DNA of 53,569 nt, taken from a virus. Positions 1-53,569 of the stretch are shown here, piece by piece (positions within the stretch are counted from its first letter, which is position 1; every line of letters begins with the position of its first letter). Location: the IMG/VR virus record IMGVR_UViG_3300045988_160359, positions 1 through 53,569 of that record. The stretch is one strand, 5' to 3'. The notes below the pieces were generated by a model. It saw only the letters and a list, made by a program, of their open reading frames with translations. It ran no database searches and was not told the origin of the DNA. A program made the translations under genes and the position numbers.

Positions 1-11
1 CTTTCTTCATC

Positions 12-52
12 TTATATATATATTATATTATAAATTTATAAAAAAATCAAAT
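12..52. repeat. AT-rich ~40-45 bp element, copy 1
   Basis: tatatatatattatattataaatttataaaaaaatcaa is about 85% identical to the sequence at 2813..2855. The two copies are in direct orientation and flank the early gene block 87..2758. Confidence 0.45.
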
Positions 53-74
53 AAGAGTATTTGGCATCGCCAAA
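43..74. terminator. Hairpin terminator downstream of minus-strand gene 87..398
   Basis: Perfect 13-bp inverted repeat aagagtatttggc / gccaaatactctt. It is flanked by an A-run on one side and T-rich sequence on the other, so it could act on either strand. Confidence 0.5.
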
Positions 75-86
75 TACTCTTATATA

Positions 87-398
87 TTAGTGTCCAAAAT
101 CATAAATTGAGGTTTCGTATACGAATGAATCGTACTGACAGAGACGGAGGTCAGGCTCAATATCCTTCCACCAATCGGGGCAGTATGTAATCTCAGGATA
201 ATGTTCAGCGCGCTGACACATCTGAATATCATCATCCAGGAGTTCCTCGACAAATGCGAGACAAATCTCTTCGGCTTCTGCGCGGTCAATGCCGTGGAAA
301 ATATAGCGCTGGTCAGCATAGAGGGAATCGGGCTCGACAACAAATGCTTTGCGGATTTTAACAGCCATTTTCAATTCTCCTTGTATTGATTTTTCCAA
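87..398 (-). CDS. Hypothetical early protein (103 aa)
   Basis: Intact ORF in the standard code, in the same orientation as the whole early block. No motif recognised. Confidence 0.5.
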   Translation of the reverse strand: MEKSIQGELKMAVKIRKAFVVEPDSLYADQRYIFHGIDRAEAEEICLAFVEELLDDDIQMCQRAEHYPEITYCPDWWKDIEPDLRLCQYDSFVYETSIYDFGH

Positions 399-456
399 AA
401 TTATTTGGTATAATGATAATAGAAATATAAGGTGGTGAAAATCTTGACGAATTTAA

Positions 457-825
457 TTACGCATTATCATAATCAAATATATCTTCATAGTCGCGGTCGT
501 CGTCTATCGCTCGAATCGCGTAAGAATCAATATATTCATTACGCACATCAATGGACATTTCAATTGCGTCTCTATACATTTCTTTGGTTAATGCTGCTGA
601 TTTACCATTTTTGCGCGCGTTTTCTTCCAGTTCGGCAATTATATCATCGAGAGTAGGTAGACGATATTCATTTTCACACTCTTCATAGCGCAAGCAAGTT
701 TCATTGTATGCGCTAGCCTCGGCATCTTCATCATTGTCGAAACGGGCCGAGAACAGATATAGAAATGTGTCAGGTTCATCGACAGTTTCGATGTAGGAAT
801 AGAGATTATAGAGTTCCATTTTCAA
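457..825 (-). CDS. Highly acidic small early protein (122 aa), possible DNA mimic
   Basis: Intact ORF. By my count about 34 Asp/Glu against about 12 Lys/Arg, giving a strong net negative charge. The function is inferred only. Confidence 0.5.
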   Translation of the reverse strand: MKMELYNLYSYIETVDEPDTFLYLFSARFDNDEDAEASAYNETCLRYEECENEYRLPTLDDIIAELEENARKNGKSAALTKEMYRDAIEMSIDVRNEYIDSYAIRAIDDDRDYEDIFDYDNA

Positions 826-1158
826 ATGCCTCTTTAATTAGATTATCATCTTCTACTGGAACGGCGTAAAACCACATATCTACGGTAGTATTCATACAGT
901 ATTGTTTACGCCCGATAGCATCCATTAATTTAGAGTCGATACCTTTTTCAATAAGATAGGGATTCCGGTGCGCCAGGTCGATATAATCTTCAACTCGACC
1001 AATCTGAGGCTCCCACTCAAATTGACTGTCGATACATCGAGTGGCTGCATAGAGAGTGGCCTCATGGAAATTTTCAAACTCTTTTGATTTTTCTTGAATA
1101 CAAGGCGTTTCTCGGTCTGGCGAGAAAACATTATAATAGTAAATATTATACAGCATTA
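806..1158 (-). CDS. Hypothetical early protein
   Basis: The start is placed at the internal Met of MLYNIYYY, which is preceded by GGAGGAG. The track ORF runs 806..1210. Confidence 0.4.
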
Positions 1159-1364
1159 ATACGCTCTCCTCCGTCTCGACTTTCCCAAGCCTCAACGAGA
1201 CGCTTAGCATCCTGCGCGCAAATCGTGATAGGGGCGATATACTCAGACCCTCCGATAGGGAGAATTTTCAGTTTATTGCCGATGCCGATATAGAATGAAC
1301 TGATGGTGTCGAGGTCGATACAGAAACAGCCACAGTCTTCAAGGTTAATTCTAAATAGTGTCAT
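1146..1364 (-). CDS. Hypothetical small early protein
   Basis: The start is placed at MTLFRINLEDCGCF, preceded by GGAGGATGG. The track ORF runs 1146..1412. Confidence 0.4.
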   Translation of the reverse strand: MTLFRINLEDCGCFCIDLDTISSFYIGIGNKLKILPIGGSEYIAPITICAQDAKRLVEAWESRDGGERINAV

Positions 1365-1558
1365 TCTCTTCCATCCTCCGGTATCCAAATTACTGCCGGG
1401 ATTGCTTTCCATACTACTTCTGGAATATCGCCAAACTTATCGAGTGCCTTATCATAGGCATAGGTATCTGCGACGAGGGGATTATTTTCCTCGATAGTTT
1501 CAAGGTAATAAATCGCACCACGTTTGCCGATGTAGATGTCGTAGCCCTTACGTTTCAT
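1361..1558 (-). CDS. Hypothetical small early protein
   Basis: The start is placed at MKRKGYD, preceded by GGAGGAG. The track ORF runs 1361..1612. Confidence 0.4.
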   Translation of the reverse strand: MKRKGYDIYIGKRGAIYYLETIEENNPLVADTYAYDKALDKFGDIPEVVWKAIPAVIWIPEDGRE

Positions 1559-1686
1559 ACGCTCCTCCTGGTCAGTTTTGTTAAATTTAAGAATTTTGCC
1601 CAACGTGCTCACACATTAATGATTACGTCAGGCGAAGGAAAATTTGTTTTAGTCCGAGCAAGAAGCCAATTCTGGCGAATCTTGTT

Positions 1687-1854
1687 GAGTTATTCATCTT
1701 TTGTGGGAAACGGAAATTTATAGGAACCGCCATTTTTGAGAAGCATTACTGTGCTGAAATTTACCTCGCCATTATAGACTTTGGCGACACCAATGATTTC
1801 ACTGGCTTCAACGGTGAAGTAAGGAGAACCGTTATGCATTACTGTAAATATCAT
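1687..1854 (-). CDS. Small ORF (~55 aa) coupled to the upstream gene by an ATGA start/stop overlap
   Basis: Its ATG overlaps the TGA stop of gene 1851..2300. The sequence reads MIFTVMHNGSPYFTVEAS.... It is below the ORF-track size cutoff. Confidence 0.3.
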
Positions 1855-2300
1855 ATAACCTCCTGAATGTTAGCGCAGTATCGAAGTTGTTTATTACAAC
1901 TTTCTGTTTCAGCGTCCCAACAAGGACAACCTTTCTTACACGTAATGAGGATTCTGTCGGGGTTTTTTATAATCGTCTGTCCTATCATATTTCCCTGACG
2001 GATTTGTTTTTGTATTTGTTTCGGAAGTGGCGATGGGTCTGTTTCAAAAAGGCAGATATTCCCATTATGGCAATTATCACATGTAGACAGACGATTACAG
2101 CAATCTGAACAAACAATCTTATTACTTTTGCTATCATAAATTACCTCAGTATGGTGAATTTGACGGTGGCAAATGTCGCACTCGTAGCGTTTGCTACTGA
2201 ATGAGGCACAAGCAATGTTGTGAGAGATAGCCGGTTGTCCACTAATCTTACAGCGCATATCATCGAAATAGGCGCACTCTTTACAGGTTCTTTGCCACAT
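1851..2300 (-). CDS. Cysteine-rich multi-zinc-ribbon protein (149 aa)
   Basis: Many CxxC and CxxH pairs, for example CKEC, CDIC, CSDCC, CDNC and CPC. The function is unknown. Confidence 0.55.
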   Translation of the reverse strand: MWQRTCKECAYFDDMRCKISGQPAISHNIACASFSSKRYECDICHRQIHHTEVIYDSKSNKIVCSDCCNRLSTCDNCHNGNICLFETDPSPLPKQIQKQIRQGNMIGQTIIKNPDRILITCKKGCPCWDAETESCNKQLRYCANIQEVI

Positions 2301-2758
2301 TAGGTTTCATCTCCGTGGCTGGGCATCTCAATAGGGAGGCCGTTCTTAACGCACTCATTGATATATTCGATAGACTGCTGAGACAGAGGGAGTTTGTCAG
2401 AGGGGCCATAGTTGCCGCTGGTCAGATGCTTCTCAATTTCCTTCATAACTTCATCAGTCTTTTCTGCGGACAGCACAGAATTAACATTCTTAAATTGAAC
2501 ATTTTTGTCCTCGCGCGCGTAATCGCTGCTGAAATAGTCGTACTTGGTAATCTTATCAGCAATCCAGTCGGGCGTCAGGAGGACTTCACCGGGCTCCATA
2601 CCTTCAATTTTGATATCCGCGATGTCTTCATCATCAACCATATCACAAACCTTCTCAACCGCATTGGCATAATTTTCGGCATATACGAAACCGTGAGCAT
2701 TCTGTTCAGCGCCATCGAAGAAATGGACGTCGAAACGATAAAAGCCGGCAGCATTCAT
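2300..2758 (-). CDS. Hypothetical early protein (152 aa)
   Basis: Intact ORF preceded by GGAGG. It is the last GC-richer gene before the AT-rich island. Confidence 0.5.
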   Translation of the reverse strand: MNAAGFYRFDVHFFDGAEQNAHGFVYAENYANAVEKVCDMVDDEDIADIKIEGMEPGEVLLTPDWIADKITKYDYFSSDYAREDKNVQFKNVNSVLSAEKTDEVMKEIEKHLTSGNYGPSDKLPLSQQSIEYINECVKNGLPIEMPSHGDET

Positions 2759-2812
2759 ATTTATTACCTCCTGATTAGTTGTAGTTGAACTGTTGTTAAT
2801 TCATTTCTTATT

Positions 2813-2855
2813 GTTTATATATATATTATATAAAAATTTTTATTAAAAATCAATT
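2813..2855. repeat. AT-rich ~40-45 bp element, copy 2, at the left edge of the AT-rich island
   Basis: tatatatatattatataaaaatttttattaaaaatcaa. Compare with 12..52. Confidence 0.45.
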
Positions 2856-2940
2856 AATTATACATTGTACGGCACGCGGAGGACAAAATAGGACAAACAT
2901 ATAAATTATATTTTCAAGATATGGTGAGAGGTGATAAAAA

Positions 2941-3096
2941 TTGGCAAATGAGAATAATACAGTTAAAATCAGTGTTAGACTGACACAAACTGAGAAAGAT
3001 GAATTACAAAATTTTGCCCAAGCGCAGGATTTAACAATGTCTCAGGTTATACGCAAGGCATTGAAAGAGTATATGAATAAAACAGACAGAATCTAA
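2941..3096 (+). CDS. Ribbon-helix-helix (Arc/CopG/omega-like) DNA-binding protein, ~51 aa, TTG start
   Basis: The translation ...VKISVRLTQTEKDELQNFAQAQDLTMSQVIRKALKEYM has the typical RHH beta-strand plus two helices. The TTG start lies 6 nt after GAGAGGTGA. It is below the ORF-track cutoff. Confidence 0.5.
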   Translation: MANENNTVKISVRLTQTEKDELQNFAQAQDLTMSQVIRKALKEYMNKTDRI

Positions 3097-3111
3097 GGAG
3101 TTGCCAAATTA

Positions 3112-3330
3112 ATGCTAAATACTAATAAAAGAAAAATTATATACTCATTAAGAGTATATGTAGGGCTTAAAGAACGAGGGTTTATCCCTATTGCAACAAC
3201 AGAAAATCCTACCAAACCTAATTTTATGTGTTGGATATTTGAACGGTCAGATGAGTTTGATGATGCATTAAAAGAACTTATGCCTGAATGTAAAAATTAT
3301 AAGTCAGGTGGTGAAAAGTCTAATGGCTGA
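3112..3330 (+). CDS. Hypothetical 72-aa protein
   Basis: ATG preceded by AAGGAG. The stop overlaps the start of the next gene as ATGGCTGA. Confidence 0.45.
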   Translation: MLNTNKRKIIYSLRVYVGLKERGFIPIATTENPTKPNFMCWIFERSDEFDDALKELMPECKNYKSGGEKSNG

Positions 3331-3766
3331 TGTTGAAAAACGTTTTGTATTTTATGGAGAATGGTTAAACAATATTAAATCATTAGATTAGGCCACTTAG
3401 GATAAGGTTATTGCTGATATTGTGCGTTATGGCACTAATGAAGATATGTTTTATAGTGATGACCCTGTGGTATCAACTATTGTTAATTTTACCAAAGGGG
3501 CAATTGACCATTCAAAAGATGAATATTTAAAAAAGGTTATGGCAGGTAAAACAAATGGTAGAAAGAAATCTGTTGATGATGATTAGATATTAAAACTTGC
3601 GAGAGAAGGTAAAACCGCGAGTTAGATTGCGGAATTATTGAATTTGAGTGTGAGTTCAGTGAATCATAGCGAGGGATGGAAGCGTCGTAAAGAATCAGTT
3701 GCTGAAAAATCAGTCGTTGAAGAATCGGTGCTTGAATAGAAAAAACCAGTTGAGTTTATATTTTAA
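3323..3766 (+). CDS. DNA-binding protein with a C-terminal resolvase-type HTH; needs read-through of 5 in-frame TAG codons
   Basis: When TAG is read as sense, the single frame gives ...GRKKSVDDD-x-ILKLAREGKTAS-x-IAELLNLSVSSV. Gln fits the HTH consensus at TAS-Q-IAELL. Under the standard code the ORF is only 21 aa long. Confidence 0.5.
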
Positions 3767-3950
3767 TTGCAAATTTGCAAAAATGTTTTTGCAAATTAAT
3801 TGCAATGCAATGCAAAAATGTTTTGCAAATTTTGCAAGTTTGATTGCAACTTGTTGCAATTGCAAATTGCATTATATAATATATATTTTTGCAAAAAAAT
3901 TGCAAAGTTTTTGCAAATTGCAAAAACTTATTTGCAATTTTATTTGACAA
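3766..3950. repeat. Dense array of about 15 copies of the palindromic hexamer TTGCAA, mostly as TTTGCAAA or ATTGCAAT
   Basis: Directly visible in the sequence, for example ttgcaaatttgcaaaaatgtttttgcaaattaattgcaatgcaatgcaaaa...ttgcaattgcaaattgca. Confidence 0.7.
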
Positions 3951-4327
3951 AACTAACGCTGTGGCACTTGAAAAGTGGCAGTAATGGAAAATTTGGAATA
4001 AAAAGTTCCTATTAATGTATAAATATAATATATAAAAAGGATGTATATGGGTATGATAAATTTTTATAAAGGTTCTTATGAGAATTTAGTAAGTAAAGCA
4101 TTAAATTTTTAGAAAATAGATAATATATATTTAACTAATAATAATGATTTATATTTTTGTATTGAGGAAGCAGGAAGGGTAAATAAGGACGTAGAGAATC
4201 CATTTTTAAATGATAATATAAATGAAATATATGGGTTTAATATATAAAAATAAGAAATAAGCGCATACTTACTTTTTATTTGAATTTAATTAGAAAAATT
4301 ATAAATAGGTAAAAGGAGAAATAAAAA

Positions 4328-4807
4328 ATGGGTTATCATAGTGGATTAAATGGGGAATATAATATTCCTGTGGAAGTAAATAATAAGAATGTAGCGCATT
4401 TTAAAAGATGCTGTAAAGAAGAAGTGCCTGAAAAGGCAATTAAAATAGAAACATATTTAAAAGATGATACAATCTATTTTGTATTACCAAATAATTATAA
4501 ACCTGTAAAGATTTGTTTTGATAGTAATGAAGAAGATAAATGCTATGCCTATGGTGGTAAGGGCAATAAAAAGTTGAATACTAATATTGATTTTACTTCA
4601 TCAGACCCTCGTACTACTGGATATTATTAGAATAATGATTATGTAAATATTAGTGATACGACAGATTACGCATAGCCTAATAATACTTATGTTTCTATAT
4701 TTGATTCTCTTCTGGATTTAAGTAAACAAGTAAATGCTATGGGGTATAAAGCAGAAGACGCTAGTGATGTATTAAATAATATATTTGATAAGTTATATAG
4801 TAAATAA
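4328..4807 (+). CDS. Hypothetical protein (~159 aa) with 2 in-frame TAG codons
   Basis: RBS AAAGGAG. Track ORF 4328..4630 ends at a TAG. The same frame then continues to a TAA at 4805-4807. Confidence 0.45.
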
Positions 4808-4961
4808 TTAACAAGGTTAATATTGTGGCATTTGATTTATATATAAAATTATTATATAATATTTATATATAAGAATAGGAGGTGCCATTTTTGAAATTTC
4901 ATTTGAAAAATGGGGTATAAATAGACATTTTGAAAAATGAAATGAAAAAATGAAATGAAAA

Positions 4962-5345
4962 ATGAAAAATGAATTTACTTATGATGAATTGAAAAATAAA
5001 TACAGTAAAAGAGTTGGAAATTATAAAGGCAGAGATGTAATTGTACGCTCTAAATATGATGATTTGGGCGATAATGTATATATTTTATATGATTATAACA
5101 ATGCCCTTATTGTTGATGGCTATTGGATTGCGACTATCAGTGAAGATGGTAGTTTAAATCATAGAAGAGCAACACCCTGGATTAAGATGGATCGAGCCTC
5201 GCCGGCGGGCAGGCCACTAACGTGTCCTGAAAGTGATTCGGGTGGCGAGAATGATATTAGTCTTGATGTTGACTCAACTCTCGTTGATTCTCTCTTGGAA
5301 TCGGCGTATAATGATATTTTGAGCGATTTGATGTATAAAGAATAA
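4962..5345 (+). CDS. Hypothetical protein (127 aa)
   Basis: Intact ORF preceded by an ATGAAA repeat leader. Confidence 0.45.
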   Translation: MKNEFTYDELKNKYSKRVGNYKGRDVIVRSKYDDLGDNVYILYDYNNALIVDGYWIATISEDGSLNHRRATPWIKMDRASPAGRPLTCPESDSGGENDISLDVDSTLVDSLLESAYNDILSDLMYKE

Positions 5346-5347
5346 AA

Positions 5348-5388
5348 AAATGGAGTGGTTTATCGCCACTCCATTTTTTTTAACCAAT
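5348..5388 (+). terminator. Rho-independent terminator closing the island operon
   Basis: ggagtggtttatcgccactcc hairpin followed by tttttttt and preceded by an A-run. Confidence 0.6.
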
Positions 5389-5770
5389 GATGTTTTTTTT
5401 GACTTATAACGCTTTTTTGAATCTGAGGTTAATACTTATTTAATTGTTTTATCTCCTAATAAACTAAATTAAATAAACCTATTAGCGGGGTTAATGAATA
5501 TAATTGTAAATAACGAATAATGGAACCTTATAATGTTTTTTCTTAATAACAAAATGATTATGGTAGAATGATGATAGTTTTGAAAAATTGAAAAATGAGA
5601 AAATGATGGAAGTTTGGTGCCCCCGCTCGGTACCAACTCATCACTCAATTTCATCGTTATCGTCATCCTCTGAATTTTTCAAGATACCCTTTCCAAAAAA
5701 CGTCGAGCCCAGGTATTCTAATCGCCAATTTCCCAAATAAAAAATACCTGGGCCGACACGTTAATCGAAA

Positions 5771-6145
5771 TTAAATGCGAGAAATCCAGTCGTTGAGAAT
5801 TTCGTCTACGGTTTTACCTTTCTTAATCGCACCCTTAGAGTTTGTCTCAAACCGGAAACCAGGCAGTTCAATCTTGAAGTTACCAGGGTCCTTGTAGAAT
5901 TTAAGGAAGTTGTCCATTACCTTAATGACGTCCTCGCCCTTCAACTCTGCACCCTTATAGCCGACGTAGGCCGCATAGTCGTTGATAGCATCGGCAACCG
6001 CTTCCGCTCGGGCCATCTTTTCTTTGTCCTTCTTCTGGTCAGCATATGCCTTGGTGGCGTCATTTAGCATCGCAGTCATTTCCTTAGCAATATCCTCAGC
6101 GCTCTCGCCATTCATTAAGCGCGTCAGAATATCGTTCTTATTCAT
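5771..6145 (-). CDS. Hypothetical early protein (124 aa)
   Basis: Intact ORF. Confidence 0.5.
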   Translation of the reverse strand: MNKNDILTRLMNGESAEDIAKEMTAMLNDATKAYADQKKDKEKMARAEAVADAINDYAAYVGYKGAELKGEDVIKVMDNFLKFYKDPGNFKIELPGFRFETNSKGAIKKGKTVDEILNDWISRI

Positions 6146-6249
6146 ATAAATAACCTCTTTTCATTTTGTATACATATATTATACAAAAAATTTTTTTAAA
6201 AGTCAAGTGAGAAAAAAAATGTTTTTTTTTATCATTATAACATAAATTT

Positions 6250-6490
6250 TTTTTTATGTCAAACCGGGCGGCATATGGGTACCGCTCGGGGCCCTTTACG
6301 GGATTTTTAGGGCGCATATGGAGGCCGCTAGAATTACGGAAAATTTTCCATATGGGGGTACAGATCGGAATTTCGGACCGCAGCGCCCGCGCTCGGCCCG
6401 TTGTATCCTCCCCTTTTATTATACCACACTGGGCTCGCGCTGTCAATAGGCAAAATGAACAAAAATTAAGGGTGGATTTCTCCACCCTTA
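6250..6490 (-). promoter_or_regulatory. Variant terminator-promoter-leader module upstream of 5771..6145
   Basis: On the minus strand the gggtggagaaatccaccc hairpin plus T-run terminator is followed by TTGACA-N17-TATAAT and a long GC-rich leader. Confidence 0.4.
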
Positions 6491-6494
6491 ATTT

Positions 6495-7103
6495 TTAATC
6501 CTCCCACGGCAGTTCGGGCGAGATTTCGTCCAGTTCCGCCTTGTCGTTATAGTCAGCGTTGATTGCCGGAATGTCGATAAACGAACGGCTTGCCACATAG
6601 TCAGCCATGTGTACCAGTCTGTCGATAGGAGTAAACGGTCTATCCGCCTTGTTGGTAGTCCACTGACCCATGTGGGACTTGATGGCTTGCGTCAACTCAT
6701 AGGGGCAATCCTCATTGAAAAACACCATCCATGTCCGGCAAACTTGGTCAGCGGCAATCGCGCCGTGCTGGGCATACTGTTCCTTGTCGAACTCGTGTAA
6801 GCCATACTTGGCTGTATCGTGGAGCAGACAGGCAACTCGTGCGTAGTCCTTGCGCTCGTCAGTCAGATACGCCCACTGGCTCATACGGAGCAATTCCTCA
6901 CAGAACCACGCCACCGCCTTAGTGTGCCGAACCAGACCGCCCTCACCCTGCGACATAGTCGGATGGAACTTACCGGAAGAACTTGCGCCGATAGTCTAGA
7001 AATAATCAGGAACGCGGCAGTCGAAGTAGAAACGCACGAACGAGCGCAAATCCTCGGACTGGATAAACTCGATTTCGTGGTCAAAAAACTGGCTCTTATT
7101 CAT
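6495..7103 (-). CDS. HD-domain phosphohydrolase; the reading frame contains one in-frame TAG at codon 36
   Basis: HD motif LLHDTAKY, with an upstream His in GKFHP/VRHTKAV. A strong AAGGAG lies 8 nt before the ATG at 7103. Codon 36 is TAG, at plus-strand 6996-6998. The track ORF runs 6495..6956, but its ATG has no RBS. Confidence 0.55.
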
Positions 7104-7227
7104 AGTAGTATCTCCTTGCTGTTGGTGGGTTCCAGCTCCCTCAGATTGTTTATAGTATAGCGCATTTCGGGACAAAATGCAATAGTCAATTTATACAAAC
7201 TTTCGCTGGAAAAATTATTGAAAATGT

Positions 7228-7350
7228 GTATTGACAAAAATGCCGGGCGCCACAATCGTGAGCGCCCGGTTCATTATACCACAGTCAGAGGGTGTTGTCA
7301 ATAGTCAAATTGAATAAAAAAATTGCTCTCAATTGAGAGCAATTTGATAA
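7228..7350 (-). promoter_or_regulatory. Promoter / hairpin / terminator module, minus-strand promoter only
   Basis: On the minus strand TTGACA-N17-TATAAT is followed by the conserved hairpin ccgggcgcc...ggcgcccgg. The aaattgctctcaattgagagcaattt hairpin sits at the gene boundary. Confidence 0.5.
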
Positions 7351-7673
7351 GTTCGACGAATGGTAATTTCAACAGACTTCGGCTTCACAGGACAGGCAAA
7401 TCTGTCATTTCTCACAAACACGCCGTATCCCATTTTCTGCCAATGCTCACGGTTTTTGTCCTCGTATCGCAAAGTGTTATACTTGGAGAGCGGTATCGAA
7501 AAATCGTAAACAAATTCAGAATTGTGCGGTAAACGGTGAATGGCGGTTTTGCGATAGTTTCTTGTGTGTTCCTGCTGTCTGCGTTTTAGGTCGTTAGTAG
7601 TGCCTATTTTCAGAATGTATACACCATTTTCATCATAATAGTGCCCTACATACAAAAATTCCTTGTTTTTCAC
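7329..7673 (-). CDS. GIY-YIG nuclease-domain protein
   Basis: Motifs YVGHYY...GVYILKIGTT...RRQQEH. The start is placed at an in-frame GTG preceded by GAGGA. The track ORF starts at a TTG at 7727. Confidence 0.55.
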   Translation of the reverse strand: MKNKEFLYVGHYYDENGVYILKIGTTNDLKRRQQEHTRNYRKTAIHRLPHNSEFVYDFSIPLSKYNTLRYEDKNREHWQKMGYGVFVRNDRFACPVKPKSVEITIRRTYQIALN

Positions 7674-7723
7674 ACTTTTTTCCTCATTTTTCAGGGAAAA
7701 TGGGGGATTTCTCCCCCATTTTC

Positions 7724-8122
7724 TCAACTTTTCGGCTTGCGCTTCTGCACAAGGGTCAGTTCATAGGAATTTTCACCGATTTTGAACGCAATCTGTCTCT
7801 CTTTGTTGGTAATTTCCACATTTTCACAGGCATTTTCGCTGTTTTCGGTCAAAAATCTTGCCAATTCAGCGATAATGGACGCTTTCGTGGGATTTGCCTT
7901 GCGTTCTCTCGTGGTGAATTTGTATGCGGTGGGGGTTTTGCGTGTGCCAGTTTTGGCGAATTTCTGTGCGACTTTGAGCTGTTCTTTCGACAGGTCAAAA
8001 TCCTGTGCCTTGCCCTTGTCGATTTCTCGGTCAGAGTTCCACACGGCTTCTGCTTCATCAGCCGTCCAGCCCATTTTCGCCATAGCGTTTTTCAGCCATT
8101 CAGTTTTGGAGATTTCAGCCAT
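7724..8122 (-). CDS. Cassette protein B (132 aa), paralog of 10339..10695
   Basis: Shares the motif PTAYKF-x2-RERKANPTK-x-IIAEL with 10339..10695. Confidence 0.55.
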   Translation of the reverse strand: MAEISKTEWLKNAMAKMGWTADEAEAVWNSDREIDKGKAQDFDLSKEQLKVAQKFAKTGTRKTPTAYKFTTRERKANPTKASIIAELARFLTENSENACENVEITNKERQIAFKIGENSYELTLVQKRKPKS

Positions 8123-8182
8123 AAAACACCGCCTTTTTAGATTTTAGAGGATAGGGGGGGAGAATGTCTCCCCCCTCATACC

Positions 8183-8635
8183 TTACTTGGCGGTGAAATA
8201 CGCCTTGCGCTTATCCTCGATACGGTCTGCCTGACCGTCCAGCACCATCTGACGCACCAGAGAGGAGACTTTCTGGTTGGATGCCTCGGCGATAGCGGGG
8301 ACAGACTTCATCAGAGCGGACACAGTGAACTTCTCGCCCTTGTGGGCGTCCAGGAACGCCTTGATGTCAGCCTTGATACCCTCGTTTGCCACCTGCGTGG
8401 CGGTCGGCTTCTTGTCCACGGTGTTCTTGCGGTCGAGCAGTTCCAGCTCATGCTTGGCGAACTCCGCCATCTCTGCGGGAGAAATGTCCACATAGACAGT
8501 CTCGAAGTCCTCGGAAGTGCCGATACGCTGGGAAATGGGGAACTTGAACTCGCCCACCTCGGCAAAGGTTTTGAGGGCGGTGAAGTAGTCGCGCTTGGTC
8601 ATACGGCGGTTAGCGGTGGAAGTGATAGCAGTCAT
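8183..8635 (-). CDS. Cassette protein A, paralog of 10747..11178
   Basis: Shares HELELLDRKNTVDKKPT-x-TQ and NQKVSSLVRQMVLDGQ...EDKRKA with its paralog. The start is placed at the internal Met of MTAITST. Confidence 0.5.
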   Translation of the reverse strand: MTAITSTANRRMTKRDYFTALKTFAEVGEFKFPISQRIGTSEDFETVYVDISPAEMAEFAKHELELLDRKNTVDKKPTATQVANEGIKADIKAFLDAHKGEKFTVSALMKSVPAIAEASNQKVSSLVRQMVLDGQADRIEDKRKAYFTAK

Positions 8636-8894
8636 AGTATCAACCCTTTCTGCGTTTTTAGGTGTCGCCCACCATATTGTTGTTTCCCTCTTGGAACATC
8701 TATATTCTAACACATATCCGAAGCCTTGTCAAGACTTTTTTTCGGATTTGTGGAATTTTTTTTAAGGTACACGCCCCGCCGGAGAACCTCTCGCCCTCTC
8801 CCTTGGAACAATTATATACTACCACACCCTTGGGCAGATTTCAATAGTCAATACTCACAAAAAATGGGATTTTCAACATCCAAAATTTGTGCAA

Positions 8895-9050
8895 AAAAAC
8901 ACTTGACAAAATTTGTGCTCCGTGGTATAATGGAAATTTCGGGTGCCATAGCCGTGAGCGCCCGACCCATTTTAACACATTTGAGCGCATTTGTCAATAG
9001 GTAAAATGCACAAAAATAAACCAGCGTAGTTGGCTACTACGCTGGTTCCC
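8895..9050. promoter_or_regulatory. Convergent-promoter / hairpin / terminator module
   Basis: The plus strand has TTGACA-N17-TATAAT at ~8903-8931. The minus strand has TTGACA-N17-TAAAAT at ~8997-8969. Between them lies the hairpin cgggtgccatagccgtgagcgcccg. The accagcgtagttggctactacgctggt hairpin follows. Confidence 0.55.
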
Positions 9051-9407
9051 CTGTTGATACTCGCCAGCCGTCCGGACAGCCAGCCCACTTCTACACAGCT
9101 TGACACTTAGAGCAGGCGCAATGCCCATGTAAAGGTCTTTCTCGGCACGCGGTGAATGTGGTTAGAACTTCGTACCCAGTCCCAATTTCTAACGAGGGGT
9201 TCAAGATGGCGGTTGAGAAGAAATTATTGAGTGGGACAAACACTCTATTAAACTCCATCTTGGCTGGGGTCTTAATCAATCTATAATACATATCTAATCA
9301 ATAAATCATAGATTGATTACTAAGGTGGTCGATACAATCGCCATTTCATTTTTCTCACCTCACGATGTTAGTATAGCATAGGCGGGGCTGTTTGTCAAGA
9401 GTTTTTT

Positions 9408-10091
9408 TCAAAATTCCAAATCATCACAGACGCCATAGCCGGAGAAATCGAGGATAACCGGAGAAATGCCAATGTAGCCGATGTTTGAGCCGTGGAGGTC
9501 GTTGATGTGATACTTTTTAACGAACTCACAGAGGGCGATAACCTTGCGTTTGCCGTAGATAGAAACGGCAACTTTCGCCCATAGCCCATCGAGGTCGCGC
9601 CCGTAGCCGTTAACATCAGCTTTGCGGAACTGACGCTCGATTTGAGAAATACGACAGTCGGGGACAGTCTTTGCGATACGCGAGAGACGAGTTTTTATAC
9701 CGTCCTCACTCCAATGGATTTTGTGTGCGCTGTTGGTGATAATCTGTTGTGCGGTAAACGCAACAGGGTCATCACCCTCACGCGGAGGAACAATGTAGCC
9801 AGCCAACTCGGTGGCGGGGAAAAAATCCGCGAGGTTTGCATCTACGGCTTTCTTATACACAGCCACTTCGCGCTCTGCATCCCGCGTCTCCGTAGACCAT
9901 TTGAGGACATACCCCAAATCAGGGAACACCAGACATTCCTTGCTTGCGCCGTTGCTGGACGCTACTTTGACATTAGGATATGCGTCGTGGATAACGCGGG
10001 CTAAGGTGTCCGCGTCTCTGACGCGCCTTGGCTTTTCAGATACCGCCTGCTGAATGGTCAGGATAAAATCCTGAACTCTCGGAAACTTCAT
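9408..10091 (-). CDS. Protein-kinase-like early protein (APH/CotH-like fold; 227 aa)
   Basis: VAVYKK (VAxK-like), YHINDLHGSNIGY (Brenner-type HxDLHxxN catalytic loop) and ILDFSGYG (DFG-like). The RBS is AAAGGAG. Confidence 0.45.
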   Translation of the reverse strand: MKFPRVQDFILTIQQAVSEKPRRVRDADTLARVIHDAYPNVKVASSNGASKECLVFPDLGYVLKWSTETRDAEREVAVYKKAVDANLADFFPATELAGYIVPPREGDDPVAFTAQQIITNSAHKIHWSEDGIKTRLSRIAKTVPDCRISQIERQFRKADVNGYGRDLDGLWAKVAVSIYGKRKVIALCEFVKKYHINDLHGSNIGYIGISPVILDFSGYGVCDDLEF

Positions 10092-10194
10092 CGTTCATCG
10101 CTCCTTTCAGTATCATTATTATAACACATTACAGGGGAATTGCAATAGTCAATACCTACAAAAAACGGGATTTCCAACATCCAAAATTTGTGCA

Positions 10195-10340
10195 AAAAAA
10201 CGCTTGACAAAATTGCCAGTGGGGGTGTATAATAGAAATTTCGAGCGCCACATACGTGGACGCGCGACCGAATTATACCACACGCGCCCGGATTTGTCAA
10301 TAAGCAAAATGCACAAAAATGAGGGAGATTTCTCTCCCTC
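10195..10340. promoter_or_regulatory. Convergent-promoter / hairpin / terminator module
   Basis: Plus strand TTGACA-N18-TATAAT and minus strand TTGACA-N17-TATAAT. The central hairpin is gcgccacatacgtggacgcgc. On the minus strand a gagggagagaaatctccctc hairpin plus T-run terminator follows. Confidence 0.55.
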
Positions 10341-10695
10341 ACTTGCGCGGGCACGACAGCACAACCTTGTATTTTGTTCCATCAAGCGTGAATAAAAATT
10401 CGCGCTCCGCGTTGCTCACGTTCAGGTCAGTCGCGCCGTATGTGGTCAGTGTCTCGGTCAGCAGAGTGATGATAGTCTGCTTTGTGGGATTAGCCTTTCT
10501 TTCTCTTGGTGCGAACTTGTATGCGGTCGGCTGGCGTCCTACTCCCCGCGCTTTCTTGCTTGCCTTTTCCTGTTCTTCGGTCAGCGGAAACGGATTGCCG
10601 CCCTTGTCGATGATAGCATCTTGAACAATAATGTCCTTTGCTTCGGCTTCGGTGCAATCCAGCTTTCGCATGAGGTCGGCAACTCGGTCAGTCAT
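10339..10695 (-). CDS. Cassette protein B' (118 aa)
   Basis: PTAYKFAPRERKANPTKQTIITLL, paralogous to 7724..8122. Confidence 0.55.
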   Translation of the reverse strand: MTDRVADLMRKLDCTEAEAKDIIVQDAIIDKGGNPFPLTEEQEKASKKARGVGRQPTAYKFAPRERKANPTKQTIITLLTETLTTYGATDLNVSNAEREFLFTLDGTKYKVVLSCPRK

Positions 10696-10746
10696 GCGGT
10701 ACTCCTTTCAGGGGTAGGGTGGGGATTGCTCCCCACCCTTTGAGGT

Positions 10747-11178
10747 TTACGCGCTCACCTTGCGGAAGAACGCCTTGCGCTTGTCCTCCACGCGCTCCAC
10801 CTGCTTATCCAGCACCATCTGCCGGACGAGGGAGGACAGCTTCTGATTGCTCATGTCCTTGCAGACGGGGAACTCTTTGAGCATCTCGCTGATGGAATAC
10901 AGCCGGTTGCTCTCCATAGCGGACAGGACAGTGGTCTTGATGACCTCATTCTCCTGCTGGGTCTTGGTGGGCTTCTTATCCACGGTGTTCTTGCGGTCGA
11001 GCAGGTCGATTTCGTGGGTGATGAACTCCACCAGCTTGGGGTCAGCCTTGACCTCGGACAGGTTCAGCAGGGCGGTGAAATTGTCGCGCTTGGTGGGCTT
11101 GCGGGTGGTGGTGTTAGTGTTAGCCATAGTATCAATTCCTTTCTCCATTTGGTTTTGAGGGCTTTGCCCTCCTGACAT
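10747..11178 (-). CDS. Cassette protein A'
   Basis: Paralogous to 8183..8635. The true start may be the internal Met of MANTNTTT at about 11127. Confidence 0.5.
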   Translation of the reverse strand: MSGGQSPQNQMEKGIDTMANTNTTTRKPTKRDNFTALLNLSEVKADPKLVEFITHEIDLLDRKNTVDKKPTKTQQENEVIKTTVLSAMESNRLYSISEMLKEFPVCKDMSNQKLSSLVRQMVLDKQVERVEDKRKAFFRKVSA

Positions 11179-11880
11179 TATCTATTATAACAGCTTGCGC
11201 TGGGATTGTCAAGAGTTTTTTCAAAATTCTTGATTTTTTTTGATAGTGTCAACAGGGGAACGCTCCACAAGGGTTCACAGACGACTTACCACCTCGCCTG
11301 ACGAATAAGGTGTTGCTGTTGGTTCAACGTTTCCATGCGCATGGACGAACTGACCAATCTACTCACTTTTCGTTCATCGTTTGGGTTTACTGCGCTGGTA
11401 TAGTCCTTACTTCCTTTACTCTCACACGGTTCGCGACCCGTGGATTTCTTGGGTGGGGCTATTCCCCTCTTGACATTATCAATTATAACACAGGTGCTGG
11501 GGATTGTCAAGAGGTTTTTTGAAATTTTTCCAAATTTCTGAAACCTGTCTACACAGGCGACACATTAGACGCATCTGCCGTGCCGTTCCCCTCTTGACAT
11601 TATCCATTATAACACAGATGCTGGGGATTGTCAAGAGGGGAAATGCGGGTCAGTTACCGAGTTGTCACACCCGCCAGCGTGGCTCCCCCGAGGAGCAACT
11701 TGCTGTCCCCTCTTAACATTATTCATTATAGCACCTTTGATGGAGTTTGTCAAGAGGGAATTTTGGTCTTTTTTTTCAGTACGGCGCGCTCTCACTTACA
11801 CTTGGGACATTACCTACCATTAGCCCAGCCCACGGGGTCTCACCCCCTCTTGACATTATGTAGTATAGCACAGGTGAGCA
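11165..11880 (-). repeat. Tandem array of five ~50-bp palindromic promoter repeats (CTCTTGACA ... TGTCAAGAG)
   Basis: Copies at ~11168, 11464, 11590, 11707 and 11845. On the minus strand each reads TTGACA-N17-TATAAT(TATAGC). They are separated by 70-250 nt of non-coding sequence. Confidence 0.6.
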
Positions 11881-11929
11881 TGAATTACAATAGGCAAACT
11901 ATACAAGTTTCGGGAAAAATAAATAAAAA

Positions 11930-12090
11930 AATTTGTGTAAAAAAACTCTTGACAAAATTGCTGGCGGGGTGTATAATGGTGAATTCCGGCCGAGACGCGC
12001 GAAATCGGCCGGCCATTATACCATGCCCAGGCGCGTTTGTCAATAGGGAAAATTATACAAAAAATGAGGGGAAAATCCCCTCATTTTTTA
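11930..12090. promoter_or_regulatory. Convergent-promoter / hairpin / terminator module
   Basis: TTGACA-N17-TATAAT on both strands. The central hairpin is ccggccgagacgcgcgaaatcggccgg. A bidirectional terminator follows: gaggggaaaatcccctc with A/T runs on both sides. Confidence 0.55.
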
Positions 12091-12621
12091 GTCCATCTGA
12101 CAAGCGAGAAATGCGTCCCGCTTTTCGTTCAGTTTGACGATTTCACCCGCGATTTTGTCAGCCCTCATAGCCAACAGACGCCCATAGCTTCTGCGCCACG
12201 CCAGCATACCATCGGGATTGACCGTGTAAATATACTTTTCCTTTTCCACGGTCTTGGTGTCCTTACGCTCCGTGCGGAAATTCTGTCCATTCATAGTCCG
12301 CAGAGCGTTCTGCGCCACTTCCGGCAACCGCATCCAGTCATACTCGGTCATCAGGGCGTTGCCATCCTTGTCAATCATCCAGATTTCCGCTTCCCACGGG
12401 TCGAGCGTGATTTCCTTGGTGGATTTCTCGGTGCGAACTGCCTTGATGATACCCTCGTCCCGCAGGAACGCCAGAGAATTGTAGGTGTATCGCCGATAGT
12501 CGTGCTTTGCTTTGGTGAAGTCCTCGGAAGTGAACTCCTTATTCCCGAACAGGTCTACCAGCCACTTGTAGGTCTTGACCGTGCGGTTGAAGTTGTGAAC
12601 GTTAGCGTAGCGAGCTTTCAT
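12088..12621 (-). CDS. Hypothetical early protein (177 aa)
   Basis: Intact ORF. Confidence 0.5.
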   Translation of the reverse strand: MKARYANVHNFNRTVKTYKWLVDLFGNKEFTSEDFTKAKHDYRRYTYNSLAFLRDEGIIKAVRTEKSTKEITLDPWEAEIWMIDKDGNALMTEYDWMRLPEVAQNALRTMNGQNFRTERKDTKTVEKEKYIYTVNPDGMLAWRRSYGRLLAMRADKIAGEIVKLNEKRDAFLACQMD

Positions 12622-12733
12622 AGTTTTTCTCCTTTTCTATTGGTGGGGCTTACCATCGTTTCCCCTACCTTGAATTTGTAATGTTATTATAGCATGGAAT
12701 GGGGGCGTTGTCAACCCCCATTCCAAACTTTTT

Positions 12734-12949
12734 TTACGGGGGATCGTGCTTGCGGTACTCAGTCAGGTCAGGGTCGCCAATCCATTCAGAAAAGTCAACC
12801 CAGGAGTCGAACACGTGAAGAATTTCGATTTCATCAGGTTCAAACACCCCGCCACAACAGGCGCAGATTACGAAACCATTTTCAAGCTGGATACCAGCCT
12901 GAACGCCATCAGAATGGTCGCCCTTAAAAAGCACTTGCTTAATAGGCAT
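12734..12949 (-). CDS. Hypothetical small protein (71 aa)
   Basis: Intact ORF with a CACCGG motif. Confidence 0.4.
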   Translation of the reverse strand: MPIKQVLFKGDHSDGVQAGIQLENGFVICACCGGVFEPDEIEILHVFDSWVDFSEWIGDPDLTEYRKHDPP

Positions 12950-13016
12950 TGTACTTACCTCCTTGTTTTAGTATAGTCATTATACCACATGAGAAAGGGG
13001 CTGTCAAGCCCCATTC

Positions 13017-13673
13017 TCAAAACTTGGGAAAACATTTTACCTCAAAGGGCGCGTCCCATGCGTGGACGTTCTTGGTGTATCGCTTGTGCATCTTCTGACA
13101 GGCGAGGAAAATTTCCATTTCCTGCATAGCGTCAGACAGGGCGGTGTGTTCTTCGGAAAAGTCGGGGTTATCGTGGAGATAACCATACACCGCTTCGACA
13201 GAGGTTGCACAGGTCTTGCCATTCTTGGAACGCTTGCCATGCTCTCGGCAGTATTCCGCATAGGACTTTTTGTGGGTGATAGTTTCCAGTGCCATCAGAT
13301 AAAGGTCGATGAACTCGAAATTATCCAGCAGGTCGCGGAAACAGGTCTTGCAGAAGTCAAAACCGGAATTGTACGCCATCACATAGCGAACGCCGTAATG
13401 GTCGCACAGGTTTTTGACTACCTCATAGGCTTCGCGCTCCGTGGCGATAGCGGAGATTTCGCCAGTTTTGAGCCGTTCGGCATATACGGGAAAATTCTTC
13501 TTGGCGTAGCCATCGAGGGCGATTTCGTCATAATGCTCCATCACCAGCAGGGAAGTGGTGGCGAGGATTTCGCCCTTGCGGTCGTGGATAATCGCGCCCA
13601 CATTATACATTCCCGTGGGGTGAGCCGCGCCGCCTACCGTTTCAGTGTCCAGCGTGCAGTAGATATTTTTCAT
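13017..13673 (-). CDS. DnaQ-like DEDDh 3'-5' exonuclease
   Basis: Exo I LDTETVG, Exo II YNSGFDF and Exo III HTALSDA. Confidence 0.6.
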   Translation of the reverse strand: MKNIYCTLDTETVGGAAHPTGMYNVGAIIHDRKGEILATTSLLVMEHYDEIALDGYAKKNFPVYAERLKTGEISAIATEREAYEVVKNLCDHYGVRYVMAYNSGFDFCKTCFRDLLDNFEFIDLYLMALETITHKKSYAEYCREHGKRSKNGKTCATSVEAVYGYLHDNPDFSEEHTALSDAMQEMEIFLACQKMHKRYTKNVHAWDAPFEVKCFPKF

Positions 13674-13784
13674 TATTCATTCTCCTTTTCTCTTGGTTGG
13701 GCTTACCATCGTTTCCCATACCTTAATTACATTACATATTATAGCAGACAGGGGTGAGGTTGTCAACCCCTGTCTGCTATTTTT

Positions 13785-14231
13785 TTACAGGTTTCGCAAA
13801 ATTTCCATCAGGAGGTCGGCGTTGTATGCCATATTGTGAGTGTTTGCCGTCCACTCGTTGAGGTTGCGCTGTTCGTCATCGAACAAAATCGCGTTGGGGC
13901 AGGTCGCACAGTTGGACTTGGGAACGCCATAGGGGACAATATGGATTTCGTCCCACTGAACGCTGGGGAGATGTTTTGCCAGCCAGTCGCGCTTGACTTC
14001 GGCTACTTCGGCATTGAACTTATCCGTTCCGCTCTTGGACAGCCAGCTGATGATGCCGATATTGTAGCCACGCGCCTGCAAGCGGTTCAGGTAGCGGGCG
14101 AGGGTGGAGAAATGGACAAGCGGGCGAGCGTCCGCATATACGCTTGTGTCAGCGGCTTCCAGCTTTGCCAGCCAGTTAGGGTCGCCATACAGGTCGGCGA
14201 TAGTCCCGTCCATGTCCAGATAGATAGTCAT
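13785..14231 (-). CDS. HAD-superfamily phosphatase (DxDGT)
   Basis: MTIYLDMDGTIAD at the N-terminus after GAAAGGAAG. The track ORF extends to 14354. Confidence 0.55.
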   Translation of the reverse strand: MTIYLDMDGTIADLYGDPNWLAKLEAADTSVYADARPLVHFSTLARYLNRLQARGYNIGIISWLSKSGTDKFNAEVAEVKRDWLAKHLPSVQWDEIHIVPYGVPKSNCATCPNAILFDDEQRNLNEWTANTHNMAYNADLLMEILRNL

Positions 14232-14384
14232 AGTATCAACTTCCTTTCTTGATTGTAATGCTATTATACAGGATAAAACGCAATTTGTCAACAGTTTTTT
14301 TCGGTTTTGCTCTTGGTCATTTCGCACAAACTTTCGGGATGCGCGCTTGGGCAAATTTGTTCAATTTACCTATTGACAAAATTG

Positions 14385-14520
14385 CTGGCAGGGTGTATAA
14401 TGGAAATTTCGAGCGCCAGGGCCGTGGGCGCTCGGCCGAGTATACCACAAATAGGGGTGTTTGTCAATAGGTAAATTGAACAAAAAAAATCTCCCAAATT
14501 TGGGAGATTTTTCAATTTAC
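14385..14520. promoter_or_regulatory. Convergent-promoter / hairpin / terminator module
   Basis: Plus strand TTGACA-N17-TATAAT. Minus strand TTGACA-N17-TATACT. Hairpin tcgagcgccagggccgtgggcgctcgg. Terminator tctcccaaatttgggaga. Confidence 0.55.
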
Positions 14521-14720
14521 TTGTTGGCGTGGAGAATGGAGTGCAGGATTACGACAATGAGCCAAATGACCAGCACCAGCTTCCACGAGAACACGATGGC
14601 GAAAGAGCCGATGGACGCGATGCCGATAGCAGGGAGAAGCCAGCAGAACAGCCAAACCAGTCCGGCGGTACACAGGAAGTCGAAAGCGGCAAGTGCCAAA
14701 AACAACAGAACGATGAACAT
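14517..14720 (-). CDS. Small hydrophobic membrane protein (67 aa)
   Basis: Almost entirely hydrophobic. The RBS is GAGAGGAG. Confidence 0.5.
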   Translation of the reverse strand: MFIVLLFLALAAFDFLCTAGLVWLFCWLLPAIGIASIGSFAIVFSWKLVLVIWLIVVILHSILHANK

Positions 14721-14722
14721 TT

Positions 14723-14920
14723 TTATTCTCCTCTCTTAAATACGATGGTTTTGTGTGTGGTAAAGGTCGCTCCGCGAACAAGCGGGTCATTTGCCAGGTC
14801 ATTTGCGATGAATGACAAGGCTTCATTCTCGTTCTTGAACCACTCGCTATTAGTGAAGCGTTCGCCCCAAGAAGTTATGCCCCACCACTCGATGTTGTAG
14901 TAGACATCTTTGGTTTCCAT
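14723..14920 (-). CDS. Hypothetical small protein (65 aa)
   Basis: RBS AAGGAGGG. Confidence 0.5.
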   Translation of the reverse strand: METKDVYYNIEWWGITSWGERFTNSEWFKNENEALSFIANDLANDPLVRGATFTTHKTIVFKRGE

Positions 14921-14933
14921 TGTTAATCCCTCC

Positions 14934-15083
14934 TTAGTAAATTTGTTCGCCGTTGTGATAGCGTTCGTATCTCGCTTCGAGGAAGTCGAGAATGAACTCG
15001 AAATCGTCCGCGTCCGCGGGGTCTACGAACGCCTTTTCGAGGATTTCGCCGGTGTGGTCATTGAAAACTTTAATCATTTCCAT
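14934..15083 (-). CDS. Hypothetical small acidic protein
   Basis: The start is placed at MEMIKVF after AAGGGAGG. Confidence 0.4.
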   Translation of the reverse strand: MEMIKVFNDHTGEILEKAFVDPADADDFEFILDFLEARYERYHNGEQIY

Positions 15084-15149
15084 TTTGTTGTCCTCCCTTA
15101 TTTGATGATACCATTCTAACACAGAGGGGCTGATTTGTCAACCCCTATT

Positions 15150-15626
15150 TTACAAATTTTTGCTTTCTGCCACGAAATATTTTGCGCCATACTGCGCCAC
15201 AATGTCCTTGACCTTTTTGCTCTCAGCTTGCGTGGCACAATAGAAATTAAATAGCGTGTGTTTGTTGCTAATCTCAATGTATGAGTGTGGAATGTCTCGC
15301 AGGTCAAAATCCACGGCGGCTCGATACTTAGTAGGAACAGTCATTTCGATTTTCCACAACTTTTCTTTGCGCGCCAACTCCTCAACCCACTTAACCGCCA
15401 GCACACCAATGAAATTACAGGCGGCGGTGATGCCCATTTTTGCCAACGTAGAAACGCCGTCAATGTTAGTCAAAATAATAACATAGGAATAGAAGCCATA
15501 GGTTAGCGCATTGATACCGGCGGCAACCCATTTATTGCCTTTAACAGTCAGAATAGACTTGATGGTGGACAGCACCACATTCACAGCGGTACAGATAATG
15601 AATAGAATAATAGCGTTCATAATCAT
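15150..15626 (-). CDS. Membrane protein with two N-terminal TM segments and a cytoplasmic domain
   Basis: The start is placed at MIMNAIILFIICTAV after AAAGGAG. Confidence 0.45.
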   Translation of the reverse strand: MIMNAIILFIICTAVNVVLSTIKSILTVKGNKWVAAGINALTYGFYSYVIILTNIDGVSTLAKMGITAACNFIGVLAVKWVEELARKEKLWKIEMTVPTKYRAAVDFDLRDIPHSYIEISNKHTLFNFYCATQAESKKVKDIVAQYGAKYFVAESKNL

Positions 15627-15762
15627 CACTCCTTTTTCAGTATAATAATAATAACACATTTAATTGAAAATGTCAAGAAAAATTTTTGTCGTAGTTAAAT
15701 TCTCACAAGATTAGTTTTTTGTTCCGTGTAGTTAGTTATAGCTAAACTTGAAAAGAGGGGCG

Positions 15763-16134
15763 TTAATGCCCCTCTGTTAGTTTGTTATACATACTCCACA
15801 GCGTTTCACAGGAATGGTTAGTCTGTTCAGCCATCCATACAATTTGGTCATCAGTCGGCAGGTATTTATCATCACGCCACCCGAAAAATCTTTCACAGGA
15901 CTGGTATGCCTTATACTCGTCCTCTGTCAGTTTGCCGCGCAACCGCCAGTCCCAGCAAACAGAGTCCACCATAGACCATATACACGCGCCTACGATAGTC
16001 AGTACCATAATCGCAACCGTTGCATATAGCACCAGTGTGGATTTTATCATACCATACACCAGCAGACCGAAACCACACACAATGAGGAAATTGCGCCCAT
16101 ACCTTTTAAGGGTCAACTTCTGAAAATCAGACAT
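15763..16134 (-). CDS. Membrane protein (123 aa)
   Basis: Two hydrophobic segments. Confidence 0.5.
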   Translation of the reverse strand: MSDFQKLTLKRYGRNFLIVCGFGLLVYGMIKSTLVLYATVAIMVLTIVGACIWSMVDSVCWDWRLRGKLTEDEYKAYQSCERFFGWRDDKYLPTDDQIVWMAEQTNHSCETLWSMYNKLTEGH

Positions 16135-16345
16135 TTTCTCTACTCCTTAACATATTGTCAGTAAATTCGTTGGAGAACTCCTCGGCGAAATCCTCACCAT
16201 AACCACGATTGGCAATTACCTCCATAACTGTCTCAATGCCGGACATATAATAGGGATTGCCGTTGATGGCATCATAACGCCCTTGGAACATAGGGCATTC
16301 GCGCAGGTCGCTGAAAACCATCTGATACGCTTTCTTCAACTCCAT
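16127..16345 (-). CDS. Hypothetical small protein (72 aa)
   Basis: Intact ORF. Confidence 0.45.
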   Translation of the reverse strand: MELKKAYQMVFSDLRECPMFQGRYDAINGNPYYMSGIETVMEVIANRGYGEDFAEEFSNEFTDNMLRSRENV

Positions 16346-16424
16346 TGTTCTTACCTCCTTGTTTCAGTATAGCCATTATACCGTATTACAGGATAGAAGT
16401 CAATCGTCAAATTGCACAAAATTG

Positions 16425-16560
16425 CGGCGAAAAATTTGTGGAGTATACCTATTGACAAAATGCCGGGCGCCACAATCGTTGGCGCGCGGCCGAAAATGTC
16501 AAGTGAAAAATTATACAAAATTTGGGCTGGATTTTTGTTCATCCAGCCCAAATGATTTTT
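16425..16560. promoter_or_regulatory. Degenerate copy of the promoter / hairpin / terminator module
   Basis: It has TTGACA boxes and the gccgggcgccacaatcgttggcgcgcggc hairpin, but weak -10 elements. The gggctggatttttgttcatccagccc terminator is present. Confidence 0.4.
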
Positions 16561-16807
16561 AGTCCTTTTCAAAAATAAAATCCGGTTTGAAAATGTAGAG
16601 GAACGCCACAGCGTAATGGAAAATCGGAATGATTGAGCCGGTGATGACTGTCAGCCAGTTAGAAAACGGACTGCGCTTGCTTTCGCCCCGGTTCTTGAAT
16701 GCTTCCTGCGCCTGTTCCTTGTTTTTCTTCATAGTCGAAATGATGCTTGCGATGCCCAGCCAGTAGAGAACGATACCGATGATGTAAATAATGAGAATGA
16801 TTTTCAT
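16559..16807 (-). CDS. Small membrane protein (82 aa)
   Basis: Two TM segments. Confidence 0.5.
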   Translation of the reverse strand: MKIILIIYIIGIVLYWLGIASIISTMKKNKEQAQEAFKNRGESKRSPFSNWLTVITGSIIPIFHYAVAFLYIFKPDFIFEKD

Positions 16808-16891
16808 AAATGTATCTCCTTTTTATTTGATTTACTTTTCCGATTTTGGAACGAAGCCACGGTTACTGGCTTTTGCGCTGAGAGTAAATGA

Positions 16892-17173
16892 TTATTCAAA
16901 CAAAACTTTTTCCCGGATGGTATAGCTTGCGATAATAGCACCGGAAAGCAAAACATAGGTTTCAAAACTGTATTTTTTCTTTTTGGAGGTATACGCCCTA
17001 CGCTTGCCGTTGAAATGCTCCTGAATGGTAAAACCCATTTCTGCATCAACGAGGTACAGGAAATAACTCAGTTCTTCAAACAGAGATAAAACCATTTCTT
17101 CGGCATCAGCTCGATTACCAAACAGTGCTATTAGTCTGGATGAATTTTCAAATACGGCATACCCAGTTTTCAT
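16892..17173 (-). CDS. Hypothetical small protein
   Basis: The start is placed at MKTGYAV after AAAGGGAGG. Confidence 0.4.
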   Translation of the reverse strand: MKTGYAVFENSSRLIALFGNRADAEEMVLSLFEELSYFLYLVDAEMGFTIQEHFNGKRRAYTSKKKKYSFETYVLLSGAIIASYTIREKVLFE

Positions 17174-17190
17174 TTTACTTACCTCCCTTT

Positions 17191-17391
17191 TTAGTGCTTT
17201 GGAACGAAACCCCGGCAGAATTGACGACACCAGGTGCGCTCGTTCTTTCGCTTCATACATTTACTCTCGCCCATACTGTTCATTACCTTGCCGTGGTTAT
17301 AACCCCAGTATTCACAGTTGGAACATCTTACCTTGTCAGGCTCTACGCAATAACGGTCGGCCAGTTCAGTTCTGATTTCAAAAGTAGTCAT
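17191..17391 (-). CDS. Cys-rich small protein (66 aa)
   Basis: CVEPDKVRCSNCEYW...C...C. Confidence 0.45.
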   Translation of the reverse strand: MTTFEIRTELADRYCVEPDKVRCSNCEYWGYNHGKVMNSMGESKCMKRKNERTWCRQFCRGFVPKH

Positions 17392-17479
17392 TCGGGGTAT
17401 CCTCCTTTATTTGATGTATTTATTATACCACACTTCTTGGTTGTTGTCAATAAAAAATGTGGGATTTCTCCCACATTTT

Positions 17480-17710
17480 TTATTTATTTTCTAACCGCAT
17501 TTTATCAGATCCGATAAGCGCGGCCAGCAGGTTTGAGGTATCACGGACTTGGCTCATAGAATACTCTTCGCCAATGTTGGAAATAGCGTATTCTTGTTCG
17601 TAGTCATACATCAAATCGAACAGGTGAGAAATGACCTCACGGGCGTCTTGAAGTTTGTTCTTTTCCTCTTGGGTAAGTTGAACCTGAACGTTTGAGGTAA
17701 TAATGTTCAT
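17480..17710 (-). CDS. Small protein (76 aa), paralog of 17726..17953
   Basis: LTQEEKNKLQDAREVISHLFDLMYDYEQEY aligns with LTENERKTLRDAYDILNELYDVIADNDCEY. Confidence 0.45.
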   Translation of the reverse strand: MNIITSNVQVQLTQEEKNKLQDAREVISHLFDLMYDYEQEYAISNIGEEYSMSQVRDTSNLLAALIGSDKMRLENK

Positions 17711-17725
17711 TTGTTGTACCTCCTT

Positions 17726-17953
17726 TTATTTACCGATTTCCACTTTTTCAGTGGGGGCAAGCATTTGAAGCACATTGGCTGTAAGCGCGACGTCCACTCT
17801 GTCATAGCCATTCCCGCAAGTATCGCTCACATACTCGCAATCATTATCGGCGATGACATCATACAATTCATTGAGAATGTCATAGGCGTCGCGCAAGGTT
17901 TTCCGTTCATTCTCTGTCAACTTGGCATAGATGGGAGCTTTGATAATTTCCAT
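17726..17953 (-). CDS. Small protein, paralog of 17480..17710
   Basis: The start is placed at MEIIKAP after AAAGGAG. Confidence 0.45.
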   Translation of the reverse strand: MEIIKAPIYAKLTENERKTLRDAYDILNELYDVIADNDCEYVSDTCGNGYDRVDVALTANVLQMLAPTEKVEIGK

Positions 17954-18022
17954 TTTGATATTCTCCTTTCTCTTGGTATTATCTATTATAGCAGATAAGG
18001 ACTTGTTTGTCAAGCCCTTATC

Positions 18023-18352
18023 TTAATTTTTATTCATCAGGTAGTTAGTCTCGATAGTCCAACCGCAGTCTTGACAGGTGTAGTAAAATGTTTCGCTCAT
18101 ACGGTAGCGAGTAGAGGAAGAGAAGCGGTATTCGCCGCCGCACTTGACACATACGCCATTATTGAAAGTGTCGCAGTCATTGATGTGTTCCTGTCCCATC
18201 ATAGCACCAACACCGAAGAAGATAGCACAGCAGATAATGAATGACAGTACCTTGCTCACCCAACGGTCGCAACACCCAATAGCAACAGATAAACCGATAG
18301 GCAGACCAGCGACACCACCCATAAGCAGACCACCGATAATTACATCAGACAT
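18023..18352 (-). CDS. Membrane protein with a C-terminal zinc ribbon
   Basis: The start is placed at MSDVIIGG after AAGGGAGG. CVKCGG...CQDCG. Confidence 0.45.
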   Translation of the reverse strand: MSDVIIGGLLMGGVAGLPIGLSVAIGCCDRWVSKVLSFIICCAIFFGVGAMMGQEHINDCDTFNNGVCVKCGGEYRFSSSTRYRMSETFYYTCQDCGWTIETNYLMNKN

Positions 18353-18422
18353 TTTTTCGTCCTCCCTTGTTTTGTTATACTCATTATAGCAGAAATGGGG
18401 CTTGTTGTCAAGCCCCAATTTT

Positions 18423-18746
18423 CTACTTTACTACATAAAATTCGGGGTGGCGTTCTTCATTCTTGCGAATGCGCTTGACCAACTGTTGAGGTAAGCGGTT
18501 TTTGCCAGCACTCTTGTATATAGCGACAGCCCGTTCAAAGGTTGCGGGGTATGCGGTGATGATGAAATTCTCATATAAGTCCAGCACCAAAATGATGCCA
18601 GTCGAGAGCAAACGCAGGCGCGCAGTTTGGCGTTGGTCAATGACCTCAATCATCACGCGGTCAGAATATCCGAGATATTCCTGTAAGAGGGCGAGCCGGT
18701 TAGCCCGCTCCTCTGTCAGATGGTTCGACATAGTGTAGTTTTCCAT
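18423..18746 (-). CDS. Hypothetical protein (~107 aa)
   Basis: The start is placed at MENYTMSN after GGGGTGG. The track's 186-aa ORF fuses it with the upstream gene. Confidence 0.4.
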   Translation of the reverse strand: MENYTMSNHLTEERANRLALLQEYLGYSDRVMIEVIDQRQTARLRLLSTGIILVLDLYENFIITAYPATFERAVAIYKSAGKNRLPQQLVKRIRKNEERHPEFYVVK

Positions 18747-18751
18747 ATTAC

Positions 18752-18928
18752 CACCCCATATTGAACACGAAGCGCACCAGACCGATACAGGCAACGCCAT
18801 ATAGGATAGAGCCAACGAGGAAGTGCCAGTCGTGCGTCTGACGATAGACCATATACCCGCCGACACACTGAACGCCAGCGAAGCCAGCGAGGGCGAGGAT
18901 TGCGAGGATTGCGATAGTAGCCATTGTG
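18752..18928 (-). CDS. Small membrane protein (~58 aa)
   Basis: MATIAILAILALAGFAGV... after AAAGGAGG. Confidence 0.35.
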
Positions 18929-19044
18929 AATGACCTCCTTTAATTGATGGTATAAGTATAGCATACCTACTGGGCGTTGTCAACCGTCAAATTGCACAAA
19001 TTTCGGGATAAAAAATTGTTGAAAATACCGAACACAAAATGCTT

Positions 19045-19190
19045 GACAAATTGGCTGGGCTGTGGTATAATGGAATTTCCGGCCGCAACAGTCGTGGGCG
19101 GCTGGCCAAATTATACCATAGAAATGCTATTTTGTCAATAGGCAAAATGCACAAAAAAATGAGCCAAAATTTGGCTCATTTTATAATTCC
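19045..19190. promoter_or_regulatory. Convergent-promoter / hairpin / terminator module
   Basis: TTGACA-N17-TATAAT on both strands. Hairpin ccggccgcaacagtcgtgggcggctgg. Terminator gagccaaaatttggctc. Confidence 0.55.
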
Positions 19191-19284
19191 TATTCCGATA
19201 AGACAGAGGTACAGAAGAACACCACCGAAACCGAAAAATACAATCAGTCCCATAAACCACTGCCACAATCTTTCGTGTTTCATA

Positions 19285-19470
19285 TTATCTCAGCCCCCTA
19301 AAATCAACCACTTTGCCGTCTACCATCTCATGCCAGTAGAGCTTATCATTGTAGCGGATAGCCCGCACGCGGTAGTTGTGATTATCCCATGTGGTGTATT
19401 CTTTGTCGATTACATACTCGCCATAGCGGAGAACAGAATTGATAAATGTGTTGGTAAATGTCTGTTTCAT
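19285..19470 (-). CDS. Hypothetical small protein (61 aa)
   Basis: Intact ORF. Confidence 0.45.
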   Translation of the reverse strand: MKQTFTNTFINSVLRYGEYVIDKEYTTWDNHNYRVRAIRYNDKLYWHEMVDGKVVDFRGLR

Positions 19471-19480
19471 ATTCGCGCCC

Positions 19481-19702
19481 TCACATTCCGCGGACTGCGC
19501 CGCACTCGCTCATACCGTTTTCATCAAAGCGGGCGATAGGCTCGCCGTTCATCTCGCGGAGTTCAGCCCACGCTTCACCAAAGCCGCCATCAGCCAGCAT
19601 CAGCCGCACCAGCTCACACGCCGTTTCAAACTTGTTCCACGCGGCTTCATCACCGCTCACGCGCACGACTTCAACATTATTGACTACCACACTGTATTCC
19701 AT
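19481..19702 (-). CDS. Hypothetical small protein
   Basis: The start is placed at MEYSVVVNN after GAGGGAGG. Confidence 0.4.
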   Translation of the reverse strand: MEYSVVVNNVEVVRVSGDEAAWNKFETACELVRLMLADGGFGEAWAELREMNGEPIARFDENGMSECGAVRGM

Positions 19703-19783
19703 CTTGAATACCTCCCTCATTTGATAATACAATTATAGCACGCTTATTTATATTTGTCAATAGAAAAAATGAAAAAATCCGAA

Positions 19784-20062
19784 TTAGCTTCGGATTTTTT
19801 CAACGGTGATGATATTGGAATTGTCCCAGTTATAAGACACGGAGAACTGCTCATATAGACCATATATAAACCGCGTCCAGCCTTTGGTGCAGAACTCTCT
19901 CTGCCAATATCTTTCCAGAGGGCGCAGCTCCCACTGGATATACAACTGTTCTTCAAGGAAATCGCATATACTGGTGTCGGTGTCCCACTGGGCAGTAGCA
20001 GTTTCGCTATACTGCGCCTCGCTGTCGATGAACCTAATCTTGTACTCACGTGTCATACTCAT
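19784..20062 (-). CDS. Hypothetical small protein
   Basis: The start is placed at MSMTREYK after AGAGGAGG. Confidence 0.4.
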   Translation of the reverse strand: MSMTREYKIRFIDSEAQYSETATAQWDTDTSICDFLEEQLYIQWELRPLERYWQREFCTKGWTRFIYGLYEQFSVSYNWDNSNIITVEKIRS

Positions 20063-20174
20063 GACCTCCTCTGTTTTATGTATACAGTATAGCACAGGGG
20101 TGCGTGAATGTCAATAGTCAAAATGCACAAATTTCGGGATTTGGAATGTATAATTTTTGTTCATAATGCCTATT

Positions 20175-20290
20175 GACAAAATTGTTGGGACATGGTATAA
20201 TGGTAAATTTCGCGCGCCAGGGCCGTGGGCGCGCGACCGAGTATAGCACAAATGGGGCGCGTTGTCAACAGGCAAAATGACCAAAATTTT
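20175..20290. promoter_or_regulatory. Convergent-promoter / hairpin module
   Basis: Plus strand TTGACA-N17-TATAAT. Minus strand TTGACA-N17-TATACT. Hairpin tcgcgcgccagggccgtgggcgcgcga. Confidence 0.55.
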
Positions 20291-20346
20291 CAATCGAATT
20301 ATGGGCATAATGCCATATATAAAAAACAAGGGCTTTCGCCCTTGTC

Positions 20347-20538
20347 TTAGTAGCCCCTCTTTTCCAGTCTTTCCAGCCGGTCGGCGAGGGAACGCGCCAG
20401 CAGAACTTTTTTCCATTTCATAAGCTCGGCTTTGTTGCCCTCGGTGTTCGCCCAGATGCCCCAGGTGATGCCCTCGTTGATGATTTCCGCTTTCTTCATG
20501 CCCATCAGGTTTTCGAGATACTGTTCAAAGTTTGTCAT
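20347..20538 (-). CDS. Hypothetical small protein (63 aa)
   Basis: Intact ORF. Confidence 0.45.
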   Translation of the reverse strand: MTNFEQYLENLMGMKKAEIINEGITWGIWANTEGNKAELMKWKKVLLARSLADRLERLEKRGY

Positions 20539-20635
20539 AGCGTTTAGCTCCTCTCTTTTGATGGTTTAATTATAGCAAGTTAAACGCAGTTTGTCAATAG
20601 TTTTTTCAAAAAAAATAAAAAAAATAGTCGAGGGA

Positions 20636-20800
20636 TTAACCCTCGACTACTGCGACAACCTCGCCGTTCATACACGCGTGAACGTCGAACTCAACGCCTT
20701 TCCAGCTATCGCTGTAAAGGTACGTCCAGTCATCGCCCAGCACATAGGGCAGAGGCTTTACAGGGAGCACGCCGTCGGGAGTCTTTACAGTAGTCATCAT
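20636..20800 (-). CDS. Hypothetical small protein
   Basis: The start is placed at MMTTVKTP after GAAGGAGG. Confidence 0.35.
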   Translation of the reverse strand: MMTTVKTPDGVLPVKPLPYVLGDDWTYLYSDSWKGVEFDVHACMNGEVVAVVEG

Positions 20801-21106
20801 AGTCTTGCGACCTCCTTCATTTGATGGTTTAATTATAGCACCGTAGGTACATTTTGTCAAGCCCTTTTTCAAGAAATTTCAAAAATTTCTTCGTAGCCAT
20901 CATCCCATACCTGCCGGCATTTAGTGTTATCTTCATTAGCGTATTCGTCATAGCCAAAGCCCATGGACTCAACACGTCCTACAAAAATCCATTCCATTTA
21001 ATTATCTCCTTCCTTTTATCTGTTTGTATTATAATACAAAGGAGGGCTTTTGTCAATACTTTTTTCAAAATTTTTTCAAAAAAAAATAGGGCTTCCGCCC
21101 TATTTT

Positions 21107-21415
21107 TTAGCAGTAGGCAAGCGTCATAGTCGCCCATTTCAGCACGGAAATTTGATTACACGCTTTGCCGATTTCCATAGCTTCACGCTTTGTCGCCACG
21201 CGCTTGCTCCGGTCAACGAACCAAATTCCCCCACTATACCACACGCCACAATTTCCGCCGTAGTCTCTCACCGCGTCAATGGCTTCCTGTGCGGTCTTAC
21301 ATTCGATGCCCTCTGTGGCAACCTGCCAGCCGGATTTATAGTTTACCTTTTTGCCCATTTTGAGGGTCAGCCCGTCATTGTTGCCCAGCTTGCGGATAGA
21401 ACGAATGTTAATCAT
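21107..21415 (-). CDS. Hypothetical protein (102 aa)
   Basis: Intact ORF. Confidence 0.5.
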   Translation of the reverse strand: MINIRSIRKLGNNDGLTLKMGKKVNYKSGWQVATEGIECKTAQEAIDAVRDYGGNCGVWYSGGIWFVDRSKRVATKREAMEIGKACNQISVLKWATMTLAYC

Positions 21416-21534
21416 GTTGTGTATCTCCTTTGTTGTTTTGTTGTACTCATTATAACACGCCTATTTCGTTTTGTCTATTGGCAAACTATACAAATCGGGA
21501 TTGCGAATTTTGTGCGAAATTTTCGCATTTTTCT

Positions 21535-21640
21535 CTTGACAACTGGTGGGCTGCTGTGGTATAATATTTCGGGGCGCCACGTGCTTGATGAGCGCGACGA
21601 TGCTCGTTAAAATTTTAACAATCCAACAGCAAAAAATAAA
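21535..21640. promoter_or_regulatory. Promoter / hairpin module, followed by one TTTTAACAATC iteron
   Basis: Plus strand TTGACA-N18-TATAAT. The hairpin is cggggcgccacgtgc.... aaaattttaacaatcc lies at about 21613. Confidence 0.45.
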
Positions 21641-21646
21641 GGACGC

Positions 21647-21835
21647 TTATTCAGCGTCCCATTGAGTGATTTCTTCAAGGGTCAGCCCATAGAACTCAAC
21701 AGCTTCTGCCAGCTCCGCGGCTTCTTCCTCTGCGCCATAGCTTGTCCAATAGGCGTCCAGTAAGTTGATGATTTTCTCATAGGCTTCATCGGAAAGAGTA
21801 TCAATGATGTTGGAAACCTCGAATGTGTTTTTCAT
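21647..21835 (-). CDS. Hypothetical small acidic protein (62 aa)
   Basis: Intact ORF. Confidence 0.45.
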   Translation of the reverse strand: MKNTFEVSNIIDTLSDEAYEKIINLLDAYWTSYGAEEEAAELAEAVEFYGLTLEEITQWDAE

Positions 21836-22180
21836 TTTATGTACCTCATTTCTTAATTTCTGTATTCATTATAACACGCTTATTTGTGTTTGTCAATAGT
21901 TTTTTCAAAAAAAATAAAAAAAATAACAGGGCTTTTGCCCTGTTATACTGTGGGGATAAAACTCACAACCTTGCCGTGCTTGCGTTCCTCGACTTTGCGC
22001 TCCTGTGCGCTCAGACCGTAGAACCATGCCTGTGTGCCGTCCGCGAATTTGTACCAACCCTGTGTGCTTTTTTTCATTTTTGTGTACCTCATTTCTTAAT
22101 TTCTGTATTTAGTATAACACCTATTTCGGGATTTGTCAATAGTTTTTTCAAAAATAAACAGGGCTTTCGCCCTGTTTATT

Positions 22181-22369
22181 TTATTTAATTTTCAGAATTT
22201 CCTTGCCCAGCTTGCCGGACTTGAATACACGGCGGACGCTCACGATGTTGGCTTTTCGCAAAAACCCTATTGCGATGTTGTGGGCTTCGTTGCCCGTGCG
22301 GGCGATGATGGAAAGCGTCTGCCCCTCGGCGTTGATGCAGATGTAGGTATTAGCGATAGTGCGTGTCAT
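22181..22369 (-). CDS. Hypothetical small protein
   Basis: The start is placed at MTRTIANT after AAGGAGG. Confidence 0.4.
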   Translation of the reverse strand: MTRTIANTYICINAEGQTLSIIARTGNEAHNIAIGFLRKANIVSVRRVFKSGKLGKEILKIK

Positions 22370-22382
22370 AATTACTTCCTCC

Positions 22383-22619
22383 TTAATACATTTCCTCAGA
22401 CTGAGCAAGATAGAAATGGTCAATCTTGGTCAAGTCCAGCAGTTCGTACTTTTCCACACCCTCAGCAAGCAGGGCGTTCAGCTTGTCCACCAGCTCCGTA
22501 CCATTGTCCTTGCGTGCCTGAACGAACAGAAAGTCAGAACAGGTTTTCTCCCACTGTGTCCCTCTGTTGTAAACAACAGGCTCTTTCGTGGTGTAGCAGA
22601 CTCCATAGATGTTAGACAT
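22383..22619 (-). CDS. Hypothetical small protein
   Basis: The start is placed at MSNIYGV after AAAGGAGG. Confidence 0.4.
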   Translation of the reverse strand: MSNIYGVCYTTKEPVVYNRGTQWEKTCSDFLFVQARKDNGTELVDKLNALLAEGVEKYELLDLTKIDHFYLAQSEEMY

Positions 22620-22691
22620 TGTATCGTCCTCCTTTGTTTTACTGTAATCATTGTAGCACACATAGGGCAATTTGTCAAGAGGTTTTTTCAA

Positions 22692-23520
22692 AAATAACCT
22701 ACTTATTTTCGGGACAGAGATTGTGATTATTTTAACAATCGGATTTGCGATTTTTTTTCTTTAACACTTTAATGTAGTGAAGTCTGGGGCGTTGCGACCG
22801 TGTTCGGCATCCAACAGTGAATGTGAAATTTTTAACAATTAAACAGCGACTTCACCACATCCACACATTGTGAATTTTTTAACAATCTTGCTCGGTCAGC
22901 GAATGTATCAACTGTGCCGTGTGTATCCTGCTTGCTACCTGTGCAAGCGCACTCTTTACTCTCTTGCTCTTGGCTCTCACATTGTTAAACTTTTAACAAT
23001 CTTGCTCGCCCCTCTGTGAGGACTGTACGTTGCGGGATGCGCGCCGTTCAGCGCCCGCACTGCTGTGTTGTTTGGCAATTGTGCGAGGGCTTATTCTTGG
23101 GCGATTAGGGCCGTTAACGATGATGAACCTAAAAGAGAAATGGAATACTTACATTAGATTTGTTGGTGCGCGGTTCCCGGTGAGCCGACCGGTGGGAAGC
23201 GCGGTCTATTCTCTTATTGTTGGTCTATTCTCCTCCACCATCTACTACCCATAGCTCACCCTCTATCTCATACCCTACCATACCATACTACTATACTACA
23301 TTGTTAATACATTAACAATGTATCTATCATTGTGTTGTGTTGTGTGTTGTTCTCTTTGTCTGTTGGTCGTTCGCTCGTTGGCTCGCTCTGCCTTGTCCAC
23401 TGTGCCGTGCGTGTCCTTGTCCTCTTTTGGTTGAGTGATTGTTAAATCTTTCACAATCTTACTACATTATTAATCTTTTAACAATCTTACTACATCGTTA
23501 AATTTTTAACAATCTTAGGG
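22692..23520. repeat. Non-coding region with at least 7 TTTTAACAATCTT iterons, a 26-bp palindrome and a CA-rich to GT-rich switch
   Basis: Iterons lie at ~22735, 22843, 22884, 22990 and three tandem copies at 23440-23510. Palindrome tacattgttaa-taca-ttaacaatgta at ~23280. It is flanked on the left by ccataccatactactatactac and on the right by tgtgttgtgttgtgtgttg. Confidence 0.6.
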
Positions 23521-23536
23521 CAACAAAAAAACCTCC

Positions 23537-23632
23537 CTCAGTGAGGGAGGCAGATGAGGCACATCAAGATGCCAGTGCCCGCGACAACAGCGACCGCGGT
23601 GATGAAGCGCACGACTTTGTAGATGATAGACA
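23537..23632 (-). CDS. 31-aa hydrophobic peptide
   Basis: MSIIYKVVRFITAVAVVAGTGILMCLICLPH after AAAGGAGG. The cctccctcactgagggagg hairpin plus T-run follows. Confidence 0.3.
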
Positions 23633-24063
23633 TAGACCATTCCTCCTTTGATGATACTATTATACCAGATTTCAGGATGCGTGTCTATTGACAGAATACA
23701 CAAATTTGCAAGAGATTTTTTGTGGAGTTTGTATTTATTGCGAATGAGGACCGCGACAGCCATTCGCGGTCCTGCGAGTTGAGGGGTTGTATTGGGGATG
23801 GTCTAGTCTTTCCGCGTGCGCCAAGCCCAAGAAGGTCTCGATAGTGTTCAGATTTTTTCTCAGATAAAAACCGACCGGGGGGGGTGGGTTTCGGGAAAAA
23901 ATTTTTTTTGCTTTTTATTTTTTTGTTTGGCTGGTACAAACTCTCACCAAAACTTTTTTCAATTCAAATAACGGTAAAAAGAATTACTTTTTAATTTTAT
24001 TTCTACCAAAAAACCAAATAGGAAAAAATAAAATTAATCCTATCAATGCTAATGCTTCAAGAA

Positions 24064-24207
24064 TCATTTCTTATTCTCCTTCTTAGGGCGACCACGTTTA
24101 GGGTTTTCGCCCCATACAATTTGATGAACTGCTTTAGTAGCATAATAATTAGCTTTTTTCTGCATTTTAGCAGCGAGGGCATTTCCAAAACTTTTATATT
24201 TAGGCAT
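24064..24207 (-). CDS. Small basic protein (47 aa)
   Basis: MPKYKSFGNALAAKMQKKANYYATKAVHQIVWGENPKRGRPKKENKK. Confidence 0.35.
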   Translation of the reverse strand: MPKYKSFGNALAAKMQKKANYYATKAVHQIVWGENPKRGRPKKENKK

Positions 24208-24208
24208 A

Positions 24209-24526
24209 TTACATTACTCCATTAATAGCATCAGTTAGTTTTTGAGGAATTTCAATTCCTAAATCATCTAATACTTCTTTAGCGCGTAAATATTCTATTC
24301 TACTACCATATCGTTTACTCACTCGCACTCCAACATAAACTTCACCATTATATTCAATAGTATAAAATTCCATACGGTCGCCAGGAGTAATACCATATTT
24401 TTGTCTTAAATTTTTAGGAAAAACAAGACGGCCTAAACTATCAACCTAATGGATAGAACCTTCATTATGAACTATTGCTTGGCCTTCTCGCATTACAATA
24501 TCAAAATAATTTTTTCCATCTTCCAT
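24209..24526 (-). CDS. AbrB/MazE/SpoVT-type swapped-hairpin DNA-binding protein, with 1 in-frame TAG
   Basis: VDSLGRLVFPKNLRQKYGITPGDRMEFY matches the AbrB N-domain consensus vDelGRvvIP.elR..lgi..gD.lei. A single TAG lies 27 codons after the ATG. Confidence 0.55.
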
Positions 24527-24530
24527 AAAA

Positions 24531-24824
24531 TCACTTCTCCTCCATTATATGACATTTTTCTCCAGAAGACTTAATAATATGCCAAATATACTCACCATCA
24601 TTAATAACTCCTAAATACTTGTCATTATTATTTACATATGTATCCAATTCCCAACCTGTGCCAACAGCATTAATTTGAAAATATTTTTTGGGTGCTTTTT
24701 CATCATAAGCTGCCCATACGCATGGATTATTATTTACATCTAATCCAGCAGATACAATATCAGTCAGATGGTCCATAATATGAGTTGACCCTGGAGTTTC
24801 AATTAAATATTTATAAATCTTCAT
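24531..24824 (-). CDS. Hypothetical protein (97 aa)
   Basis: Intact ORF. Confidence 0.45.
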   Translation of the reverse strand: MKIYKYLIETPGSTHIMDHLTDIVSAGLDVNNNPCVWAAYDEKAPKKYFQINAVGTGWELDTYVNNNDKYLGVINDGEYIWHIIKSSGEKCHIMEEK

Positions 24825-24825
24825 A

Positions 24826-25152
24826 TTACTCCTCTTTTAACACTTCTACCCAAACACGCACATCTCTATCTTCTGCATTCATTACTCGATTTTTATCATA
24901 TACAAAAATAGGGCAATGTAGTGGATAACAATTTAATCGCATAATTTTAATATCAATATTATCCACATAAATAATCATATTATCTTGAATATACGGCCAA
25001 TAATCTTGACCTTCACCCAATAGGATACAAGTATATCCTGCTTCAATTAATTGTTCAAGATTAATATATTGATTAAATGATACACCCATAAATAGAATAG
25101 TAGTGCCTCGTTTAAAATTTTTTAAAATATATTTAATCTATTTTTCAGTCAT
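24826..25152 (-). CDS. Hypothetical protein with 1 in-frame TAG near the N-terminus
   Basis: MTEK-TAG-IKYILKNFKRGTTILF continues into track ORF 24826..25089. Confidence 0.4.
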
Positions 25153-25334
25153 CACCATTCCACCCTTCCGGTAAAAATATATCTAAAATTCTTTGCAATA
25201 AATCACTCGCAGCAAATATTGGACCACCAATAAAAATATTAAACAAACAATTAATTTATTTTCACCAGCGCTTTGAATTGCATCAATATATTCAAACATT
25301 ACTAATGCTGAAATGATTATCCAAAAAATAACAA

Positions 25335-25733
25335 TTACATAGGCTCCCAAAAATATTCACCATCCTTATATTTATTTACTCGAACATTGTGGACTAATAC
25401 TCTTATAGAGCCGTCTTCTTCTAATTGATTGGCGTATCCAGGCGGTGGCGGGCCCTTGGACAAAACTGAATAAGCGATTATATTAGAATTTTCATAATTA
25501 GAGAAGTCTGTAATTTTTGCGGATTCTTTCGCATTAAATTGGAGATGTAATAGCAAACAACAAGGAAAACTTTCTTCAATATTATTTGCGTCTTCATAAT
25601 AATCTGCTATTAAATTATATTTTTGTTCAATGTTTTCAGGGTCAAGAAGTTTAGCGACTCCTTTTGTAAACAATATATTATATATAATAGATAATATTAA
25701 TAATATACTTAATATAATAATAGCAATTACCAT
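25335..25733 (-). CDS. Membrane-anchored protein (132 aa)
   Basis: N-terminal TM segment. The RBS is AAAAGGAG. Confidence 0.45.
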   Translation of the reverse strand: MVIAIIILSILLILSIIYNILFTKGVAKLLDPENIEQKYNLIADYYEDANNIEESFPCCLLLHLQFNAKESAKITDFSNYENSNIIAYSVLSKGPPPPGYANQLEEDGSIRVLVHNVRVNKYKDGEYFWEPM

Positions 25734-25754
25734 AAACTTCTCCTTTTATTTTTT

Positions 25755-25880
25755 ATTATAATAATAATACAAAAAATTTTTTTTATTGTCAAATTTTTTC
25801 CAATTAATAGTATCGTTTAAAAATTTTTTAAATGCATTTATTAAAATTTGACACCTGGAAAAATTTTTTGTATAATGAAG
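25755..25880. promoter_or_regulatory. Divergent promoter region between the minus-strand regulatory block and the plus-strand late module
   Basis: Plus strand TTGACA cctggaaaaattttttg TATAAT at ~25848-25876. Minus strand TTGACA-N17-TATTAT at ~25790-25760. Confidence 0.5.
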
Positions 25881-25904
25881 ACGTAAAAAAATCTGGAGGT
25901 AATA

Positions 25905-26966
25905 ATGATAAAATTAGATTATTCCTTACAAACTCCAGAAGAAAGAAATGAATTAGTCAAGAAAATATTAGAGGAAACCCCAGACCCCTCTCCTCGATAT
26001 TTAGAAATATTAGGGGACTATATCATTCTTTGTATGGAGAAACAAGAGAAAAAGGAGCGTAAATTATTAACTGATAATCGTATGGCAACAGTTAATAAAC
26101 GTGAAACATCTTTTGAAGGTCTTGTTTCCCAATTTGAGAATGGCGAAGATGGAATTTATAATTTAATTACTGAAAATAAAAATACAATATTTTAGCCTAA
26201 AATTACAATTACTAAAAAAGATATAGAAGAAATACCTCATTTAAAATAGTTAAGAGACGCCATTACTACTTGGGAAGCCAAATTACGAGTTAGCGAAGGA
26301 CGCGAGGCATTTATAATTAAACGTGCTATTATTGAAATGCGTAAAGATTAGTATGTTATTAAAAATGCAGTTCGTCGTCCAATTGTTATGACTAAAATTA
26401 CTCGTTCAAGAAATTTTATTCCATTAGAGGACACGACTTGCATTTTTGATGATGATGGTTATCCAATCCCGGATGGCGTTTCACTCTTAGACCCTAGAGT
26501 ATGTTCTGCAATTTTATGTAATTATTCTCGTTTAAAGCAAGATAGTTGGGGAGATTTTGAAAGAGATTTATGGTATATTATGGAAGATTTCGATAATTTA
26601 TGTACCATTGCTCTTAAAGATTATCCCTTATATGATAGAATAGTTGAATATAAAATTGATGGATTATAGAATATAGACATTCAAAAGAAAATTCAAGAGG
26701 AATTTAATATTACTCATAGTTTAGAATATATTTCTAGTTTATGGCGTAATAAAATTCCAAAATTAATCGCCTCTGCGGCTGAAGACCAATACCTATATGA
26801 TTATTATTTACATAAAGCAAAAGGTAAATATAAAAAATGTAGTCGCTGTGGGCAAATTAAATTAGCACATAATAAATATTTTAGCAAAAATAAAACTAGT
26901 AAAGATGGTTATTATAGTATTTGTAAAAAATGCCGTAATGCTAAAAACAAGGGCAAACAGTTATAA
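25905..26966 (+). CDS. Hypothetical protein with a C-terminal zinc ribbon (~353 aa, 4 in-frame TAG)
   Basis: Track fragments 25905..26195 and 26388..26669 are in one frame, joined through TAGs. The C-terminus reads CSRCGQIK...YYSICKKC. Confidence 0.5.
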
Positions 26967-27008
26967 TTTTGAGATGCCTGTTATTGGATAGATATAAGGA
27001 GGAAAATT

Positions 27009-28205
27009 ATGACTGTAGATAATGATAAAAAAGTATATTATTGCGAACGATGTAATAGAACTATGGGCGCTGACCAGTTTTATACATCTAATAATTTAGA
27101 AAAATATCCAAATGATGGAAAACTCCCTCAATGTAAAAAATGTATTACAATGCTTGTAGATAATTGGAATCCAGAAACTTATATGTGGATTCTACAAGAA
27201 ATTGATGTACCTTATGTTCCAGATGAGTGGAGTAAATTAATGGTAAAATATGGACAAGATAAATCTAAATTAACTGGTATGAGTATTTTAGGTAGATATT
27301 TGTCCAAAATGAAACTTAAACAATATAGAGATTATCGATGGAAAAATTCTGAGTTTTTATAGGAAGTGGCTAATAATAAATTAGAACAAACTATGAAACG
27401 ACAAGGCTATGATGCCCAGCAAATAGCAACAGCTATTGCTAAATCTACTGTCGCTATCCCAGAAGAAGAATTAAAACCTTACACTCCTGAATTACCAGAA
27501 CGTTTTAGAGATGGTGATGATTATTTTGATCAATAGAATGGTATTGAATATGATCCAGCAGATGACCTCGATTTAACAGAAGAAGATATTTTATATCTTC
27601 GTATGAAGTGGGGTAAAGCGTATAAACCCGAAGAATGGGTTAAACTAGAGCAACTCTATGAAGAAATGATGAGTTCTTATGATATCCGCGGCGCTGGCCA
27701 TATTGATACATTAAAATTAATTTGTAAGACATCCTTAAAAGCAAACTAGTTGATCGATATTGGTGATATCGAAGGTTTCCAAAAGATGAGCAAGGTTTAT
27801 GATAGTCTAATGAAATCAGGTAATTTCACCGCCGCTCAAAACAAAGCAGATACAGGAGAAGCATTTGATTCTATTGGAGAATTAGTGGCCATGTGTGAAA
27901 CTGAAGGATTTATTCCTCGGTATTATATGGAGGGACCAAAAGATAAAGTTGATGAAACTTTACAAGATTTAAAGAATTATACACACACATTAGTCACTGA
28001 AGAGATGAATCTAGGTAATCTCATTGAAGGGGCTATTAAGAAAATGCAAGAAGAAGAAAATAAAGAAGAAGACCAAGATATTGAAGAAGATTTAACGATG
28101 GAAGAAATCGATCATCTTAAAGATGAAGATTTAATTGAATATAATGATTTCCTTGAGGAAGAGTCTGAAATAGATGCTTAGACTTTAAGGAATTTAGAAG
28201 GATAA
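27009..28205 (+). CDS. Putative terminase small subunit (N-terminal CxxC...CxxC zinc ribbon, acidic C-terminus; 3 in-frame TAG)
   Basis: The call rests on its position directly upstream of terL. Track ORFs 27009..27362 and 27750..28181 share one frame. Confidence 0.35.
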
Positions 28206-28206
28206 T

Positions 28207-29940
28207 ATGGCTTTATAGGATTTACTTGATTTATCTTAGAAGCGTAAAAAGATTGGAATTTCAGAGGACCGTCTTCGTGCGATTATACCAGAAGCAAGAT
28301 AGTACATAGCCTTTTGGAGAGAATATCCAGATATGTTTATCGACTTCATGGCAGGACCTGATGGCGGCCCTCAACATTTTAAACTCTATTTTTATTAGAG
28401 AATCTTTTTGCGCGCTGCGATGCGTCATAAATATATTTATGCTGTATTCCCTCGTGCTTATTCAAAATCTTTTTTATCAATGATGGTCTTAATGTGTCGT
28501 GCGATTCTATATCCTAGATGTAAATTATTTATTACTTCTGGTGGTAAAGAACAAGCGGCTGGAATTGTAAAAGAAAAAGTTCAAGAAATTTGTACTCTTA
28601 TTCCTGCATTTTAGAAAGAAATAGATTGGCGTCGTGGTTAGACACTTGAAGGTAAGGATTATGTTAAATATGTATTTAAAAATGGTTCATATTTTGATAA
28701 TATTGCTGCAAGAGAATCTTCTCGTGGTAAACGTCGCCATGGTGGTTTAATTGAAGAGTGTGTTGGCGTTGATGGTGATATTTTATCACAAGTTATTATT
28801 CCTACAATGAATATTTCTCGTATGTGTATGGATGGTACTACTCAACCTGATGAAACTCTTAATAAATCTCAAATTTATATTACTACTGCTGGATATAAAA
28901 ATACTTTCCCCTATGATAAATTAATCCAATTATTAGTTTGGGAGATTGTTAAACCTTAGCAATCTATTATTATGGGTGGTACTTATCGTATTCCTGTTTT
29001 AATGAAATTGTTAGATGCGAATTTTATTAAAGACTTAAAAATGGACGGAACGTTCAATGAAAGTTCATTTGACCGAGAGTATGAAAGTAAATGGTCTGGC
29101 ACAGTAGAAGATGCATTTTTTAATGCTGAAATATTTGATAGAAATAGAATATTAAATTAGCCTGAATATGAAGCATCCGGGCGTAATTCAAAATTAGCAT
29201 CTTATGTACTTGCTGTCGACGTTGGCCGTAAAGGATGCGATTCAGTTATTTGTGTATTTAAAGTAACTCCACAATCACAAGGTGGTTCAATTAAAAGTTT
29301 AGTAAATATATATACATTATCTGATGAACATTTTGAAGACCAAACTATTAAATTAAAAAAATTATATTATAAATATAATGCTGATAGAATTGTAATTGAT
29401 GGTAATGGTTTAGGAATTGGTTTAATTGATTATATGGTTAAGACATAGATTGACCCTGAAACTAATGAAATTTTCCCTGATTTTGGCGTTGTTAATGATG
29501 ATGATTTATTTTATAAAAAATATAAAACATCTAATACAGTATTAGATGCTATGTATATTATAAAAGCTAATGCGCCACTTAATACTGAAGCTCATGCGAT
29601 TGCCAAATCACAACTTGCTTCTGGAAAAGTGAAATTTTTAATTGATGAGCGCGTAGCAAAAAATAAACTTCTTGCTAAAAAGAAAGGTCAAACCATGACT
29701 CCAGAATAGAGGGCAGAAGAATTAAAACCATTTACATTAACTTCCATATTAAAAGAAGAAATGATGAATTTGCGTGAAGAAACTGAAGGAGTAAATATTA
29801 TCCTGAAGCAAGCAAATAAAAGTATCCGAAAAGATAAATTTTCTGCTTTTGAATATGGACTATATTATTTAAAATTAGAAGAAGATAAAAAGAAGAAACG
29901 TAAAAAGTTTAATGCTAAAGATTGGTGTTTCTTAAATTAA
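28207..29940 (+). CDS. terL: Terminase large subunit (~577 aa) with about 10 in-frame TAG codons
   Basis: Walker-A-like VFPRAYSKSFL. Nuclease-domain motifs LAVDVGRKGCDSV and IVIDGNGLGIGLIDYM. Track ORFs 28408.. and 28972.. lie in the same frame and are separated only by TAGs. Confidence 0.75.
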
Positions 29941-29950
29941 GGAGGTAATT

Positions 29951-30307
29951 ATGAGAGCGTCTAGAGGCGAAATTAAAATTGAAGAGATTTTGCGACAAGC
30001 TGAATTACCATTTAAGATGGAGTATATTTTCCCAGATTTGAAGGCACCAAGCGGTAGACCTTTACGTTTCGATTTTGTCGTTTTTGATGATGATGGTAGA
30101 ATTGATTTTATTATTGAATATTAGGGTAAATAGCATTATGAGCCTAGTGCGAAATTTGGTGGTAAAAAAGGTTTATATCAACAACAATATAATGATAATC
30201 AAAAACGACGTTTTTGTGCTTTACATGATTTTAAATTAATAGAGATTCCTTATACAGATGAAAATCTTATTACATATGATTATATAATGCAATTAGCTGG
30301 ATATTAA
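29951..30307 (+). CDS. Small nuclease-like protein (possible PD-(D/E)xK/DUF559-like) between terL and portal, with 2 in-frame TAG
   Basis: RFDFVVFDDDGRIDFIIEY-x-GK-x-HY has an FDF...IExDG-H pattern. The RBS is GGAGGT. Confidence 0.4.
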
Positions 30308-30319
30308 GGAGGTGGAATT

Positions 30320-31981
30320 TTGGATACTAAAGAATTATCACGTTAGGAAATCATCCACTCCAAAGGATTTAATATCAGCAATGGAACAAGTGATTATCGA
30401 ACTGCTGATCCAACAGAATATCGTAAGATAAAAGTTGGGGTTCAAACATTAGATGATGCTGTATTAGATTTAGGGTCATTCGCTCGATTATATCCTAATC
30501 GCCGCGGTCCATGTCGTATGGTTACTAAAAATGATGTATTACGAGCTATGATAAATCGTGATATTGTTGAAATGCGTAGAATTTCTAATTTATTTTATGA
30601 TATTAGCGGTATTTATGAGCGAGTATGTAATTATTTTGCTTATTTGTATAGATATGATTGGTATGTTGCTCCAGAGATTTTAGATGATACAGTAAAAGAT
30701 GAAAAAGTTTTAAAAGATTTTTCAAAGTTATTAAATTACTTAGATAATACTTATATTAAAAAAATCTGCGGTGATATTGCTCAAAGTATTATGAAAAATG
30801 GTTGTTATTATGGATATATAGTACAATCTGCAAATAGCTTAATGTTACAAGAATTACCTGCTAGTTATTGCCGCTCTAGATACTTTGTGGCTGGTATGCC
30901 AGCGATTGAGTTTGACATGCGGTTTTTTGATTAGTTTCCAGATCCTAATTATCGTATGCGCGTATTAAAATTATTCCCCGAAGAATTTTAGCGCGGATAT
31001 GTTTTATATAAGAAAGGAAAATTACTTCCTGATATTAAGGGAGATTATAGTGGAAGTTGGTATTTACTATCTCCAGAATTAAGTGTAAAATTTAATTTTA
31101 ATGGTAGTGATGCCCCGCCATTTATTAATTCTATTCCTGCTCTTATGGATTTAGATGCTGCTCAAGATTTAGACCGCAGAAAACAAATGTAGAAGTTGTT
31201 AAAAATTATTGTTCAAAAACTTCCAATGGATAAAAATGGCGATTTAATATTTGATATTGATGAATCTCGTGATATACATAATAATGCTGTTGCTATGTTA
31301 TCAAGAGCTATTGGTGTTGATGTTTTAACAACATTTACTGATGTTCAATCTATTGATTTATCAGATAAAAATACTACAACTACTACAGATGATTTAGCAA
31401 AAGTTGAACGTACTGTTTATAATAATTTAGGTATTTCTCAAAATCTATTTAATACTGATGGTAATTTATCATTAGAGAAGTCTATCCTTAATGATGAATC
31501 AACTGTTAGAAACTTGTTGTTGCAATTTAACATTTTTTTTGATAGAATAGTAAAGATGAAAGTTGCGAACAATAAGAAATATAGTTTTAAATTTTATATG
31601 CTTGAAACTACACAATATAATTATAAAGAAATGTCAAAATTATATAAAGAACAGACGCAACTTGGTTATTCTAAGATGCTACCTCAAATTGCTCTTGGTC
31701 ACTCTTAGAGTTTTATTTTAAATACTGCGGTATTTGAAAATGATGTGTTGAAATTAACTGAAATTATGATCCCACCATTAATGTCTTCTACTATGAGTAG
31801 TCAAGATGTTTTGGGTAATAAAGGTTCAAACAATTAGAATAAAACACAAAATAATTCAGGAAGTAGTAATCAATAGACTACTACAAAACAGACTACTGAA
31901 ACAAAATAGTCTGGGCGACCTGAAAAGGCTGATGATTAGAAAAGTGAAAAAACCATAAAAAATAAAGAGTCAATGAATTAA
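30320..31981 (+). CDS. Putative portal protein (~553 aa) with about 8 in-frame TAG codons
   Basis: TTG start 7 nt after AAGGAGGTG. Track ORFs 30518.. and 31196.. lie in one frame. The call rests on size and the terL-portal gene order. Confidence 0.5.
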
Positions 31982-31992
31982 GGAGGTAAATC

Positions 31993-33582
31993 ATGAAGCA
32001 TCAAAGTATTAAACTTGAAACGCCTTGTGAATTTATTAATATAACTCCTATTAATCCTTTGATTTCTAAATGCCAAATTAAAGTTTGCTACGTTGGGGAT
32101 AAACCAAATCGCAATCGAAGCATTATTTCTAAAGAAACTGCGAGGGAGATGGCTAATAGTCTCCCTGGCAGTCCTATTGTTGGTTTTTACAATAAATCTA
32201 ATGGAGATTTTGAGGAACACAATAGAATTATTGATATTTCAAATGGAAAATTTGAAATGAAAGACACTACTAAACCTTACGGTTTTGTAGATTTAGGTGC
32301 CAAGGTTTGGTTTTAGAAATTTTTAGATGATGGCGTTAATGAACATGAATATCTTATGACTGAAGGATATTTATGGACCGGCCAATATCCAGAATGTAAG
32401 CGCATCATTGAGCAAGGCAATAATCATTCTATGGAGCTCGATGAAGGCACTTTAGATGGAACTTGGACGAAAGATAATAATGGAAAGCCGTAGTTTTTCA
32501 TTATTAATGAAGCAATTATTTCTAAACTTTGTATTTTAGGAGAAGAGTGTGAACCTTGCTTCGAAGGCTCCTCTATTACAAAGTTTTCTCTTTCATTTGA
32601 TGATAGTTTTAAAAATGAACTATACTCAATGATGAATGAACTAAAAGAATTATTAAAAGAAGGAGGAGCAAAAGTGTTTAATAGATATGCCGTAGAAATC
32701 GGAGATTCTCTATGGAGTGCTTTATGGGAATATGTAAATAAAGCTTTCCCTGATGGCTCTAACAATTATTGCTCTAAATATCGTATTGAAGGTGTTTTTG
32801 AGGATAATAGTCAAAAATTTGCTATTCTTCAAGATCGCGGAGATATGAAATATTATCGTTTAAACTTTTCTTTAAATGATTCTGATGGTCTTGTTCCTGG
32901 TGAAGGTTTAATTGAAGTGACTAAATCTTATACTCCAGCAGCAGAGCCTCAGTTTGCTTTAGATGCGGTTGAAGCTTATGAAGCCGAATTTAAGAAAAAG
33001 CAAGAAGAAGAAGAAAATAAAAAGGCAAACGATGATAAGGGCGATAATTCTGGCGACCCTGAGAACAAAAAAGATGATGGTTCTTCTAAAAATAATGGTC
33101 AAAAGTCAGAAAATGAAGATGACGATCCTTCAGAAGATGATGAGGATAAAAAGAAAAAGAAAAAGTATTCCTTGGATGAAATTGAAGAATACGTTAGCTT
33201 AAAGGCAGAATATGAAGAATTGCAAAATAAATTTAGTTTATTAGAGGCTGAAAATAAAACTCTAAGTGAAACTAATACTTCTTTAACTGAGTTTAAAAAT
33301 AGTATTGAACGCAAGGATAAAGAAGCTATGATTCAATCATTCTATATGCTGTCTGATGATGATAAGAAAGATGTTATTGATAACATTGATAAGTATTCTG
33401 TTGATGATATTGAAGCAAAACTTTCTGTTATTTGTGTTCGCAACAAGGTTAATTTTAACCTTGATGATGATAATAATGATAAAGGCCCAACTACCTATAA
33501 TTTAAGCAATTTAGATGATGACAGAGATGCTGGAATGCCAGCTTGGGTCAAGGCTGTTCTAGAATCAGCCAATAAAAACTAA
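31993..33582 (+). CDS. Putative scaffold (or protease-scaffold) protein with an acidic low-complexity and coiled-coil C-terminal half, and 2 in-frame TAG
   Basis: 31993.. and 32629..33582 share one frame. It has a KKQEEEENKK...EDDEDKKKKKK stretch and heptad-like LQNKFSLLEAENKTL. It lies between the portal and the capsid genes. Confidence 0.4.
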
Positions 33583-33600
33583 TAAGGAGGACATACTTAA

Positions 33601-34536
33601 ATGTTTAAGGATTTTTTAAATTCTCGTTTAGGCGTTGGTAAAAATCCACCTAAGTCACAGGCTAAGTATGTTGAGTTTGGTTATGGTCAGGTTGAGCCAA
33701 ATCACCTGTCTGCACAAAGAACCGCTCAAATTTATGCTCAGTTGCCTGCTAACAAGGATATTAATATTCTTGAAAATGGCCAATTTGTCAAGTATGATTA
33801 CGCTGCTAATGCCAATGGTATTGGTGAAGTGAATTTTACTGGCAAGGGCGAGTGGATGCTAGTTTATAATGAGATTAAGTTATATCGCGATCATCCTGAT
33901 GGAACTAAGCAGTGGGATTGCGAATTTGCTATGCTAAAGGACGACTATCAGGCTCGTATTTATTCTCCATACGATTGGGAGCATACCGAGGTTGAATATG
34001 GTGGACGTTTCTGGAATGGTGTTGATGAAACTGGTGCTGATCACAAGGTGCTTGAGCACACTGTTGCTTTAGACCAGGGTCTAAAGACTGTTACCATCGC
34101 TGGCGAAGTTTATGATGTTAAGGACAATAAGTTTACTTATAATGGTGTAGAGTATGAGATTGATCCTAAGACCAATCAGACTAAGACTCCTGTGCCTGTA
34201 AAGTATACTTATGATAAGGTTCTAACTGATGTTGCTGACATTTACGAAGAGCTGACTTGGACTAATGATCCATATAAGAAGCTTGGTGTTTATCATGAGA
34301 AGCGCATGACTCCAGGCACTGCAATGGTTCCTCGTGTCTTTAAAACTAATGTTGGTGATCATTATACTACTAATATGATTAATGAAGATAGTGTTTCTGT
34401 TGGTGACATTTTAGCTCCAGCAGCTGCTGACGGAATTCTTGTAAAAGATGAGAGTCAGGATATGAAGTGGCAGGTTGTTAAGGTATATACTATGCCTGAT
34501 GGACAACGTGGCGCTAAAATTCTACGTATTGCGTAA
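33601..34536 (+). CDS. Head protein (311 aa), TAG-free
   Basis: Intact ORF with a strong RBS AAGGAGG and higher GC than its neighbours. Confidence 0.45.
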   Translation: MFKDFLNSRLGVGKNPPKSQAKYVEFGYGQVEPNHLSAQRTAQIYAQLPANKDINILENGQFVKYDYAANANGIGEVNFTGKGEWMLVYNEIKLYRDHPDGTKQWDCEFAMLKDDYQARIYSPYDWEHTEVEYGGRFWNGVDETGADHKVLEHTVALDQGLKTVTIAGEVYDVKDNKFTYNGVEYEIDPKTNQTKTPVPVKYTYDKVLTDVADIYEELTWTNDPYKKLGVYHEKRMTPGTAMVPRVFKTNVGDHYTTNMINEDSVSVGDILAPAAADGILVKDESQDMKWQVVKVYTMPDGQRGAKILRIA

Positions 34537-34553
34537 GAAAGGAGAGAAGAATA

Positions 34554-35660
34554 ATGTTAGATAGAAACAATTTAGTTGCTTTAATGAAGACTGTTGCTAA
34601 GGCTGATCCTTCTTCTCCTGTGGCTTACAGTTATAATGGTCAGAACCTTTCTTATGAGGCTCTGAACGATACTTTACGTAATGAGATGAATGAGCTAGCT
34701 GGTACTAATGCTCTATATCGTGAAAATAAAAATTTAATTTTCTCAATGATTGAGGAGACTTTGGATGAAGTTCTTCCTAAGAAGGTTTCTCAATCTTATG
34801 AGCAGTTTGCTGAAGTTAAGCAGTTTGCTCAGGGTGATAAGCCTATTTTCCGTCGTCCTCTAAATACACGCGCACGTGCTAAGCAGTTTGTGACTCGTGT
34901 TGGACTGGCTGGTATCTATGAAGTCTTCAAGCTGGGACCTGCTGAGAACGAGAGCTTTGAGGTTCGTACTTCTGCTATCGGCGGAGCGGCTCAAATCGGC
35001 TTCGAAGAGTTCTTAGATGGTCGTGTTGATTTTGCTGAAGTTACCAAGATTATTATGGATGGTATGGATGAACTGATTTACAAGGAAGTTGCTTTGGCTT
35101 TGAAATCTTCTATTAATCAGCTACCTCCTGCTAACCGTGTTGCTGCAGCTGGTTTTGATGAAGGTGCTATGGATCGTTTGATTACCATTGCTTCTGCTTA
35201 TGGTACTCCTACTATTTATTGTACTTATGAATTTGCTGTTCGTATGATTCCTAATGAAGCTTGGCGTTATACTGAAGCTATGAAGACTGAGCTGTGGAAT
35301 ACTGGTCGTTTGGCTACCTATAAGGGGACCAAGGTTGTTATTCTAGAGCAGGGCTTCGAAGATGAAAGTAATACCCGTAAGGTTATTGATCCTGGTTATG
35401 CATGGATTATTCCTACTGGTGTTGATGGCAAGCCTGTAAAGATTGCTTTCGAGGGCGGAACTATTGTTGATGAATTCAGCAATTATGATCGTTCTCGTGA
35501 GATTCAGGTTTATAAGAAGGTCGGCGTTGGTTGTATGTTGGCTAACAACATTTGCTCTTATGTTGATACTTCCTTAATGGGTCAAATGTATACTTGGAAT
35601 TATGATGGCATTACTGGTAAGGTTGTTACCTATGATGGCCGTAAGAGTGGTACTATTTGA
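34554..35660 (+). CDS. Putative major capsid protein (368 aa), TAG-free
   Basis: Size, position after the scaffold gene, strong RBS GAAAGGAGAG, GC-richer codon usage and a very strong terminator immediately downstream. Confidence 0.55.
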   Translation: MLDRNNLVALMKTVAKADPSSPVAYSYNGQNLSYEALNDTLRNEMNELAGTNALYRENKNLIFSMIEETLDEVLPKKVSQSYEQFAEVKQFAQGDKPIFRRPLNTRARAKQFVTRVGLAGIYEVFKLGPAENESFEVRTSAIGGAAQIGFEEFLDGRVDFAEVTKIIMDGMDELIYKEVALALKSSINQLPPANRVAAAGFDEGAMDRLITIASAYGTPTIYCTYEFAVRMIPNEAWRYTEAMKTELWNTGRLATYKGTKVVILEQGFEDESNTRKVIDPGYAWIIPTGVDGKPVKIAFEGGTIVDEFSNYDRSREIQVYKKVGVGCMLANNICSYVDTSLMGQMYTWNYDGITGKVVTYDGRKSGTI

Positions 35661-35689
35661 TTAAAACCTTAATATAACTATTGTTTAAG

Positions 35690-35728
35690 GGGAGAAGGGA
35701 TTTACTCCCTCTCCCCTTATTTTTTTTA
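35690..35728 (+). terminator. Strong rho-independent terminator after the capsid gene
   Basis: ggggagaagggatttactccctctcccc followed by ttatttttttt. Confidence 0.65.
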
Positions 35729-35748
35729 GAGAAAAAGGAGATAATAAA

Positions 35749-36336
35749 ATGATTCATTCTGAAGATATGTTTAATGTAAAAAATAGAAGTACTAGTGTTG
35801 TTGTATATAGAATTCCTGAGAGTAATTTGAGACGTGAGTGGGCACCTGGTGAAGTAAAGCGCATTCCATTTAGTGAATTAGAAAAATTGACTTATCAACC
35901 CGGTGGTCGTGAGTTAATTGCTAATTTCTTACAGATTATGGAAAATGAAGTTACTGATGATTTAAATGTCCATCGTGAGCCTGAATATAATATGTCAGAA
36001 GAGCAAGTGCGTGATTTAATTCTTAGTGGTTCTATTGATGCATTTTTAGACGCTCTTGATTTTGCTCCTATTGGGGTTATTGATTTGATTAAAACCATGT
36101 CTGTTCAACTACCCATTACTGATATGGCTAAGCGTGAAGCTCTAAAAGCTAAAACTGGTTTTGACGTAGATAAAGCTATTGAAAATGACCGTGCTAGTAA
36201 AGAAGATGATAAAAAGGAAACTATCGCAGATAAGCCAGCTGAAAGACGTGTTACAGAATCTGCTCCCGCAGGACGTCGTACATCTGGAAATGCTTACAAA
36301 GTAGTAAAGCAAGCTGAAACTAAATCTGCTGAATAA
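35749..36336 (+). CDS. Structural protein (195 aa), TAG-free
   Basis: Intact ORF with RBS AAGGAG. Confidence 0.45.
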   Translation: MIHSEDMFNVKNRSTSVVVYRIPESNLRREWAPGEVKRIPFSELEKLTYQPGGRELIANFLQIMENEVTDDLNVHREPEYNMSEEQVRDLILSGSIDAFLDALDFAPIGVIDLIKTMSVQLPITDMAKREALKAKTGFDVDKAIENDRASKEDDKKETIADKPAERRVTESAPAGRRTSGNAYKVVKQAETKSAE

Positions 36337-36357
36337 TAAATAAATAGGAGGCGTATC

Positions 36358-36945
36358 ATGGGAACTAAATTCACTGATATTTATAATCGCTTCCTTGGGA
36401 AAATTACTGATGACCTTTATATTGAATTAACTCCAGAAGACACAATTAAAGATTTGCGTGCGATACTTTTAAATATTTTACCTGAATTTGAATTTCCTAG
36501 ATTTGATATTTATGATTATACTATTGATTAGGAAATTAAATATGAAGATGAAATATTAGAAGATGATTTTGTAATTGGTCTTTTGTGGGAAGATGAAACA
36601 GATGAAGAATCAGAAATCCGCCCTCCTCGTGTAATGGTAGAACATTCATCTTTTGGAGCTGAATTAACGCCAGAGGAAATTAATATTTTAGCTATATTGA
36701 TGATGGTGAACTGGGTACAACGCCAAGTCACTTCTATTGAACACACTCGTATGAAATATAGTGGTTCAGATTTTAAAATGACTTCATAGGCTAATCATTT
36801 ACAAAAATTGATGTCTTTATTAAGTGAATGTTAGAGACAATCATTCCATATGCAACGTTTATATAAACGTCGTAAATTAGTAGAAGGGAAATACGAATCC
36901 AATTGGGGCGTATTTCATTATAAGAATTATCCTTATGATAACTAA
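36358..36945 (+). CDS. Head-tail connector region protein (~195 aa, 3 in-frame TAG)
   Basis: RBS AGGAGG. Track ORF 36583..36789 is in the same frame. Confidence 0.45.
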
Positions 36946-36973
36946 GTATCATACAGATATTTCTGATGAAGTC

Positions 36974-37234
36974 ATGGAGAAAAATATAGTAAGATTAACT
37001 AATCAACTGTGGAAATTAATCCCTATGAGAGAAAATGAAGAAGATTGGGATAAACAATTAAATACAGTTATTATTGAAGTTGCGGGCTTAAATGAAATTT
37101 TTATTTAGGACCCGCGATTTTTATAGTTGCTTAGTAAATTAGAAGGGCTAAATGTTTTAAATGATATTGAGTTCTCAATTTATAGAAAAACTGTATTTGA
37201 ATGTATTAGTTTATTATAGGAGATTAAAAAGTAA
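36974..37234 (+). CDS. Small protein (~86 aa, 3 in-frame TAG)
   Basis: MEKNIVRLTNQLWKLIPM.... The read-through frame ends in a TAATG overlap with the next gene. Confidence 0.3.
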
Positions 37235-38385
37235 TGCCAAAACGTCCAGAAAAAATGGAAAAATTATTGCCTTATGGTTTAAATACTAATAAAAGTGTAA
37301 ATCTTGTAGGGGCTCGTTTAGGTGATACAAGTATAAAAATTCCTTAGCCAGATTCAGTTGATGGTAGTTTAGATATGGCTAAAAGATTAATGAGTGCGGG
37401 TGGTTTTGCCCAACAGTAGCGAATGATCAAAGATAAACGACATTCGTTAGACCAAGCTACTAAATATTCTTATTAGGCGGCTTGGGTGCGTAAATGCGCG
37501 GCTACAGAGGTAGAAACTAAAAAAGAAAAAAATATTTTACCTCCTGTTCGAGCATTAATGAATCCTAATAAATTAAAATAGGATTATGATGATAAAGTTA
37601 TTTCAATTGGATTTGAACATAAATTTAATTGTGGAGATGTATTTGAATGGTGTAATACTGGAACTTATTGGTTAATTTATTTATAGGATTTAGATGAATT
37701 AGCTTATTTCCGTGGGGACGTTCGTAGATGTACTTATCAAATTCCATTTATGATGGATGATGAATTAAATGTAGTTTATGTGGCTAATCGAGGTCCAGTA
37801 GAAACTAAAATTGATTATATTCAAAAACATACTACCAGTGTAGACAATCCAAATTATTCTTTAAATTTATTAATTCCTAAAAATGAAAAAACTTTGAAAT
37901 TTTTTAAACGTTATTAGAAGTTTTATATTTGGCCGGAAGACGGTTCAGTTTATGATACTTGCTGGAGAGTTGAAGCTGTAAATAATATTAGCATGACTGG
38001 TGTTATTGAAGTAAATGCTGTTGAATATTATGCTAATGAGTTTACAGATGATCGAGACGCAGGATTAGCTGATGTATTTAAAATACCAGATCCAATATTA
38101 AAACGTAAAATTATAGATGATAACAAAGATAATAATAAAATTTTAAATATAGTTGGTGAAACCTTTATTAAGCCTAAAAAAGAATATGATTTTAATTTAA
38201 ATATTAAAAATGTTCGAGGAACTTGGAAAATTGAAGGCAATGATGTCCCTGTTCGAATTATTAGTGAAGGGACTAATGATAAAGGATTTTCAACAATTAA
38301 ACTTAAATGGGACTCTACTTATAGTGGTTAGTTTGATTTAGTATATGGAACTAGTCGAAAAACTATAGTAGTAGAATCATTGTTC
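37234..38385 (+). CDS. Connector/neck region structural protein (~383 aa, about 7 in-frame TAG)
   Basis: Track ORF 37993..38331 is in the same frame as the ATG at 37234. Confidence 0.45.
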
Positions 38386-38410
38386 TAATGAGTAAAAGGA
38401 GATTGAAAAC

Positions 38411-39013
38411 ATGAGAATAGACGGATATCATATTCCAAAATCAAGTTTTCTATCTATGGAAAAAGATACTGGGATTATTGTTAATGAAATATTAAAAAAT
38501 AATCGTTTAAAAAAATTATTATATTATACTAGTAGTGATGCTATGGAAAAACCTAATCTTACTGAAGATTAGTCTTTAAGTTTACTAGGAACTAATATTA
38601 AAATAGTGCCTAAATTATATGTTGATGGCTCTGTTTTAAATTATGTATTAATTAATTTTGATAATTTTATTCCCAGTGAAAATCCAGAGTTTAGAGATAA
38701 TACTATTCAATTTGATATTATATGTCATTTTGACCAATGGAATTTAAGAGATTATGCATTGCGCCCATATAAAATTGCTGGAGAGATTGATTCAATGTTT
38801 AATTTAAAAAAATTGACTGGTATTGGTTATTTAGAATTTGTGGGTGCTACTTAGATTGTTTTAAATGATGAATTTGCTGGGCTATGTTTGATGTATCGCA
38901 CTGTTCATGGTGGTGAAGATGAAAAGTATATGCCAACTTATCCTGATAAAAATAGTGGCAAAATTAAAGAGGAACAATTTATTAAAGAATTCAAGGATTA
39001 TATTAGTAAATAA
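38411..39013 (+). CDS. Structural protein (~200 aa, 2 in-frame TAG)
   Basis: RBS AAAGGAG. Track ORF 38606..38854 is in the same frame. Confidence 0.4.
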
Positions 39014-39741
39014 TGGATTACCGCTTAAGTTTAATTTGCGGAACTGATATGTTGATTCCTGAATGTAATTTAGTCGCTCATCAACCAAGGATAAAAGAAA
39101 TTTCATTTATTGGGGAATCTGATTTTTTTATTGGAGCATAGACCCTCTGTTTACATAAAACAATGTTTATAGAGGACAAAACTATTCTAGACAGTATCAA
39201 TAATTTTTAGATATTTATGACGATAATGTTATAGGATGAAACAAAGGATAAAAAAGCTAACATTTTAAATGTTTTAAATTTATTATTTCCATCATATAAA
39301 GTAAATGTGACACCAAACTCATTATTATTTATAAAAGAAGGTGTTCCTCCTATTACTGTAGATGGAAATAATTTTGAAGCATTACAAGAAGTGTTGCGTT
39401 TAATCTTTTGTATGCACAATGGCCCGATGGATTAGTAGGCTTTCAATCCTGCCAACGACAAGGCTCGTGAGATTGCTCAAAAGCTAATGCGAGGGAGACA
39501 GCGAGTTGCCGCTCAAAACGGTAATTCGAATGTAAGTGTTTTTAGTTAGTATATGTCAATCTTGACTATTGGATTAGGCTCAATGTCATTATAGGATTTG
39601 ACAAATCTGACAATGTTCCAATTATATGATTTAATGGAGAGATATACGCTATATACTGCTTGGGACCTGGATGTGCGCTAGCGTTTAGCTGGTGGTAAAC
39701 CTGAAGGGACCCCGGATAATTGGATGAAAAACATTCATTAA
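39013..39741 (+). CDS. Structural protein (~242 aa, about 8 in-frame TAG)
   Basis: TAATG start overlap. The frame is continuous through TAG codons only. Confidence 0.4.
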
Positions 39742-39768
39742 TTAAAAATACAAGGAGGAAATAACACT

Positions 39769-40848
39769 ATGAAATTCGGTGTCCGCGAAATTTGTGATGT
39801 TGTATTAAAGGCTAAGTCAGCACAGAAAATTGGTAATAAGATATTCTATGCTGGTGAACCTGTTATTTATTTTGACACCCTAAAAACTTCTAGTTTAGAA
39901 GGTGCTGCTACCACTGTATATGCACAAGGTGGTCGTGGTAACTCTCGTTTGGTAGCATGGGAAGGTGAAAGAACTTTAACCTTCACTATGGAGGATGCTT
40001 TAATTTCTCCTGAAGGATTTATGATTCTTTCCGGTGCTGGCTTAATTGCTGCTAATGCAGATAAGCCAATTTATCAGCATGTGACTGAAACTGTTGATGC
40101 TAGCGATTCTTTACGTTTTAAGTTTGATGCTGCTGGATTTAAGTTCGCTGTTTATACTGAAAATAAGCCTTATCTACCTGCTAATGCTGGTGATAACTTC
40201 GCTTATGTAATGTTTATGAAGAATGGTGAAATTACTACTGAGCCTTATATTCCTGTTCATGAGGGTGATGATACAACTATTGATAATGAGGCTATGCCTG
40301 AGACTGTAACTGATGTAGATGGTAAAACTTATTATCGTGTAGCTGTTATGGATCATAAAATGTATGTTGGTTTGGCTTCTTACGAGGATGAGCAAAATGG
40401 TGGTCATAAGTATACTCCAGAAAGTGGAGATAATACTGCTTATGATGTAGTTACTCTACCAAATCGTCTAAAGTTCGATTCTGTGTTAGTTGATTATTAC
40501 ACTGAGCGTAAGTCTGGTGCTACTCAAATGGAAATTACTGCTGATAAGTTTGGTGGTAACTATTATCTTGAGGCTTCTACTCTATTCCGTGATACTAATG
40601 GTGTAGACATGCCTGCTGAGTTCATTATTCCTAACTGCAAGATTCAGTCTAACTTCACCTTCACTATGGCTTCTTCTGGTGACCCAAGTACATTTACTTT
40701 CACCTTAGACGCATTCCCTGATTATACTCGTTTCGATCATAGTAAGAAGGTTCTGGCTGCAATTCAAGTAATTGAGTATCTGGATAATGAGGATTTACAT
40801 CGTCATAGTACAGTTCACCAGAAATCTCACGATAGTTATAATTGGTAA
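39769..40848 (+). CDS. Putative major tail protein (359 aa), TAG-free
   Basis: RBS AAGGAGG, a strong terminator downstream, and a position upstream of the chaperones and tape measure. Confidence 0.5.
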   Translation: MKFGVREICDVVLKAKSAQKIGNKIFYAGEPVIYFDTLKTSSLEGAATTVYAQGGRGNSRLVAWEGERTLTFTMEDALISPEGFMILSGAGLIAANADKPIYQHVTETVDASDSLRFKFDAAGFKFAVYTENKPYLPANAGDNFAYVMFMKNGEITTEPYIPVHEGDDTTIDNEAMPETVTDVDGKTYYRVAVMDHKMYVGLASYEDEQNGGHKYTPESGDNTAYDVVTLPNRLKFDSVLVDYYTERKSGATQMEITADKFGGNYYLEASTLFRDTNGVDMPAEFIIPNCKIQSNFTFTMASSGDPSTFTFTLDAFPDYTRFDHSKKVLAAIQVIEYLDNEDLHRHSTVHQKSHDSYNW

Positions 40849-40867
40849 TTTAATTAAAAATTTTATG

Positions 40868-40900
40868 GGGAGAGGATTTATTCCTCTTCCCATTTTTTTA
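40868..40900 (+). terminator. Rho-independent terminator
   Basis: ggggagaggatttattcctcttcccc followed by attttttta. Confidence 0.6.
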
Positions 40901-40922
40901 TTTTGTAAGGGAAGAAAGAAAA

Positions 40923-41987
40923 ATGGATAAAATTAATAATTCATCTTATGATTTAACACAAGCAATTTAGGCAGAATTTAAACGAATTGCTCCCTCATTA
41001 GTTTCTGAAGTATCAAATAGTTATATTAATGAATACAAACAAATTAATTCTGAATTAATAGAAGATACATATAGAGATGTTATAGAAAAAGCAATTGTTT
41101 TTCGTGAGGTATGTCGTTTTACTTTAATGCAACGCACTAGTAAGAAAAGTCTTACAATTCGTAAGATTGATCAATATGAAGAAATTACTTATACTGCTTT
41201 ACTTAATTTTCAGAATGCTTTTAATACTCTTAAAAATTAGACAATAAAAATGATATTTGTTTATAAAGGTGAAAATGGGGAGTGGACATTAGGAGAAGGG
41301 GAAAATGATTTATCTCATACCGCTAAAAATCAATGGGGACATTTATGGTATTCATTAAAAGGTATCGAACATACTCTTCAAAAAATTGATAATGGATTTG
41401 ATGCTCGCAAAAATTTAGATGCTACAATGAATGAAGTCCAAAAGAGATGGGATATTTCTAAAAAGAAACACAATGATAAACAAAGAAATTTACCAATATT
41501 ATGGAAAAATGGACAAGGTAAATGGGATGGATATTTTATAAATAATCAAGGAACAATAAAAGAAGCTTATGCAAAATTTTATTTACATAAAATTGCAGTA
41601 GATAATGGAGTTGCTACAGAAGAGTCTGTGAAGTATTTTATTACTGATGAAAAATATGGTGCATGTTCAGTAGACAATACCCCAGGATTTGCAATAGGAG
41701 ATACAAATATTGGTAATATTCATTATGCTATTAAATCAGAAAGTGCTAGTCTATTAGGATATGCAACTTTATATAAACAAGCTAAACAATTATGTGATGA
41801 TTTAATTAGTGCAAAAACTATGACAACAAAAGAATTAGAAAATGCTTTTAATGTTTTTGTTAATGGGAAGAATACTCCTGTAAAACAAGCTGTAAGAATA
41901 GCCGGAGAAGAGTTAGTTATGGCTAATGGTGATTATAAAAAAATTGCTATTCCAACCAAAAATAAAAATAAGAAAAAATCTAAATAA
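40923..41987 (+). CDS. Tail assembly region protein (~354 aa, 2 in-frame TAG)
   Basis: 40923.. and track ORF 41250..41987 share one frame. Confidence 0.45.
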
Positions 41988-42053
41988 TAAAAAAATTGAC
42001 AATAAACTAAATTTTTAGTATAATATAAATAAGTGTAAAAGGAGGATTTTGAA

Positions 42054-42578
42054 ATGGCAAGAGTAACATTTTCAAAGTTAAATTTAAGTAAAAATATAGA
42101 AGTATCAACCTTTGAATGGGGAGATTAGATTATTGAAGTCAAAGATTATCTTCCTATTGGAGATAAGTTAAATCTTATTTCAGAAATTATTAATGATTCT
42201 ATTGATAAAAATGGTTATTATAATCCTGCTCGTGTATATCTTCATACTATTTTAAAAATGATTATGGCATATACAAATGTAAGTTTTACTGACAAGCAAA
42301 AAGAAGACCCAAAGAAATTATATGATTTAGTAGTAGGTTCTGGTTTTTCTGCTAAAGTATTTGGAGAAATTAATCCAGGAGAATATGCACAAATTAAAAG
42401 TTGGGTTGCGGAAACTATTCATTCAATTTATGAGTATAAAAATTCTGCGGCTGGTATTTTAGATATTATTTCTACGGATTATAAAGATACAACATTTGAT
42501 ATGGAACAATTAACTAATGACATTCAGAATCCTGAAACATTAGGATTGCTAAAAGATGTTTTGACCAAGTTGGGATAA
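42054..42578 (+). CDS. Tail assembly region protein (~174 aa, 1 in-frame TAG)
   Basis: RBS AAAGGAGG. Track ORF 42258..42578 is in the same frame. Confidence 0.45.
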
Positions 42579-42626
42579 TTAAACTATTTAATTTTTTAAA
42601 ATTAAATAGGAATAATCAAGTGTATG

Positions 42627-42663
42627 GGTGTGAGAAGATTATTTCTCACACCCATTTTTTTTG
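42627..42663 (+). terminator. Rho-independent terminator
   Basis: gggtgtgagaagattatttctcacaccc followed by atttttttt. Confidence 0.6.
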
Positions 42664-42693
42664 TTTATATTATGAGAGAAAGGAGTCCCGTTT

Positions 42694-45600
42694 ATGGCAA
42701 AACAACTAAATGTCGCATTAGATTTTACTGCAAATACTACTCAAGCGAAATAGCAGATTTAGGAATTGCAGTAGTTATTAACTAAAGTAGCATATAGTAC
42801 TGACTTAGGTATTAATCCCAGTCAAATGAAAGAAGCTTCTGCTGCGGCTAAAGAATTAGCTATTCATTTAAATGAAGCGTATAATTAGAAAACTGGTAAT
42901 TATGATTTAAGTAAATTAAATGCTAGTTTAGCTAAATCAAAAACTAATGTGACTGAATTATCTACCAGCTTACTCCAAGCGGGAACAACTGGACAACAAG
43001 CATTTATAAAATTAGCTCAATCAATAGCGGCGGCTGATTAGCCAATGATTACATTAAATGCTCGTTTATAGGATTTTTTGACTACTGTTAAGAATACAGT
43101 TAAATGGCAAATTTCTTCAAGTATGATTCATGGGGTAATGGGAGCTTTGCAAGGAGCTTATCGTTATGCTTAGAATTTAAACAGTTCATTAAATGATATT
43201 CGAATTGTTACTGGTCATAATATTGACTATATGGATAAATTTGCTGATAAAGCAAATAAAGCAGCAAAGGCATTAAGCACTTCTACATTAAATTATACTG
43301 ACGCTTCTTTGATTTACTATCAACAGGGTTTGTCAGACAAAGAAGTAGAAGATAGAACTGCTGTTACTATTAAAATGGCTAATGCTGCTGGTGAAAGCGC
43401 AGATAAAATATCAGATCAATTAACTGCTGTTTGGAATAACTTCTATGATGGGTCACAATCATTAGAATATTATGCCGATGTTATGACTGCATTAGGTGCA
43501 GCGACAGCTTCCAGCACAGATGAAATTGCGGCTGGATTAGAAAAATTTGCGGCCGTGTCTAACACAGTAGGCTTAAGTTATGAGTATGCTACTTCTGCTT
43601 TAGCAACTGTAACAGCAACAACTCGTCAATCTGCTGATGTAGTTGGTACTGCATTTAAAACATTATTTGCTCGTATTCAAGATTTAGAATTAGGGAAAAC
43701 TCTTGAAGATGGTACTACATTAGGAAAATATTCTCAAGCTCTTGATACTGTTGGCATTTCTATTAAAACAACAGATGGCGGATTGCGAGAAATGGATGAT
43801 ATCCTTAGTGATTTAGGTGAAAAATGGAATTCATTTGATGTTGAAGGTAATCCATTAATTTCTAAAGATGCTAAAGTAGCATTAGCTCAAACTGTTGCTG
43901 GTGTTCGTCAATATACGCAATTAATGGCATTAATGGATAATTGGGATTTTATGAAAGAAAATCTCGAAACTGCTCGTAATGCTACTGGTACATTAACTGA
44001 ACAATAGAAAATTTATGAAGAATCTTGGTAGGCTGCTAATAAACGTTTAAAAGCTTCTTTTGAATCTTTATATACTGATTTAATTGATGATAAATTTTTT
44101 ATTAAATTTACAGATTTTTTATCTGATATGGTTGATGGTGTTGATTCTTTTATTGATAAAATTGGTGGAATTAAACCTTTATTATTAGGATTTTTATCAT
44201 TAATTGGTTAGACATTAAGTTCTAAAATTTAGCCGGCTTTAGATAATGCAATAAATAATATTCAAATTTTAGTAGGTGGAGCAGATAAAGTTTATGCTAA
44301 AATATCTAAAGAAACTTCTGATAATATTAAACTATAGTTAGAAGCAAGAACTAATTTTACTCCAGCTCAAGAATAGGAATTAAAAAATTCTTAGGAATTA
44401 TTAGGAGTAAAAAATAAATTAGCAACAGTGTCTGAAAATTTATCTGTTAGTGAAAAAAGATATTATGAAAATGAAATTCAATTTATTGAAAAACAATAGT
44501 AGGAAACAGTAAAATTAATTAAATTACGAGAACAATTAAATAAAGATACTAATCCTATTGATTTAAATGCTCCTAATCAAATTTATGATTATGGTACTAG
44601 TTATTTACAGAAGTTAAAAGCTAATAAAGATAAAGTTTAGTAGTTATATCGTAATAATCCATCTGAAAGTAATTAGGCAGATTTAGTCGCTGCTAGAAAT
44701 GATTTAGCTTTTTTTTAGAATGATAAATTAGATATTCAGGAACAGGCGGCATCTCAGTTAGCACAAACAGTTGAAAAATTAACAAATGCTTATAAAACTT
44801 TTATTGAAGTTGGACATGAAACAAATGAAACTTTACTATCAGGAAATGATTTATACTCTTTAACAATTGAAGGACTTAAAAAATTAGGAACTTAGTATAC
44901 TAAATTAAATGGTGAAATTGATTTTGAAACGGTTCGAACTTCTATTGATATGCTTATTGGTCCAGTAGATGAAGTCACAAAATCTTCAAAAGATTTTCAA
45001 AATGCTTTAGAAGCTATTGAAAGTGCATTAGATGGAGGAAAGCCGAAAGAAGTAAGTTAGGCTTTTAAGCAGTTAGCAGAAGTTCTAAAAAATACTACTA
45101 TTGAAGGAAAAAATGCGGCTAATGCTTTAGAACAAATGGGTCGTTCAACAAGCAAATCAATGAAATAGGCTAAAGGTGATATTTAGGCGCATGGTAAAGC
45201 ATTAAAATAGTGGGGATAGGCTACTAAAGAAGCAAAAGAGGCACAAGAAGGACTTAATCAAGCAGTTATTAATTTTAAACCAGTTCATAAAATACCTTTC
45301 ACTTAGAGCGTAATATCATTGGCTTCTGCTTGTGGTTCTGCTGCGATGACATTGCAATCATTTAATTCTATGATGCAAACATTATCTGATCCTGATATTT
45401 CTGGATGGGAAAAATTTACATCTGTTTTATTTAGTATTTCTATGATTGTCCCTGGGGTGTCTAGTGTTTTACGAGGATTAAGTACTACTAATGCCTTTTT
45501 ACAACAATAGTCTTAGAAACAATTTCTTACACTTTCTTTAGAAAATGTAGCGATAGAGGCTAATACAATAATATTAACTTAGAATCAAAAAAAGAAAATA

Positions 45601-48600
45601 GATAATATATTAGCTAGTAAAAAATTAAATGATGCTTTTAAAAAGAATGCTATACAAGCAGTTTTAGCTGCAGGAGGAGTGGTTACTGAAACTACAGCGT
45701 TGCAAGCTGAAGCTATTGTAGCAGGAAAGGCGACGGTAACAACTAATGCTTTTTCTACAGCTTTAAAAGGTTTATGGTTAAATATTGCTCCAGTTTTAGC
45801 CACTATTTGGCCTTTAATTGTAGCTTTAGGAGCTTTAGTAGCGGCTTGGACGATATATAACAATGCTACTGGGGCAGCAGCTGAAAACGCGGAATAGAAT
45901 AATAAAAATTTAGAAGAAACTAAAACTGCTTTAGATGATGTAAATAGTAGATTAAATACATTAAATAGTACTTTATCTGGGCTAAATGATAAACGTAAAA
46001 ATATTGACAATCTCACTTATGGAACTATAGAATGGCGAGATGCTGTTAATGAGTTAAATGATGAAGTTGATGACTTAATTGAAAAATATGGTTTAATAAA
46101 AGGATAGGACTGGGATATTGATGCTCAAGGGCGTAAGTATATTACAGACACTGGCGCGGAGACTATGCGTACTTCAATGGATGAAGAACGTTCTAATTTA
46201 TTATCAGCAAAAGCTGCTCAATAGAAATTTAAAGATAAATATGAATACGATTAGAGAAAAAGAGAAATTATTTCTGATTATACTAAACGCGGATAGACCC
46301 ATTATGATAATGATGTAGAATAGATTACTTCTAAAGATCTAGACACTATTATTAATGCTAAATTACGTAATCCAAACTTAGAAATTGATTCTGATGCATT
46401 AAAAGATTTAGGCTTAGATTAGAGTGTTATTGATTTAATTGATAATAATACTGAATTACAAGATGCTATTAAAGAATTGACTATATAGGCACAACGAATT
46501 GCTGACACAGAAACTAATGATATGTATAATAAAATGGTTTCTGAAGGGATTTTAGAAGATTTAAAAGAGGCAGGAGTCAGTGATGAATATGCCTCTGATA
46601 TTGCTTATAAAATGGCTGAAGATGCAGCCCGTAATTCTAATGCTATAGATTATACTGACTAGTCTGCTACCGCTTTTAATGTTTTAAATAATTCAAATGA
46701 AAATATTCAAGAGTTTTTAAAAGAAAGAGGATATACTTATAAAGACAATAATTTTTGGGGTAATCTATCTAAATTATAGAATGATAAAACTATTGAAGTA
46801 TATACAGATGAAGATTAGAAAGAGACTAAAAATATTTCTGTTTCAGAATTACGAGCTTGGTTGGAAAATAAATTAGCAGCTGAAGATACTGTGGCTAATA
46901 TTGATGATTATGTAGGAATAGAAGCCGATAGTAAAACAACTTGGGAAAACGCTTTTAAAGCAAAAGAAACTTGGAATAAAAATCAATCAACTGTAAATGA
47001 ATTTGAACAAATAAATCAACAGGGGACTCCAAACGAAGATTCTTTTGATAATACAGAAGATTATCAAGCGGCTTATAATAATTATCAAGATTAGTTAAAA
47101 GAAAAAGCTCAAGCTATGTCAGATATGTTAAAATAGAATTCTGAAGAGTATGCTTCTATGTTTAATATAACTAAAGAAGGTTTCGAAGAATGGATTAGTG
47201 ATAGTGACAATATTATTGAACATTATGATTTAATTAAGAAAGCAGTTGAAGGAGACGCTGAAGCTGTAAATGAATTACGAAAATTAACTGGTCTTAATAT
47301 TGGTACTATTAAAGATATTTAGGATGCTTGGAATGATAACAGCAAAGAACTAGATAAATATATTGAAAAATTAGAAAAAAATCAAGATTTAACAGAAGCT
47401 GAATATGAATCTTTTGGAGATTTTTTAAATGCTAATTCTGATAGTTTTGCTTCTTTAGCAGCAGTGAGTGAAGATACATTTGATAAAATGTTATCTCATA
47501 ATAAAGATTTTATTAAAAAATCTGGTCCATTGATTCCTAAAATGATGAAAGGCGATACTAAAGCTGTTCAACAATTTAGAGTAGAAGCATAGCGTCAAAT
47601 TGTTTTAGATGTTAATAACACTAAAGCCCGTTCAGCAATGGCTCAATTAGAGGACTCTGCTGATGCTGCGGCTGGAACAGTTGAATCAGATGTTCAAAAT
47701 GCTTTTGATTATATTTCTAATTATATAGAAAACAATCCGATTGAAGTCGGAGCAGAAGTCAATGATGCTGGATTTATTGATGCTTGTAATAAAATAATTG
47801 CCGCTAGTGGATGGACATCTGAACAAGCACAAAAAGAATTTGCTAAAATGGGATTTAATTTAGAATTAAATCCAGTCACTCCTTAGGTTACTAAAAAACA
47901 TTATGAAGTATTAGAAGCTTCAGATGTCCCTGATGCTGTTGATTCAAACCATCATAAAAAAGGTGACCCTGAGGTAGTGTCTTATGAAGCTACCGATACT
48001 ATTGAATACCCCGCAGCAGTTAAGGCTGTAACTGGTGGCGGCTTAGAAATGGGCGGTGAAGTCACTGGAGGCACAAAACCTTCTGGAGCCACTGGAGGAA
48101 ATGGTAGCGGTGGTAGTAGTGGAGGTGGCGGTGGAAGCTCATATACTCCTCCTCCTCCAAAAGAATATAAAGATGAAATTGAGCGTTATCATGTAATTAA
48201 ACAAAAAATTGAAGATTTAGAAGAAGTAATGGAACATTTAGCAAAAGCTAAAGAGCGGGCATTTGGCACTTCTAAATTAGAATTAATGGATCAAGAAATT
48301 GAGAAATATGATGAAATGATTGATTTATAGAATCAATATCTTGATGAAATTAATAAATATTGGGATGAAGATAGAGCTTTAATTGCATCTTATGGCGCTG
48401 AATTTGATGAAACTGGTGCTATTACTAATTATGATGAAATTATGAAGCGCCAGATTGATAAATATAATTCATCTATTGGTAGAAATGAAGAGGCTGATGA
48501 TGCGGCTGAAGATGCTTATGATGATTTTATTAAAGCTTTAGAATAGTATGAAGAAACTAATAATTTACGCCAAGACGAATTGGAAAAATTATATGATTTA

Positions 48601-50991
48601 CAAACTGAATTAGCTGATGTAATTTTTGAAAAGACTTAGTATAAAATTGAAATTAAGATTGCTGTTAAAGATGATGAATTAGAATACCTTGATTATTTAT
48701 TAAGTAAAATTGAAGATGATGCTTATTCGGCGGCTGAGGCTATAGCTTTAATTGGTGATAAAACTTAGAATACTCTTGATAAAATTACTACTTATCAAAA
48801 AGGATTAATAGAGTTATTAAATAATCATGGTATTGATTCAATAGAAGAATTAGAGGGAATGTCTGAAGCTGATTTAAAAGCTAAAGGATTTACTGCTAAA
48901 GAAATTGAGCAATTAAGAGACTGGCGTTCAGAATTATTATCTAGTAATCAAGAATTACTTGAAATGCGTAATACAATTCAAGAAAAAGTATTAGATAGTT
49001 TCAATCAATTTAGTGAAGATATCGAGCATCAAATTGAATTATTTGATCATTATCAAAATATTTTAGAAGGTGTTAAAGATATTACATCATTATTAGGAAT
49101 GTAGTTGGGAGAACAGTCTAAAATAGTAATTCGCAATTTAAATCGTTCATTAATGAATAATAGTATTAATAACTTAGCTGGAACTAAAAAAGAATTAGAA
49201 GCATTGAAATAGATGCGCGCAGACGCTTAGGCTGAGCGTGATAAAGTGGCAGCTAACGGAGATGAACAAGCTATTAAGAAATGGGATAAAACCTTACAAG
49301 AAATTGATGATAAAATTAATGGCGCAGAAGAAAGCTTTTTAGATAGTTGGCAAGAAGCATTATAGAGAGCAAAAGACATCTTTAATGAAGAAATGGATAA
49401 TATTATTCAAGAATTTGAAAAAGGAATTGCTCCTATTCAAGGCACCATTGATGCATTACAAGAAGCCATTGACCAAGCTAATGAAATTGATGCACAATAT
49501 TTAAGTGATACTGATAAAACTTATGAATTAAATAAATTAAGACGTTAGATTGAAGGTTCTATAGAAGATACTGATATTATCGCCCATAAACAAGCATTGA
49601 ATAAATTGCAAGATGAGTTAAATAAAAAATTAAAAGATGGTTCTTAGATTAGTGAATATGATTTGAAAATTTTACAATCTAAATATGAATTAGAATTAGC
49701 ACGTCAAAAATTAGAAGATACTCAAAATAATAGTGAAGTTGTACGCTTGACTCGTGATAATAATGGTAATTGGGGATATGTATATAGTGCCGATGAAGAT
49801 AAAATTGCTGAAGCCGAATAGGCTTATGAAGATAAATTAAATGCTTACCAAAAAGCAAATGAAGAATATTTAAAAACTCTTGAAAGCAATATTCTCCAAG
49901 TGTAGGCGGACTATAAAGAAAAACTTAAAGAAATAGAGTTAGGATTGGCTGACGGAGAAATAACAAAAGAAGAGGCTGAAGCTAGAATTGCTAATTTGAA
50001 CGATTGGTATTTAAATAAGATGCAATATCTTGAAGGCGAATATAAAAAGTTATTTGAAAATAGTCAAGACGCAACAGAAAAATTCACTTCATATTATTAG
50101 ACTAATACTGATAATATTAAAAATACATTTGAGAAAACTACTTTAGCTATTAAAGGTGGATATGAATCATTAGACGCAATGTTCAAACGATTCTGGGAAA
50201 GTCATGACAATGTATTAGATAATTCAATGAAACTATTAGATGATCTTAGTAAAAAATAGGATGAAATAAATCAAACTGCTGGTATTGAAGGTAGTTTTGC
50301 TAATGAGGCCTCTGGTTGGTCTATTAAGATTACTGGTGATTCTGATAAGGCATTAGCTGATATGGATGGGATAGTTAAGAACGCTACCGATTCCTTCAAA
50401 GACGTTATTGAAGCAGCAGGTAAATGGGAAAAAATTTATAGTGAAAAAATTAATAGTGCCATTGATCGGAATGAAGCTCTCGTGGTTAGTCTTAATAAAA
50501 TGGTTGCATTATTATCTGGAATAGATAGCATCGATTATAGTAAGTATGGAAAGAAAATAGATTCTCGCGCTACCGCGACAGATAATAATATAATTAGCAC
50601 TCAACATAATTCTAAAAGCTTTAACAGTACTGATTATATTGCAGAACAATCTTTCCCCTTAACTTATGATATATTTGATAGATTAGATATGAGTAAATAG
50701 ATAGATGAATGGATGTAGAGTAATGAATTAACAATTGATACTGCATTAATTGATAGCTTAGATGTATCAAGTATTTTACAAAGTATAGGATTAAATGTTT
50801 AGACTATTGTAAATTATTTATCTAATTTAACTCCTTCTTCTCTTGGTATTGATAGAATTGCACAAGAATTGATGCAGCAAGTCTCTATTAATGCTGATTT
50901 CCCGAATGTGACTGATAGTAATGAAATTATGGAAGCATTTGAAATGATGGAGAATGAAGCAAGTCAATACGCTAGTCGAAAGACTATTTAA
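42694..50991 (+). CDS. Tail tape measure protein, ~2,765 codons, containing many tens of in-frame TAG codons
   Basis: Nine track ORFs all lie in one frame: 43231, 45319, 45679, 46861, 47638, 47977, 48859, 50362 and more. It has a TP901-type TMP core (AGLEKFAAVSNTVGLSYEYATSALA), hydrophobic TM stretches and a G/S-rich linker. Only TAG interrupts the frame. Confidence 0.8.
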
Positions 50992-50994
50992 TTT

Positions 50995-51035
50995 AAATGG
51001 CGAGGTTTAATTACCTCGCCATTTTTTTATTGGTC
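50995..51035 (+). terminator. Rho-independent terminator after the tape measure gene
   Basis: ggcgaggtttaattacctcgcc followed by atttttttat. Confidence 0.6.
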
Positions 51036-51103
51036 AAATATAAATAATAAAATAAGATTTTTTCTTAAAAATTATTAGAATATGAGAAAAAGGAGAGCAA
51101 ATT

Positions 51104-53569
51104 ATGTCTAATGAATTAAATGAAAAAATATTCCGATCAGTAGACACAATTGTATCTGCTCGATTATAGAATTTACCATTTGACTAGACAATAATCGGTG
51201 TGGTAGAAAGTGTACCTGAAAAATCAGAAGCGCAAAAATACATAGTAAATTATAAAGGTGCAAAATTAACAGTATTTGTAAATGATACTGATAAAAAATA
51301 TGCAATAAATGAAGAAGTATATGTATTAATTCCTGGTGGAGATTTTTCAGCTAAAAAACTTATTACAGGTAGAGTTATAAGTGATTATTAGGCTGATGAA
51401 AAAAGAAATGAAAATAATTATCTGCCATCATTTAGCCATTGGGTTTCGCCTGAGCAAGAATATAGTTTAATTGTTGAAAATAGTAATTCAGAATCAACAA
51501 AATTAATTTATGAAGTTGCATTAAATGATTCTCCTATTATTGGTTATACAACCTTATAGTTAGCTTATAATATTGCCGCGGATTTATACAATAATGAAAA
51601 AATTGTTGATTAGGGAATATATGGAGTAAGAGTTATTTTAACAGCAATTGATTAGAATACTGTTAATACTAATGATAATAATTTAAAACAAGACTTAATA
51701 TATAATATGACTTGTGATAATATGTTATTAATGAATAAATATCGTTCAGGTGGATATACGGCACAAAATTTCAATATTACGATTACTGATAAAATTATTA
51801 CTAATATAAAAATTATTGCATACCACAATGGAAAATTTTATGACAGTGATAATAATAAAATTACCCAAAAAGATGATTTATATGTTAAATTAAAAAATTT
51901 CACATTAACTACTGGGTATTTAAAAAAGGATTTAGACAATGACAGTAATAGTGATATTGCAATTTATTTTTATTCTCTTAATGGTATATAGTATAAAAGT
52001 AATACTAATGAATTAGATGTTACAACAGCATTTCGTCCAGTAAATAAAGTTACTGGTACTATTATTACCTATCCTATTACTAATATTTAGTTATATAGAT
52101 ATAATGACAGCAATACTATCAATACGTCAGGAGTTGGAATAGGCTGGGATTTGATTAATAATGTAATTTAGAAAAATACTACATTAAGTTTTAAATTGCA
52201 ATCTGGCGATTAGATTACAAAAGCGATTTATTGTGTTAAAATTAGTTTTAATGTTAATAATATACCAAATGTTTATGCCGTTTCAAATAAATTAACATTT
52301 ACTAATTAGACTTCTAATGAAAATATTTCATTATTAGCGGGAATTACATTAACTCCTAATAACAATAGTAATGTTTTCTACTCTTATGGACAAGATAATT
52401 AGTTATTAGCTCGATCTGATAGCGAAAAACTATAGAGAATTGCTGTATCATTTTCGTCAAAAGATACAACTGGAAATACTACATTAGTCCCAGGAGTCAA
52501 TTTAACTTATTATTTACCAGTAAAGAATACTATGATTTTACCTGTTGATTCTAGACGAGAAATTAATAAAAAAAATCAATAGGAGTATTATACATTTAAT
52601 AAAAAATTAACAAGCGATGATTTACAATCAAATATTTTTTACATCCCATTTAAAATTGCTAATTTATATAATCCATTATTTAAAAATAATACAATTATTT
52701 GTGATGTAGAAATTAATGATTAGATTTATACTCAAAACTTAGATTTATTGTTCGGTGTTAGTGGTTCTTCAGGTGCTAATTATGTTTTATAGTTAGAATT
52801 ATAGGATAGTGCTTCTAATTAGAAGGTAAAATCTATTTTTTATAAAGCAACTAATTAGCCCGTGTATAAAATTTAGTATTATTTATATGATTATGCTTGG
52901 AATTCAATTCCTAATAATAATTTAAAAAATATTTCATTTACATGGTATAATTCAGCATTAAACAATAATTCTAAAATAAAATTAGATAATAAAACGGGAG
53001 TTATTACTTTATTACAAGATTTAGTCGCAGAAGATGGAATTGCTTCTAAATTAATAGTTTAGATGACTGGCACTTATCAAGGAATTGAATTAAAAGGATA
53101 TATCACAATACCAGTAAGTTTTAATCCTTTATGTGCTTGTATTGATGGCTGTTCTATTATTACATATGATATAACAGGCAAAAAACCAATTTATGAAAAA
53201 ACTCCTTATAGATTATATCAATATTCTGATTCGTTAGATTTATAGATTATAGATGATATAGAGTGGAATTTAATAGATGAAAGTGGATTATTAAAATTTA
53301 ATTCTATTGATCCTAGTGGGCCTAACTCTAAAATTAAAATTATTACTCCACCAACAATTTATTCCCCACAAAATAAATCTTCATATATAACGGCGAGTCT
53401 AAATAGTTCAATTGTTTGGATATAGCCAATTTTAATGATAAATAATACTTATCCAACAGCCATGTGGAATGATATGCGTGGAAATGAAATTAATTTTAAT
53501 AACAATGAACTTCAATTATTTTCTGCAACTGTTGGACAATTAGATGCTAAACAAGCAAATGGAGTATTA
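51104..53569 (+). CDS. Distal tail / tail fibre protein, partial (runs off the window end), with many in-frame TAG
   Basis: Track ORFs 51200, 51707 and 53063 share the frame of the ATG at 51104. The sequence is Asn/Thr/Ser-rich, which is typical of fibre proteins. Confidence 0.5.

Follow-up and report, generated by a model that had tools for sequence, protein, structure and literature searches.

Genes and signals of the AT-rich island

The window analysed here is the whole 53,569-nt stretch of viral DNA. Between two of its minus-strand, standard-code early operons lies an AT-rich island (2760-5760) containing six genes, gA to gF, all on the plus strand. The GC content drops to 0.23-0.34 over 2500-5500, compared with 0.40-0.50 on either side, and codon usage is late-like in all six island genes (log-likelihood ratio +0.11 to +0.63 per codon), by a score that was negative for 26 of 26 early genes and positive for 18 of 18 late genes. 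In-frame TAG is absent from the 3418 codons of the early set and occurs 119 times in the 8108 codons of the late set; within the island, three of the six genes carry it (five in gC, one in gD and two in gE). Codon 26 of gC, a TAG, coincides with an invariant Gln written CAA in the aligned homologues and, judging from this alignment, TAG is decoded as Gln. With TAG at a conserved Gln, late-like codons and TAA or TGA stops, the island represents an amber-recoded (TAG = Gln) late-type module. The preliminary description of this DNA, which reported late-region-like composition, opposite orientation to minus-strand neighbours, a standard code in the early genes, five TAG read-throughs in a helix-turn-helix (HTH) protein and two further TAG-containing ORFs, was borne out on these points. 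Neither a tRNA nor a suppressor tRNA was detected in the 53,569-nt window, and an Rfam search matched no family.

The first gene, gA (2941..3096, plus strand, TTG start), encodes a 51-aa ribbon-helix-helix (RHH) protein with Pfam matches to DUF6290 (30.5 bits, cut-off 27), NikA-like (27.8, cut-off 27), RHH_1 (23.7, cut-off 20.5) and RHH_9 (25.1, cut-off 23.4). Two AGGACAAA repeats, 10 bp apart, lie upstream of it (2880..2897, plus strand), and the same 10-bp tandem repeats (..ACAAAGTA) precede the RHH gene in the relatives L006, L012, L015 and L048; the AGGACAAA repeats are a candidate operator that gA may bind. The second gene, gB (3112..3330, plus strand), encodes 72 aa with weak similarity to DUF5659, and searches for the fold or function of gB and its family, including PDB sequence and profile searches, returned no match. 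With its five TAG codons read as Gln, gC (3323..3766, plus strand) encodes a 147-aa protein composed of a helical DUF6291 N-domain (45.1 bits, cut-off 27.2), a GRKK arm, a resolvase-type HTH (HTH_7, 30.6 bits, cut-off 23.8) and a C-terminal tail, ...KKPVEFIF. A profile search matched gC to the DNA-binding domains of gamma-delta and Tn3 resolvases (~3e-4). Assignment as a serine recombinase was rejected, the match being limited to the C-terminal HTH and arm while the N-terminus is the helical DUF6291. These domains mark gC as the predicted site-specific DNA binder of the locus. The RHH, 72-aa and resolvase-type HTH proteins agree with what had been described.

Further to the right, gD (4047..4247, plus strand, one TAG) is a putative 66-aa ORF of uncertain coding status, flanked by remnants of a 57-aa gene known from cassette types T2, T3 and T6 (its start at 3983-4000 and its tail at ~4270-4310). 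It is followed by gE (4328..4807, plus strand, 159 aa, two TAG), which shares 53-73% identity with its counterparts in all close relatives, and gF (4962..5345, plus strand, 127 aa, no TAG), which shares 60-80%. Searches of Pfam, PHROG and NCBIfam gave no significant family for gB, gD, gE or gF. Megablast of window positions 1-12000 against GenBank phages, tblastn of gC against phages and tblastn of a close gC homologue from L012 (P0013) against plasmids all gave no match. A profile search for distant DUF6291 relatives recovered members of the same phage group only, so that it offers no guilt by association outside this group. Literature searches found nothing on DUF6291, no mention of DUF5659 or DUF6945, and nothing useful where DUF6290 is mentioned.

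Directly after the gC stop codon lies an array of TTGCAA hexamers (3760..3945, no strand assigned). Fourteen of the 27 TTGCAA of the window fall within 171 bp (3767-3937), whereas the densest 171-bp window in 2000 composition-matched simulations held four, in keeping with the operator-like array noted earlier. The hexamers form two clusters, nine at 3767-3865 and five at 3889-3937, separated by a ~23-bp spacer (3866-3888) that is entirely A/T bar one TTGCAT-type half site. An A/T-rich spacer thus splits the array, and L005 contains an (ATATAA)n tract; either could serve as the unwinding region of an iteron replicon, a sign of low specificity since the whole island is AT-rich.

The preliminary description had bounded the segment by a hairpin and a strong terminator; both are real (z about -5.5), and both lie on its right side. 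The intrinsic terminator at 5344..5388 (no strand assigned; A/T runs on both sides, -21 kcal/mol, z -5.5) is predicted to end the plus-strand transcripts of the island, and the hairpin with a U-run at 5709..5752 (minus strand, -32.7 kcal/mol, z -5.6) belongs to the minus-strand operon whose last gene is 5771-6145. On the left, an AT-rich element at 2813..2857 (minus strand, -35 at 2853-2848, -10 at 2830-2825) reads as the sigma-70-like promoter of gene 2300-2758. It does recur, as had been noticed, at 12..54 (minus strand, TTGATT-17-TATAAT, site 50..22), just downstream on that strand of a terminator hairpin (51-83). A third copy of the promoter type, also TTGATT-17-TATAAT, lies on the plus strand upstream of gF (4832..4860), and the element was found four times in the relative L004. 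The proposal that the copy at 12-54 marks a second island fails, its counterpart in L005/L004 lying between two minus-strand standard-code genes, and the 40-bp element was accordingly rejected as an island boundary in favour of a leftward promoter that recurs elsewhere. The GC-hairpin "early promoter module" is indeed missing from gene 2300-2758, as stated previously, yet this gene has a promoter, namely the AT-rich element, which is of the TTGATT-17-TATAAT type and lies on the minus strand. When a distinct late-promoter motif was sought, the late-region promoters turned out to be likewise TTGACA-17-TATAAT, so promoter type cannot date the island.

Conservation of the locus and exchange of its core

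An AT-rich plus-strand island occupies the same place, between the same two minus-strand operons, in all recovered locus-spanning relatives, including those whose flanking gene is only ~37% identical at the protein level. Genes of the gE/gF type and convergent terminators hold the same position in all of them, distant ones included. No empty site was seen in more than 20 loci of relatives, and no integrase, transposase, recombinase or flanking target or direct repeat, as expected of a mobile element, was found at the island. By this comparison of genomes, the island is an ancestral, fixed locus and not a recent insertion, and it is carried by a ~190-205-kb human-gut phage group that reads TAG as Gln in its late genes. 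The preliminary description had regarded the whole 3-kb segment as inserted or hitchhiking, and a recent mobile element would suit its distinct composition, its orientation opposite to the neighbours and the absence or replacement of the core in close relatives. We consider this highly improbable, given the island with its gE/gF-type genes and convergent terminators in place even in distant relatives, the lack of a recombinase and of flanking direct repeats, and a "boundary" repeat that is a promoter present elsewhere too. Of the two circumstances that had been named as speaking against an insertion, conserved position and synteny were indeed found, whereas the composition proved truly distinctive. 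The other part of that description, a self-contained cassette distinct from ordinary early genes, holds: the segment does combine a regulator and a DNA binder with a site array.

What is exchanged is the core only (~2858-4310), with gE, gF and the terminators retained: the flanks are 76-95% identical in relatives while 2858/3083-4310 is replaced. The left recombination boundary coincides with the edge of the promoter at 2813-2857 (2857|2858), which is kept in all cassette types. At least six non-homologous versions of the core occur within ~90% ANI, each consisting of a different DNA-binding protein and a different repeat array, and one of these cassettes is present wherever a relative includes both flanks; gA also occurs in types T2 and T3. 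Each motif is enriched in its own cassette only, as shown by counts (within the cassette/elsewhere in the locus or window) of 15/12 for TTGCAA, 29/1 for GGTTGTA, 11/0 for GTTTGTA, 6/1 for TGGTCAAAA, 11/3 for AGGTAAT and 5/0 for TTGGAACAA. TTGCAA arrays follow the gC homologues in L012, L015 and L048, and motifs drift as the proteins diverge, from TTGCAA to TTTACAA at ~53% identity (the drifted array follows the gC homologue in L046) and from GTGGTCAAAA to TTGTCCAAAA at 47%. Multiple short repeats beside the gene of a binder and specific to that binder, one trait of an iteron replicon, were thus found. These observations make it very probable that the core is a cognate binder-plus-array cassette swapped among related phages.

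The binders of types T1, T2, T3 and T6 have unrelated DNA-binding domains and a common C-terminus, K-K-x-x-[FY]-x-F, and gB accompanies every cassette whose binder has this tail. The T4 and T5 binders, which lack it, are encoded by genes of ~200 aa and model or score as a double winged helix. They have weak matches to HTH_36 (24.2 bits, cut-off 25), a DnaD-like loader (phrog_186, 1e-3), lambda O, replisome organisers and the N-terminal domain of pSK41 RepA, with replication proteins in BFVD at E 1e-3 to 4e-2, and they also match phrog_3396, annotated "ScpB". The WH2 protein gave one match, unannotated and 29% identical, and PDB sequence and profile searches with it and its family were empty. 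Type T4, present for instance in the complete relative OIYG01000010.1 (201,425 bp), contains 22-bp tandem iterons with an exact 22-bp period, six to seven upstream and four downstream of the gene, semi-palindromic around A4T4. The GGTTGTA array of L005 comprises at least 29 sites over ~670 bp, additional clusters of sites occupy the divergent promoter region of L012, L015 and type T4, and the binder genes carry up to ~9 in-frame TAG. Seven of 18 metagenome contigs end 50-160 bp from the left edge of the cassette, at the conserved/variable junction and not within the array; cassette exchange explains the assembly breaks at this locus in these phages.

Possible functions of the cassette

The reading we tentatively favour is that the cassette is an initiator with an iteron replication origin, gated by TAG read-through. 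In such a system, gA would be an RHH autoregulator acting at the tandem AGGACAAA sites in its own promoter region, and gB a small conserved partner in the cassette. The binder gC would oligomerise on the TTGCAA array, destabilise the A/T spacer and recruit replication proteins via its C-terminal EF-x-F tail and/or gB. Because five TAG read-throughs are needed, gC would be made only under active amber suppression, confining its function to the recoded phase, and allele turnover would reflect selection for new origin/incompatibility specificities among co-circulating strains.

Several known replicons resemble this arrangement. SaPI origins comprise 6-12 hexanucleotide iterons in two sets split by a central AT-rich region, immediately downstream of the Rep ORF, and protein-iteron specificity differs between related elements (PMC9371898). 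The window array likewise has 14 hexamers right after gC and a central A/T-rich spacer. The SaPI Rep is, however, a helicase whose C-terminus forms a winged helix, whereas gC combines DUF6291 and HTH_7 in 147 aa with no ATPase, and there is no adjacent primase or helicase gene at the present locus, for which a replication role is predicted. The 22-bp direct repeats on both sides of the T4/T5 gene, semi-palindromic around an A/T tract and upstream overlapping the promoter region of the gene itself, recall P1 oriR-repA-incA, F oriS-repE, RepA_N plasmids and PLE RepA (PMC7145576 for the P1/F-type and RepA_N replicons). Unlike in these, the T4/T5 binders match Rep_3, RepA_N or DnaD only weakly and never significantly, the window allele pairs palindromic hexamers with an HTH_7 protein, and the cassette resides in a ~200-kb phage with in-frame TAG in the binder genes. 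The small RHH gene directly upstream of the binder gene, in one operon, matches the copy-control layout of pMV158 CopG-RepB and pRN1 ORF56; among NCBIfam families gA matches the ORF56 plasmid copy-control family best, and an L046 homologue matches RepB-RCR_reg, both below curated cut-offs, but neither a rolling-circle Rep nor a primase-polymerase is present here. An origin is also consistent with the weak matches of the T4/T5 double winged helix to initiators, loaders and replisome organisers, with a cassette in every both-flank relative, as expected of an essential function, and with a usual small-terminase position already taken by another gene (see below).

Other observations fit an origin poorly. 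Known initiator families (Rep_3, RepA_N, lambda O and DnaD-like organisers) include none of the binders: with E values up to 0.1, Pfam gave no Rep_3, RepA_N or Phage_rep_O match for them, and sequence searches of the PDB with binders retrieved no chain even at E 10. Helicase, primase and loader genes are missing in and beside the island, which has no DnaA boxes. The TTGCAA sites show a suggestive but not significant helical phasing (R = 0.63 at 11.0 bp, null 95th percentile 0.645), GC skew at the island tracks transcription direction and so gives no independent origin signal, and the L005 array exceeds typical origins in size. An initiator translatable only after the code switch would be unexpected, and late-type coding fits packaging better. 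A more far-reaching version holds that the locus is a multi-allelic replicon-identity (origin/incompatibility) cassette with uncharacterised initiator families, code-switch gating and conflict-driven turnover in widespread ~200-kb gut phages, probably of Clostridia. One initiator type would be DUF6291 plus HTH_7 with an SSB-tip-like EF-x-F C-terminus and a DUF5659-like gB, the other a tail-less double winged helix, and co-infecting phages, satellites or origin-targeting defences would drive the turnover. In this full form we think the proposal unlikely, if by no means negligible.

Among the rival explanations, a packaging-specificity cassette would make the binder a small terminase or pac-recognition subunit and the array a pac site, with two site clusters flanking the cleavage region and the conserved C-terminal tail docking on the large terminase (TerL). 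The hexamer repeats of the P1 pac site are likewise grouped into two clusters that surround the cut, and in P1 and other small-terminase systems, too, a small DNA-binding subunit sets specificity in a late function. Late-type codon usage and TAG content suit this role, as does a common tail on otherwise unrelated DNA-binding parts in T1, T2, T3 and T6, the pattern expected if a TerL-docking tail were kept, and weak matches to phrog_309 "terminase small subunit" cover the HTH region. No small terminase is identifiable by homology beside TerL (28207-29940), and it could not be placed because Pfam had no match for the sigma-like, 398-aa and TerL proteins. The 398-aa gene (27009-28205), however, lies directly upstream of TerL, the usual small-terminase position, while the cassette is ~24 kb away within the early region; gC is neither TerL-adjacent nor similar to a terminase in family, and its model has no terminase-like fold. 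The tail is absent from T4/T5, pac sites do not typically have 22-bp tandem iterons on either side of the gene or arrays of at least 29 sites, the arrays here being much larger than in P1 and other small-terminase systems, and contig ends fall at the conserved/variable junction instead of inside the array. Packaging is therefore an unlikely function, although one to be kept in mind.

Two further roles seem to us less probable. As a regulatory or immunity cassette, the binder would be a repressor or roadblock and the arrays operators for the island and adjacent early promoters, and related phages would become heteroimmune by switching alleles, much as with the imm regions of lambdoid phages. 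Lambdoid and lactococcal phages do have non-homologous modules of DNA-binding protein plus sites at one position in close relatives, and the present cassettes may be likened to their replication and immunity modules; they differ in having at least six alleles within ~90% ANI, far larger arrays, amber recoding and an RHH-gB pair. The extra sites in the divergent promoter region (L012, L015 and T4) could regulate the island or the leftward early promoter, the RHH and HTH proteins have PHROG matches to transcriptional regulators, swapping requires no conserved partner protein, and a TAG-containing regulator would act after the code switch only. Yet arrays of 14 to 30 sites greatly exceed known operators, the promoter region of the window's own cassette is free of sites, and the motifs are missing from other promoters (12 TTGCAA outside the cassette in 53 kb, ~31 being expected for the whole window). 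Moreover, the locus is universal and its position fixed, and neither an integrase nor lysogeny genes were seen; we regard this role as quite doubtful. A centromere with its binding protein, serving episomal phage segregation or positioning by a motor encoded elsewhere, would account for allele diversification through incompatibility, and the conserved tail could touch the motor. At least 10 short repeats bound by small RHH, winged-helix or HTH proteins resemble R1 parC, the omega sites of pSM19035 and tubC, repeat arrays that flank or overlap their own promoter, and the T4/T5 binders match "ScpB". Nevertheless, ParA, ParM and TubZ are absent from the operon of the binder, from the island and from the adjacent 5-10 kb in any relative, the binder gene does not follow an NTPase gene as in known par operons, and these phages give no sign of plasmid persistence, which leaves a centromere improbable.

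Implications and hosts

In a GTDB scan, the MAG bins with WH2-type cassettes were taxonomically inconsistent, owing to which the hosts are only tentatively assigned to Clostridia. An origin or packaging determinant would provide a handle on how replication or packaging starts in these uncultured, large amber-recoded gut phages and imply that such a step can sit under code-switch control. Were the replicon-identity proposal true, the alleles would amount to a natural set of tools, each an orthogonal pair of protein and site. Whatever the function, the locus offers at least six predicted orthogonal, naturally matched pairs of DNA binder and repeat motif, and DUF6291 proteins gain a predicted DNA-binding role together with a predicted recognition motif, TTGCAA.

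The island and its exchanged core

The window falls into two compositional parts, mostly minus-strand from 1 to ~24000 (GC 0.40-0.52) and plus-strand from ~24000 to the end (GC ~0.30). Calling TAG as sense regained long late ORFs encoding a sigma-like protein, TerL, portal and virion proteins, whereas 3418 codons of minus-strand early ORFs contain no in-frame TAG. Within the early part, positions 2760-5760 are AT-rich (GC 0.23-0.34) and plus-strand, as the preliminary description had stated. Six plus-strand ORFs were called there with TAG read as Gln: gA (2941-3096), gB (3112-3330) and gF (4962-5345) with no in-frame TAG, gC (3323-3766) with five, gD (4047-4247) with one and gE (4328-4807) with two. 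All six have late-like codon usage, and every early gene scores the opposite way. The previously described terminator (5344-5388) and minus-strand terminator hairpin (5709-5752) both proved real (z ~-5.5 each), as did the TTGCAA array, which holds 14 of the window's 27 copies within 3767-3937; the maximum in any 171-bp window was four across 2000 composition-matched simulations.

Three sets of relatives were compared: six IMG/VR contigs of 100-198 kb, all from a single metagenome, whose right-hand flanking gene is 82-99% identical; 18 human-gut contigs with the left-hand flanking gene; and more loci found via homologues of the DNA-binding protein encoded in the island (the binder). Every locus spanning the region carries an AT-rich plus-strand island (GC 0.25-0.31, flanks 0.37-0.45) between the same two leftward operons, even in phages whose flanking gene is only ~37% identical, which indicates that the island is ancestral and not a recent insertion. 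The central proposal of the preliminary description, an inserted hitchhiker, lacks support given this presence in distant relatives, and a recently inserted element is highly improbable. A better candidate for a true hitchhiker is an extra low-GC, TAG-containing insert in locus L005 (17775-18885), left of the window-start equivalent and not in L004. It encodes a 63-aa RHH protein (one TAG) and a 309-aa protein (six TAG) that has three zinc-finger-like CxCDCG...SCGCLS repeats and resembles an endonuclease at its C-terminus; as a whole it resembles an insertion of the homing-endonuclease type.

On both sides of the island core, DNA identity to the window is 84-92% in most IMG/VR relatives and 78-84% in L006, the most divergent; it ends at 2857 or 3082 and restarts at 4296-4311, with unrelated sequence between in the relatives. 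We distinguished six cassette types. T1, the window's own (L022 is identical), is gA-gB-gC with the TTGCAA array. T2 (L005) comprises gA, gB' and a 187-aa HTH protein with ~670 bp holding 29 GGTTGTA/TACAACC, and T3 (L006, L035) gA, gB' and a 181-aa diverged relative of the T2 protein with GTTTGTA/TTGGTAAAA repeats. T4 (L001, L004, L025, L026; diverged relatives L018-L021 and L040-L045) lacks gA and gB and encodes a 209-aa double winged-helix protein with 22-bp iterons (AAGTGGTCAAAATTTTCTATAA) in exact 22-bp period, 6-7 upstream and four downstream of the gene. The 194-aa T5 protein (L028, L029, L038) is 28-30% identical to that of T4 and accompanies ~10 TAGGTAAT repeats, and T6 (L023, L031) pairs TTGGAACAAAAAGTT repeats with genes for a 185-aa protein, a winged-helix-like protein of 131 aa and a gB homologue. 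Contig ends cluster at the conserved/variable junction (7/18 lie 50-160 bp from the left flanking gene start), several IMG/VR contigs end inside the island and many binder homologues lie on 1-5 kb contigs, a pattern that within-sample allele mixtures produce in assemblies.

Outside the core, gE and gF (4328-5345; homologues in L001-L038) are built alike: the N-terminal part is conserved, the Gly/Pro/Ser-rich linker is hypervariable and carries indels among relatives, and the C-terminal helices resemble each other (..FDSLLDLSKQ.. / ..VDSLLESAYNDIL..); the two may be paralogues. The ~320 bp between the convergent terminators (5389-5708) have no assigned gene; a plus-strand ORF at 5603-5740 (45-51 aa, ...MEVWCPRSVPTHHSISSL...) is kept in L004, L005 and L006, where the DNA is ~90% identical and too alike to judge coding.

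Binders, arrays and code dependence

Enrichment of each repeat motif is confined to its own cassette. Homologues of gC with 58-60% identity keep TTGCAA, those with 52-55% have TTTACAA/TTGTACAA, and a T4 relative with 47% identity has GTTGTCCAAAATTTTCT. The co-variation of motifs with proteins is what chiefly leads us to predict that each array is bound by the adjacent protein.

In gC, DUF6291 is combined with a GRKK arm and, after it, a resolvase-type HTH. In the AlphaFold model of P0001, a 95%-identical gC homologue (pLDDT 79), a linker joins a helical N-domain to the HTH and the tail is disordered; the N-domain gave no fold match. The T5 binder has a near-threshold HTH_36 and a weak DnaD-like loader match. 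Binders of T1, T2, T3 and T6 have unrelated DNA-binding parts and a common C-terminus, K-K-x-x-[FY]-x-F (EFIF, YDF, FNF, EFVF), and are always accompanied by a gB homologue; neither tail nor gB is present in T4 and T5. Since tail and gB occur together across unrelated binders, the tailed binders could have a shared partner, gB itself or another protein. The RHH protein gene gA is preceded by two AGGACAAA repeats spaced by 10 bp, and distant gA homologues have kept similar tandem repeats on their upstream side, from which we infer that gA autoregulates.

Codon 26 of gC, a TAG, aligns with a Gln invariant in 23 homologues and encoded by CAA in some (e.g. in L012), which directly supports TAG as Gln; no suppressor tRNA was found in the window. 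In L015 the homologue of gC has a TAG stop (6388-6390) and, as in L012, no TAG within the frame, so at this locus the standard code appears to serve some group members, the window lineage having accumulated TAG. The T2 binder needs ~nine TAG read, and nearly identical T5 proteins are encoded with one versus four, which points to binders under no pressure to avoid TAG. Whatever its role, the cassette is predicted to act after amber suppression is established, because the gC product requires five read-throughs.

Candidate roles of the cassette

An initiator-plus-iteron origin is the best-fitting anatomy, and we favour it tentatively. SaPI origins are described with hexamer iterons that follow the binder ORF immediately and are divided by an AT-rich segment in the middle (PMC9371898), and T1 is alike in both respects. 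The T4 iterons, tandem, semi-palindromic, flanking the gene and overlapping its promoter region, are laid out as in P1/F-type and RepA_N replicons (PMC7145576); the position of the RHH gene before that of the binder is reminiscent of CopG/ORF56 copy control, and the locus is in every relative, as an essential function would predict. However, the binders all fall outside the known initiator families, genes for replication enzymes are absent from the vicinity, the island has no DnaA boxes, TTGCAA phasing is not significant, and late-type, TAG-containing coding suits packaging at least as well. For the binder to be the small terminase and the array pac would fit the common tail of T1, T2, T3 and T6 and the failure of our search to identify a small terminase; we consider it unlikely, given the distance from TerL, the presence of another gene immediately ahead of TerL, where the small terminase usually lies, the tail-less T4/T5 binders, and the size and form of the arrays.

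In L012, L015 and T4 the divergent promoter region has additional clusters of sites, which would suit an immunity-like regulator and its operator. The high site number and the lack of sites at all other promoters weaken this reading, which is quite improbable. A centromere is very unlikely, as neither the island nor, in the relatives examined, the 5-10 kb around it encodes a partition NTPase. Compared with these rivals, the origin reading best accommodates the anatomy. Lambdoid and lactococcal phages, SaPIs and PLEs are the classical cases in which modules that set origin, immunity or packaging specificity are swapped. Novel in the present case are the group of phages concerned (uncultured, amber-recoded, from the gut, ~190-205 kb), the number of alleles that share a single site, the families to which the binders belong (DUF6291/HTH_7 together with gB; a double winged-helix type without the tail), TTGCAA as putative motif of DUF6291 proteins and the cassette's dependence on the code switch.

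Promoters and recoding outside the island

The AT-rich element at 2813-2857 does recur at 12-54, but not as the edge of a second island, as had been suggested: each copy is a minus-strand TTGATT-17-TATAAT promoter (2853..2825 and 50..22), and in L005 and L004 the element stands between two standard-code minus-strand genes. The window-start copy follows a terminator hairpin, a third copy (4832-4860, plus strand) precedes TAG-free gF, and L004 has four inside 7 kb. Gene 2300-2758, described as left without the early promoter module, indeed lacks it but has its own promoter, because the element is one. The early module is dispersed and 140-200 bp long (terminator, TTGACA-17-TGnTATAAT, GC-hairpin leader), with minus-strand copies at 6150-6500, 7190-7360, 8830-9060, 10130-10360, 11880-12110, 14300-14530 and 16330-16540. 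These at least seven copies are 72-82% alike, share the GC-rich hairpin leader GGCCGGGCGC..GCGCCCGAAATTT and TTGTCAA / TTGACTATTGAA motifs, and are repeated in all relatives too.

The late operon has a consensus promoter (TTGACA-17-TGTATAAT), and its opening stretch (25905-28205) holds two genes. The first is the sigma-factor-like gene (phrog_5767, 2e-53), whose product has a C-terminal Zn-ribbon/HNH-like tail. Next, directly upstream of TerL, is a gene for a 398-aa Zn-ribbon and acidic protein (phrog_3314, unknown function) that could be the small terminase; neither protein gave a Pfam match. One plus-strand 2765-aa ORF with 63 in-frame TAG (42694-50991) is tape-measure-like in size, and very long tape-measure proteins have been noted for a different group of amber-recoded gut phages, one whose hosts are Clostridia (PMC10607447). 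Capsid-region and virion structural protein genes at 33601-35660 and 39769-40848 have no in-frame TAG and a raised GC (0.38-0.41) and are presumably the most highly expressed late genes; adjoining late genes have 2-10 TAG apiece. The minus-strand gene at 18423-18800 is the sole early gene in the set with a TAG stop, the rest ending in TAA or TGA, and its product would lengthen under TAG=Gln.

Follow-up and report, generated by a model that had tools for sequence, protein, structure and literature searches.

In this phage DNA, a field of the palindromic hexamer TTGCAA follows the gene of a small helix-turn-helix (HTH) protein, and it is very probably a site where this DUF6291/HTH_7 protein binds cooperatively, burying a promoter that lies within the repeats. 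The array would be the cis-acting half of a four-part module that consists of a ribbon-helix-helix (RHH) protein, a small protein, the DUF6291/HTH_7 protein and the repeats themselves. As for its role, we tentatively take the array to be a replication origin or a replication-control iteron field of a ~190-kb phage, bound by the HTH protein, and we favour this origin or control role over that of a pure operator.

The DNA analysed is a viral record of 53,569 nucleotides (IMGVR_UViG_3300045988_160359), hereafter called the window. This phage DNA falls into two regimes, which differ in composition and in coding. From ~5.7 to 24 kb, it is mostly coded on the − strand, has 42-51% GC, and uses the standard code with TAG avoided. 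From 2.9 to 5.4 kb and from 25.9 to 53.5 kb, coding is on the + strand at ~30% GC, and the reading frames are open only with TAG as a sense codon: ORF coverage of these low-GC modules is 0.57 under code 11 versus 0.94 when TAG is recoded. Within the late module are a sigma-like gene, TerL, a virion structural protein and a 2765-aa ORF. Sigma-A-type promoters recur in other parts of the window, one of them (TTGACA-17-TGnTATAAT) preceding the sigma-like gene. The array sits in a small island of + strand coding, with a − strand block on each side (Table 1). The HTH gene of this island is open only if five in-frame TAG codons (at 3389, 3398, 3584, 3623 and 3737, read as Gln) are sense. They make up 3.4% of its codons, a late-gene-like load which fits the TAG recoding of the low-GC modules. 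At the left border of the island, the leftward early promoter element TATATTATAT..TTTTTATAAAAAATCAA is kept in all relatives. The RHH protein also matches PHROG Arc/CopG-like repressors and, below the cut-off, an NCBIfam ORF56-type copy-control protein. On the right, the cargo genes differ among lineages and are shared in a mosaic pattern, while the AT-rich spacer that precedes them probably lies outside the conserved element.

Table 1. Features of the + strand island and its borders (window coordinates).
Feature	Position	Strand	Basis or remark
Sigma-A-type promoter TTGATT-17-TATAAT of the leftward, divergent early operon	2825..2853	-	Consensus scan; left border of the module
Two AGGACAAA boxes 10 bp apart, candidate RHH operator	2880..2897	+	Exact matches at 2880 and 2890
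RHH protein, 51 aa, TTG start	2941..3096	+	Pfam DUF6290 (4e-7), RHH_1, RHH_9
Small conserved protein, 72 aa, weak DUF5659 match	3112..3330	+	Always between the RHH and HTH genes
Putative array-binding protein, 147 aa: N-terminal DUF6291, GRKK arm, resolvase-type HTH_7	3323..3766	+	Pfam, PDB-sequence profile, hhalign
Left repeat cluster, 9 exact TTGCAA and 3 one-off copies	3767..3872	.	Exact copies at 3767, 3775, 3789, 3800, 3823, 3832, 3844, 3854, 3860
Embedded sigma-A-type promoter, rightward	3860..3887	+	-35 TTGCAA 3860-3865, 16-nt spacer, -10 TATATT 3882-3887
Right repeat cluster, TTGCAA at 3889, 3900, 3911, 3918, 3932	3888..3951	.	Motif counts, dyad, fold
AT-rich spacer, 377 bp, no ORF	3951..4327	.	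Poorly conserved, 51% identity to the closest relative (L018)
Variable cargo genes without family assignment	4328-4807 (159 aa, two TAG codons); 4962-5345 (127 aa)	+	
Stem-loop terminator-like site, A- and T-runs on both sides	5344..5380	scan match on -	Closes the + strand island

Exact TTGCAA occurs 14 times within 3767-3937, compared to 27 times in the whole window. With three one-off copies (ATGCAA at 3805 and 3810, TTGCAT at 3867), there are 17 TGCA cores in 185 bp, and the initial annotation, which had counted about 15 copies over this distance, is borne out. Its description of the copies as mostly TTTGCAAA is too narrow, as this form accounts for only 5 of the 14, the general form WTTGCAAW covering 11. 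The array begins 1 nt past the TAA stop (3764-3766) of the HTH gene and has the RHH gene close by, as had been stated. In the same-composition control that had been proposed, mononucleotide shuffles of the 185 bp yield 0.05 TTGCAA on average and never more than 3. With a local dinucleotide shuffle, which is very conservative in that every local TG, GC and CA is kept, the average over 20,000 trials rises to 4.6, and the highest count is 12. The local density of TTGCAA in the array is matched by no other hexamer anywhere in the window. Outside the array, TGCA is depleted 2.4-fold (100 seen versus 240 expected) and TTGCAA stands at 0.43 of its expectation, an avoidance that belongs to the general palindrome depletion of this genome. 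Because of the shuffles and of this depletion elsewhere, composition or chance can be discarded as the source of the cluster. The array is not a coding repeat either: three ORFs of 51-82 aa overlap it, but they consist of the repeats and are unsupported, and the array is intergenic in all relatives. At gathering thresholds there is no Rfam match to a known RNA family, and no tRNA was found.

For comparison, 19 lineages (20 loci tabulated) with 44-95% protein identity were assembled. Relatives were found by an alignment-based scan of IMG/VR; a close-relative scan by single protein returned nothing, and a pattern scan for TTGCAA triplets returned mostly chance occurrences or 9-bp coding tandems, none of them beside homologues of the trio. 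Among deposited phages, there is no DNA similarity and a single weak protein match (36%). The trio of RHH, small-protein and HTH genes is kept in every locus fetched, and in 19 of 19 lineages the HTH stop is directly followed by 7-25 sites, which are TTGCAA, TTGTAA/TTACAA, TTGTACAA, or mixtures of these. Thus the array is conserved beside RHH and HTH genes in other genomes, where the initial annotation had advised looking for it. It spans ~170 bp in the window and 140-350 bp across lineages. Compared with L018, its closest relative, the window shows 97.8% identity across the array, 86-92% in the three genes and 51-64% in the intergenic DNA around them. The array, together with its spacers, thus surpasses both the genes and the neighbouring intergenic DNA, and is subject to strong purifying selection. 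The large and uncultured family to which the 147-aa protein belongs counts 871 clusters at E 1e-3 or better. Among the matches listed, most are ~126 aa, nearly all carry a precomputed DUF6291 assignment, and many are on contigs of 180-205 kb, which suggests that the window is probably a fragment of a ~190-kb genome. In one genome of the family, IMGVR_UViG_3300045988_112927 (190,353 bp), the array is located at about 92.4-92.8 kb, ending just short of coordinate 92,777. MAG contigs that carry the family point to Lachnospiraceae and Eubacteriales.

The sites are split into left and right clusters around a conserved core. When anchored on this core, most of the 19 lineages read TTG(C/T)A(A/C)-N15-17-TA(C/T)A(A/T)T. 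The spacer comes in two sequence classes, CTATCTTATATCT (class A) and GCAATATATAATA, each of them a 7-bp tandem, and since the geometry of the hexamers is kept despite these two classes, the core has the signature of a sigma-A-type promoter. In the window, the spacer is AT-only and again a 7-bp tandem, and the AT-only centre extends over 3866-3888. The promoter-like AT-rich stretch was initially placed beyond the array, but the promoter element is actually inside it. Its −35 is itself a repeat unit, the first right-hand site is at about +1, and a TTACAA site overlaps the −10 of the lineages with the class A spacer. There is also a mirror-image promoter candidate on the − strand, from 3905 to 3878. 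The right cluster forms a long dyad centred at ~3916 (fold z = −4.5), and ends in a GC-rich hairpin in most relatives. Nearest-neighbour spacing is bimodal, at 8-9 and 12 bp (or 12-13 bp). In the 268 sites pooled, the pair distance of 22 bp is enriched (38 versus 24.2, z = 4), with a spectral peak at ~10.75-11 bp. Within single arrays, helical phasing is weak, gap permutation being significant only in the window (p = 0.04), L009 (0.008) and L147 (0.03), and uninformative for L139, where the run tested was cut to 3 sites. Strict helical phasing was rejected for the arrays, as it holds only as a pooled 22-bp signal.

Which protein occupies these sites can be approached through its domains. In the 147-aa protein, Pfam recognises DUF6291 (1e-11, 45.1 bits versus a cut-off of 27.2) and HTH_7 (4e-7), and no other domain. 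A PDB-sequence profile search matches residues 51-113 to residues 114-177 of the Tn3/gamma-delta resolvases, a region that takes in the last part of helix E, the GR(K/R)K arm and the HTH; the resolvase catalytic domain, upstream of the residue 114 at which the match begins, is absent, and no informative fold match was obtained. Resolvase-type domains read a core of ~6 bp together with the minor groove of an A/T tract, and the W-rich flanks around TTGCAA fit this mode of reading. The array units, a 6-bp core with A/T-tract flanks, are in this respect like hix half-sites, just as the protein shares its helix E end, minor-groove arm and HTH with gamma-delta/Tn3 resolvase and Hin. The recognition helix also follows the hexamer. 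TTGCAA is the majority form in 15 of 15 lineages whose helix carries [D/N]H, and it is absent with EH (L009), DK (L005) and YH (L155), while L146, a second DK lineage, is mixed (Fisher p = 0.004, with lineages counted without phylogeny correction). Together, this covariation and the domain similarity make the HTH protein a likelier array binder than the RHH protein. The 147-aa protein would contact TTGCAA through its HTH in the major groove, and the flanking A/T minor groove through its GRKK arm. It would then assemble cooperatively over the ~170 bp present here, and over up to ~350 bp in relatives, in units of ~22 bp with two hexamers each. The resulting nucleoprotein complex would cover the sigma-A promoter at its −35, at +1 and, in many lineages, at the −10, and the internal promoter would be silenced in this way or, alternatively, serve to activate or prime the origin.

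The resolvase-like parts of the protein could also be those of a catalytically dead, resolvase-derived protein that organises arms around a core, which would make the array a recombination or synapsis site (res/attP-like) with a conserved centre and a variable number of arm sites. Serine recombinases, however, carry a catalytic domain and act on 2-6 half-sites, not on many; no integrase is found in the window or in the loci; and the core fits a promoter with correct hexamer spacing. With the partner enzymes absent, such a reading is hardly credible.

The initial annotation had taken the array for an RHH-bound site with the geometry of omega, ParG or CopG operators. L001, L009 and L013 share the same contact residues in the RHH beta-strand (T-S-R) despite arrays of different types (TTGCAA-majority versus TTGTAA/TTACAA only); it is the HTH recognition helix that varies together with the hexamer. 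The motif GGACAAA(A/G)TA is found upstream of the RHH gene in every lineage, often with degenerate copies phased by 10 bp, and GGACAAA is not enriched as a genome-wide promoter motif. As judged from sequence, these repeats are a more plausible RHH operator than the TTGCAA array, and the RHH protein would act on them as a CopG-like repressor of its own operon. Classic RHH operators and centromeres lie upstream of their operon, but the array is downstream of the RHH operon, and the promoter that it overlaps is another one, directed rightward. Near the promoter of the RHH operon itself, a few additional sites occur in some lineages only. The operators of omega (pSM19035), ParG and CopG are very short repeat arrays that overlap promoters. 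Similar here are the 7-bp tandem of the promoter spacer and the GGACAAA repeats upstream of the RHH gene, both of them plausible RHH targets, unlike TTGCAA, whose specificity follows the HTH.

The adjacent RHH gene also raises the question of partition. In a partition centromere or operator, the RHH or the HTH protein would coat the two repeat sets that flank the promoter, in the manner of ParR on R1 parC or of omega on heptads, and a distant motor ATPase would segregate a phage-plasmid. In R1 parC, two sets of five 11-bp iterons surround a 39-bp promoter region, for a total of 159 bp bound by an RHH protein (PMC2241845). The array likewise has two phased repeat sets around a promoter over ~160 bp, a period of ~11 bp in the window, an RHH gene in the locus, and a copy number that differs among lineages. 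Its units, however, are 6-bp palindromes with alternating spacings of 8-9 and 12-13 bp instead of direct iterons of 11 bp, they come after the operon, and the RHH contact residues stay the same when the repeat type changes. No ParM or ParA is found near the array: there is no ParA-type Walker A motif in the window, and no partition ATPase among the genes within ±6 kb in 7 lineages, or among ORFs of at least 120 aa over ~16 kb to one side in one lineage. Looking for such an ATPase had been advised as a check. The family is moreover seen only on phage-like or MAG contigs, never on an isolate plasmid. The analogy with R1 parC is thus good for the layout but fails on the testable defining features, and partition is very unlikely. 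What stands of the initial annotation is a selected repeat field of the protein-binding type, conserved beside RHH and HTH genes; the RHH protein as its binder, the partition function, the omega/ParG/CopG-like geometry and the position of the promoter are not supported. Both other options that it had offered, a site of the copy-control or replication type and a high-density operator, are still alive.

If the array were such an operator and nothing more, the HTH protein, alone or with the RHH or small protein, would coat it cooperatively and shut or time the embedded promoter in a purely transcriptional switch, without any role in replication. The repeat units at the −35, at about +1 and over the class A −10 are what such a switch would use, its regulators would be small RHH and HTH proteins, and a variable cargo lies downstream of the conserved control region. 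However, several lineages have a separate TGATATAAT promoter between array and cargo, and the cargo may not depend on the array promoter. Neighbouring early promoters would be controlled too in some lineages, as L013 and L147 have four TTGCAA sites in the leader of the leftward early operon, and L001 and L017 have additional sites upstream of the trio promoter. Synthesis of the repressor would be delayed in the window by the five TAG codons of its gene until the code switch. Recognisable replication genes are missing within ±6 kb in 7 lineages, in ~16 kb to the left in one relative and in the 53-kb window, as a switch would allow. Against this, 7-25 sites over 140-350 bp go far beyond the needs of promoter occlusion, and the whole array, spacers included, is more conserved than coding DNA. 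The N-domain of the protein is, in addition, of the O-like initiator type, whose genes carry cognate repeat arrays. A switch without replication role is a possibility that we consider somewhat unlikely.

The evidence for the initiator type comes from a comparison of the window protein family with the N-domain and arm of P0126, a DUF6291 protein of a B. fragilis prophage (hhalign 95.3%, E = 2e-8); PHROGs 15768, 19415 and 16304 are common to the window protein and the P0126 N-domain. Canonical DUF6291 proteins (MT835900; P0126) have 250-305 aa. The C-domain of P0126 matches the PHROG "replication initiation O-like" (8.5e-29) as well as "DnaD-like helicase loader", and the canonical DUF6291 C-domain is 84-87% identical to that of ~300-aa proteins which match "replication initiation protein" PHROGs over their full length. 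The canonical genes, including that of P0126, are located in ERF/NinG/helicase/RusA modules. In these initiator genes, a short-repeat array and then an AT-rich tract come directly after the N-domain codons, and they change with the N-domain: DUF6291-type genes have an AACCAA(A/G) array, including three tandem copies of 33 bp, and genes with an alternative N-domain have four copies of AATCACGGAAC with an 11-bp period. We take repeats in this position to be the lambda O/ori arrangement. The array thus resembles that of the Bacteroides prophage initiators, and its protein has an N-domain homologous to those of lambda O-like and DnaD-like initiators. On the other hand, HTH_7 here replaces the C-domain, the repeats follow the stop codon instead of occupying the linker, and the HTH gene lies outside any replication module. 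The C-terminal O/DnaD-like domain is absent from the 147-aa protein, with no copy in 574 kb of family DNA, and no similarity to SPP1 G38P was detected. A literature search for "DUF6291" returned no paper.

A second parallel is provided by the SaPI origins, in which 6-12 penta- or hexanucleotide iterons are directly downstream of rep, half of them on each side of an AT-rich centre (PMC9371898). The TTGCAA array has the same layout, with short iterons in both orientations placed directly after the ORF of the presumed binding protein, and about half on each side of an AT-rich centre. Clustered short repeats in rough helical phase, as expected of iterons, are present as 14 + 3 copies in the window and 7-25 in relatives. 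The two systems differ in that SaPI Rep is a self-loading helicase with a winged-helix C-domain, whereas the protein of the array has only 126-147 aa, no ATPase, and a DUF6291 domain joined to a resolvase-type HTH; the centre is here a short promoter, and there are up to ~25 copies. Taken together, the initiator-type N-domain, which holds the origin-recognition position, and the SaPI-like iteron layout make an origin or control role the most likely one. It is preferred to an operator because the N-domain homology and the succession of gene and iterons are specific, while promoter occlusion fits both.

Several caveats weigh on this origin or control role. Without an O/DnaD-like C-domain, the known way of recruiting a helicase is closed to the 147-aa protein. 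The AT-rich centre measures no more than ~20 bp and is also a well-formed promoter, no DnaA boxes were found near the array, and phasing in single arrays is weak. The extra sites near other promoters (L013/L147 and L001/L017) are as for a transcription factor, a TAG-rich, late-like gene is odd for an initiator, and there is no recognisable replication gene in the neighbourhood searched.

Repeat fields beside the gene of their own binding protein are an already known kind of element. What is new here is the uncharacterised DUF6291 family, and a field of 6-bp palindromes with alternating spacing in up to ~25 copies. New, too, are promoter hexamers that double as repeat units, and the setting in a TAG-recoded family of ~190-kb phages. 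The module occurs in uncultured gut phages of otherwise opaque biology, in at least several hundred protein clusters, and almost all of its neighbouring genes are without annotation. For these phages, the analysis yields a testable cis site, a probable binding protein and, from the covariation, a proposed recognition code in which the central GC of TTGCAA would be the partner of [D/N]H. Should the array be an origin, it could serve as a handle for Lachnospiraceae shuttle replicons, and DUF6291 would be the domain by which a class of O-like initiators recognises its origins. Should it be a switch, stop-codon recoding would be linked to the timed shut-off of a promoter. A broader proposal, which is speculative and which we hold to be quite unlikely, is that TAG-recoded phages of ~190 kb associated with Lachnospiraceae widely carry a minimal replicon, or control module, not described before. 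In this module, an initiator N-domain joined to a resolvase-type HTH, without helicase-recruiting domain, would polymerise on a palindrome field of 140-350 bp that holds its own promoter, and in some lineages the TAG-loaded gene would place the assembly of this complex, and with it origin firing or early-promoter shut-off, under the control of the code switch.

Palindromic hexamers in two clusters around a central region are also the layout of P1 pac, which has 4 + 3 copies of TGATCA, and SPP1 has pacL and pacR; in pac phages, the binding site is typically beside the gene of the recognition protein. The HTH protein could then be a TerS-like recognition subunit, with the cleavage region lying between the hexamer clusters that it binds. 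Its size (126-147 aa) would suit, as would the position of the array beside its gene, the TAG-rich late-like coding in the window, and a weak match through the HTH to the PHROG "terminase small subunit" (E = 1e-3). The P1 hexamers, however, are Dam sites inside pacA, beside the terminase genes, and the array has no such linkage: TerL (28207-29940) is 24 kb away, and has candidate partners of its own upstream, at 25905 and 27009. Nor is the domain order that of known TerS proteins, and the N-domain belongs to initiators. Weakened by this absence of a partner enzyme, a pac site is most improbable. In L141, the contig breaks near the array, and a repeat-induced assembly break explains this.

Base composition is strongly bimodal within this single phage genome: in a 1-kb profile of the window, GC content is about 25–35% in the recoded modules vs. 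42–51% at 6–24 kb. The plus-strand island formed by the RHH gene, the small-protein gene and the HTH gene lies 4–10 GC points below its flanks in five of the six relatives checked. Many palindromic hexamers (CTCGAG, GGATCC, TGTACA, GCATGC, AGATCT and others) are absent or nearly so across the whole window, over which TGCA is depleted 2.4-fold. This is a restriction-avoidance signature, against which the TGCA-rich TTGCAA array stands out.

The spacer of the sigma-A-type promoter embedded in the array carries a 7-bp tandem, either TATCTTA-TATCTTA or ATATATA-ATATA(C/T)A. Since its conservation goes beyond what a promoter spacer needs, a second bound factor is suggested. In three related loci (L150, L157 and L160), a separate TGATATAAT extended -10 promoter follows the GC-rich hairpin at the end of the array and precedes the first of the variable cargo genes, so transcription from the promoter within the array may yield no more than a short RNA.

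TTGCAA sites also occur outside the array. In the related loci L013 and L147, the leftward early operon has four extra copies in its transcribed leader (5433–5475 and 3433–3473, respectively), placed between the TTGATT-17-TATAAT promoter of the operon and its first RBS. The extra sites of two other relatives, L001 and L017, lie upstream of the RHH promoter rather than in the early-operon leader. On unrelated phage contigs, (G)TTGCAA(A/C) likewise occurs in irregular clusters between genes (L034, 5860–6030; L123, 8410–8570), with no homologues of the three island genes near them. Just 5' of the RHH gene, GGACAAA(A/G)TA boxes with a 10-bp period are conserved in all lineages and likely serve as the operator for either the RHH or the small protein. 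Their heptad-N3-heptad form resembles the CtsR operator.

Features of the window and of related or compared loci
Feature	Location	Match or remark
GGACAAA(A/G)TA boxes	window 2880–2897; L013 5583–5612; L017 upstream of RHH gene	
7-bp tandem in embedded-promoter spacer	window 3866–3881; class A (spacer class) relatives, e.g., L013 ~6655–6672	conserved
Sigma-factor-like gene, opens late module	window 25840–26966 (with promoter)	phrog_5767, E = 2e-53
Homing/HNH-endonuclease-like ORF	window 29951–30307	phrog_9084, E = 5e-27
Linker repeat arrays in Bacteroides prophage initiator genes	L163 7215–7320; L162 5205–5300; L165 7369–7415	

TAG serves as a sense codon only in the low-GC plus-strand modules (window 2941–5345 and 25905–53569), where it probably encodes Gln, as in TAS-Q-IAELL of the HTH protein. 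It is avoided in the minus-strand early genes (87–2758 and 5771–24000), whose stops are TAA (28), TGA (13) and TAG (2). ARAGORN detected no tRNA in the window, so the gene for the suppressor must lie in another part of the ~190-kb genome.

The sigma-factor-like gene is preceded by a host-type, near-consensus promoter (TTGACA-17-TGnTATAAT), and its product ends in a C-terminal zinc ribbon. The endonuclease-like ORF is an insertion that separates the large terminase from the next large ORF of the late module. Window 19000–23500 has few convincing ORFs under either code and no Rfam match, and contains several small tandem repeats (e.g., a 28-bp unit repeated 2.6 times at 23445–23517). Finally, in the O-like/DnaD-like initiator genes of Bacteroides prophages, the linker-coding DNA holds N-domain-specific short-repeat arrays and an AT-rich tract; these elements are probably unannotated origins within the genes.

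Follow-up and report, generated by a model that had tools for sequence, protein, structure and literature searches.

The in-frame TAG at codon 36 of the HD-domain hydrolase gene is best explained as a strain-specific, possibly leaky, amber mutation of Trp36 and not as a conserved regulatory device (estimated probability about 0.75). The gene is located on the minus strand of a DNA stretch of 53,569 nucleotides, referred to as the window in this report. The window is part of the ~197-kb genome of an uncultivated human-gut phage of a Firmicutes-type (SPbeta-like) lineage. The host is presumably a Firmicute that uses the standard code. An earlier inspection of the letters, here termed the sequence-only reading, had interpreted the TAG as a built-in timer or conditional switch rather than as the mark of a pseudogene. 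This interpretation is not supported, since the TAG is not shared by relatives, replaces a Trp and would give W36Q when read.

The HD gene and its expression signals comprise the following elements.

6495–7103, minus strand: full HD-domain hydrolase gene with 202 codons plus stop, delimited by translation; the in-frame TAG is codon 36.
7273–7301, minus strand: sigma-70 promoter with the perfect consensus TTGACA-17-TATAAT and a TG extended −10, driving the HD gene.
7238–7270, minus strand: GC-rich hairpin at the leader's 5' end, belonging to a cassette of promoter and hairpin of which further copies exist.
7112–7117, minus strand: Shine-Dalgarno sequence AAGGAG with an 8-nt spacer to the ATG at 7103–7101.
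6999–7103, minus strand: codons 1–35 (MNKSQFFDHEIEFIQSEDLRSFVRFYFDCRVPDYF), the N-terminal segment before the TAG, a constrained coding sequence.
6996–6998, minus strand: in-frame TAG, codon 36, derived from TGG (Trp) as judged by comparison with relatives.
6960–6989, minus strand: codons 39–48, the near-invariant GASSSGK(F/Y)HP block, a GxxxxGK-like loop between the TAG and Met50.
6954–6956, minus strand: ATG of codon 50, the start picked by standard-code gene callers; an internal residue and not a conserved start.
6591–6929, minus strand: HD catalytic domain (H60, H95-D96, D168), placed by the Pfam match to residues 59–171 and by invariant columns.
6460–6497, minus strand: intrinsic terminator with a 17-bp stem and a T-run, overlapping the TAA stop.

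The hairpin at 7238–7270 was assigned to the repeat families D4, D6 and D10. Concerning the layout of the gene, the sequence-only reading is borne out. The AAGGAG-N8-ATG start is present at 7117–7101, and the N-terminal stretch that ends in the TAG at 6998–6996 consists of 35 sense codons with the TAG as codon 36. Translation confirms that the frame continues from the TAG into the HD domain (TIGASSSGKFHP...VRHTKAV...LLHDTAKY) and runs to the TAA at 6497–6495. The residues directly following the TAG are given as TIGASSSGKFHPTMSQGEGGLVRHTKAV, with ...LLHDTAKY... further downstream. The peptide expected of the suppressed (TAG-read) HD product is VPDYFQTIGASSSGK. The HD gene is monocistronic, conserved and subject to purifying selection, and is assigned to the early genes on account of the perfect sigma-70 promoter, its own terminator and the 29 perfect promoters of the compartment in which it resides.

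Sequence comparison assigns the product to the HD-domain phosphohydrolase family (PF01966 / PHROG 5889); a metal-dependent phosphohydrolase or nuclease activity is predicted from the fold similarity to the YhaM HD domain. Pfam HD (PF01966) matches residues 59–171 with 38.1 bits (cut-off 22) and PHROG 5889 matches residues 5–186 in a single stretch that crosses the TAG (E = 1.4e-42). A large protein collection contains 1,666 homologs, nearly all of them ~200 aa long and aligning from residue 1. The identity of full-length homologs is up to 89% in this search and 98% for P0244. According to tblastn, the family is present in phages of Bacillus (SPO1 gp32.6 and relatives), Clostridium and Exiguobacterium. 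H60, H95, D96 and D168, which form the metal-binding H...HD...D set, are invariant or nearly so in the family. A sequence search of the PDB with the HD protein gave no match to any solved structure. The best solved-structure match suggested by Foldseek is the HD domain of the exoribonuclease YhaM (9h3f_A; TM 0.63, E = 7e-4). The H...HD...D residues are shared with PF01966, PHROG 5889 and SPO1 gp32.6-like phage proteins, and the Pfam score is above the gathering threshold. An N-terminal three-helix extension and the GASSSGKxHP loop are peculiar to the family.

Standard-code gene callers annotate products of 153 aa and 35 aa. This would be in line with a native start at ATG 6956, the upstream 35 codons being an untranslated leader or a separate small ORF, but such an architecture is extremely improbable. 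The ~200-aa homologs align from residue 1 and do not start at the downstream Met. Codon 50, Met in the window, is Phe in 109 of 120 homologs. No Shine-Dalgarno sequence is found upstream of the ATG at 6956–6954, as the sequence-only reading had stated, and a strong one is located at 7117–7112. F7, E10, I11, I14, F22 and F35 of the N-terminal segment are invariant across homologs, as are G39, A40, S41, G44, H47 and P48 of the GASSSGK(F/Y)HP block. Comparison of the window with the nearest Trp-allele strain gives dN/dS values of 0.05 (whole gene) and 0.049 (codons 1–35); the two genes differ at 34 of 609 nt and in 4 codons only. In the AlphaFold model of the closest full-length homolog (mean pLDDT 91.6), residues 1–40 have values of 92–99 and form helices at 3–11, 17–29 and 33–36. 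Thus, homolog length, Phe50, the missing ribosome-binding site and the constraint on codons 1–35 refute ATG 6956 as the native start. The true start is ATG 7103, as had been claimed, and the 35 upstream codons belong to the protein.

Of 120 homologs, 112 have Trp at position 36, four Lys, three Phe and one Tyr; none has Gln or a stop. The window reads TTC TAG ACT at this site, and all ten fetched loci of related strains (L001–L005 and L018–L022), whose HD proteins are 84–98% identical to that of the window, read TTC TGG ACT. The 13 other listed members of the same 90%-identity cluster (window allele excluded) also have Trp36. Accordingly, the comparison of homologs for an in-frame TAG at the same codon is negative. 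On these sequences, the TAG arose from the conserved Trp codon by a G→A transition that is confined to a single lineage. The exact Trp version of the window's HD allele is absent from the protein collection searched.

The TAG allele itself is not confined to the window. In 12 fetched TAG-carrying contigs the HD sequence is identical where covered, and the identity of the contigs to the window is 99.2% or more over stretches of up to 16 kb. They therefore represent one near-clonal strain. Products of the allele are found on about 15–17 contigs, either as 153 aa under the standard code or as 202 aa with Q36 under a readthrough code. A product of 129 aa (P0253) was considered as an independent second disruption and rejected; sample and allele are identical, the start having been called differently. 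The allele is seen on complete-length genomes of 197.6 kb. The sources of the contigs are sequencing runs of PRJEB1220 and PRJEB4336 together with several other ENA assemblies, and only a few individuals may be represented. Because the allele occurs in complete genomes and several datasets, it is not strongly deleterious. Promoter, ribosome-binding site, terminator and the remaining frame are intact in the HD gene, and there is no second lesion. All TAG copies are identical, so that decay has had no time to become visible. The intact signals and the lack of decay fit a very recent mutation, but also a maintained, still-used gene.

TGG and TAG differ by one base and full-length calls with a readthrough code exist. 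Both points would suit a sequencing or assembly error, or a phage in which TAG means Trp and the codon is effectively silent, but these explanations can practically be discounted. Sequencing error as the source of the TAG is ruled out by the same base in 12 contigs from different runs and assemblers. A silent Trp codon is ruled out by the terminase alignment, in which the window's terminase with its 10 TAGs was compared with 50 diverse homologs of 26–65% identity. At position 64, a TAG in the window, Gln is present in 50 of 50 homologs. In the pooled TAG columns of the 47 more distant homologs Gln accounts for 18% of the residues against a background of 3.6%, the non-Gln residues at the TAG columns are polar, and Trp is found in 0 of 441 cases. 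Furthermore, the 63 TAGs of a coiled-coil-rich protein of 2,765 aa are incompatible with Trp. From these alignments, TAG is assigned to Gln (code 15) in this phage. Suppression of the HD TAG would therefore give W36Q and not the wild type. ARAGORN detected no tRNA in the 53.6-kb window, in nine related loci or in the 10 kb left of the window (genome ~197 kb), and exact-pattern scans of viral and metagenome contigs for a suppressor tRNA gave nothing. In the phAss-1 group TAG is likewise Gln, with a Gln-type tRNA-Sup-CTA (PMC10607447).

The significance of a TAG in the HD gene depends on the two code compartments of the genome. The recoded part of the window is mainly formed by one module.

25905–50991, plus strand: low-GC late module in which TAG is read as Gln, with 117 in-frame TAGs in 17 genes.

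Readthrough of TAG, unlike that of TGA or TAA, restores a continuous plus-strand module at 25.9–51 kb and raises the summed ORF length from 5,153 to 14,428 aa. The module encodes a sigma-like factor, terminase, portal, YonB/YonD/YonG-like (SPbeta-like) structural proteins and a tape-measure-like ORF; terminase and portal were recognised by PHROGs matches. Proteins matching the terminase are encoded by hundreds of human-gut contigs with lengths of up to ~200 kb. No close relative of this phage was found in the deposited phage collection. The GC content is bimodal and tracks code use. It is 42–51% in the small minus-strand early genes at 5.5–24 kb, which have no TAG except that of the HD gene, and 25–35% in the late plus-strand genes, where TAG makes up 32% of Gln-type codons. 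Compartment boundaries are located near 2.9, 5.4 and 24.0 kb. In-frame TAGs number 0 in the 31 other early genes (3,731 codons) versus 117 in the 17 late genes (8,075 codons). In seven relatives, 25 early genes are free of in-frame stops. Thus, the sequence-only reading is right that the early neighbours of the HD gene are TAG-free and that the gene resides in a standard-code context; TAG is read as sense in the late genes. Independent contigs span both junctions. A chimeric assembly is therefore excluded as the cause of the GC split, and the genome itself is split in GC content and code.

At 8848–9291, a further early gene with a TAG was considered and rejected. The region lies between genes, is rich in promoters and contains no called gene in any of the relatives. 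Among the well-supported early genes, a single one (18423–18983, minus strand) has TAG as its terminator, and readthrough adds four codons before a TGA. Of the remaining 30 tabulated early genes, 22 stop at TAA and 8 at TGA; the HD gene also ends in TAA. As early-gene stops are nearly all TAA or TGA, TAG is avoided as a terminator genome-wide. An island of very low GC content (20–36%) is present in the early region at 2900–5400 (plus strand). Eight of the nine Gln-type codons in its ORFs are TAG, and it resembles a small recoded module of the late type placed among early genes.

The first late gene (25905–26966, plus strand) matches a phage sigma factor (PHROG 5767) and has four in-frame TAGs, so that late transcription itself may depend on TAG suppression. 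Its product has a C-terminal HNH or endonuclease VII-like zinc finger. Four late genes at 33601–36336 and 39769–40848 (plus strand), including a YonB/capsid-like protein and a virion structural protein, have no TAG at all. Their GC content (0.36–0.41) is above that of neighbouring late genes, and they are likely among the most abundantly made. The tape-measure-like ORF of 2,765 aa with 63 TAGs (42694–50991, plus strand) is readable with TAG as sense only and contains a Gly/Ser-rich linker. The region following this giant ORF (51000–53569) is ORF-poor with ~25% GC and has no tRNA or Rfam hit; Rfam gave no hits in the whole window.

The proposed course of events is as follows. A single G→A transition in one strain turned the conserved TGG of Trp36 into TAG. 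Host RNA polymerase would transcribe the HD gene early from the consensus promoter, and ribosomes would start at 7103. With host RF1 unopposed, UAG would terminate translation and a 35-residue peptide would be released. Weak re-initiation at AUG 6956, 39 nt downstream and without a Shine-Dalgarno sequence, would yield a 153-aa fragment at most. This fragment is probably inactive, because three core helices of the N-terminus and the invariant GASSSGKxHP loop are missing from it. Once TAG-to-Gln decoding is active, leftover HD mRNA would be translated into full-length W36Q and not into the native protein. The claim that full-length protein appears only once suppression is active thus holds for an in-frame TAG in a standard-code early compartment. 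W36Q could still work, because 4 of 120 homologs have Lys at position 36. The TAG allele may accordingly be loss-of-function or hypomorphic and be buffered partly by the phage's own code switch. The expression timing, the suppression efficiency and the fitness effect of W36Q in this scheme are putative.

The same events could be read as an evolved timer, in which selection retains the TAG so that the full-length HD hydrolase awaits TAG-sense decoding. The two-code layout is real (0 TAGs in 3,731 early codons, 117 in 8,075 late codons), the expression signals of the HD gene are intact, the allele occurs in several datasets and full-length genomes, and a few homologs accept Lys at position 36. 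Furthermore, gating by a recoded stop was proposed for an early-located intron endonuclease in Agate phages (bioRxiv 10.1101/2021.08.26.457843). However, the TAG is confined to one near-clonal strain, with TGG in the ten fetched loci and Trp in the other listed cluster members. It replaces a conserved Trp and is read as Gln, so that the gated product would be a mutant with a residue never seen at this position in the family. The gene has seven CAG codons that would be silent as TAG under code 15, and no strain has TAG at any of them. Gating is absent from the other early genes of eight strains (the window and, for 25 genes, seven relatives). A designed switch is expected at a CAG codon and shared by relatives. 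Neither is seen, and an evolved timer is therefore unsupported and unlikely. The intact signals, the persistence in full-length genomes and the tolerance of Lys leave a small probability for a switch or a hypomorph. Retention of the amber codon for a natural re-timing by one point mutation, in which a host-type promoter drives the gene early but the full-length and still active W36Q enzyme would be made only after the TAG-to-Gln switch, likewise has only a slight chance of being correct.

Another alternative is an adaptive knock-out, in which loss of HD function is advantageous in the host of this strain, e.g. by avoiding a host response, and the amber codon is no more than the route of this loss. 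The persistence of the allele in complete genomes and several datasets would agree with it, and the product of a restart at Met50 would miss invariant residues. On the other hand, purifying selection on the gene is strong elsewhere (dN/dS 0.05), and every relative examined has the gene. It has acquired no second disabling lesion or deletion, and even the deletion-type contigs L011 and L012 retain it. The allele is a single occurrence with no signal of recurrence. A knock-out of this kind is unlikely, and a strain-specific amber mutation of Trp36 is preferred.

This preferred reading resembles the classical amber mutants of T4 and lambda on supE (Gln-inserting) hosts, in which TGG→TAG or CAG→TAG truncates the protein unless a tRNA(CUA) inserts a residue. 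A Gln-inserting suppressor restores the length of the protein and may leave a missense change. Unlike the classical mutants, the HD mutation arose naturally in a gut population, and the suppressing activity presumably comes from the phage itself, later in its own cycle, and not from a mutant host. Genome, gene and TAG all fall within known categories, namely a code-15 gut phage, HD/PHROG 5889 and an amber mutation.

Recoded gut phages have standard-code early genes and code-15 late genes (Borges et al., bioRxiv 10.1101/2021.08.26.457843; PMC10607447), and TAG recoding was validated by metaproteomics for crAss-like phages (PMC9523058). Like the code-15 phages of Borges et al., the phage described here has TAGs concentrated in structural and late modules and a terminase in which TAG is aligned with Gln. 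Early genes readable in the host code, a genome of ~200 kb, recoded modules spread across the genome and a presumed Firmicute host with the standard code are also common to both. In the code-15 model late and lysis gene families are recoded consistently across related genomes, whereas the TAG of the HD gene is solitary, affects an early gene in one strain and replaces a Trp and not a Gln codon. Furthermore, no suppressor tRNA was found here in the 53.6-kb window or the searched flanks.

The portal of Phassvirus / phAss-1 (OQ749652.1) is 38.7% identical to that of the window, and in the phAss-1 group TAG is Gln in the TerL, portal and tape-measure genes (PMC10607447), as in the phage described here. 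Orthologous ORFs of related genomes of that group differ in carrying TAG, and Enterococcus phage EF1 is a non-recoded relative (PMC10607447). These variable TAGs were treated as Gln-coding (PMC10607447), whereas the HD TAG replaces Trp. The phAss-1 genome also differs in size (136 kb versus ~197 kb), and the sequence relationship is distant.

For annotation, the HD allele is problematic in either code. Standard-code callers split the gene into products of 35 aa and 153 aa (or 129 aa), code-15 callers silently write Q36, and neither type flags the mutated Trp. The allele also illustrates, on a small scale, that late suppression of TAG makes amber mutations of early genes conditionally leaky and not null. 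This could soften selection against such mutations and occasionally re-time a gene. If the unlikely re-timing were true, code-15 phages might more generally be buffered against amber mutations in early genes and have an easy route for shifts from early to late expression. If the TAG were a switch, a single transition would move a gene between expression classes; this is not supported by the comparative data.

The early compartment is rich in promoters. In the 19 kb at 5400–24400, 29 perfect (12/12) sigma-70 promoters TTGACA-17-TATAAT are present, mostly with a TG extended −10. Promoter-like sites of all grades number 88, compared with 31 expected from shuffles. The region looks like a very dense array of early promoters for host RNA polymerase, including some divergent pairs. 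A conserved GC-rich hairpin of the type CGGGCGCC-AC...GTG-GGCGCCCG is located immediately 3' of many early promoters, in repeated cassettes.

7270–7238, 8966–8934, 14436–14404 and 20237–20205, minus strand: copies of the GC-rich hairpin.
Within 8896–8972, 10198–10274, 14366–14442 and 19036–19112, plus strand: copies of the GC-rich hairpin.

The hairpin has no match in Rfam. Stabilisation of the 5' end, attenuation or protein binding are possible roles.

In L011 and L012, two contigs of low coverage from the strain of the window, ~16450–16490 is joined straight to ~7230–7269, with 9.2 kb of early genes missing. The junction reflects either a variant with a deletion or a jump of the assembly from one copy of the promoter cassette to another. 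In two related loci, genes for HNH_3/NUMOD4 homing endonucleases flank the HD gene (L018, 9200–9775 and 10728–11330; L019, 883–1485), and in a third an extra gene of 204 aa is located beside it (L022, 2776–3390). None of these flanking genes is present in the window strain. The HD locus thus appears to be a hotspot for the insertion of mobile endonucleases.

Follow-up and report, generated by a model that had tools for sequence, protein, structure and literature searches.

The terminal redundancy of SPO1 is a host-takeover early gene array of a large Bacillota phage, and in arrays of this type small genes occur by the dozen, every one equipped with a strong sigma-A promoter and a strong SD. 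Short cis-antisense phage RNAs such as lambda OOP and P22 sar are single-copy switches tied to one gene, and face-to-face promoter pairs are known from P22 (Pant/Psar) and coliphage 186 (pR/pL). Repeated cassettes are described as the PeSLs of T4-type myoviruses, which combine a stem-loop/terminator, a near-consensus sigma-70-type early promoter and an SD, recur between small ORFan genes in a hyperplastic region, and form the ends of indels and replacements between close relatives (Arbiol 2010; Comeau 2014, PMC4122927). In E. coli, convergent polymerases become trapped at bidirectional terminator elements that form hairpins, and head-on and trailing collisions together enforce termination, more so at highly expressed genes (bioRxiv 10.1101/2022.10.23.513370).

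The window analyzed here, 53,569 nt of viral DNA (IMG/VR record IMGVR_UViG_3300045988_160359), belongs to a large gut siphovirus of Bacillota in which TAG is read as an amino acid, and 229 relatives are present in IMG/VR. Its early region of about 40 co-directional genes is built from repeated units of terminator, consensus promoter and SD that surround small ORFan genes, and it shares with SPO1-type arrays their promoter and SD equipment and with PeSLs all of the traits named above. The phage is nevertheless unrelated to the T4 type and shows no sequence homology with it. PeSLs as described (PMC4122927) have neither an antisense promoter nor a promoter-proximal GC hairpin, whereas about ten junctions of the window phage carry an extra head-on promoter and hairpin, with a convergent promoter pair in six. 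The system is analogous to the T4 PeSLs, not homologous. For SPO1-type arrays, no description of regularly interspersed antisense promoter-hairpin units was found in the literature searched, and the paper on the related phage phAss-1 mentions neither promoters nor hairpins.

Composition of the units

The first-pass annotation had described nine copies of a module in which perfect promoters on the two strands converge on a GC hairpin. All nine are present and homologous, as judged by alignment and by repeat families D2, D4, D6, D7, D10 and D13, and a covariance model recovered two further, decayed copies that had been missed (6367-6406 and 23736-23779). Units occur about once per 1.7 kb, immediately behind the intrinsic terminator of one early gene and ahead of the ordinary promoter of the next. 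In the following list, P-plus is the plus-strand promoter, P-A the convergent early promoter, and P-B the ordinary promoter, which stands back to back with P-plus about 60 bp away.

Copy m8903
8903-8931, plus: P-plus, TTGACA-N17-TGnTATAAT, 12/12 match
8939-8965, unstranded: GC hairpin, -16.6 kcal/mol, z -4.45; model match 51.9 bits
8969-8997, minus: P-A, TTGACA-N17-TAAAAT
9018-9047, minus: terminator of the upstream early gene, 13-bp stem, T-run on the minus strand
8816-8844, minus: P-B, TTGAAA-N17-TAGTAT; read from the sequence, weaker match

Copy m10204
10204-10233, plus: P-plus, N18
10241-10267, unstranded: GC hairpin with two mismatches, covariance-model match
10272-10300, minus: P-A
10321-10340, minus: terminator hairpin
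10118-10145, minus: P-B, TTGCAA-N16-TATAAT

Copy m11949
11949-11977, plus: P-plus
11986-12012, unstranded: GC hairpin, stem sequence wholly different (CCGGCCGA/TCGGCCGG), covariance-model match
12015-12043, minus: P-A
12059-12089, unstranded: bidirectional terminator
11862-11890, minus: P-B, TTGTAA-N17-TATACT; read from the sequence

Copy m14373
14373-14401, plus: P-plus
14410-14434, unstranded: GC hairpin, covariance-model match
14439-14467, minus: P-A, TATACT
14485-14512, unstranded: bidirectional terminator
14263-14291, minus: P-B, driving the 5'-deoxynucleotidase gene 13785-14231

Copy m19043
19043-19071, plus: P-plus
19079-19105, unstranded: GC hairpin, covariance-model match
19110-19138, minus: P-A
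19156-19182, unstranded: bidirectional terminator
18955-18983, minus: P-B

Copy m20173
20173-20201, plus: P-plus
20210-20236, unstranded: GC hairpin, perfect 9-bp stem, best model match (63.4 bits)
20240-20268, minus: P-A, TATACT
20323-20348, minus: terminator
20086-20114, minus: P-B

Copy m21536, without P-A
21536-21565, plus: P-plus, N18
21572-21605, unstranded: variant, weaker hairpin, z -0.79
21613-21623: single TTTTAACAATC motif after the hairpin
21640-21659, minus: terminator
21449-21477, minus: P-B, TAGACA-N17-TATAAT

Deletion variant m7232
7231-7269, unstranded: hairpin (7243-7269) joined to a -35 remnant, plus-strand -10 absent; 26-bit match to model positions 9-47
7273-7301, minus: P-A
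7320-7345, minus: terminator
7154-7182, minus: P-B, TTGCAT-N17-TATACT; read from the sequence

Deletion variant m16452
16452-16489, unstranded: same junction as m7232 (91% identical), without both -10 hexamers; repeat family D13
16520-16553, unstranded: bidirectional terminator
16375-16403, minus: P-B

Decayed copy 6374
6367-6406, unstranded: GGAATTTC leader and imperfect hairpin, without plus promoter; 16 bits
6418-6446: P-A
6460-6497: terminator

Decayed copy 23746
23736-23779, unstranded: covariance-model match, without plus promoter
23746-23773: hairpin, -20 kcal/mol, z -3.9
23659-23687, minus: minus promoter downstream in the minus sense

The perfect plus-strand TTGACA-N17/18-TATAAT claimed for every site was found at seven of the nine (8903, 10204, 11949, 14373, 19043, 20173 and 21536); at 7231 and 16452 the TTGACA is fused directly to the hairpin, so that the plus-strand -10 is missing. 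The convergent minus promoter, likewise thought universal, accompanies six of the seven plus-promoter sites but not 21536, where the hairpin also differs, and the 16452 copy lacks the minus-strand -10 as well. At the six convergent sites P-plus, hairpin and P-A together make up an imperfect inverted repeat of ~130 bp, with opposing -10 hexamers 36-39 nt apart; the start sites would thus be ~23-25 nt apart, in agreement with the 15-25 nt proposed. Terminators are present, and T-runs flank both sides in about half of them (by eye).

Two further parts of that description did not hold. The motif GTCAATAG(G)CAAAATGCACAAAAA, taken for a module feature, is the -35 hexamer plus upstream element of ordinary promoters and is common to most of the 37 minus-strand promoters. 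Nor is the hairpin a structured sense-strand leader of each early gene, because P-B, which had been overlooked, drives the gene. Perfect 12/12 promoters number 29 between 6 and 24 kb, against a chance expectation of ~0.006 (2 strands x 18 kb x 3 spacings / 4^12), and a looser scan returned 83 promoters versus 28.3 +/- 5.6 in shuffles.

Conservation of the hairpin and its promoter

The hairpin between the promoters is real, covaries strongly and carries compensatory changes. Across the stem, 89.8% of cells are paired, compared with 64.7% after shuffling and 26-44% when the alignment is slid, and double changes occur in eight of the nine stem pairs; the 42 distinct model matches are 91% paired versus 69% in shuffles. 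Stem sequences differ almost completely between copies, with no conserved sequence box: structure alone is kept. The stem has no strand bias, with 13 G.T-type versus 9 A.C-type among 1438 stem pairs, mean folding energies of -18.39 on the plus and -18.57 on the minus strand, and the plus strand the more stable in 94 hairpins versus 95. No U-tract adjoins the hairpin on either side, the minus-strand sequence after it (GAAATTTCC) being a poor one, and no Rfam match was obtained, CRISPR repeat families included.

P-plus has the form of a super-consensus sigma-A promoter, with perfect -35 and -10 hexamers separated by 17 bp and, in many cases, a TG extension. Its discriminator of 7-8 nt starts with GG and continues A/T-rich; in 136 of 154 units the stem begins 7-8 nt after the -10, at about the expected transcription start. 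Among relatives, the conserved unit is this counter-promoter, discriminator and hairpin. The convergent pair, proposed as the core, is not what is conserved: P-A is present in 42 of 105 units and absent from 63, while P-plus and the hairpin are kept. The orientation is strictly antisense to the early genes, with 69 of 69 model matches on the plus strand (80 loci oriented by the first late gene), and this layout recurs in the gene maps of a distant relative. Downstream of P-plus, an SD-bearing ORF on the same strand occurs in only 15 of 154 units, and P-plus is therefore, by its sequence context, not an mRNA promoter.

Where P-A is absent, the median distance to the next hairpin downstream is 14 nt, and an A-run, the T-run of a minus-direction terminator, precedes that hairpin in 59 of 80 units. 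The neighboring genes are unrelated ORFans: the 121 convergent neighbors fall into 73 families and the 74 divergent neighbors into 39.

Proposed head-on transcription and its alternatives

The arrangement suggests that the unit is probably a transcription barrier (collision insulator) or an antisense-RNA device. We tentatively favor, as possible though short of probable, the reading that each site would be a short head-on (antisense) transcription unit acting in cis on early transcription. A polymerase loaded at P-plus would meet polymerases reading through the upstream terminator and, where the optional P-A exists, those started there. The hairpin, able to fold equally in transcripts of both directions and without a U-tract, would fix the site of mutual trapping, so that the unit would separate blocks of early genes as an insulator of the collision type. 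It would also yield, as a by-product or as a second output, a short antisense RNA with the hairpin as its 5' cap. Such an RNA would be complementary to the upstream mRNA at the 3' end and, in units that have P-A, to the first ~25 nt of the P-A transcript; an RNA of ~100 nt from P-plus is plausible. The E. coli collision-type bidirectional terminators (Ju et al. 2019; Wang et al. 2022, bioRxiv 10.1101/2022.10.23.513370) likewise place a hairpin lacking a canonical U-tract, foldable in RNA of either direction, between opposing flows. In the phage, however, a dedicated non-coding promoter at a distance of 7-8 nt from the hairpin, rather than a neighboring gene, would supply the opposing flow, and an ordinary intrinsic terminator adjoins; moreover, collision termination was demonstrated in E. 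coli, not in Bacillota, while the phage unit is known from sequence. It is not obvious why genes that all run in one direction would need insulation, and the insulator model does not explain a near-consensus P-A placed between terminator and hairpin, where P-plus would block it.

It is less likely, but deserves weight, that the unit chiefly encodes a stable cis-antisense small RNA comparable to lambda OOP or P22 sar, with a 5' hairpin protecting against 5' exonuclease and an end at the neighbor's terminator; base-pairing to the upstream mRNA at its 3' end, and to P-A transcripts at their 5' ends, would lead to RNase III-type decay and time early-gene shut-off. With OOP and sar the unit would share a constitutive promoter that faces an early gene and a short structured RNA overlapping the end or leader of that gene. 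In Bacillus, 5'-terminal stem-loops stabilize RNA. The strong promoter, the 5'-proximal hairpin at the expected start, a terminator hairpin 14-52 nt downstream, T-runs on both sides of about half of the window's terminators, and the complementarity to the upstream 3' end that follows from the arrangement all fit. However, only 13 of 80 units have a run of at least 5 T in the plus direction behind the terminator, a count that understates terminators whose stems already absorb A/T runs; the plus strand has neither G.U enrichment nor an energy advantage; and unlike OOP and sar the unit is generic, multi-copy and beside unrelated genes, so that no specific target class is apparent.

We consider it unlikely that the unit is a DNA-level element, in which the palindrome would signal replication or priming, form a cruciform or bind a protein, or would simply be a selfish repeat that recombination has spread, with the promoters secondary. 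The hairpin's symmetry is equally compatible with such a palindrome. In favor of this reading, stems are perfect Watson-Crick without wobble bias, six copies form the long inverted repeat, copies decay and occupy recombination joints, and Enterococcus phage H1 has a similar antisense promoter and GC hairpin in an iteron-like cluster. Against this, the divergence of the stems makes sequence-specific protein binding unlikely, the long palindrome is missing from most relatives, and no evidence of transposition was seen; the invariant orientation, together with conserved promoter hexamers, spacing and discriminator, indicates selection on transcription.

An antitermination role is improbable. Here the hairpin would be a loading signal of the nut, put or Q-pause type, and with an early factor P-plus transcripts would read through plus-strand terminators, silence early genes and feed the plus-strand late cluster. 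Every unit is directed toward the late genes, and the succession of constitutive promoter, short structured RNA and terminator recalls lambda pR'-tR'. Yet there is no Rfam match, structure is conserved without a sequence box, and to reach the late cluster, which has its own perfect promoter (25848-25876), the transcripts would need to run through 4-18 kb of heavy opposing transcription and past a strong plus-direction terminator (22151-22182).

Two readings are more improbable still. The hairpin might serve the minus strand, stabilizing P-A mRNAs at the 5' end or acting on read-through early transcripts as a reserve terminator or processing site, with P-plus an incidental inverted early-promoter copy; P-A transcripts would start 2-4 nt into the stem and so carry a blunt hairpin at the 5' end, and the 7231 copy retains P-A and hairpin after losing the plus-strand -10, but most units in relatives keep a perfect P-plus without P-A, P-B rather than P-A adjoins the gene's SD, and the following U-tract is poor. 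Just as doubtful are RNAs acting in trans, as decoys or sponges for a host nuclease, RNA polymerase or defense sensor, or as RNA anti-CRISPRs: copies are many, promoters strong and the structure stable, but stems and loops vary so widely within one genome that they poorly fit mimicry of one host RNA, Rfam and its CRISPR repeat families gave no match, and the strict antisense position beside terminators is left unexplained.

Recombination at the units

A suggested check was whether module boundaries coincide with gene-content breakpoints between relatives; among near-identical relatives the breakpoints do lie in the repeats, and as often at ordinary promoter/terminator repeats. The modules had also been called mobile; nothing beyond homologous recombination was seen. 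In the close relative L001, a chimeric module has m19043 as its left half and m20173 as its right half, with the loss of three genes and a crossover in the leader and 5' arm of the hairpin, which supports shuffling of the kind known from PeSLs (PMC4122927). The decayed copies (7231, 16452, 6374 and 23746) indicate that individual units are dispensable. Being repeated, the units serve as homologous-recombination joints at which gene cassettes are added or removed.

Counter-promoter and hairpin units in the early gene array

The region at 5.8-23.7 kb contains approximately 40 small genes, which all lie on the minus strand, use the standard code and have strong Shine–Dalgarno (SD) sequences. Most are ORFans, accompanied by an HD-domain protein and a 5'-deoxynucleotidase; 8 of the 10 early proteins examined had no credible Pfam match. 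Between 6.2 and 23.7 kb the minus strand carries 37 near-perfect TTGACA-N17-TGnTATAAT promoters, and the region is a typical early, host-takeover-like array. Perfect 12/12 promoters number 29 in 18 kb, compared with ~0.006 expected by arithmetic, and a looser scan returned 83 compared with 28 +/- 6 in shuffled sequence; chance cannot account for the repeated sites.

The first-pass annotation had described nine copies of a module in which two perfect promoters converge on a GC hairpin beside a terminator. Alignment and repeat families demonstrated that the nine sites are homologous. The perfect plus-strand promoter (TTGACA-N17/18-TATAAT, antisense to the early genes and termed P-plus) is present at seven of them, and the minus-strand promoter facing it across the hairpin (P-A) at six of those seven. 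A covariance model built from the unit and applied to the window gave 50-63 bits for the six complete copies and 26 bits for two deletion forms, and recovered two more decayed copies.

Copies of the unit in the window
6367-6406: decayed copy, from the covariance model
7231-7269: deletion copy, without a perfect P-plus
8903 (+): perfect P-plus, with P-A
10204 (+): perfect P-plus, with P-A
11949 (+): perfect P-plus, with P-A
14373 (+): perfect P-plus, with P-A
16452-16489: deletion copy, without a perfect P-plus; minus-strand -10 also lost
19043 (+): perfect P-plus, with P-A
20173 (+): perfect P-plus, with P-A
21536 (+): perfect P-plus, with a weaker, different hairpin and no P-A
23736-23779: decayed copy, from the covariance model

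At the six sites with both promoters, the two -10 hexamers lie 36-39 nt apart and the GC hairpin fills the gap. In both deletion copies the same junction fuses the -35 to the hairpin. These two dead modules are also 91% identical (family D13), and the inactivated form itself was therefore copied or converted to a second site.

The order proposed in the annotation (terminator, promoter, hairpin leader, gene) missed a second, ordinary minus-strand promoter, P-B, which lies between every module and its next gene. Along the early genes the order is the upstream gene, its intrinsic terminator, the optional P-A, the hairpin, P-plus on the opposite strand, a gap of ~55 bp, P-B, and then the SD and next gene. 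The units recur about every 1.7 kb through the array. Within the ~55-bp gap, between P-plus and P-B and ~35-45 bp upstream of the P-plus -35, stands a conserved ATTTCGGGA(T) motif (7164, 19000, 20131 and 21492; variants at ~8866, 10167, 11911 and 14340), which in distant relatives reads AATCGGGAT or TTTTGGGAT. The motif may mark a regulator site; over the whole window, the short ATTTCGGGA pattern alone was not above chance. A micro-ORF starting at a conserved ATGCAC was rejected on reading, having no usable SD.

The array also holds ordinary repeats. One junction resembles the promoter-early stem-loop (PeSL) cassettes of T4-type phages, with a terminator at 20623-20651, a promoter at 20569-20597, an SD and a gene start at 20538. 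Most early promoters (6178-23687, minus strand) have in common an extended -10, TGTGnTATAAT, and a block, AAATTTGTGCA, whose end lies 11 nt upstream of the -35; the block is also found on P-plus promoters. The ~830 bp at 22700-23530 have no convincing genes and contain seven copies of TTTTAACAATC (one reversed, two with one mismatch) within longer repeats (family D19), and an eighth copy follows the hairpin of the module at 21536. Replication may start in this stretch, or a regulator may bind to it. At 11164-11894, five tandem repeat units ~120-300 bp apart (families D5 and D12) each consist of a consensus promoter followed by GATAATGTCAAGAGGGG, which is SD-like, and micro-ORFs only.

Identity and layout of the phage

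In the standard code, the plus strand from 25.9 kb to the end holds short ORFs only. With TAG read as sense, 25887-53569 (+) becomes a continuous series of long late/structural genes, one of which has 2766 codons, 63 in-frame TAGs and a PhageMin_Tail (tape-measure) domain in its product. The closest terminases are those of Enterococcus and Geobacillus siphoviruses, and identity was 61% to a human-gut phage, ~52% to ~140-kb Enterococcus siphoviruses and 44% to the TAG-recoded phage phAss-1. The long genes with TAG as sense, the tape-measure domain and the terminase identities therefore place the window in a large siphovirus of Bacillota with TAG recoded. A crAss-type virion RNA polymerase was rejected as the identity of the 2766-aa ORF on the tail domain and the terminase affinities. 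In IMG/VR, 229 relatives of the first late gene were found, their contigs reaching ~200 kb in length. Megablast of 6-24 kb against GenBank phages returned no match, and a tRNA scan of the window found no tRNA gene, suppressor or other.

Codon composition is split to an extreme degree between 5771-23633 and 24531-50991: early minus-strand genes have GC3 values of ~0.4-0.9 at 39-57% GC, against a GC3 of 0.16-0.31 in the late genes, and the two minus-strand genes closest to the late cluster (24531-24824 and 25335-25733) are AT-rich already. Early stop codons are TAA in 30 cases, TGA in nine and TAG in only two. Early genes may be fitted to a GC-richer host and late genes reliant on phage tRNAs. 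The early/late boundary is marked by a divergent promoter pair, 25764-25792 (-) and 25848-25876 (+), and this region (25764-25876) has only the hexamers in common with the modules. The start codon of the first late gene (ATG, 25905) follows a perfect sigma-A promoter by just 28 nt; TAG recoding, and not the class of promoter, may therefore be what sets late timing.

Conservation of the unit among relatives

At least 154 distinct units were collected. The unit conserved in their early regions consists of P-plus, a 7-8-nt discriminator (GG, then A/T-rich) and a 7-16-bp GC hairpin. Only 42 of 105 units have a P-A; in those without one, the terminator hairpin of the convergent gene follows the GC hairpin across an A-run, at a median distance of 14 nt. 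With the late gene used to orient 80 loci, every one of the 69 model matches lies on the plus strand, antisense to early genes, at a distance of 4.3 kb or more upstream of the late cluster. In the full map of a distant relative, every gene is on one strand and the hairpin promoters are on the other. A same-strand ORF with an SD lies downstream of P-plus in only 15 of the 154 units, probably spuriously, so P-plus is not an mRNA promoter. Our search for a gene family consistently beside the unit found none; the flanking genes belong to 73 and 39 unrelated families, and the unit is thus generic.

Covariance supported the conserved hairpin of the annotation. An alignment of 35 units, drawn from the window and from relatives, gave nine stacked pairs that were 89.8% paired, compared with 64.7% after shuffling and 26-44% with partner columns slid, and 42 distinct model matches gave 91% compared with 69%; because alignment members were picked for having a hairpin, the paired percentage is inflated. 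Eight of the nine stem pairs have changes on both sides, and stems as different as CGAGCGCC, CCGGCCGC, CGCGCGCC and CGGGTCGCG occupy one and the same position. The in-register compensatory changes in the predicted stem are unambiguous despite this selection, and conservation is of structure only, not of sequence. Folding energies of the copies in the window are -14 to -24 kcal/mol. The two promoters are placed asymmetrically about the hairpin. A gap of 7-8 nt separates the P-plus -10 from the stem in 136 of 154 units; the predicted plus transcript therefore starts at the base of a complete hairpin. The predicted P-A transcript starts 2-4 nt inside the stem.

In the early array of Enterococcus phage H1, a cultured relative (L160; 14800-14905 and 17770-18580), each gene has its own promoter, and the early cluster also has two antisense promoters after terminators. 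One of these is followed by a GC hairpin inside an 800-bp non-coding stretch in which ATAAAATAAC-like repeats abound. Because the H1 stem begins directly after the -10, this element is only a possible homologue of the unit; H1 is a possible experimental handle. In a species-representative genome collection, the only unit matches were on short MAG contigs of mixed taxonomy (L274-L287; Clostridia, Treponema, Nanosyncoccus and Elusimicrobiaceae), most likely misbinned phage fragments, and the scan therefore yielded neither a host nor a bacterial counterpart.

Recombination at the units and their predicted role

Compared with six related loci (L001-L006), the late region of the window is 95-98% identical; in the early region, which is mosaic, identity is 84-93%. 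L001, L004, L005 and L006 lack window 19157-20061 (three genes), and in each of them a 226-bp stretch aligns to both m19043 and m20173, the modules at those positions. Three-way alignment demonstrated that L001 equals m19043 (one base off) through P-B, P-plus and the leader, and changes to m20173 within the 5' arm of the hairpin.

Breakpoints between close relatives
16558/17198: in ordinary promoter/terminator repeats
19157/20061: crossover inside m19043/m20173, traced base by base
20885/21049: in ordinary promoter/terminator repeats
21945/22081: in ordinary promoter/terminator repeats

Breakpoints in repeats, together with the chimeric module of L001, support PeSL-like shuffling, which is not specific to the modules and involves a whole family of repeated regulatory sequences. 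The shuffling works by homologous recombination. As in PeSLs (PMC4122927), an early sigma-70-like promoter has a stem-loop directly upstream and an SD and start codon downstream, many copies are gathered in a plastic ORFan region, and the motifs contain the breakpoints of indels and replacements between close relatives. The phage, however, is siphovirus-like, with a tape-measure protein, and not a T4-like myovirus; the modules are an analogue of T4-type PeSLs in an unrelated phage, not a member of that class.

By sequence, P-plus is a conserved, strictly antisense and very strong promoter. The unit holds a constant position, with a terminator on one side and the following promoter on the other, and doubles as a recombination joint. 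Predicted promoters and gene orientation would set the units between two converging flows: P-plus would bind the host sigma-A polymerase, and its polymerases would oppose read-through of the upstream terminator or starts at P-A. The nearest precedent for such a mechanism is in E. coli, where collision-type bidirectional terminators use a hairpin without a U-tract to trap polymerases from both sides, and head-on and trailing collisions give precise termination, especially at highly expressed genes (bioRxiv 10.1101/2022.10.23.513370). The unit hairpin likewise folds in RNA of both directions and has no canonical U-tract. This precedent leads us to favour, tentatively and with a little less than even confidence, a cis-acting head-on unit that would insulate early gene blocks and release a short hairpin-capped antisense RNA. 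Its main weakness is that P-A is left unexplained. A further-reaching form is possible and rather doubtful: that the units are portable elements purpose-built to mark transcription boundaries, in which a dedicated non-coding counter-promoter feeds programmed head-on collisions at a symmetric hairpin, giving each cassette an insulator and allowing it to be shuffled without disturbing its neighbours. If true, this would be the first collision terminator in nature to be driven by its own dedicated promoter; it would also be the first from any phage and from Bacillota.

An antisense RNA of the OOP/sar type, acting mainly post-transcriptionally, is an unlikely alternative. P-plus is an excellent promoter by sequence; a plus-direction T-run of at least five follows the terminator in only 13 of 80 units, a count that misses terminators whose stems absorb A/T runs. 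We consider it less probable still that the element acts as a DNA-level palindrome (an origin, a cruciform or a selfish repeat), a reading to which its symmetry is pertinent. Among 1438 stem pairs, 13 G.T-type and nine A.C-type mismatches gave no wobble bias; mean folding energies were -18.39 kcal/mol for the plus and -18.57 for the minus strand, with the plus strand more stable in 94 cases and the minus strand in 95; GNRA and UNCG loops were not in excess on either strand; and neither side of the hairpin has a U-tract, the flanks being GGAAATT and GCC(A/G). With no strand preference, the stem therefore looks built for folding in RNA from either direction, or as DNA.

A nut/put/Q-like antitermination start, sending plus-strand transcription toward the late genes, has little probability: the conserved feature is structure without sequence boxes, and no Rfam family, nut, put and EAR RNAs included, was matched at gathering thresholds anywhere in the window. 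Slightly less credit goes to a minus-strand 5' stabiliser, for which the plus promoter would be incidental, and the same low standing is given to a trans-acting decoy RNA. A MITE or Correia-like mobile repeat does not fit, since the promoter arms are inverted only where P-A is present, orientation is fixed (69/69) and the place relative to the terminator and P-B is fixed. Nor does an RNA anti-CRISPR or solitary CRISPR repeat, since stems differ at eight of nine positions between copies and Rfam gave no CRISPR-DR match.

Literature searches found no earlier description of such units, and a paper on the phAss group mentions neither promoters nor hairpins. Each part is already known by kind: consensus promoters, hairpins, antisense transcription and PeSL-like repeats. 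What is new is the combination of a dedicated counter-promoter abutting a symmetric hairpin, recurring through an early array and conserved throughout a large family of phages. The compact parts, a consensus promoter and a 27-nt hairpin, are possible insulators for Gram-positive synthetic biology. If the head-on units work as proposed, phages would punctuate their host-takeover arrays in modular fashion, by programmed polymerase collisions or by matched antisense RNAs, and the same repeats would also drive cassette exchange. The units provide a concrete regulatory feature for a very large, almost unstudied family of TAG-recoded gut phages.

Follow-up and report, generated by a model that had tools for sequence, protein, structure and literature searches.

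A and B, two small proteins encoded side by side and in duplicate by a large gut phage, are, on sequence and profile comparison, a new, uncharacterised family pair. Tentatively, and at somewhat less than even weight, we prefer to read the two cassettes as paralogous pre-early host-takeover operons that would supply an abundant DNA- or RNA-binding protein (A) together with alternative partners (B or B'). Within a widely distributed group of large gut phages, few features of the early block are as conserved as this pair, which joins a probably abundant, predicted nucleic-acid-binding protein to a fold without known match. A phage with a reassigned stop codon has to carry out its early programme in the code of the host, and only then switches codes; to our knowledge, little has been learned of the proteins that run it. 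If the pair did control host takeover or early-to-late timing, it would offer a handle on the staging of infection by recoded phages; should it be a plain regulator-plus-effector operon, annotation would still gain a clearly delimited new family pair.

The cassettes lie in a window of 53,569 nucleotides (the whole stretch of DNA analysed; IMG/VR record IMGVR_UViG_3300045988_160359) and their features are collected in Table 1. The four genes all run on the minus strand. As the first-pass annotation had described, the two pairs have the same gene order (A followed by B), and each has a promoter of its own, here a consensus σ70 one (TTGACA with a 17-nt spacer in both), and a terminator of its own (a T-run hairpin after B and after B'). 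That annotation had allowed that the motifs shared between the copies might prove too weak to establish homology. Formal alignment yields highly significant scores: A and A' are 43% identical over 145 columns (BLASTP, E 9e-39), and B and B' 36% identical over 123 columns (E 2e-17). The quoted motifs are present in the proteins: HE(L/I)(E/D)LLDRKNTVDKKPT and NQK(V/L)SSLVRQMVLD...EDKRKA in the A proteins, and the basic linker PTAYKF..RERKANPTK..II in the B proteins. The start of A', originally placed at 11178, is moved to the ATG at 11127: the ATG at 11178 coincides with the -10 hexamer or lies immediately past it, GAAAGGAATTGATACTATG, the conserved stretch for ribosome binding, ends at 11125, and most homologues are called at a length of 126 aa.

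Table 1. Features of the two cassettes and their surroundings (positions in the window)
Feature	Position	Strand	Remarks
Cassette 1 terminator	7696-7717	-	hairpin GGGGGAGAAATCCCCC (7717-7703) then TTTTCCC, after B
Gene B	7724-8122	-	132 aa; three N-terminal helices, basic linker, one helix, three-stranded sheet
A/B intergenic GC-rich hairpin	8149-8182	-	GGGGGGAGA-CATT-CTCCCCCC, no U tract, -21.5 kcal/mol
Gene A	8183-8635	-	150 aa; N-terminal helices with 23-aa insertion, C-terminal winged helix; fold inferred from the A' model
5' leader of A	8636-8697	-	closes with GAAAGGGTTGATACT directly ahead of the ATG, a variant form of the ribosome-binding stretch found throughout the family
Cassette 1 promoter	8704-8732	-	TTGACA, 17 nt, TAGAAT, TG extension; 11/12 matches; repeat family D8, homologous to the A' promoter
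~140-nt module upstream of cassette 1	8883-9019	.	terminator, minus-strand promoter, GC hairpin, opposing plus-strand promoter; families D3, D9, D14
Other copies of the ~140-nt module	7187-7323, 10190-10320, 11929-12065, 14353-14489, 19036-19157, 20205-20287		
Kinase-like gene between the cassettes	9408-10091	-	kinase-like by motifs only
Cassette 2 terminator	10313-10341 (about)	-	GAGGGAGAGAAATCTCCCTC then ATTTTTG; also first element of the next convergent-promoter module
Gene B'	10339-10695	-	118 aa, short-type paralogue of B
A'/B' intergenic GC-rich hairpin	10716-10739	-	GGGTGGGGA-GCAA-TCCCCACCC, no U tract; spacer -23.1 kcal/mol
Gene A'	10747-11127	-	126 aa, predicted winged-helix protein
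5' leader of A'	11128-11177	-	hairpin GAGGGC-AAA-GCCCTC and invariant 19-mer GAAAGGAATTGATACTATG
Cassette 2 promoter	11184-11212	-	TTGACA, 17 nt, TATAAT, TG extension; 12/12 matches; spacer contains the palindrome CAGC-GCAA-GCTG
Tandem array of four A'-type promoters upstream of cassette 2	11482-11894	-	family D8; no ORF behind
NT5C-like deoxyribonucleotidase gene	13785-14354		early block

The first-pass annotation recognised neither family, and wider searching bears it out. None of A, A', B and B' has a significant match in Pfam, PHROGs, NCBIfam or PADLOC (whose defence and anti-defence models give chance-level matches only), PDB sequence and profile searches with the two families found nothing, and tblastn against annotated phages and plasmids returned one unannotated scaffold and nothing else. 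The homologues are all named 'hypothetical protein' in their sources. (Distant paralogy between A and B can be set aside; the hhalign probability is 0.2%.)

The source phage is a large gut siphophage of ~195 kb, with near-identical contigs of 194-200 kb, and the 'streamlined' genome of the first-pass annotation is not borne out. Its late genes have a GC content of 30% and are TAG-recoded (TAG is read as an amino acid): ORF coverage of the 24-53.5 kb region rises from 0.26 to 0.86 only with TAG as sense. Both cassettes lie apart from these genes, within an 18-kb early block (6-24 kb) of 45-49% GC that uses the standard code. Genes of this block, those of the cassettes included, contain no in-frame TAG codon, and 5.3 kb of it hold 27 promoter-like sites (5.5 expected), 10 of them perfect matches. 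It also encodes an NT5C-like nucleotidase and an HD-domain gene. With its host-type consensus promoters, and its standard code as against the recoded late genes, the block looks like a pre-early or host-takeover region, which supports the initial suggestion of host-takeover factors. No tRNAs or Rfam families were found within the window. Where the pair occurs, it is in the early region of large phages, and no lysogeny genes were noted in their genomes. The host-takeover module of Bacillus phage SPO1 is built alike, of many clustered small early genes without known function, each with its own strong σA promoter and terminator; we know of no duplicated winged-helix pair in SPO1.

The AlphaFold model of A' (pLDDT 80) is a helix-turn-helix with wing: a three-helix bundle with recognition helix is followed by a β-hairpin wing, which makes the predicted A fold a winged helix-turn-helix. 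Residues Q95, S98, R102 and Q103 of the recognition helix are invariant in the family, as are R112, E114, K116 and K118 of the wing. The A proteins are small and basic (pI 8.8-9.5), and this, together with the pattern of conservation, leads us to infer nucleic-acid binding by A, with the recognition helix and the basic wing making the contacts. (Protein-protein contacts are an alternative role open to winged helices.) Affiliation with a named winged-helix family does not follow. The Mnd1 winged-helix model is weakly matched by 39 of 58 A members, with a best E of 6.8e-4 for one of them, and no Pfam score for A, whether for Mnd1, MarR, PadR, ArsR or Penicillinase_R, exceeds its curated threshold. 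Small regulators with folds of the ArsR, PadR, MarR, Fur and Zα types are 3-17% identical to A, none reaching a Pfam threshold, and lack a counterpart of its N-terminal helical half, which is conserved, has a motif of its own (HE..LL..KN..KKPT) and matches nothing. B and B' are likewise small basic proteins, and a structure search found no fold match for B, the BFVD yielding one uncharacterised homologue and nothing else. The B family by itself amounts to about 1,200 clusters at 50% identity.

The pair recurs in more than 100 uncultured phage genomes, most related genomes carrying two cassettes. The duplication is, as originally surmised, old and retained, in this case across the whole phage clade. 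The two halves of the cassette have fared differently since. The B proteins fall into two old groups of orthologues, B and B', whose members are on average 36% identical within a genome, the basic linker being the one part that they still share. A has no such split: within a genome the nearest relative of A is as a rule A', and vice versa (mean identity 69%); the two have an almost invariant recognition helix in common and therefore probably bind the same target. The proposal that the two copies have come to address different partners thus stands for the B half alone. Recent gene conversion was considered as the source of the A/A' likeness and rejected: only 45-70% of codons at identical residues are identical, which is similar to B/B'.

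Across phage genomes, B is almost always accompanied by A. A lies directly upstream of B in all 58 testable pairs from genome and metagenome contigs and for 113 of 116 B genes in IMG/VR. It is unlikely that A and B have independent functions and are neighbours merely through joint duplication and inheritance. Solo A genes without B do exist, B often has a promoter of its own, and the A and B distance matrices across pairs are weakly correlated (r 0.16, Mantel p 0.011), which argues against a tight, co-evolving A-B interface. Against independence, B is almost never found without A directly upstream (171 of 178 cases overall), in phages whose surrounding genes differ, and such constant pairing amid variable neighbours would scarcely be expected unless selection kept the two together.

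Signals for expression are strongest on A. A has the strongest codon bias in the early block (GC3 0.77 for gene A of cassette 1), and across the family GC3 of A exceeds that of B in 54 of 55 pairs (0.64 versus 0.48, p 1e-10). The 19-mer GAAAGGAATTGATACTATG is invariant in relatives and occurs essentially only at A starts, and leader hairpins of relatives show compensatory base changes (read directly from the sequences; loop lengths vary, which defeats MAFFT alignment). Codon bias, invariant translation start region and structured leaders together suggest abundant production of A. Just past the A stop codon, nearly all related pairs have a hairpin. A-B spacers are 40-120 nt long and, besides the hairpin, frequently include a promoter; a separate B promoter lies beyond the A hairpin in many relatives, so that A and B are not always co-transcribed. 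We infer that B and B', downstream of this hairpin, are made at lower levels.

Strong early promoters in front of a small HTH protein and a small protein of unknown fold are also what one sees in anti-CRISPR operons with an Aca repressor. It is a real though distinctly minority possibility that the cassettes follow comparable logic as autoregulated effector operons, A repressing its own promoter and B and B' serving as the actual effectors, such as two distinct anti-defence or host-takeover proteins. The promoters are, by sequence consensus, extremely strong, the B proteins are the diverged halves of the pair, and some of the promoters carry candidate operator symmetry: a spacer palindrome nCACA-N3-TGTGn is present in 12 of 65 A promoters and 0 of 21 B promoters, and in the D8 promoters of the window an inverted repeat, CCTCTTGACA-N28-TGTCAAGAGG, flanks the core. 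On the other hand, no operator or palindrome is common to all of the 65 A promoters compared. Acr-Aca operons place the effector first, the HTH repressor second and an inverted-repeat operator in front; here every pair starts with the winged-helix gene, reversing the known acr-aca order. It also bears the strongest expression signals and codon bias, which would be unusual for a low-copy repressor, and no anti-defence family, in PADLOC or elsewhere, is matched.

A DNA-binding gene placed first and a small gene second is also the layout of type II toxin-antitoxin systems, and A' scores weakly, below threshold, against a model of the RelB antitoxin (E 0.14). That A is a DNA-binding antitoxin and B a toxin, or that the two form an abortive module, is nonetheless very improbable: no toxin or antitoxin family is matched significantly, and in place of the tight coupling of such genes one finds the spacer with its hairpin and often a promoter. 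The location, in the early region of large phages with two copies per genome and no lysogeny genes noticed, also speaks against it.

In phage T5 the first-step-transfer region encodes a nucleotidase and a small dimeric DNA-binding protein, A2, and includes an injection stop signal, iss, that is untranslated and rich in repeats (10.1101/866236). The early block resembles this pre-early region (dmp, A1, A2, iss) as a block of small genes under very strong host-type promoters, with a deoxyribonucleotidase (here NT5C-like), a small DNA-binding protein (here A, as predicted) and a long untranslated repeat or palindrome stretch at one edge. In the window that stretch is at 21.6-23.5 kb and contains eight copies of the palindrome ATTGTTAA-N4-TTAACAAT. 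The resemblance is one of gene content, promoters and palindrome-rich untranslated stretch alone. A and B have no sequence similarity to any T5 protein, A1 and A2 included (tblastn against annotated phage records; with A' and B as queries, 50,697 phage records gave no T5-like match), T5 A1 is large, unlike B, and T5 is not recoded. It is quite doubtful that the cassettes serve the handling of phage DNA, with A binding these palindromes in origin or centromere function or in completing DNA entry in the manner of T5 A2. The cassette has no NTPase or helicase partner, and the conservation of the A recognition helix is far wider than that of the palindrome. (As a clade-wide element the 20-bp palindrome was rejected, being confined, among the loci compared, to the closest relatives.)

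In the preferred reading, that of paralogous host-takeover operons, both cassettes would be transcribed early from their host-type consensus σ70 promoters. A, made abundantly, would bind nucleic acid by way of recognition helix and basic wing, and since helix and wing hardly differ between A and A' or among family members, the two copies would share one target. B and B', at lower level, may be two alternative partners or effectors of A, acting through the basic linker PTAYKF..RERKANPTK. The process served would likely be a DNA- or RNA-directed takeover of the host or an early-to-middle switch in expression. A more specific version, which we regard as a long shot, has A as a new kind of pre-early factor, abundant and directed at a nucleic-acid element shared by the clade, with A+B and A+B' complexes timing the shut-off of the early block and thereby gating TAG-recoded late expression. 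Candidates for such an element would be the hyper-dense consensus promoters themselves or, on the A mRNA, the invariant leader with the start region.

The kinase-like gene that the first-pass annotation placed between the cassettes is indeed located there, and its catalytic motifs are sound: the core V62-x-K64, E75, D198-L-H-x-x-N203 and D215-x-x-G218 (VxK, E, DLHxxN, DxxG) is invariant in five homologues. Profile support did not emerge from Pfam, PHROGs, NCBIfam or PDB sequence and profile searches, and the arrangement is not a conserved one. The gene turns up in 7 of 36 loci, its position varying, for which reason it was rejected as a conserved partner of the cassettes, and its place between them is restricted to this phage and close relatives.

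The gene pair formed by A and B is real, ancient and widely conserved, and comprises two undescribed families. A and A' are 43% identical (BLASTP E 9e-39) and B and B' 36% (E 2e-17), bearing out the duplicated two-gene cassette proposed in the first-pass annotation, which E-values short of significance would have refuted. Each pair also has, as had been claimed, its own promoter and terminator, the promoter being of consensus sigma-70 type and the terminator lying 3' of the B gene. The start of A', previously placed at 11178, is corrected to 11127: the upstream ATG lies at the -10 hexamer, and the conserved stretch for ribosome binding runs as far as 11125. The kinase-like gene that was noted between the cassettes lies outside the arrangement conserved in related loci.

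Features of the gene pair and its surroundings (the A and B genes are from the ORF listing)
Feature	Position	Strand	Details
Gene B	7724-8122	-	132 aa
Gene A	8183-8635	-	150 aa, ATG at 8635
Gene B'	10339-10695	-	118 aa
Gene A'	10747-11127	-	126 aa
Promoters of the two pairs	8732-8704; 11212-11184		sigma-70
HD-domain phosphohydrolase	6495-6956	-	early block
T5orf172/GIY-YIG-like ORF	7329-7670	-	Pfam E 4e-4
Kinase-like gene	9408-10091	-	227 aa
A'-type promoter array	11482-11894	-	four in tandem
NT5C-like 5'(3')-deoxyribonucleotidase	13785-14354	-	early block
~140-nt module	7187-7323; 8883-9019; 10190-10320; 11929-12065; 14353-14489; 19036-19157; 20205-20287		seven copies
Palindrome array	21603-23513		9 near-copies, 8 of them at 22720-23513
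Tape-measure-like ORF	42676-50991	+	2771 codons, 63 in-frame TAG

Homologues of A form 205 clusters at 90% identity and those of B 3424 (a full HMMER search with B gives 1179 clusters at 50% identity). Among the best 150 of these 1179 clusters, B matches are all 90-165 aa long and free of domain fusions. Every named A or B homologue is titled 'hypothetical protein', and the relatives are all on metagenome or MAG contigs, typically of 80-200 kb. Linkage of A to B, in that order, is strict: the 58 pairs in 38 related loci run A then B on the same strand without exception, B standing without A only where a contig end cuts, and in an independent IMG/VR set of 80 loci A is directly upstream of 113 of the 116 B genes. 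Two cassettes lie within 6 kb either side in 33 of those 80 loci. A few A genes are solo.

Neither A, A', B nor B' has a match in Pfam, PHROGs, NCBIfam, PADLOC or PDB sequences. At the level of fold, the AlphaFold model of A' places A in the winged-helix superfamily, with comparisons to every named winged-helix family falling below threshold; B is novel. (A and B were also compared as possible relatives of each other, and this was ruled out.) All four proteins are basic (pI 8.8-9.5). The invariant residues of A fall in the predicted recognition helix (Q95, S98, R102, Q103) and in a basic wing (R112, E114, K116, K118), and the recognition helix is nearly identical between A and A' (NQKVSSLVRQMVLD vs NQKLSSLVRQMVLD).

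By sequence comparison, the two halves of the cassette have evolved asymmetrically. The B proteins split cleanly by length, B being the long type and B' the short one, with one of each per two-cassette genome; within a genome the two average 36% identity and orthologues across genomes are far closer, by which measure the B duplication is older than the clade. The A copies of a genome average 69% identity and are mutual nearest relatives in most genomes. The earlier suggestion that the copies diverged toward different partners fits B and B' and not A and A'. Recent gene conversion of the A copies is ruled out, the same codon being used at only 45-70% of identical residues, about as in B/B'. In chimeric A homologues from metagenomes (P0027, P0029, P0074, P0105) an N-terminal half of one A type is fused to a C-terminal half of the other type, which shows that the two A genes recombine in phage populations. 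We infer that occasional recombination and selection hold the A copies alike.

Tentatively, A and A' would bind DNA or RNA at one common target, and B and B' would be alternative partners or effectors, possibly acting via their shared basic linker, in host takeover or early-to-middle timing. What chiefly speaks against a tight A-B complex is that A-distance and B-distance are weakly correlated (r 0.16). That A and B have independent functions is unlikely, less likely than an autoregulated effector operon.

In such an operon, the main rival to a common A target with alternative B partners, A would repress its own promoter. Palindromes are present in the spacers of 12 of 65 A promoters and of 0 of 21 B promoters, which lends this some support; the order of the two genes counts against it, as does A being the more strongly expressed, and it is somewhat doubtful. 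A toxin-antitoxin pair is less likely than autoregulation and highly improbable. In 54 of 55 pairs A has the higher GC3 (0.64 on average against 0.48 for B, p 1e-10; the window's own values are 0.89 for A', 0.77 for A and 0.53-0.60 for B and B'). Almost all A genes are preceded by an A-rich stretch, a -35 hexamer identical to the consensus and an extended -10. Exact copies of the 19-mer GAAAGGAATTGATACTATG, ending at the start codon, occur in 19 of 64 A genes; within related loci the 19-mer is essentially confined to A starts. Comparison of A leaders (11128-11177 and 8636-8697 in the window, and related loci L005-L037) yields two hairpin classes with compensatory stems: GGGU-[5 bp]-ACCUAC-[5 bp] (TTGCG/CGCAA, TCATG/CATGA, TGATG/CATCA, TGACG/CGTCA and others) and [4 bp]-AGGUUCA-[4 bp] (AGAC/GTCT, AGTC/GACT, GGAC/GTCC, CGAC/GTCG). 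These leader elements have no Rfam match; with the 19-mer, they suggest a translational operator. In nearly every pair the stop codon of A is followed by a GC-rich hairpin, often devoid of a U tract, and where the A-B spacer is longer B has its own promoter past this hairpin. A is probably abundant and under post-transcriptional control, with B at lower levels.

The setting of the gene pair is clearly early, host-transcribed and standard-code, and probably one of host takeover. GC content in the window is bimodal (45-49% at 6-24 kb, ~30% in the remainder). ORFs cover 26% of 24-53.5 kb under the standard code vs 86% with TAG as sense, and the minus-strand genes of the early block (6000-24000) have no in-frame TAG; the late region (24000-53569) is on the plus strand. 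Composition, ORF cover by code and near-identical contigs spanning 194-200 kb identify the source as a large siphophage whose late genes are TAG-recoded and whose early block keeps the standard code. Late recoding with standard-code early genes is known in general outline from recoded gut phages (10.1101/2021.08.26.457843). No suppressor tRNA was found within the window, and no DNA-level similarity to annotated phage records.

In the T5 first-step-transfer region, host-type promoters of very high strength accompany genes for a deoxyribonucleotidase (dmp) and for A2, a small DNA-binding dimer, together with an untranslated, repeat-rich injection stop signal (iss) (10.1101/866236). The early block appears to resemble it in architecture, not in family membership; no sequence similarity of A or B to T5 proteins was found. 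Promoter-like sites number 27 in 5.3 kb of early block (5.5 expected), 10 of them perfect TTGACA-17-TATAAT. The NT5C-like gene recalls dmp and suggests that host nucleotides are broken down early; it is a conserved cassette neighbour in 24 loci, as is a 218-aa protein in 28.

The code and GC dichotomy and three repeated elements may merit as much attention as the cassette. Each ~140-nt module contains a bidirectional terminator and a GC hairpin (CGGGCGCC..GGCGCCCG), along with two consensus promoters, one on the minus strand and an opposing one on the plus strand; these face-to-face promoters would generate short antisense RNA or transcriptional interference between early units. The A'-type promoter array has no ORF behind it and no tRNA or Rfam match; in each promoter an inverted copy of the -35 region lies just past the -10 (CCTCTTGACA-N28-TGTCAAGAGG). 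The array could be a source of small RNAs or of promoter decoys. The third element comprises near-copies (0-2 mismatches) of a 20-bp palindrome, ATTGTTAA-N4-TTAACAAT, of which 2 copies at <=3 mismatches are expected in the whole window. All but one lie in an untranslated, strand-skewed ~1.2 kb at the early-block edge, which might serve as an origin of replication or in the manner of the T5 injection stop signal. A genome-handling role for the gene pair at this array (21.6-23.5 kb) is quite improbable, less likely than autoregulation.

The GIY-YIG-like ORF directly 3' of the B terminator has a GC content (0.40) below that of its neighbours. It is confined to 13 of the related loci and so may be a mobile insertion resembling a homing endonuclease. 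The 227-aa protein has a kinase core (VxK, E, DLHxxN, DxxG) invariant in five homologues and no match in Pfam, PHROGs, NCBIfam or PDB profile searches, and so may represent a very divergent phage kinase-like family. Many metagenome contigs end 0.4-4.6 kb from cassettes (related loci L004, L011, L017, L018, L023, L026, L030 and L036); at these ends the assembly may have broken off in one of the repeated modules or in a terminal repeat.

Follow-up and report, generated by a model that had tools for sequence, protein, structure and literature searches.

Stacked consensus promoters and putative structured RNA modules ahead of a two-gene operon in a TAG-recoded phage

The DNA analysed in this work (hereafter the window, the whole stretch of 53,569 nucleotides of the IMG/VR virus record IMGVR_UViG_3300045988_160359, about a quarter of a ~200-kb genome) holds no genome terminus, and no match to deposited phages was found for it at the DNA level. 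It contains an 18-kb early region of higher GC content and standard genetic code, with about 40 consensus promoters, the remainder of the window being TAG-recoded and of about 30% GC. A search of the window with the promoter pattern (allowing at most one mismatch) returned 47 matches where 0.98 were expected, nearly all of them minus-strand matches located at 6-24 kb. This early region is assembled from one-promoter, one-gene cassettes, and about 26 of its other minus-strand promoters are followed, at +18 to +68, by a Shine-Dalgarno (SD) sequence and an open reading frame (ORF) of at least 40 aa. Mid-way in it lies a control region of about 960 bp without genes (about 11131-12095, read on the minus strand), which, together with the operon downstream of it, comprises the following features:

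10339..10695, minus strand: second gene of the transcription unit (118 aa, orphan).
10747..11130, minus strand: first gene predicted to be driven by the array (127-aa orphan).
11131..11177, minus strand: operon 5' leader, with the hairpin GAGGGC-AAA-GCCCUC (11157-11171), then the SD GAAAGGAA and the ATG at 11130.
11184..11212, minus strand: promoter 1, operon-proximal (12/12 consensus positions, with TG).
11216..11477, minus strand: unit A, the long module (~265 nt), supported by its fold (z = -3.96), nhmmer and covariation.
11247..11258, minus strand: relic -35-type arm CCCCTGTTGACA, with no -10 behind it and not called as a promoter.
11482..11510, minus strand: promoter 2 (12/12, with TG), predicted to drive unit A.
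11505..11602, minus strand: module B, a predicted panhandle RNA of 98 nt (fold z = -5.8).
11606..11634, minus strand: promoter 3 (12/12, with TG).
11629..11721, minus strand: module C, a predicted panhandle RNA of 93 nt with two internal hairpins (fold z = -5.2).
11725..11753, minus strand: promoter 4 (12/12, with TG).
11748..11858, minus strand: module D, non-coding, the predicted transcript from promoter 5 to the -35 of promoter 4.
11862..11890, minus strand: promoter 5, weaker (TTGTAA-N17-TATACT, 9/12, TG extension).
11949..12043, both strands: face-to-face promoter module, in which a plus-strand promoter (11949-11977) converges on a minus-strand one (12043-12015), both perfect.
12059..12089, both strands: bidirectional intrinsic terminator, a 14-bp perfect inverted repeat with A/T-run flanks (terminator scan and fold).

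At the upstream edge of the control region, the terminator closes both the upstream gene (12088-12621, minus strand) and a predicted plus-strand RNA of ~110 nt. The adjacent face-to-face module, of which six paralogous copies were aligned, carries a GC-rich hairpin between its promoters, and its minus-strand partner is the sixth and most upstream of the promoters directed along the array. A/T-rich tracts are seen at 11515-11545 and 11895-11940. Further upstream, an NT5C-like nucleotidase and an exonuclease-like protein are the sole identified neighbours. At the other end, no promoter separates the 127-aa and 118-aa genes, and the latter is followed by a terminator-like hairpin and by the next face-to-face module (~10204-10340). 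The operon proteins are orphans according to Pfam, PHROGs and PADLOC (applied to the neighbouring proteins) and to a PDB sequence search. For the 127-aa protein, which has 877 homologues and no Pfam domain, tblastn returned one unannotated 16-kb record (37% identity). Its AF2 model (pLDDT 85.8) has an N-terminal helical hairpin and a C-terminal winged helix, with weak Foldseek matches to MecI/MarR/ArsR/PadR-type wHTH proteins (E >= 7e-3); judging from the model, this protein probably binds DNA.

The array itself is formed by a 53-nt direct-repeat family with five copies (11164-11216, 11462-11514, 11586-11638, 11705-11757 and 11842-11894), confined to this interval in the whole window. Their spacings of 298, 124, 119 and 137 bp agree with the 120-300 bp of the initial annotation, which had described five copies of two arms separated by 27 nt. 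The number of copies stands and the gap does not: the literal CTCTTGACA-N27-TGTCAAGAG has no match in the window because the true arm gap is 29 nt, and CTCTTGACA-N29-TGTCAAGAG has five (at most 3 mismatches, 0.02 expected), all within the array interval. Two of these are perfect, two have one mismatch and the fifth has three, because its right arm is degenerate. The minus-strand TTGACA-N17-TATAAT ascribed to every copy is perfect, with a TG extension, in four of the five (-35 hexamers starting at 11212, 11510, 11634 and 11753), the exception being promoter 5, whose counterparts in relatives (TTGTAA/TTGCAA with TGnTATAAT/TACAAT) match the consensus better than the window copy does.

The arms combine the CCTC-TTGACA flank of one promoter with the SD-like start (TGTCAAGAGG) of a transcript, and the same arm design is found singly, ahead of ordinary genes, in unrelated phages. 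In the short modules, Watson-Crick pairing of the arms amounts to 80% across the promoter versus 75% across the spacer, and arm pairing therefore cannot separate an RNA panhandle from a promoter-spanning hairpin or a DNA-level palindrome. Thus, the earlier description of the promoters as palindromic is right in that the arms are complementary, and needs the qualification that they pair about equally across promoter and spacer. Other promoters in the window show stems with the -35 in the loop. On the sense strand no U-tract follows the promoter stem, while on the opposite strand a T-run does.

The array promoters precede non-coding modules, each of which opens with a purine tract resembling an SD (AAGAGGGG, roughly at +8 to +15), and none of these promoters has an SD with an ORF of at least 40 aa within 200 nt. 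The only ORF previously reported here (11286..11510), said to start inside a promoter, indeed begins at the TTG of a -35 hexamer, and the view that the region is probably non-coding was borne out, with no convincing SD and ORF under code 11 or with TAG, TGA or TAA read as sense. A conserved frame in an alternative code, which would have spoken against that view, was thus looked for and none was found under any stop reassignment. Hidden coding was rejected, given that the peptides are only 1-31 aa long and unconserved and that their frames are interrupted by the loss or gain of whole modules and, in module C, by an indel of 2 nt; in general, the differences among relatives within the array are indels of entire modules or of non-3n length.

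In 28/28 related loci examined, the orthologous winged-helix gene is preceded by an array of tandem promoters. All 24 IMG/VR loci have 2-5 tandem promoters at this place (with protein identities of 38-99%), four further ~200-kb contigs have the same array (where gene callers also leave a gap of 700-850 nt), and the arrangement extends to a third clade. The copy number, which the initial annotation had suggested comparing among relatives, varies freely within this range. The leader hairpin is found at the same place in relatives, with a different sequence. Even among near-identical phages the number and identity of the modules vary, with breakpoints inside the promoter/+1 repeats: L016 is without module B, L017-L020 are without D, L015 carries another short module (altC), and in L028 promoter 2 is fused to the last leader. 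At least seven short modules form a pool that is shared as a mosaic across clades, and their free gain and loss among close relatives shows, as far as comparison of sequences goes, that each is individually dispensable. In the distant clade, the sequences of L027-L037 are too alike, and the 17-nt linker of their last promoter is invariant, so that this linker is no neutral yardstick there.

Unit A has a core that is invariant (CCCANGAAATCC-[hairpin]-GA.AGTA.AGGAAGTA), an apical hairpin that is hypervariable and a terminal stem of ~23 bp. The core motif of the family is present in 24 viral contigs and one MAG contig, and the newly found instances have their own promoter in 19/19 cases and the next promoter directly after them in 18/19, the remaining one running off the end of its locus. 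The closing stem reaches ~23 bp past the shared arm, its 3' strand being the relic -35-type arm, and a C-G to U-A change is seen in it in L020 and L041. With structures predicted from the same alignments used for scoring, 100% of 90 cells of the 5' hairpin are paired versus 17-56% in slid controls (with C-G<->A-U and U-A<->A-U changes), and for the whole unit (19 sequences, 30 pairs) the values are 98.9% versus 22-50%, with four doubly changed pairs spread over three helices. The unit contains ~30 G-U cells, which the opposite strand would show as A-C mismatches; the structure is therefore on the promoter-sense strand. Individual sequences break some of the pairs, as with C-A at 20/233 in L016 and L039. 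Invariant single-stranded motifs (CCCAAGAAAUCC; GAGARAGUARAGGAAGUAA) flank the covarying helices, and an SD-like AAAGGAAG lies inside the unit without a usable start codon. No Rfam match was obtained for unit A, nor, at E <= 1, for its homologues in four other loci. Altogether, the sequence comparison gives moderate support for a structured RNA, based on few independent events that are mostly clade-level differences, and makes unit A a candidate new RNA family.

The short modules are more heterogeneous. Modules B, C and altC fold with z-scores of -5.2 to -5.8; the repeat arms account for a large share of what makes the folding of the short modules energetically favourable. Module B is limited to the window's clade and shows one C-G to U-A compensatory change (in L018, as read from the alignment). 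Module C has homologues in the window's clade and in the third clade (L044 and L056), and its consensus fold includes three doubly changed pairs and two hairpins kept with different stem sequences. In module D, which is present only in the window, L015 and L041, the closing stem forms with a z-score of -1.5, no better than shuffles, and two modules from the distant clade also fold like shuffled sequences (z = -0.7 and -1.4). The proposal of short structured RNAs made from the first inspection of the sequence gains from these data, since modules fold with z-scores of -4 to -6 and the long one is a conserved family with compensatory changes. The particular spacer hairpin put forward with it (GTCTA...TAGAC) falls outside the minimum-energy fold of module B. 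Rfam 15 gave no match at the gathering score in the whole window, nor any overlapping the modules at E <= 10, and no tRNA or tmRNA was found in the window.

Based on these observations, we judge it somewhat probable that the control region consists of stacked early promoters with structured leader or small-RNA (sRNA) modules, feeding the two-gene operon; promoter firing, transcript ends and the roles of the RNAs are what we infer in it. In this arrangement there would be six same-direction host promoters of the sigma-A/sigma-70 type (the five of the interval plus the one from the neighbouring face-to-face module), and every promoter but the last would be followed by a transcribed non-coding module in place of a gene. 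Each module would begin with an SD-like purine tract (UGUCAAGAGGGG) ~3 nt past the predicted start site, hold one or more hairpins and end in CCUCUUGACA, which supplies the next promoter with its upstream flank and -35, so that the RNA could close into a panhandle. Since the terminator scan found no minus-strand terminators between the promoters (from 12058 to 11131), all transcripts should read through into the operon. The array may thus play two roles, first as an early-promoter battery giving very high early transcription of the operon, and second as a source of abundant structured RNAs, which could be protective or processable 5' leaders (with a 5'-terminal stem and an SD-like 'stabiliser') or, alternatively, discrete small RNAs freed where the promoter cores, single-stranded and AU-rich, are cleaved. 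Modules would be deleted, duplicated and swapped when one ~50-nt promoter repeat recombines with another. Tandem strong promoters can also occlude one another, and additive output is not guaranteed.

The first inspection had proposed a T7-like battery that titrates RNA polymerase (RNAP) and drives the first early operon. The battery is supported by the four perfect promoters, the weaker one and the one upstream, with no terminator found between them, and by conservation in 28 loci. The operon that it would feed has two genes; 'first' is unsupported, the array being mid-way among ~40 similar promoters. RNAP titration would have to be ascribed to the 18-kb region as a whole and not to this array.

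The contender that survives best, which we regard as possible if rather doubtful, is that the modules are autonomous genes for trans-acting sRNAs, each promoter-module pair being independent and read-through into the operon incidental; the RNAs could then be decoys or sponges (for ribosomes, an RNA-binding protein, an RNase or a host defence) or base-pairing regulators. In keeping with this, the unit-A family keeps its own promoter everywhere and sits, in different clades, upstream of different genes, which have a promoter and a leader of their own and therefore do not depend on unit A. The juxtaposition of invariant single-stranded motifs and covarying helices, the conservation of short modules across clades and the placement of both RNA ends in a helix (a typical design of stable RNAs) point the same way. 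On the other hand, no terminator or other defined 3' end is found, the short modules are individually dispensable, Rfam offers no match, and the search for antisense targets returned only chance-level matches of 10-15 nt within the 53.6-kb window, the phage DNA covered by it being about a quarter of a ~200-kb genome. A bolder form of this idea, which we put forward just as tentatively, is a shuffling library of promoter-bracketed structured sRNAs (an 'sRNA cassette array') acting in trans during host takeover. It would include an undescribed RNA family of 140-270 nt with an exposed SD-like motif, the RNAs could, for example, be sponges for ribosomes, for a host defence, or for an RNA-binding protein or RNase, and the cassettes would be exchanged between phages, like gene cassettes, by PeSL-like recombination (see below) at the promoters.

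Pure promoter stacking, in which the spacers would only keep RNAP footprints apart and the structure would be a by-product of repeated arms and recent ancestry, appears unlikely. Spacings of 119-137 bp are indeed like those of classic tandem batteries (T7 A1-A3), the copy number is free, the folding energy of the short modules comes largely from the arms, and the arms are complementary also at single promoters elsewhere. Against this, nucleotide identity in the interior of unit A is 88-93%, a conservation equal to or above that of the flanking coding genes (76-94%), the unit is recognisable across clades whose neighbouring protein is only ~40% identical, with compensatory changes in three helices, and module C retains its two hairpins despite different stem sequences.

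Less likely again is that the modules are functionless scars, namely gene cassettes, empty or decayed, that recombination from promoter to promoter would have left behind in a hyperplastic early region. The one-promoter, one-gene build of this region and the breakpoints in the promoter repeats would suit such an origin, as would a stretch of unit A (AGUAAAGGAAGUAAGCCCUAUACC) which, read from the sequences, resembles the real RBS/start region of the downstream gene (AGAAAGGAAUUGAUACUAUGGC) with the ATG lost. Decayed cassettes are difficult to reconcile with an array that all relatives share in position, even at 38% protein identity, or with module families that are conserved across clades and show covariation.

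We give similarly little credit to an operator array, in which CTCTTGACA-N29-TGTCAAGAG would be sites for a phage repressor, plausibly the downstream winged-helix protein, serving autoregulation or early shut-off. The modelled MecI/MarR/ArsR-like winged helix of the downstream product and the overlap of the arms with the -35 and +1 of each promoter are in its favour. The half-sites, however, are 38 bp apart centre to centre, a distance that a winged-helix dimer would not usually span; in distant relatives the array and the gene persist, but the complementarity of the arms amounts to only 4-6 nt (CCTC/GAGG); the same arms occur in unrelated phages without this gene nearby, and the Foldseek E-values are weak. 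Finally, a transcription-primed replication origin (with precedents in T4 oriF/oriG, the T7 primary origin and ColE1), where purine-rich RNA would form R-loops at the A/T tracts and prime DNA synthesis, is very improbable: predicted purine-rich initial transcripts followed by A/T-rich tracts, and clustered promoters without genes, would fit it, whereas the cumulative GC skew turns only where gene orientation switches (~5 kb and ~25.5 kb) and not at the array, similar promoters and A-tracts are spread over 18 kb, and the covariation, at the level of the RNA, speaks for a folded molecule and not for a hybrid.

Should transcription of the modules occur as predicted, the cassette-shuffling logic described for the promoter early stem-loops (PeSLs) of T4-like phages would extend to unrelated, TAG-recoded large gut phages with Firmicutes-type hosts, and could take non-coding RNAs as cargo. 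Unit A would then be a concrete candidate for a phage RNA family, with an invariant core, covarying helices and a constant position between two promoters. Stacked consensus promoters, 5' stems and SD-like tracts would also amount to a natural design for very strong, insulated early expression, which could serve expression engineering in Gram-positive bacteria. At a more general level, our results would add transcription-level detail to the model in which recoded phages run a standard-code early programme on the host machinery and then switch code.

Several known systems share parts of this architecture. CRISPR arrays have identical repeats of 23-47 nt, unique spacers of uniform length and usually cas genes, and CRISPR or ToxI-type arrays resemble the present one in alternating conserved repeats with variable spacers, possibly processed into units. 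Here, in contrast, 53-nt promoter repeats alternate with structured spacers of 66-246 nt that are common to several genomes, no cas, toxN or defence genes were found near the array, and no CRISPR repeat model matched in the window; a CRISPR array was thus rejected, and the initial statement that the repeats are promoters and the likeness to a repeat-spacer array superficial was upheld. In phi29, the tandem early promoters A2b and A2c lie ~100 bp apart and the pRNA is a structured RNA whose 5' and 3' ends pair, to which the tandem early promoters and the predicted promoter-driven structured RNA with pairing ends are comparable; nevertheless, no match to a pRNA model was found, genome type and size are unrelated, and nothing ties unit A to packaging.

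The SP82 polypurine stabiliser acts as a 5' stabiliser of Gram-positive mRNAs. STAB-SD is likewise a 5' stabiliser of Gram-positive mRNAs (PMC4113751), and with both the modules share an SD-like purine tract near the (predicted) 5' end without a start codon. By definition, stabilisers of this type prolong the half-life of the RNA downstream through binding of the 30S subunit. In the SPO1 host-takeover module, small early genes have promoters and ribosome-binding sites typical of high expression (PMC6873191); the likeness lies in a cluster of small early genes with signals of the highly expressed type, although sequence or protein homology is absent and SPO1 is not described with gene-less promoter-module arrays.

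The PeSLs of T4-like phages are composite elements of ~100 bp (PMC2839356, PMC4122927). Like them, the present elements combine an AT-rich tract, a strong sigma-70-type promoter, a stem-loop overlapping it and an SD (here upstream A-tracts, consensus hexamers, arms of 9-14 nt on either side of the linker and -10, and the SD-like tract), recur along an early region that is hyperplastic and consists of small orphan genes, and undergo inter-element recombination that explains the indels between close relatives, with breakpoints in the repeats. They differ in lineage and host type (Firmicutes-style promoters and SDs in a TAG-recoded genome that is not that of a T4-like myovirus), in a cargo of non-coding structured RNA instead of ORFans, and in a stem with a 29-nt loop and no sense-strand U-tract. 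T7, for its part, reportedly has an early battery (A1-A2-A3) with the R0.3 RNase III site. A battery of this type sits at the end of the genome that is first to enter the cell, where it drives the first early operon. Both systems place at least three strong same-orientation host-RNAP promoters (spaced ~100-130 bp in T7) ahead of the first driven gene, the present array having at least three same-orientation consensus promoters within ~100-150 bp (spacings of 119-298 bp overall), and both have a long double-stranded RNA element (here the ~23-bp terminal stem of unit A) between the upstream promoters and the gene. Unlike in T7, our promoters are near-identical repeats with complementary arms, the segments between them are conserved, structured and shuffled, another promoter follows the structured element, and the array is embedded among ~40 such promoters. 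In our best reading, the array is a variant of these known kinds (the T7 A1-A3 battery and the PeSL cassettes), to which a candidate new RNA family is added.

A repeat search of the window recovered, as a 53-nt direct-repeat family (spacing 298/124/119/137), the five repeat copies described in the initial annotation, all within the interval flagged there. The gap between the inverted arms (CTCTTGACA / TGTCAAGAG) is 29 nt and not the 27 nt first claimed: the literal N27 pattern has no match, whereas the N29 pattern finds five sites in the window at ≤3 mismatches (0.02 expected), 5/5 of them in this interval. On the minus strand, four of the five copies carry a perfect TTGACA-N17-TATAAT with a TG extension; the same promoter had been ascribed to each copy, but the fifth has only TTGTAA-N17-TATACT (9/12), the extended -10 of this promoter being better in relatives than in the window. 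The region is probably non-coding, as had been proposed: ORF 11286..11510 does start inside a promoter (at the TTG of a -35 hexamer), SD-preceded ORFs in the interval do not exceed 31 aa, and the stop-codon reassignments tried on it opened no convincing frame.

Features of the array locus (in minus-strand order) and of related composites
12059-12089, bidirectional terminator
11949-12043, face-to-face module, its minus-strand promoter (12043) also aimed into the array
11842-11894, 11705-11757, 11586-11638, 11462-11514 and 11164-11216, minus strand, repeat copies with promoters 5 to 1, modules D, C, B and A interposed
Before the operon, minus strand, leader bearing a 5' hairpin
10747-11130, minus strand, gene of the 127-aa protein
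10339-10695, minus strand, gene of the 118-aa protein, no intervening promoter
After the 118-aa gene, terminator-like hairpin, then the next face-to-face module
8903-8997, 10204-10300, 14373-14467, 19043-19138 and 20173-20268, further face-to-face modules (half copy, 7273-7301)
12686-12725, 12979-13018, 13738-13777, 17985-18022 and 18383-18423, minus strand, promoters with the -35 in a loop
12630-12685 and 13680-13737, minus strand, conserved structured 5' leader (in the related loci L027-L037, around 3717-3770)

The description of the promoters as palindromic holds in so far as complementary arms are present, formed by the CCTC-TTGACA promoter flank and the SD-like first transcript bases (TGTCAAGAGG). 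Unrelated low-GC phages carry this promoter-plus-leader design as well, as single copies ahead of real genes or a tRNA, and the complementarity, which reaches 12-14 nt in the window's clade, is reduced to CCUCUU/AAGAGG in distant relatives of the window phage; the palindrome is therefore partly a by-product of a common design, lengthened in the window's clade. Watson-Crick pairing of the arms is similar across the promoter (80%) and across the spacer (75%), so that for the short modules it favours neither hairpin as the selected one, if either is.

A promoter-pattern search of the window gave 47 matches at ≤1 mismatch (0.98 expected), nearly all on the minus strand at 6-24 kb, where about 26 promoters are followed by a strong SD and a small ORF at +18 to +68 and thus form one-promoter, one-gene cassettes. 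The gene-less promoters are those of the array (which sits within a ~960-bp gene-free region), the minus-strand partners of the six face-to-face modules and two more, at 6446 and 7301. These two are perfect and lack an ORF: the one at 7301 (minus; 7215-7301) is directly followed by a GC-rich hairpin and T-run, with a predicted transcript of ~45 nt; after the one at 6446 (minus; 6380-6446), GC-rich non-coding sequence extends for ~150 nt up to the next promoters, at 6262 and 6206, which are 56 bp apart.

The window is in two parts, ~6-24 kb having 42-51% GC and reading well in the standard code, and the remainder having 25-35% GC; this 18-kb island (~6000-24000), with low GC on both sides, houses nearly all consensus promoters. 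With TAG as sense, stop-free stretches in the low-GC part (24000-53569 on the plus strand, partly 1-6000) reach 2,771 codons and total 9,265, against a maximum of 380 and a total of 2,527 in the standard code. Judging from these frames, the low-GC part appears to be TAG-recoded; no suppressor tRNA was found within the window. With 2,771 codons, the longest frame is reminiscent of the tape-measure genes (>3,000 aa) of the TAG-recoded phAss-1 group (PMC10607447). The "GC content" passages of the recoding preprint (10.1101/2021.08.26.457843) make no mention of a sharp early/late GC split. A simple assembly chimera as its source is argued against, because low GC flanks both sides and several independent related contigs have the same local layout.

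Other promoter and leader composites accompany the array. The face-to-face modules are six paralogues of ~95 bp in which plus- and minus-strand consensus promoters point at each other across a GC-rich hairpin; the stem of this hairpin varies in sequence between copies, with pairing kept in all. Their plus-strand promoter has a predicted ~110-nt RNA ending at the bidirectional terminator of the upstream gene (fold z = -4.1, -4.9), making them candidates for a cis-antisense sRNA family or a promoter-interference device. Several gene promoters present the -35 hexamer as the loop of a 9-11-bp stem (e.g. GGAATGGGGG-TTGACAACG-CCCCCATTCC), a second kind of promoter/stem-loop composite with a PeSL-like arrangement. 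Additionally, the structured 5' leader AAGGTAGGGGAAACGATGGTAAGCCCCACCAA...GAAAAGGAG is common to two different window genes and to genes of distant relatives, so that leaders seem to undergo modular shuffling as promoters do.

Copy number was compared among relatives, as the initial annotation had proposed, and each related locus examined has promoters in tandem upstream of the orthologous gene. IMG/VR contributed 24 loci that encode a relative of the 127-aa protein (38-99% identity; contigs of 12-198 kb, most >80 kb), and all of them have 2-5 consensus promoters in tandem directly upstream of it, at ~90-125-bp spacing. Four more contigs of ~200 kb (66-88% identity) share this layout, and independent gene calls leave a 700-850-nt gap at their array. 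In a third clade the order is face-to-face module, one or two short modules, long module, last promoter and gene. Among near-identical phages, L016 is without module B and L017-L020 without module D; L015 has altC in place of module C, and in L028 the promoter 2 linker is fused to the last leader. All module indel breakpoints fall within the repeated promoter/+1 sequence, and short modules of at least seven types (B, C, D, altC, X, Y, Z) occur as a mosaic, with C and altC common to more than one clade. Homing-endonuclease-type genes (GIY-YIG/HNH; L040 338-1081, L041 7852-8403), whose insertion sites differ among close relatives, add to the mosaicism of the early region. The whole control region (face-to-face module, short module, unit-A family member and orthologous gene) is also present in L061 (CAMELE010000001.1, 163,874 bp), from a GTDB species-representative MAG named "uncultured Mollicutes bacterium"; L061 probably represents a phage genome that ended up in the MAG by binning; as to the host, this is a weak hint or else an artefact.

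Each module was folded as the stretch between its predicted start site and the -35 that follows. Panhandles closed via the arms are seen for modules B, C and altC (z = -5.2 to -5.8) and unit A folds with z = -3.96, which favours the reading as structured RNAs; the exception in the window is module D, which, like two distant-clade modules, folds no better than shuffles. The terminal stem of unit A (~23 bp) extends far past the shared arm, its 3' arm being a relic, CCCCTGTTGACA, with no -10 behind. A search with a unit A profile found a shorter homologue (~140 nt) at a different position in the L027-L037 clade. Searching for the invariant core of unit A, CCCANGAAATCC-[hairpin]-GA.AGTA.AGGAAGTA, gave 24 viral contigs plus one of 164 kb that had been assigned by binning to an uncultured Mollicutes MAG. 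Each of the 19 newly found instances has a promoter of its own, and in 18 another promoter and leader directly follow (in the other the locus end is reached); in two clades the downstream gene is the 10747-11130 orthologue, and different genes stand there in the short-form clade. No module matched an Rfam family.

Covariation supports the unit A fold, with few independent substitution events and with scoring on the same alignments that yielded the structures. In the 5' hairpin, 100% of 90 cells are paired (17-56% in slid controls) and 4/6 pairs vary, two of them on both sides. In the long form (19 sequences), the 30 consensus pairs are 98.9% paired (22-50% slid), with four doubly changed pairs in three helices; single sequences break a few pairs. 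On the opposite strand, about 30 G-U cells would turn into mismatches. In L020 and L041, a C-G pair of the terminal stem is replaced by U-A. Read from the alignment, the apical hairpin differs wholly in sequence among variants, a local hairpin being drawable in each, and module B has a single C-G to U-A change (L018); in the third clade, module C retains its two hairpins on stems that differ.

Databases contain 877 homologues of the 127-aa protein, none with a Pfam domain or informative name. Its confidently predicted structure (pLDDT 85.8) has a helical hairpin at the N-terminus and a winged helix at the C-terminus and is nearest among solved folds to MecI/BlaI, MarR, ArsR and PadR-type DNA-binding domains (weak E-values, ≥7e-3). 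The 118-aa protein is an orphan. A lysine-rich linker motif, "PTK(T)Q", is present in both proteins (KKPTKTQQENEVIKTTVL, KANPTKQTIITLLTETL), which may be distant paralogues or partners.

We lean towards a combined reading, in which stacked host-type early promoters each supply a structured non-coding 5' module, and the promoter repeats double as recombination sites that reshuffle the modules. Transcripts of the array, having no terminators, would be expected to run on into the winged-helix operon. The computations show the repeats, the promoter matches, the absence of coding potential, the synteny, the mosaicism and the covariation; what we infer is that the promoters fire and from which start sites, that transcripts read through and are processed, and any role of the modules in stabilisation or in trans. 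Each module would offer a stem from ~3 nt past the 5' end and an SD-like purine tract without start codon. In Gram-positive bacteria, features of this kind, such as the SP82 polypurine stabiliser, protect RNA from 5'-dependent decay. The modules may remain attached as leaders or, alternatively, be excised at the single-stranded AU-rich promoter cores or within long stems. In T7, the R0.3 RNase III site is located downstream of A1-A3, and such excision could be likened to it. STAB-SD also protects RNA against 5'-dependent decay in Gram-positive bacteria (PMC4113751). That the modules are autonomous trans-acting sRNAs, a less likely possibility, overlaps with this reading of stacked promoters and modules. 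It is doubtful that the promoters alone matter. The modules as recombination scars and the arms as operators for the downstream protein both seem unlikely; a transcription-primed origin is very improbable.

In working, the stacked promoters may be likened to the T7 A1-A3 battery. In build, the region is like the PeSL cassettes of T4-like phages, composites of AT-tract, promoter, stem-loop and SD whose recombination inserts or deletes cargo (PMC2839356, PMC4122927); its mosaicism matches that pattern, but its cargo is non-coding, and it lacks the ORFan cargo and T4-like context of PeSL. Its surroundings resemble the SPO1 host-takeover module, with small early genes and strong promoters and RBSs (PMC6873191). 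By descent, the region is a member of none of these. New here are several gene-less promoter modules stacked at one conserved place, a shuffled cargo of predicted structured RNAs and the unit-A family, a candidate new RNA family absent from Rfam.
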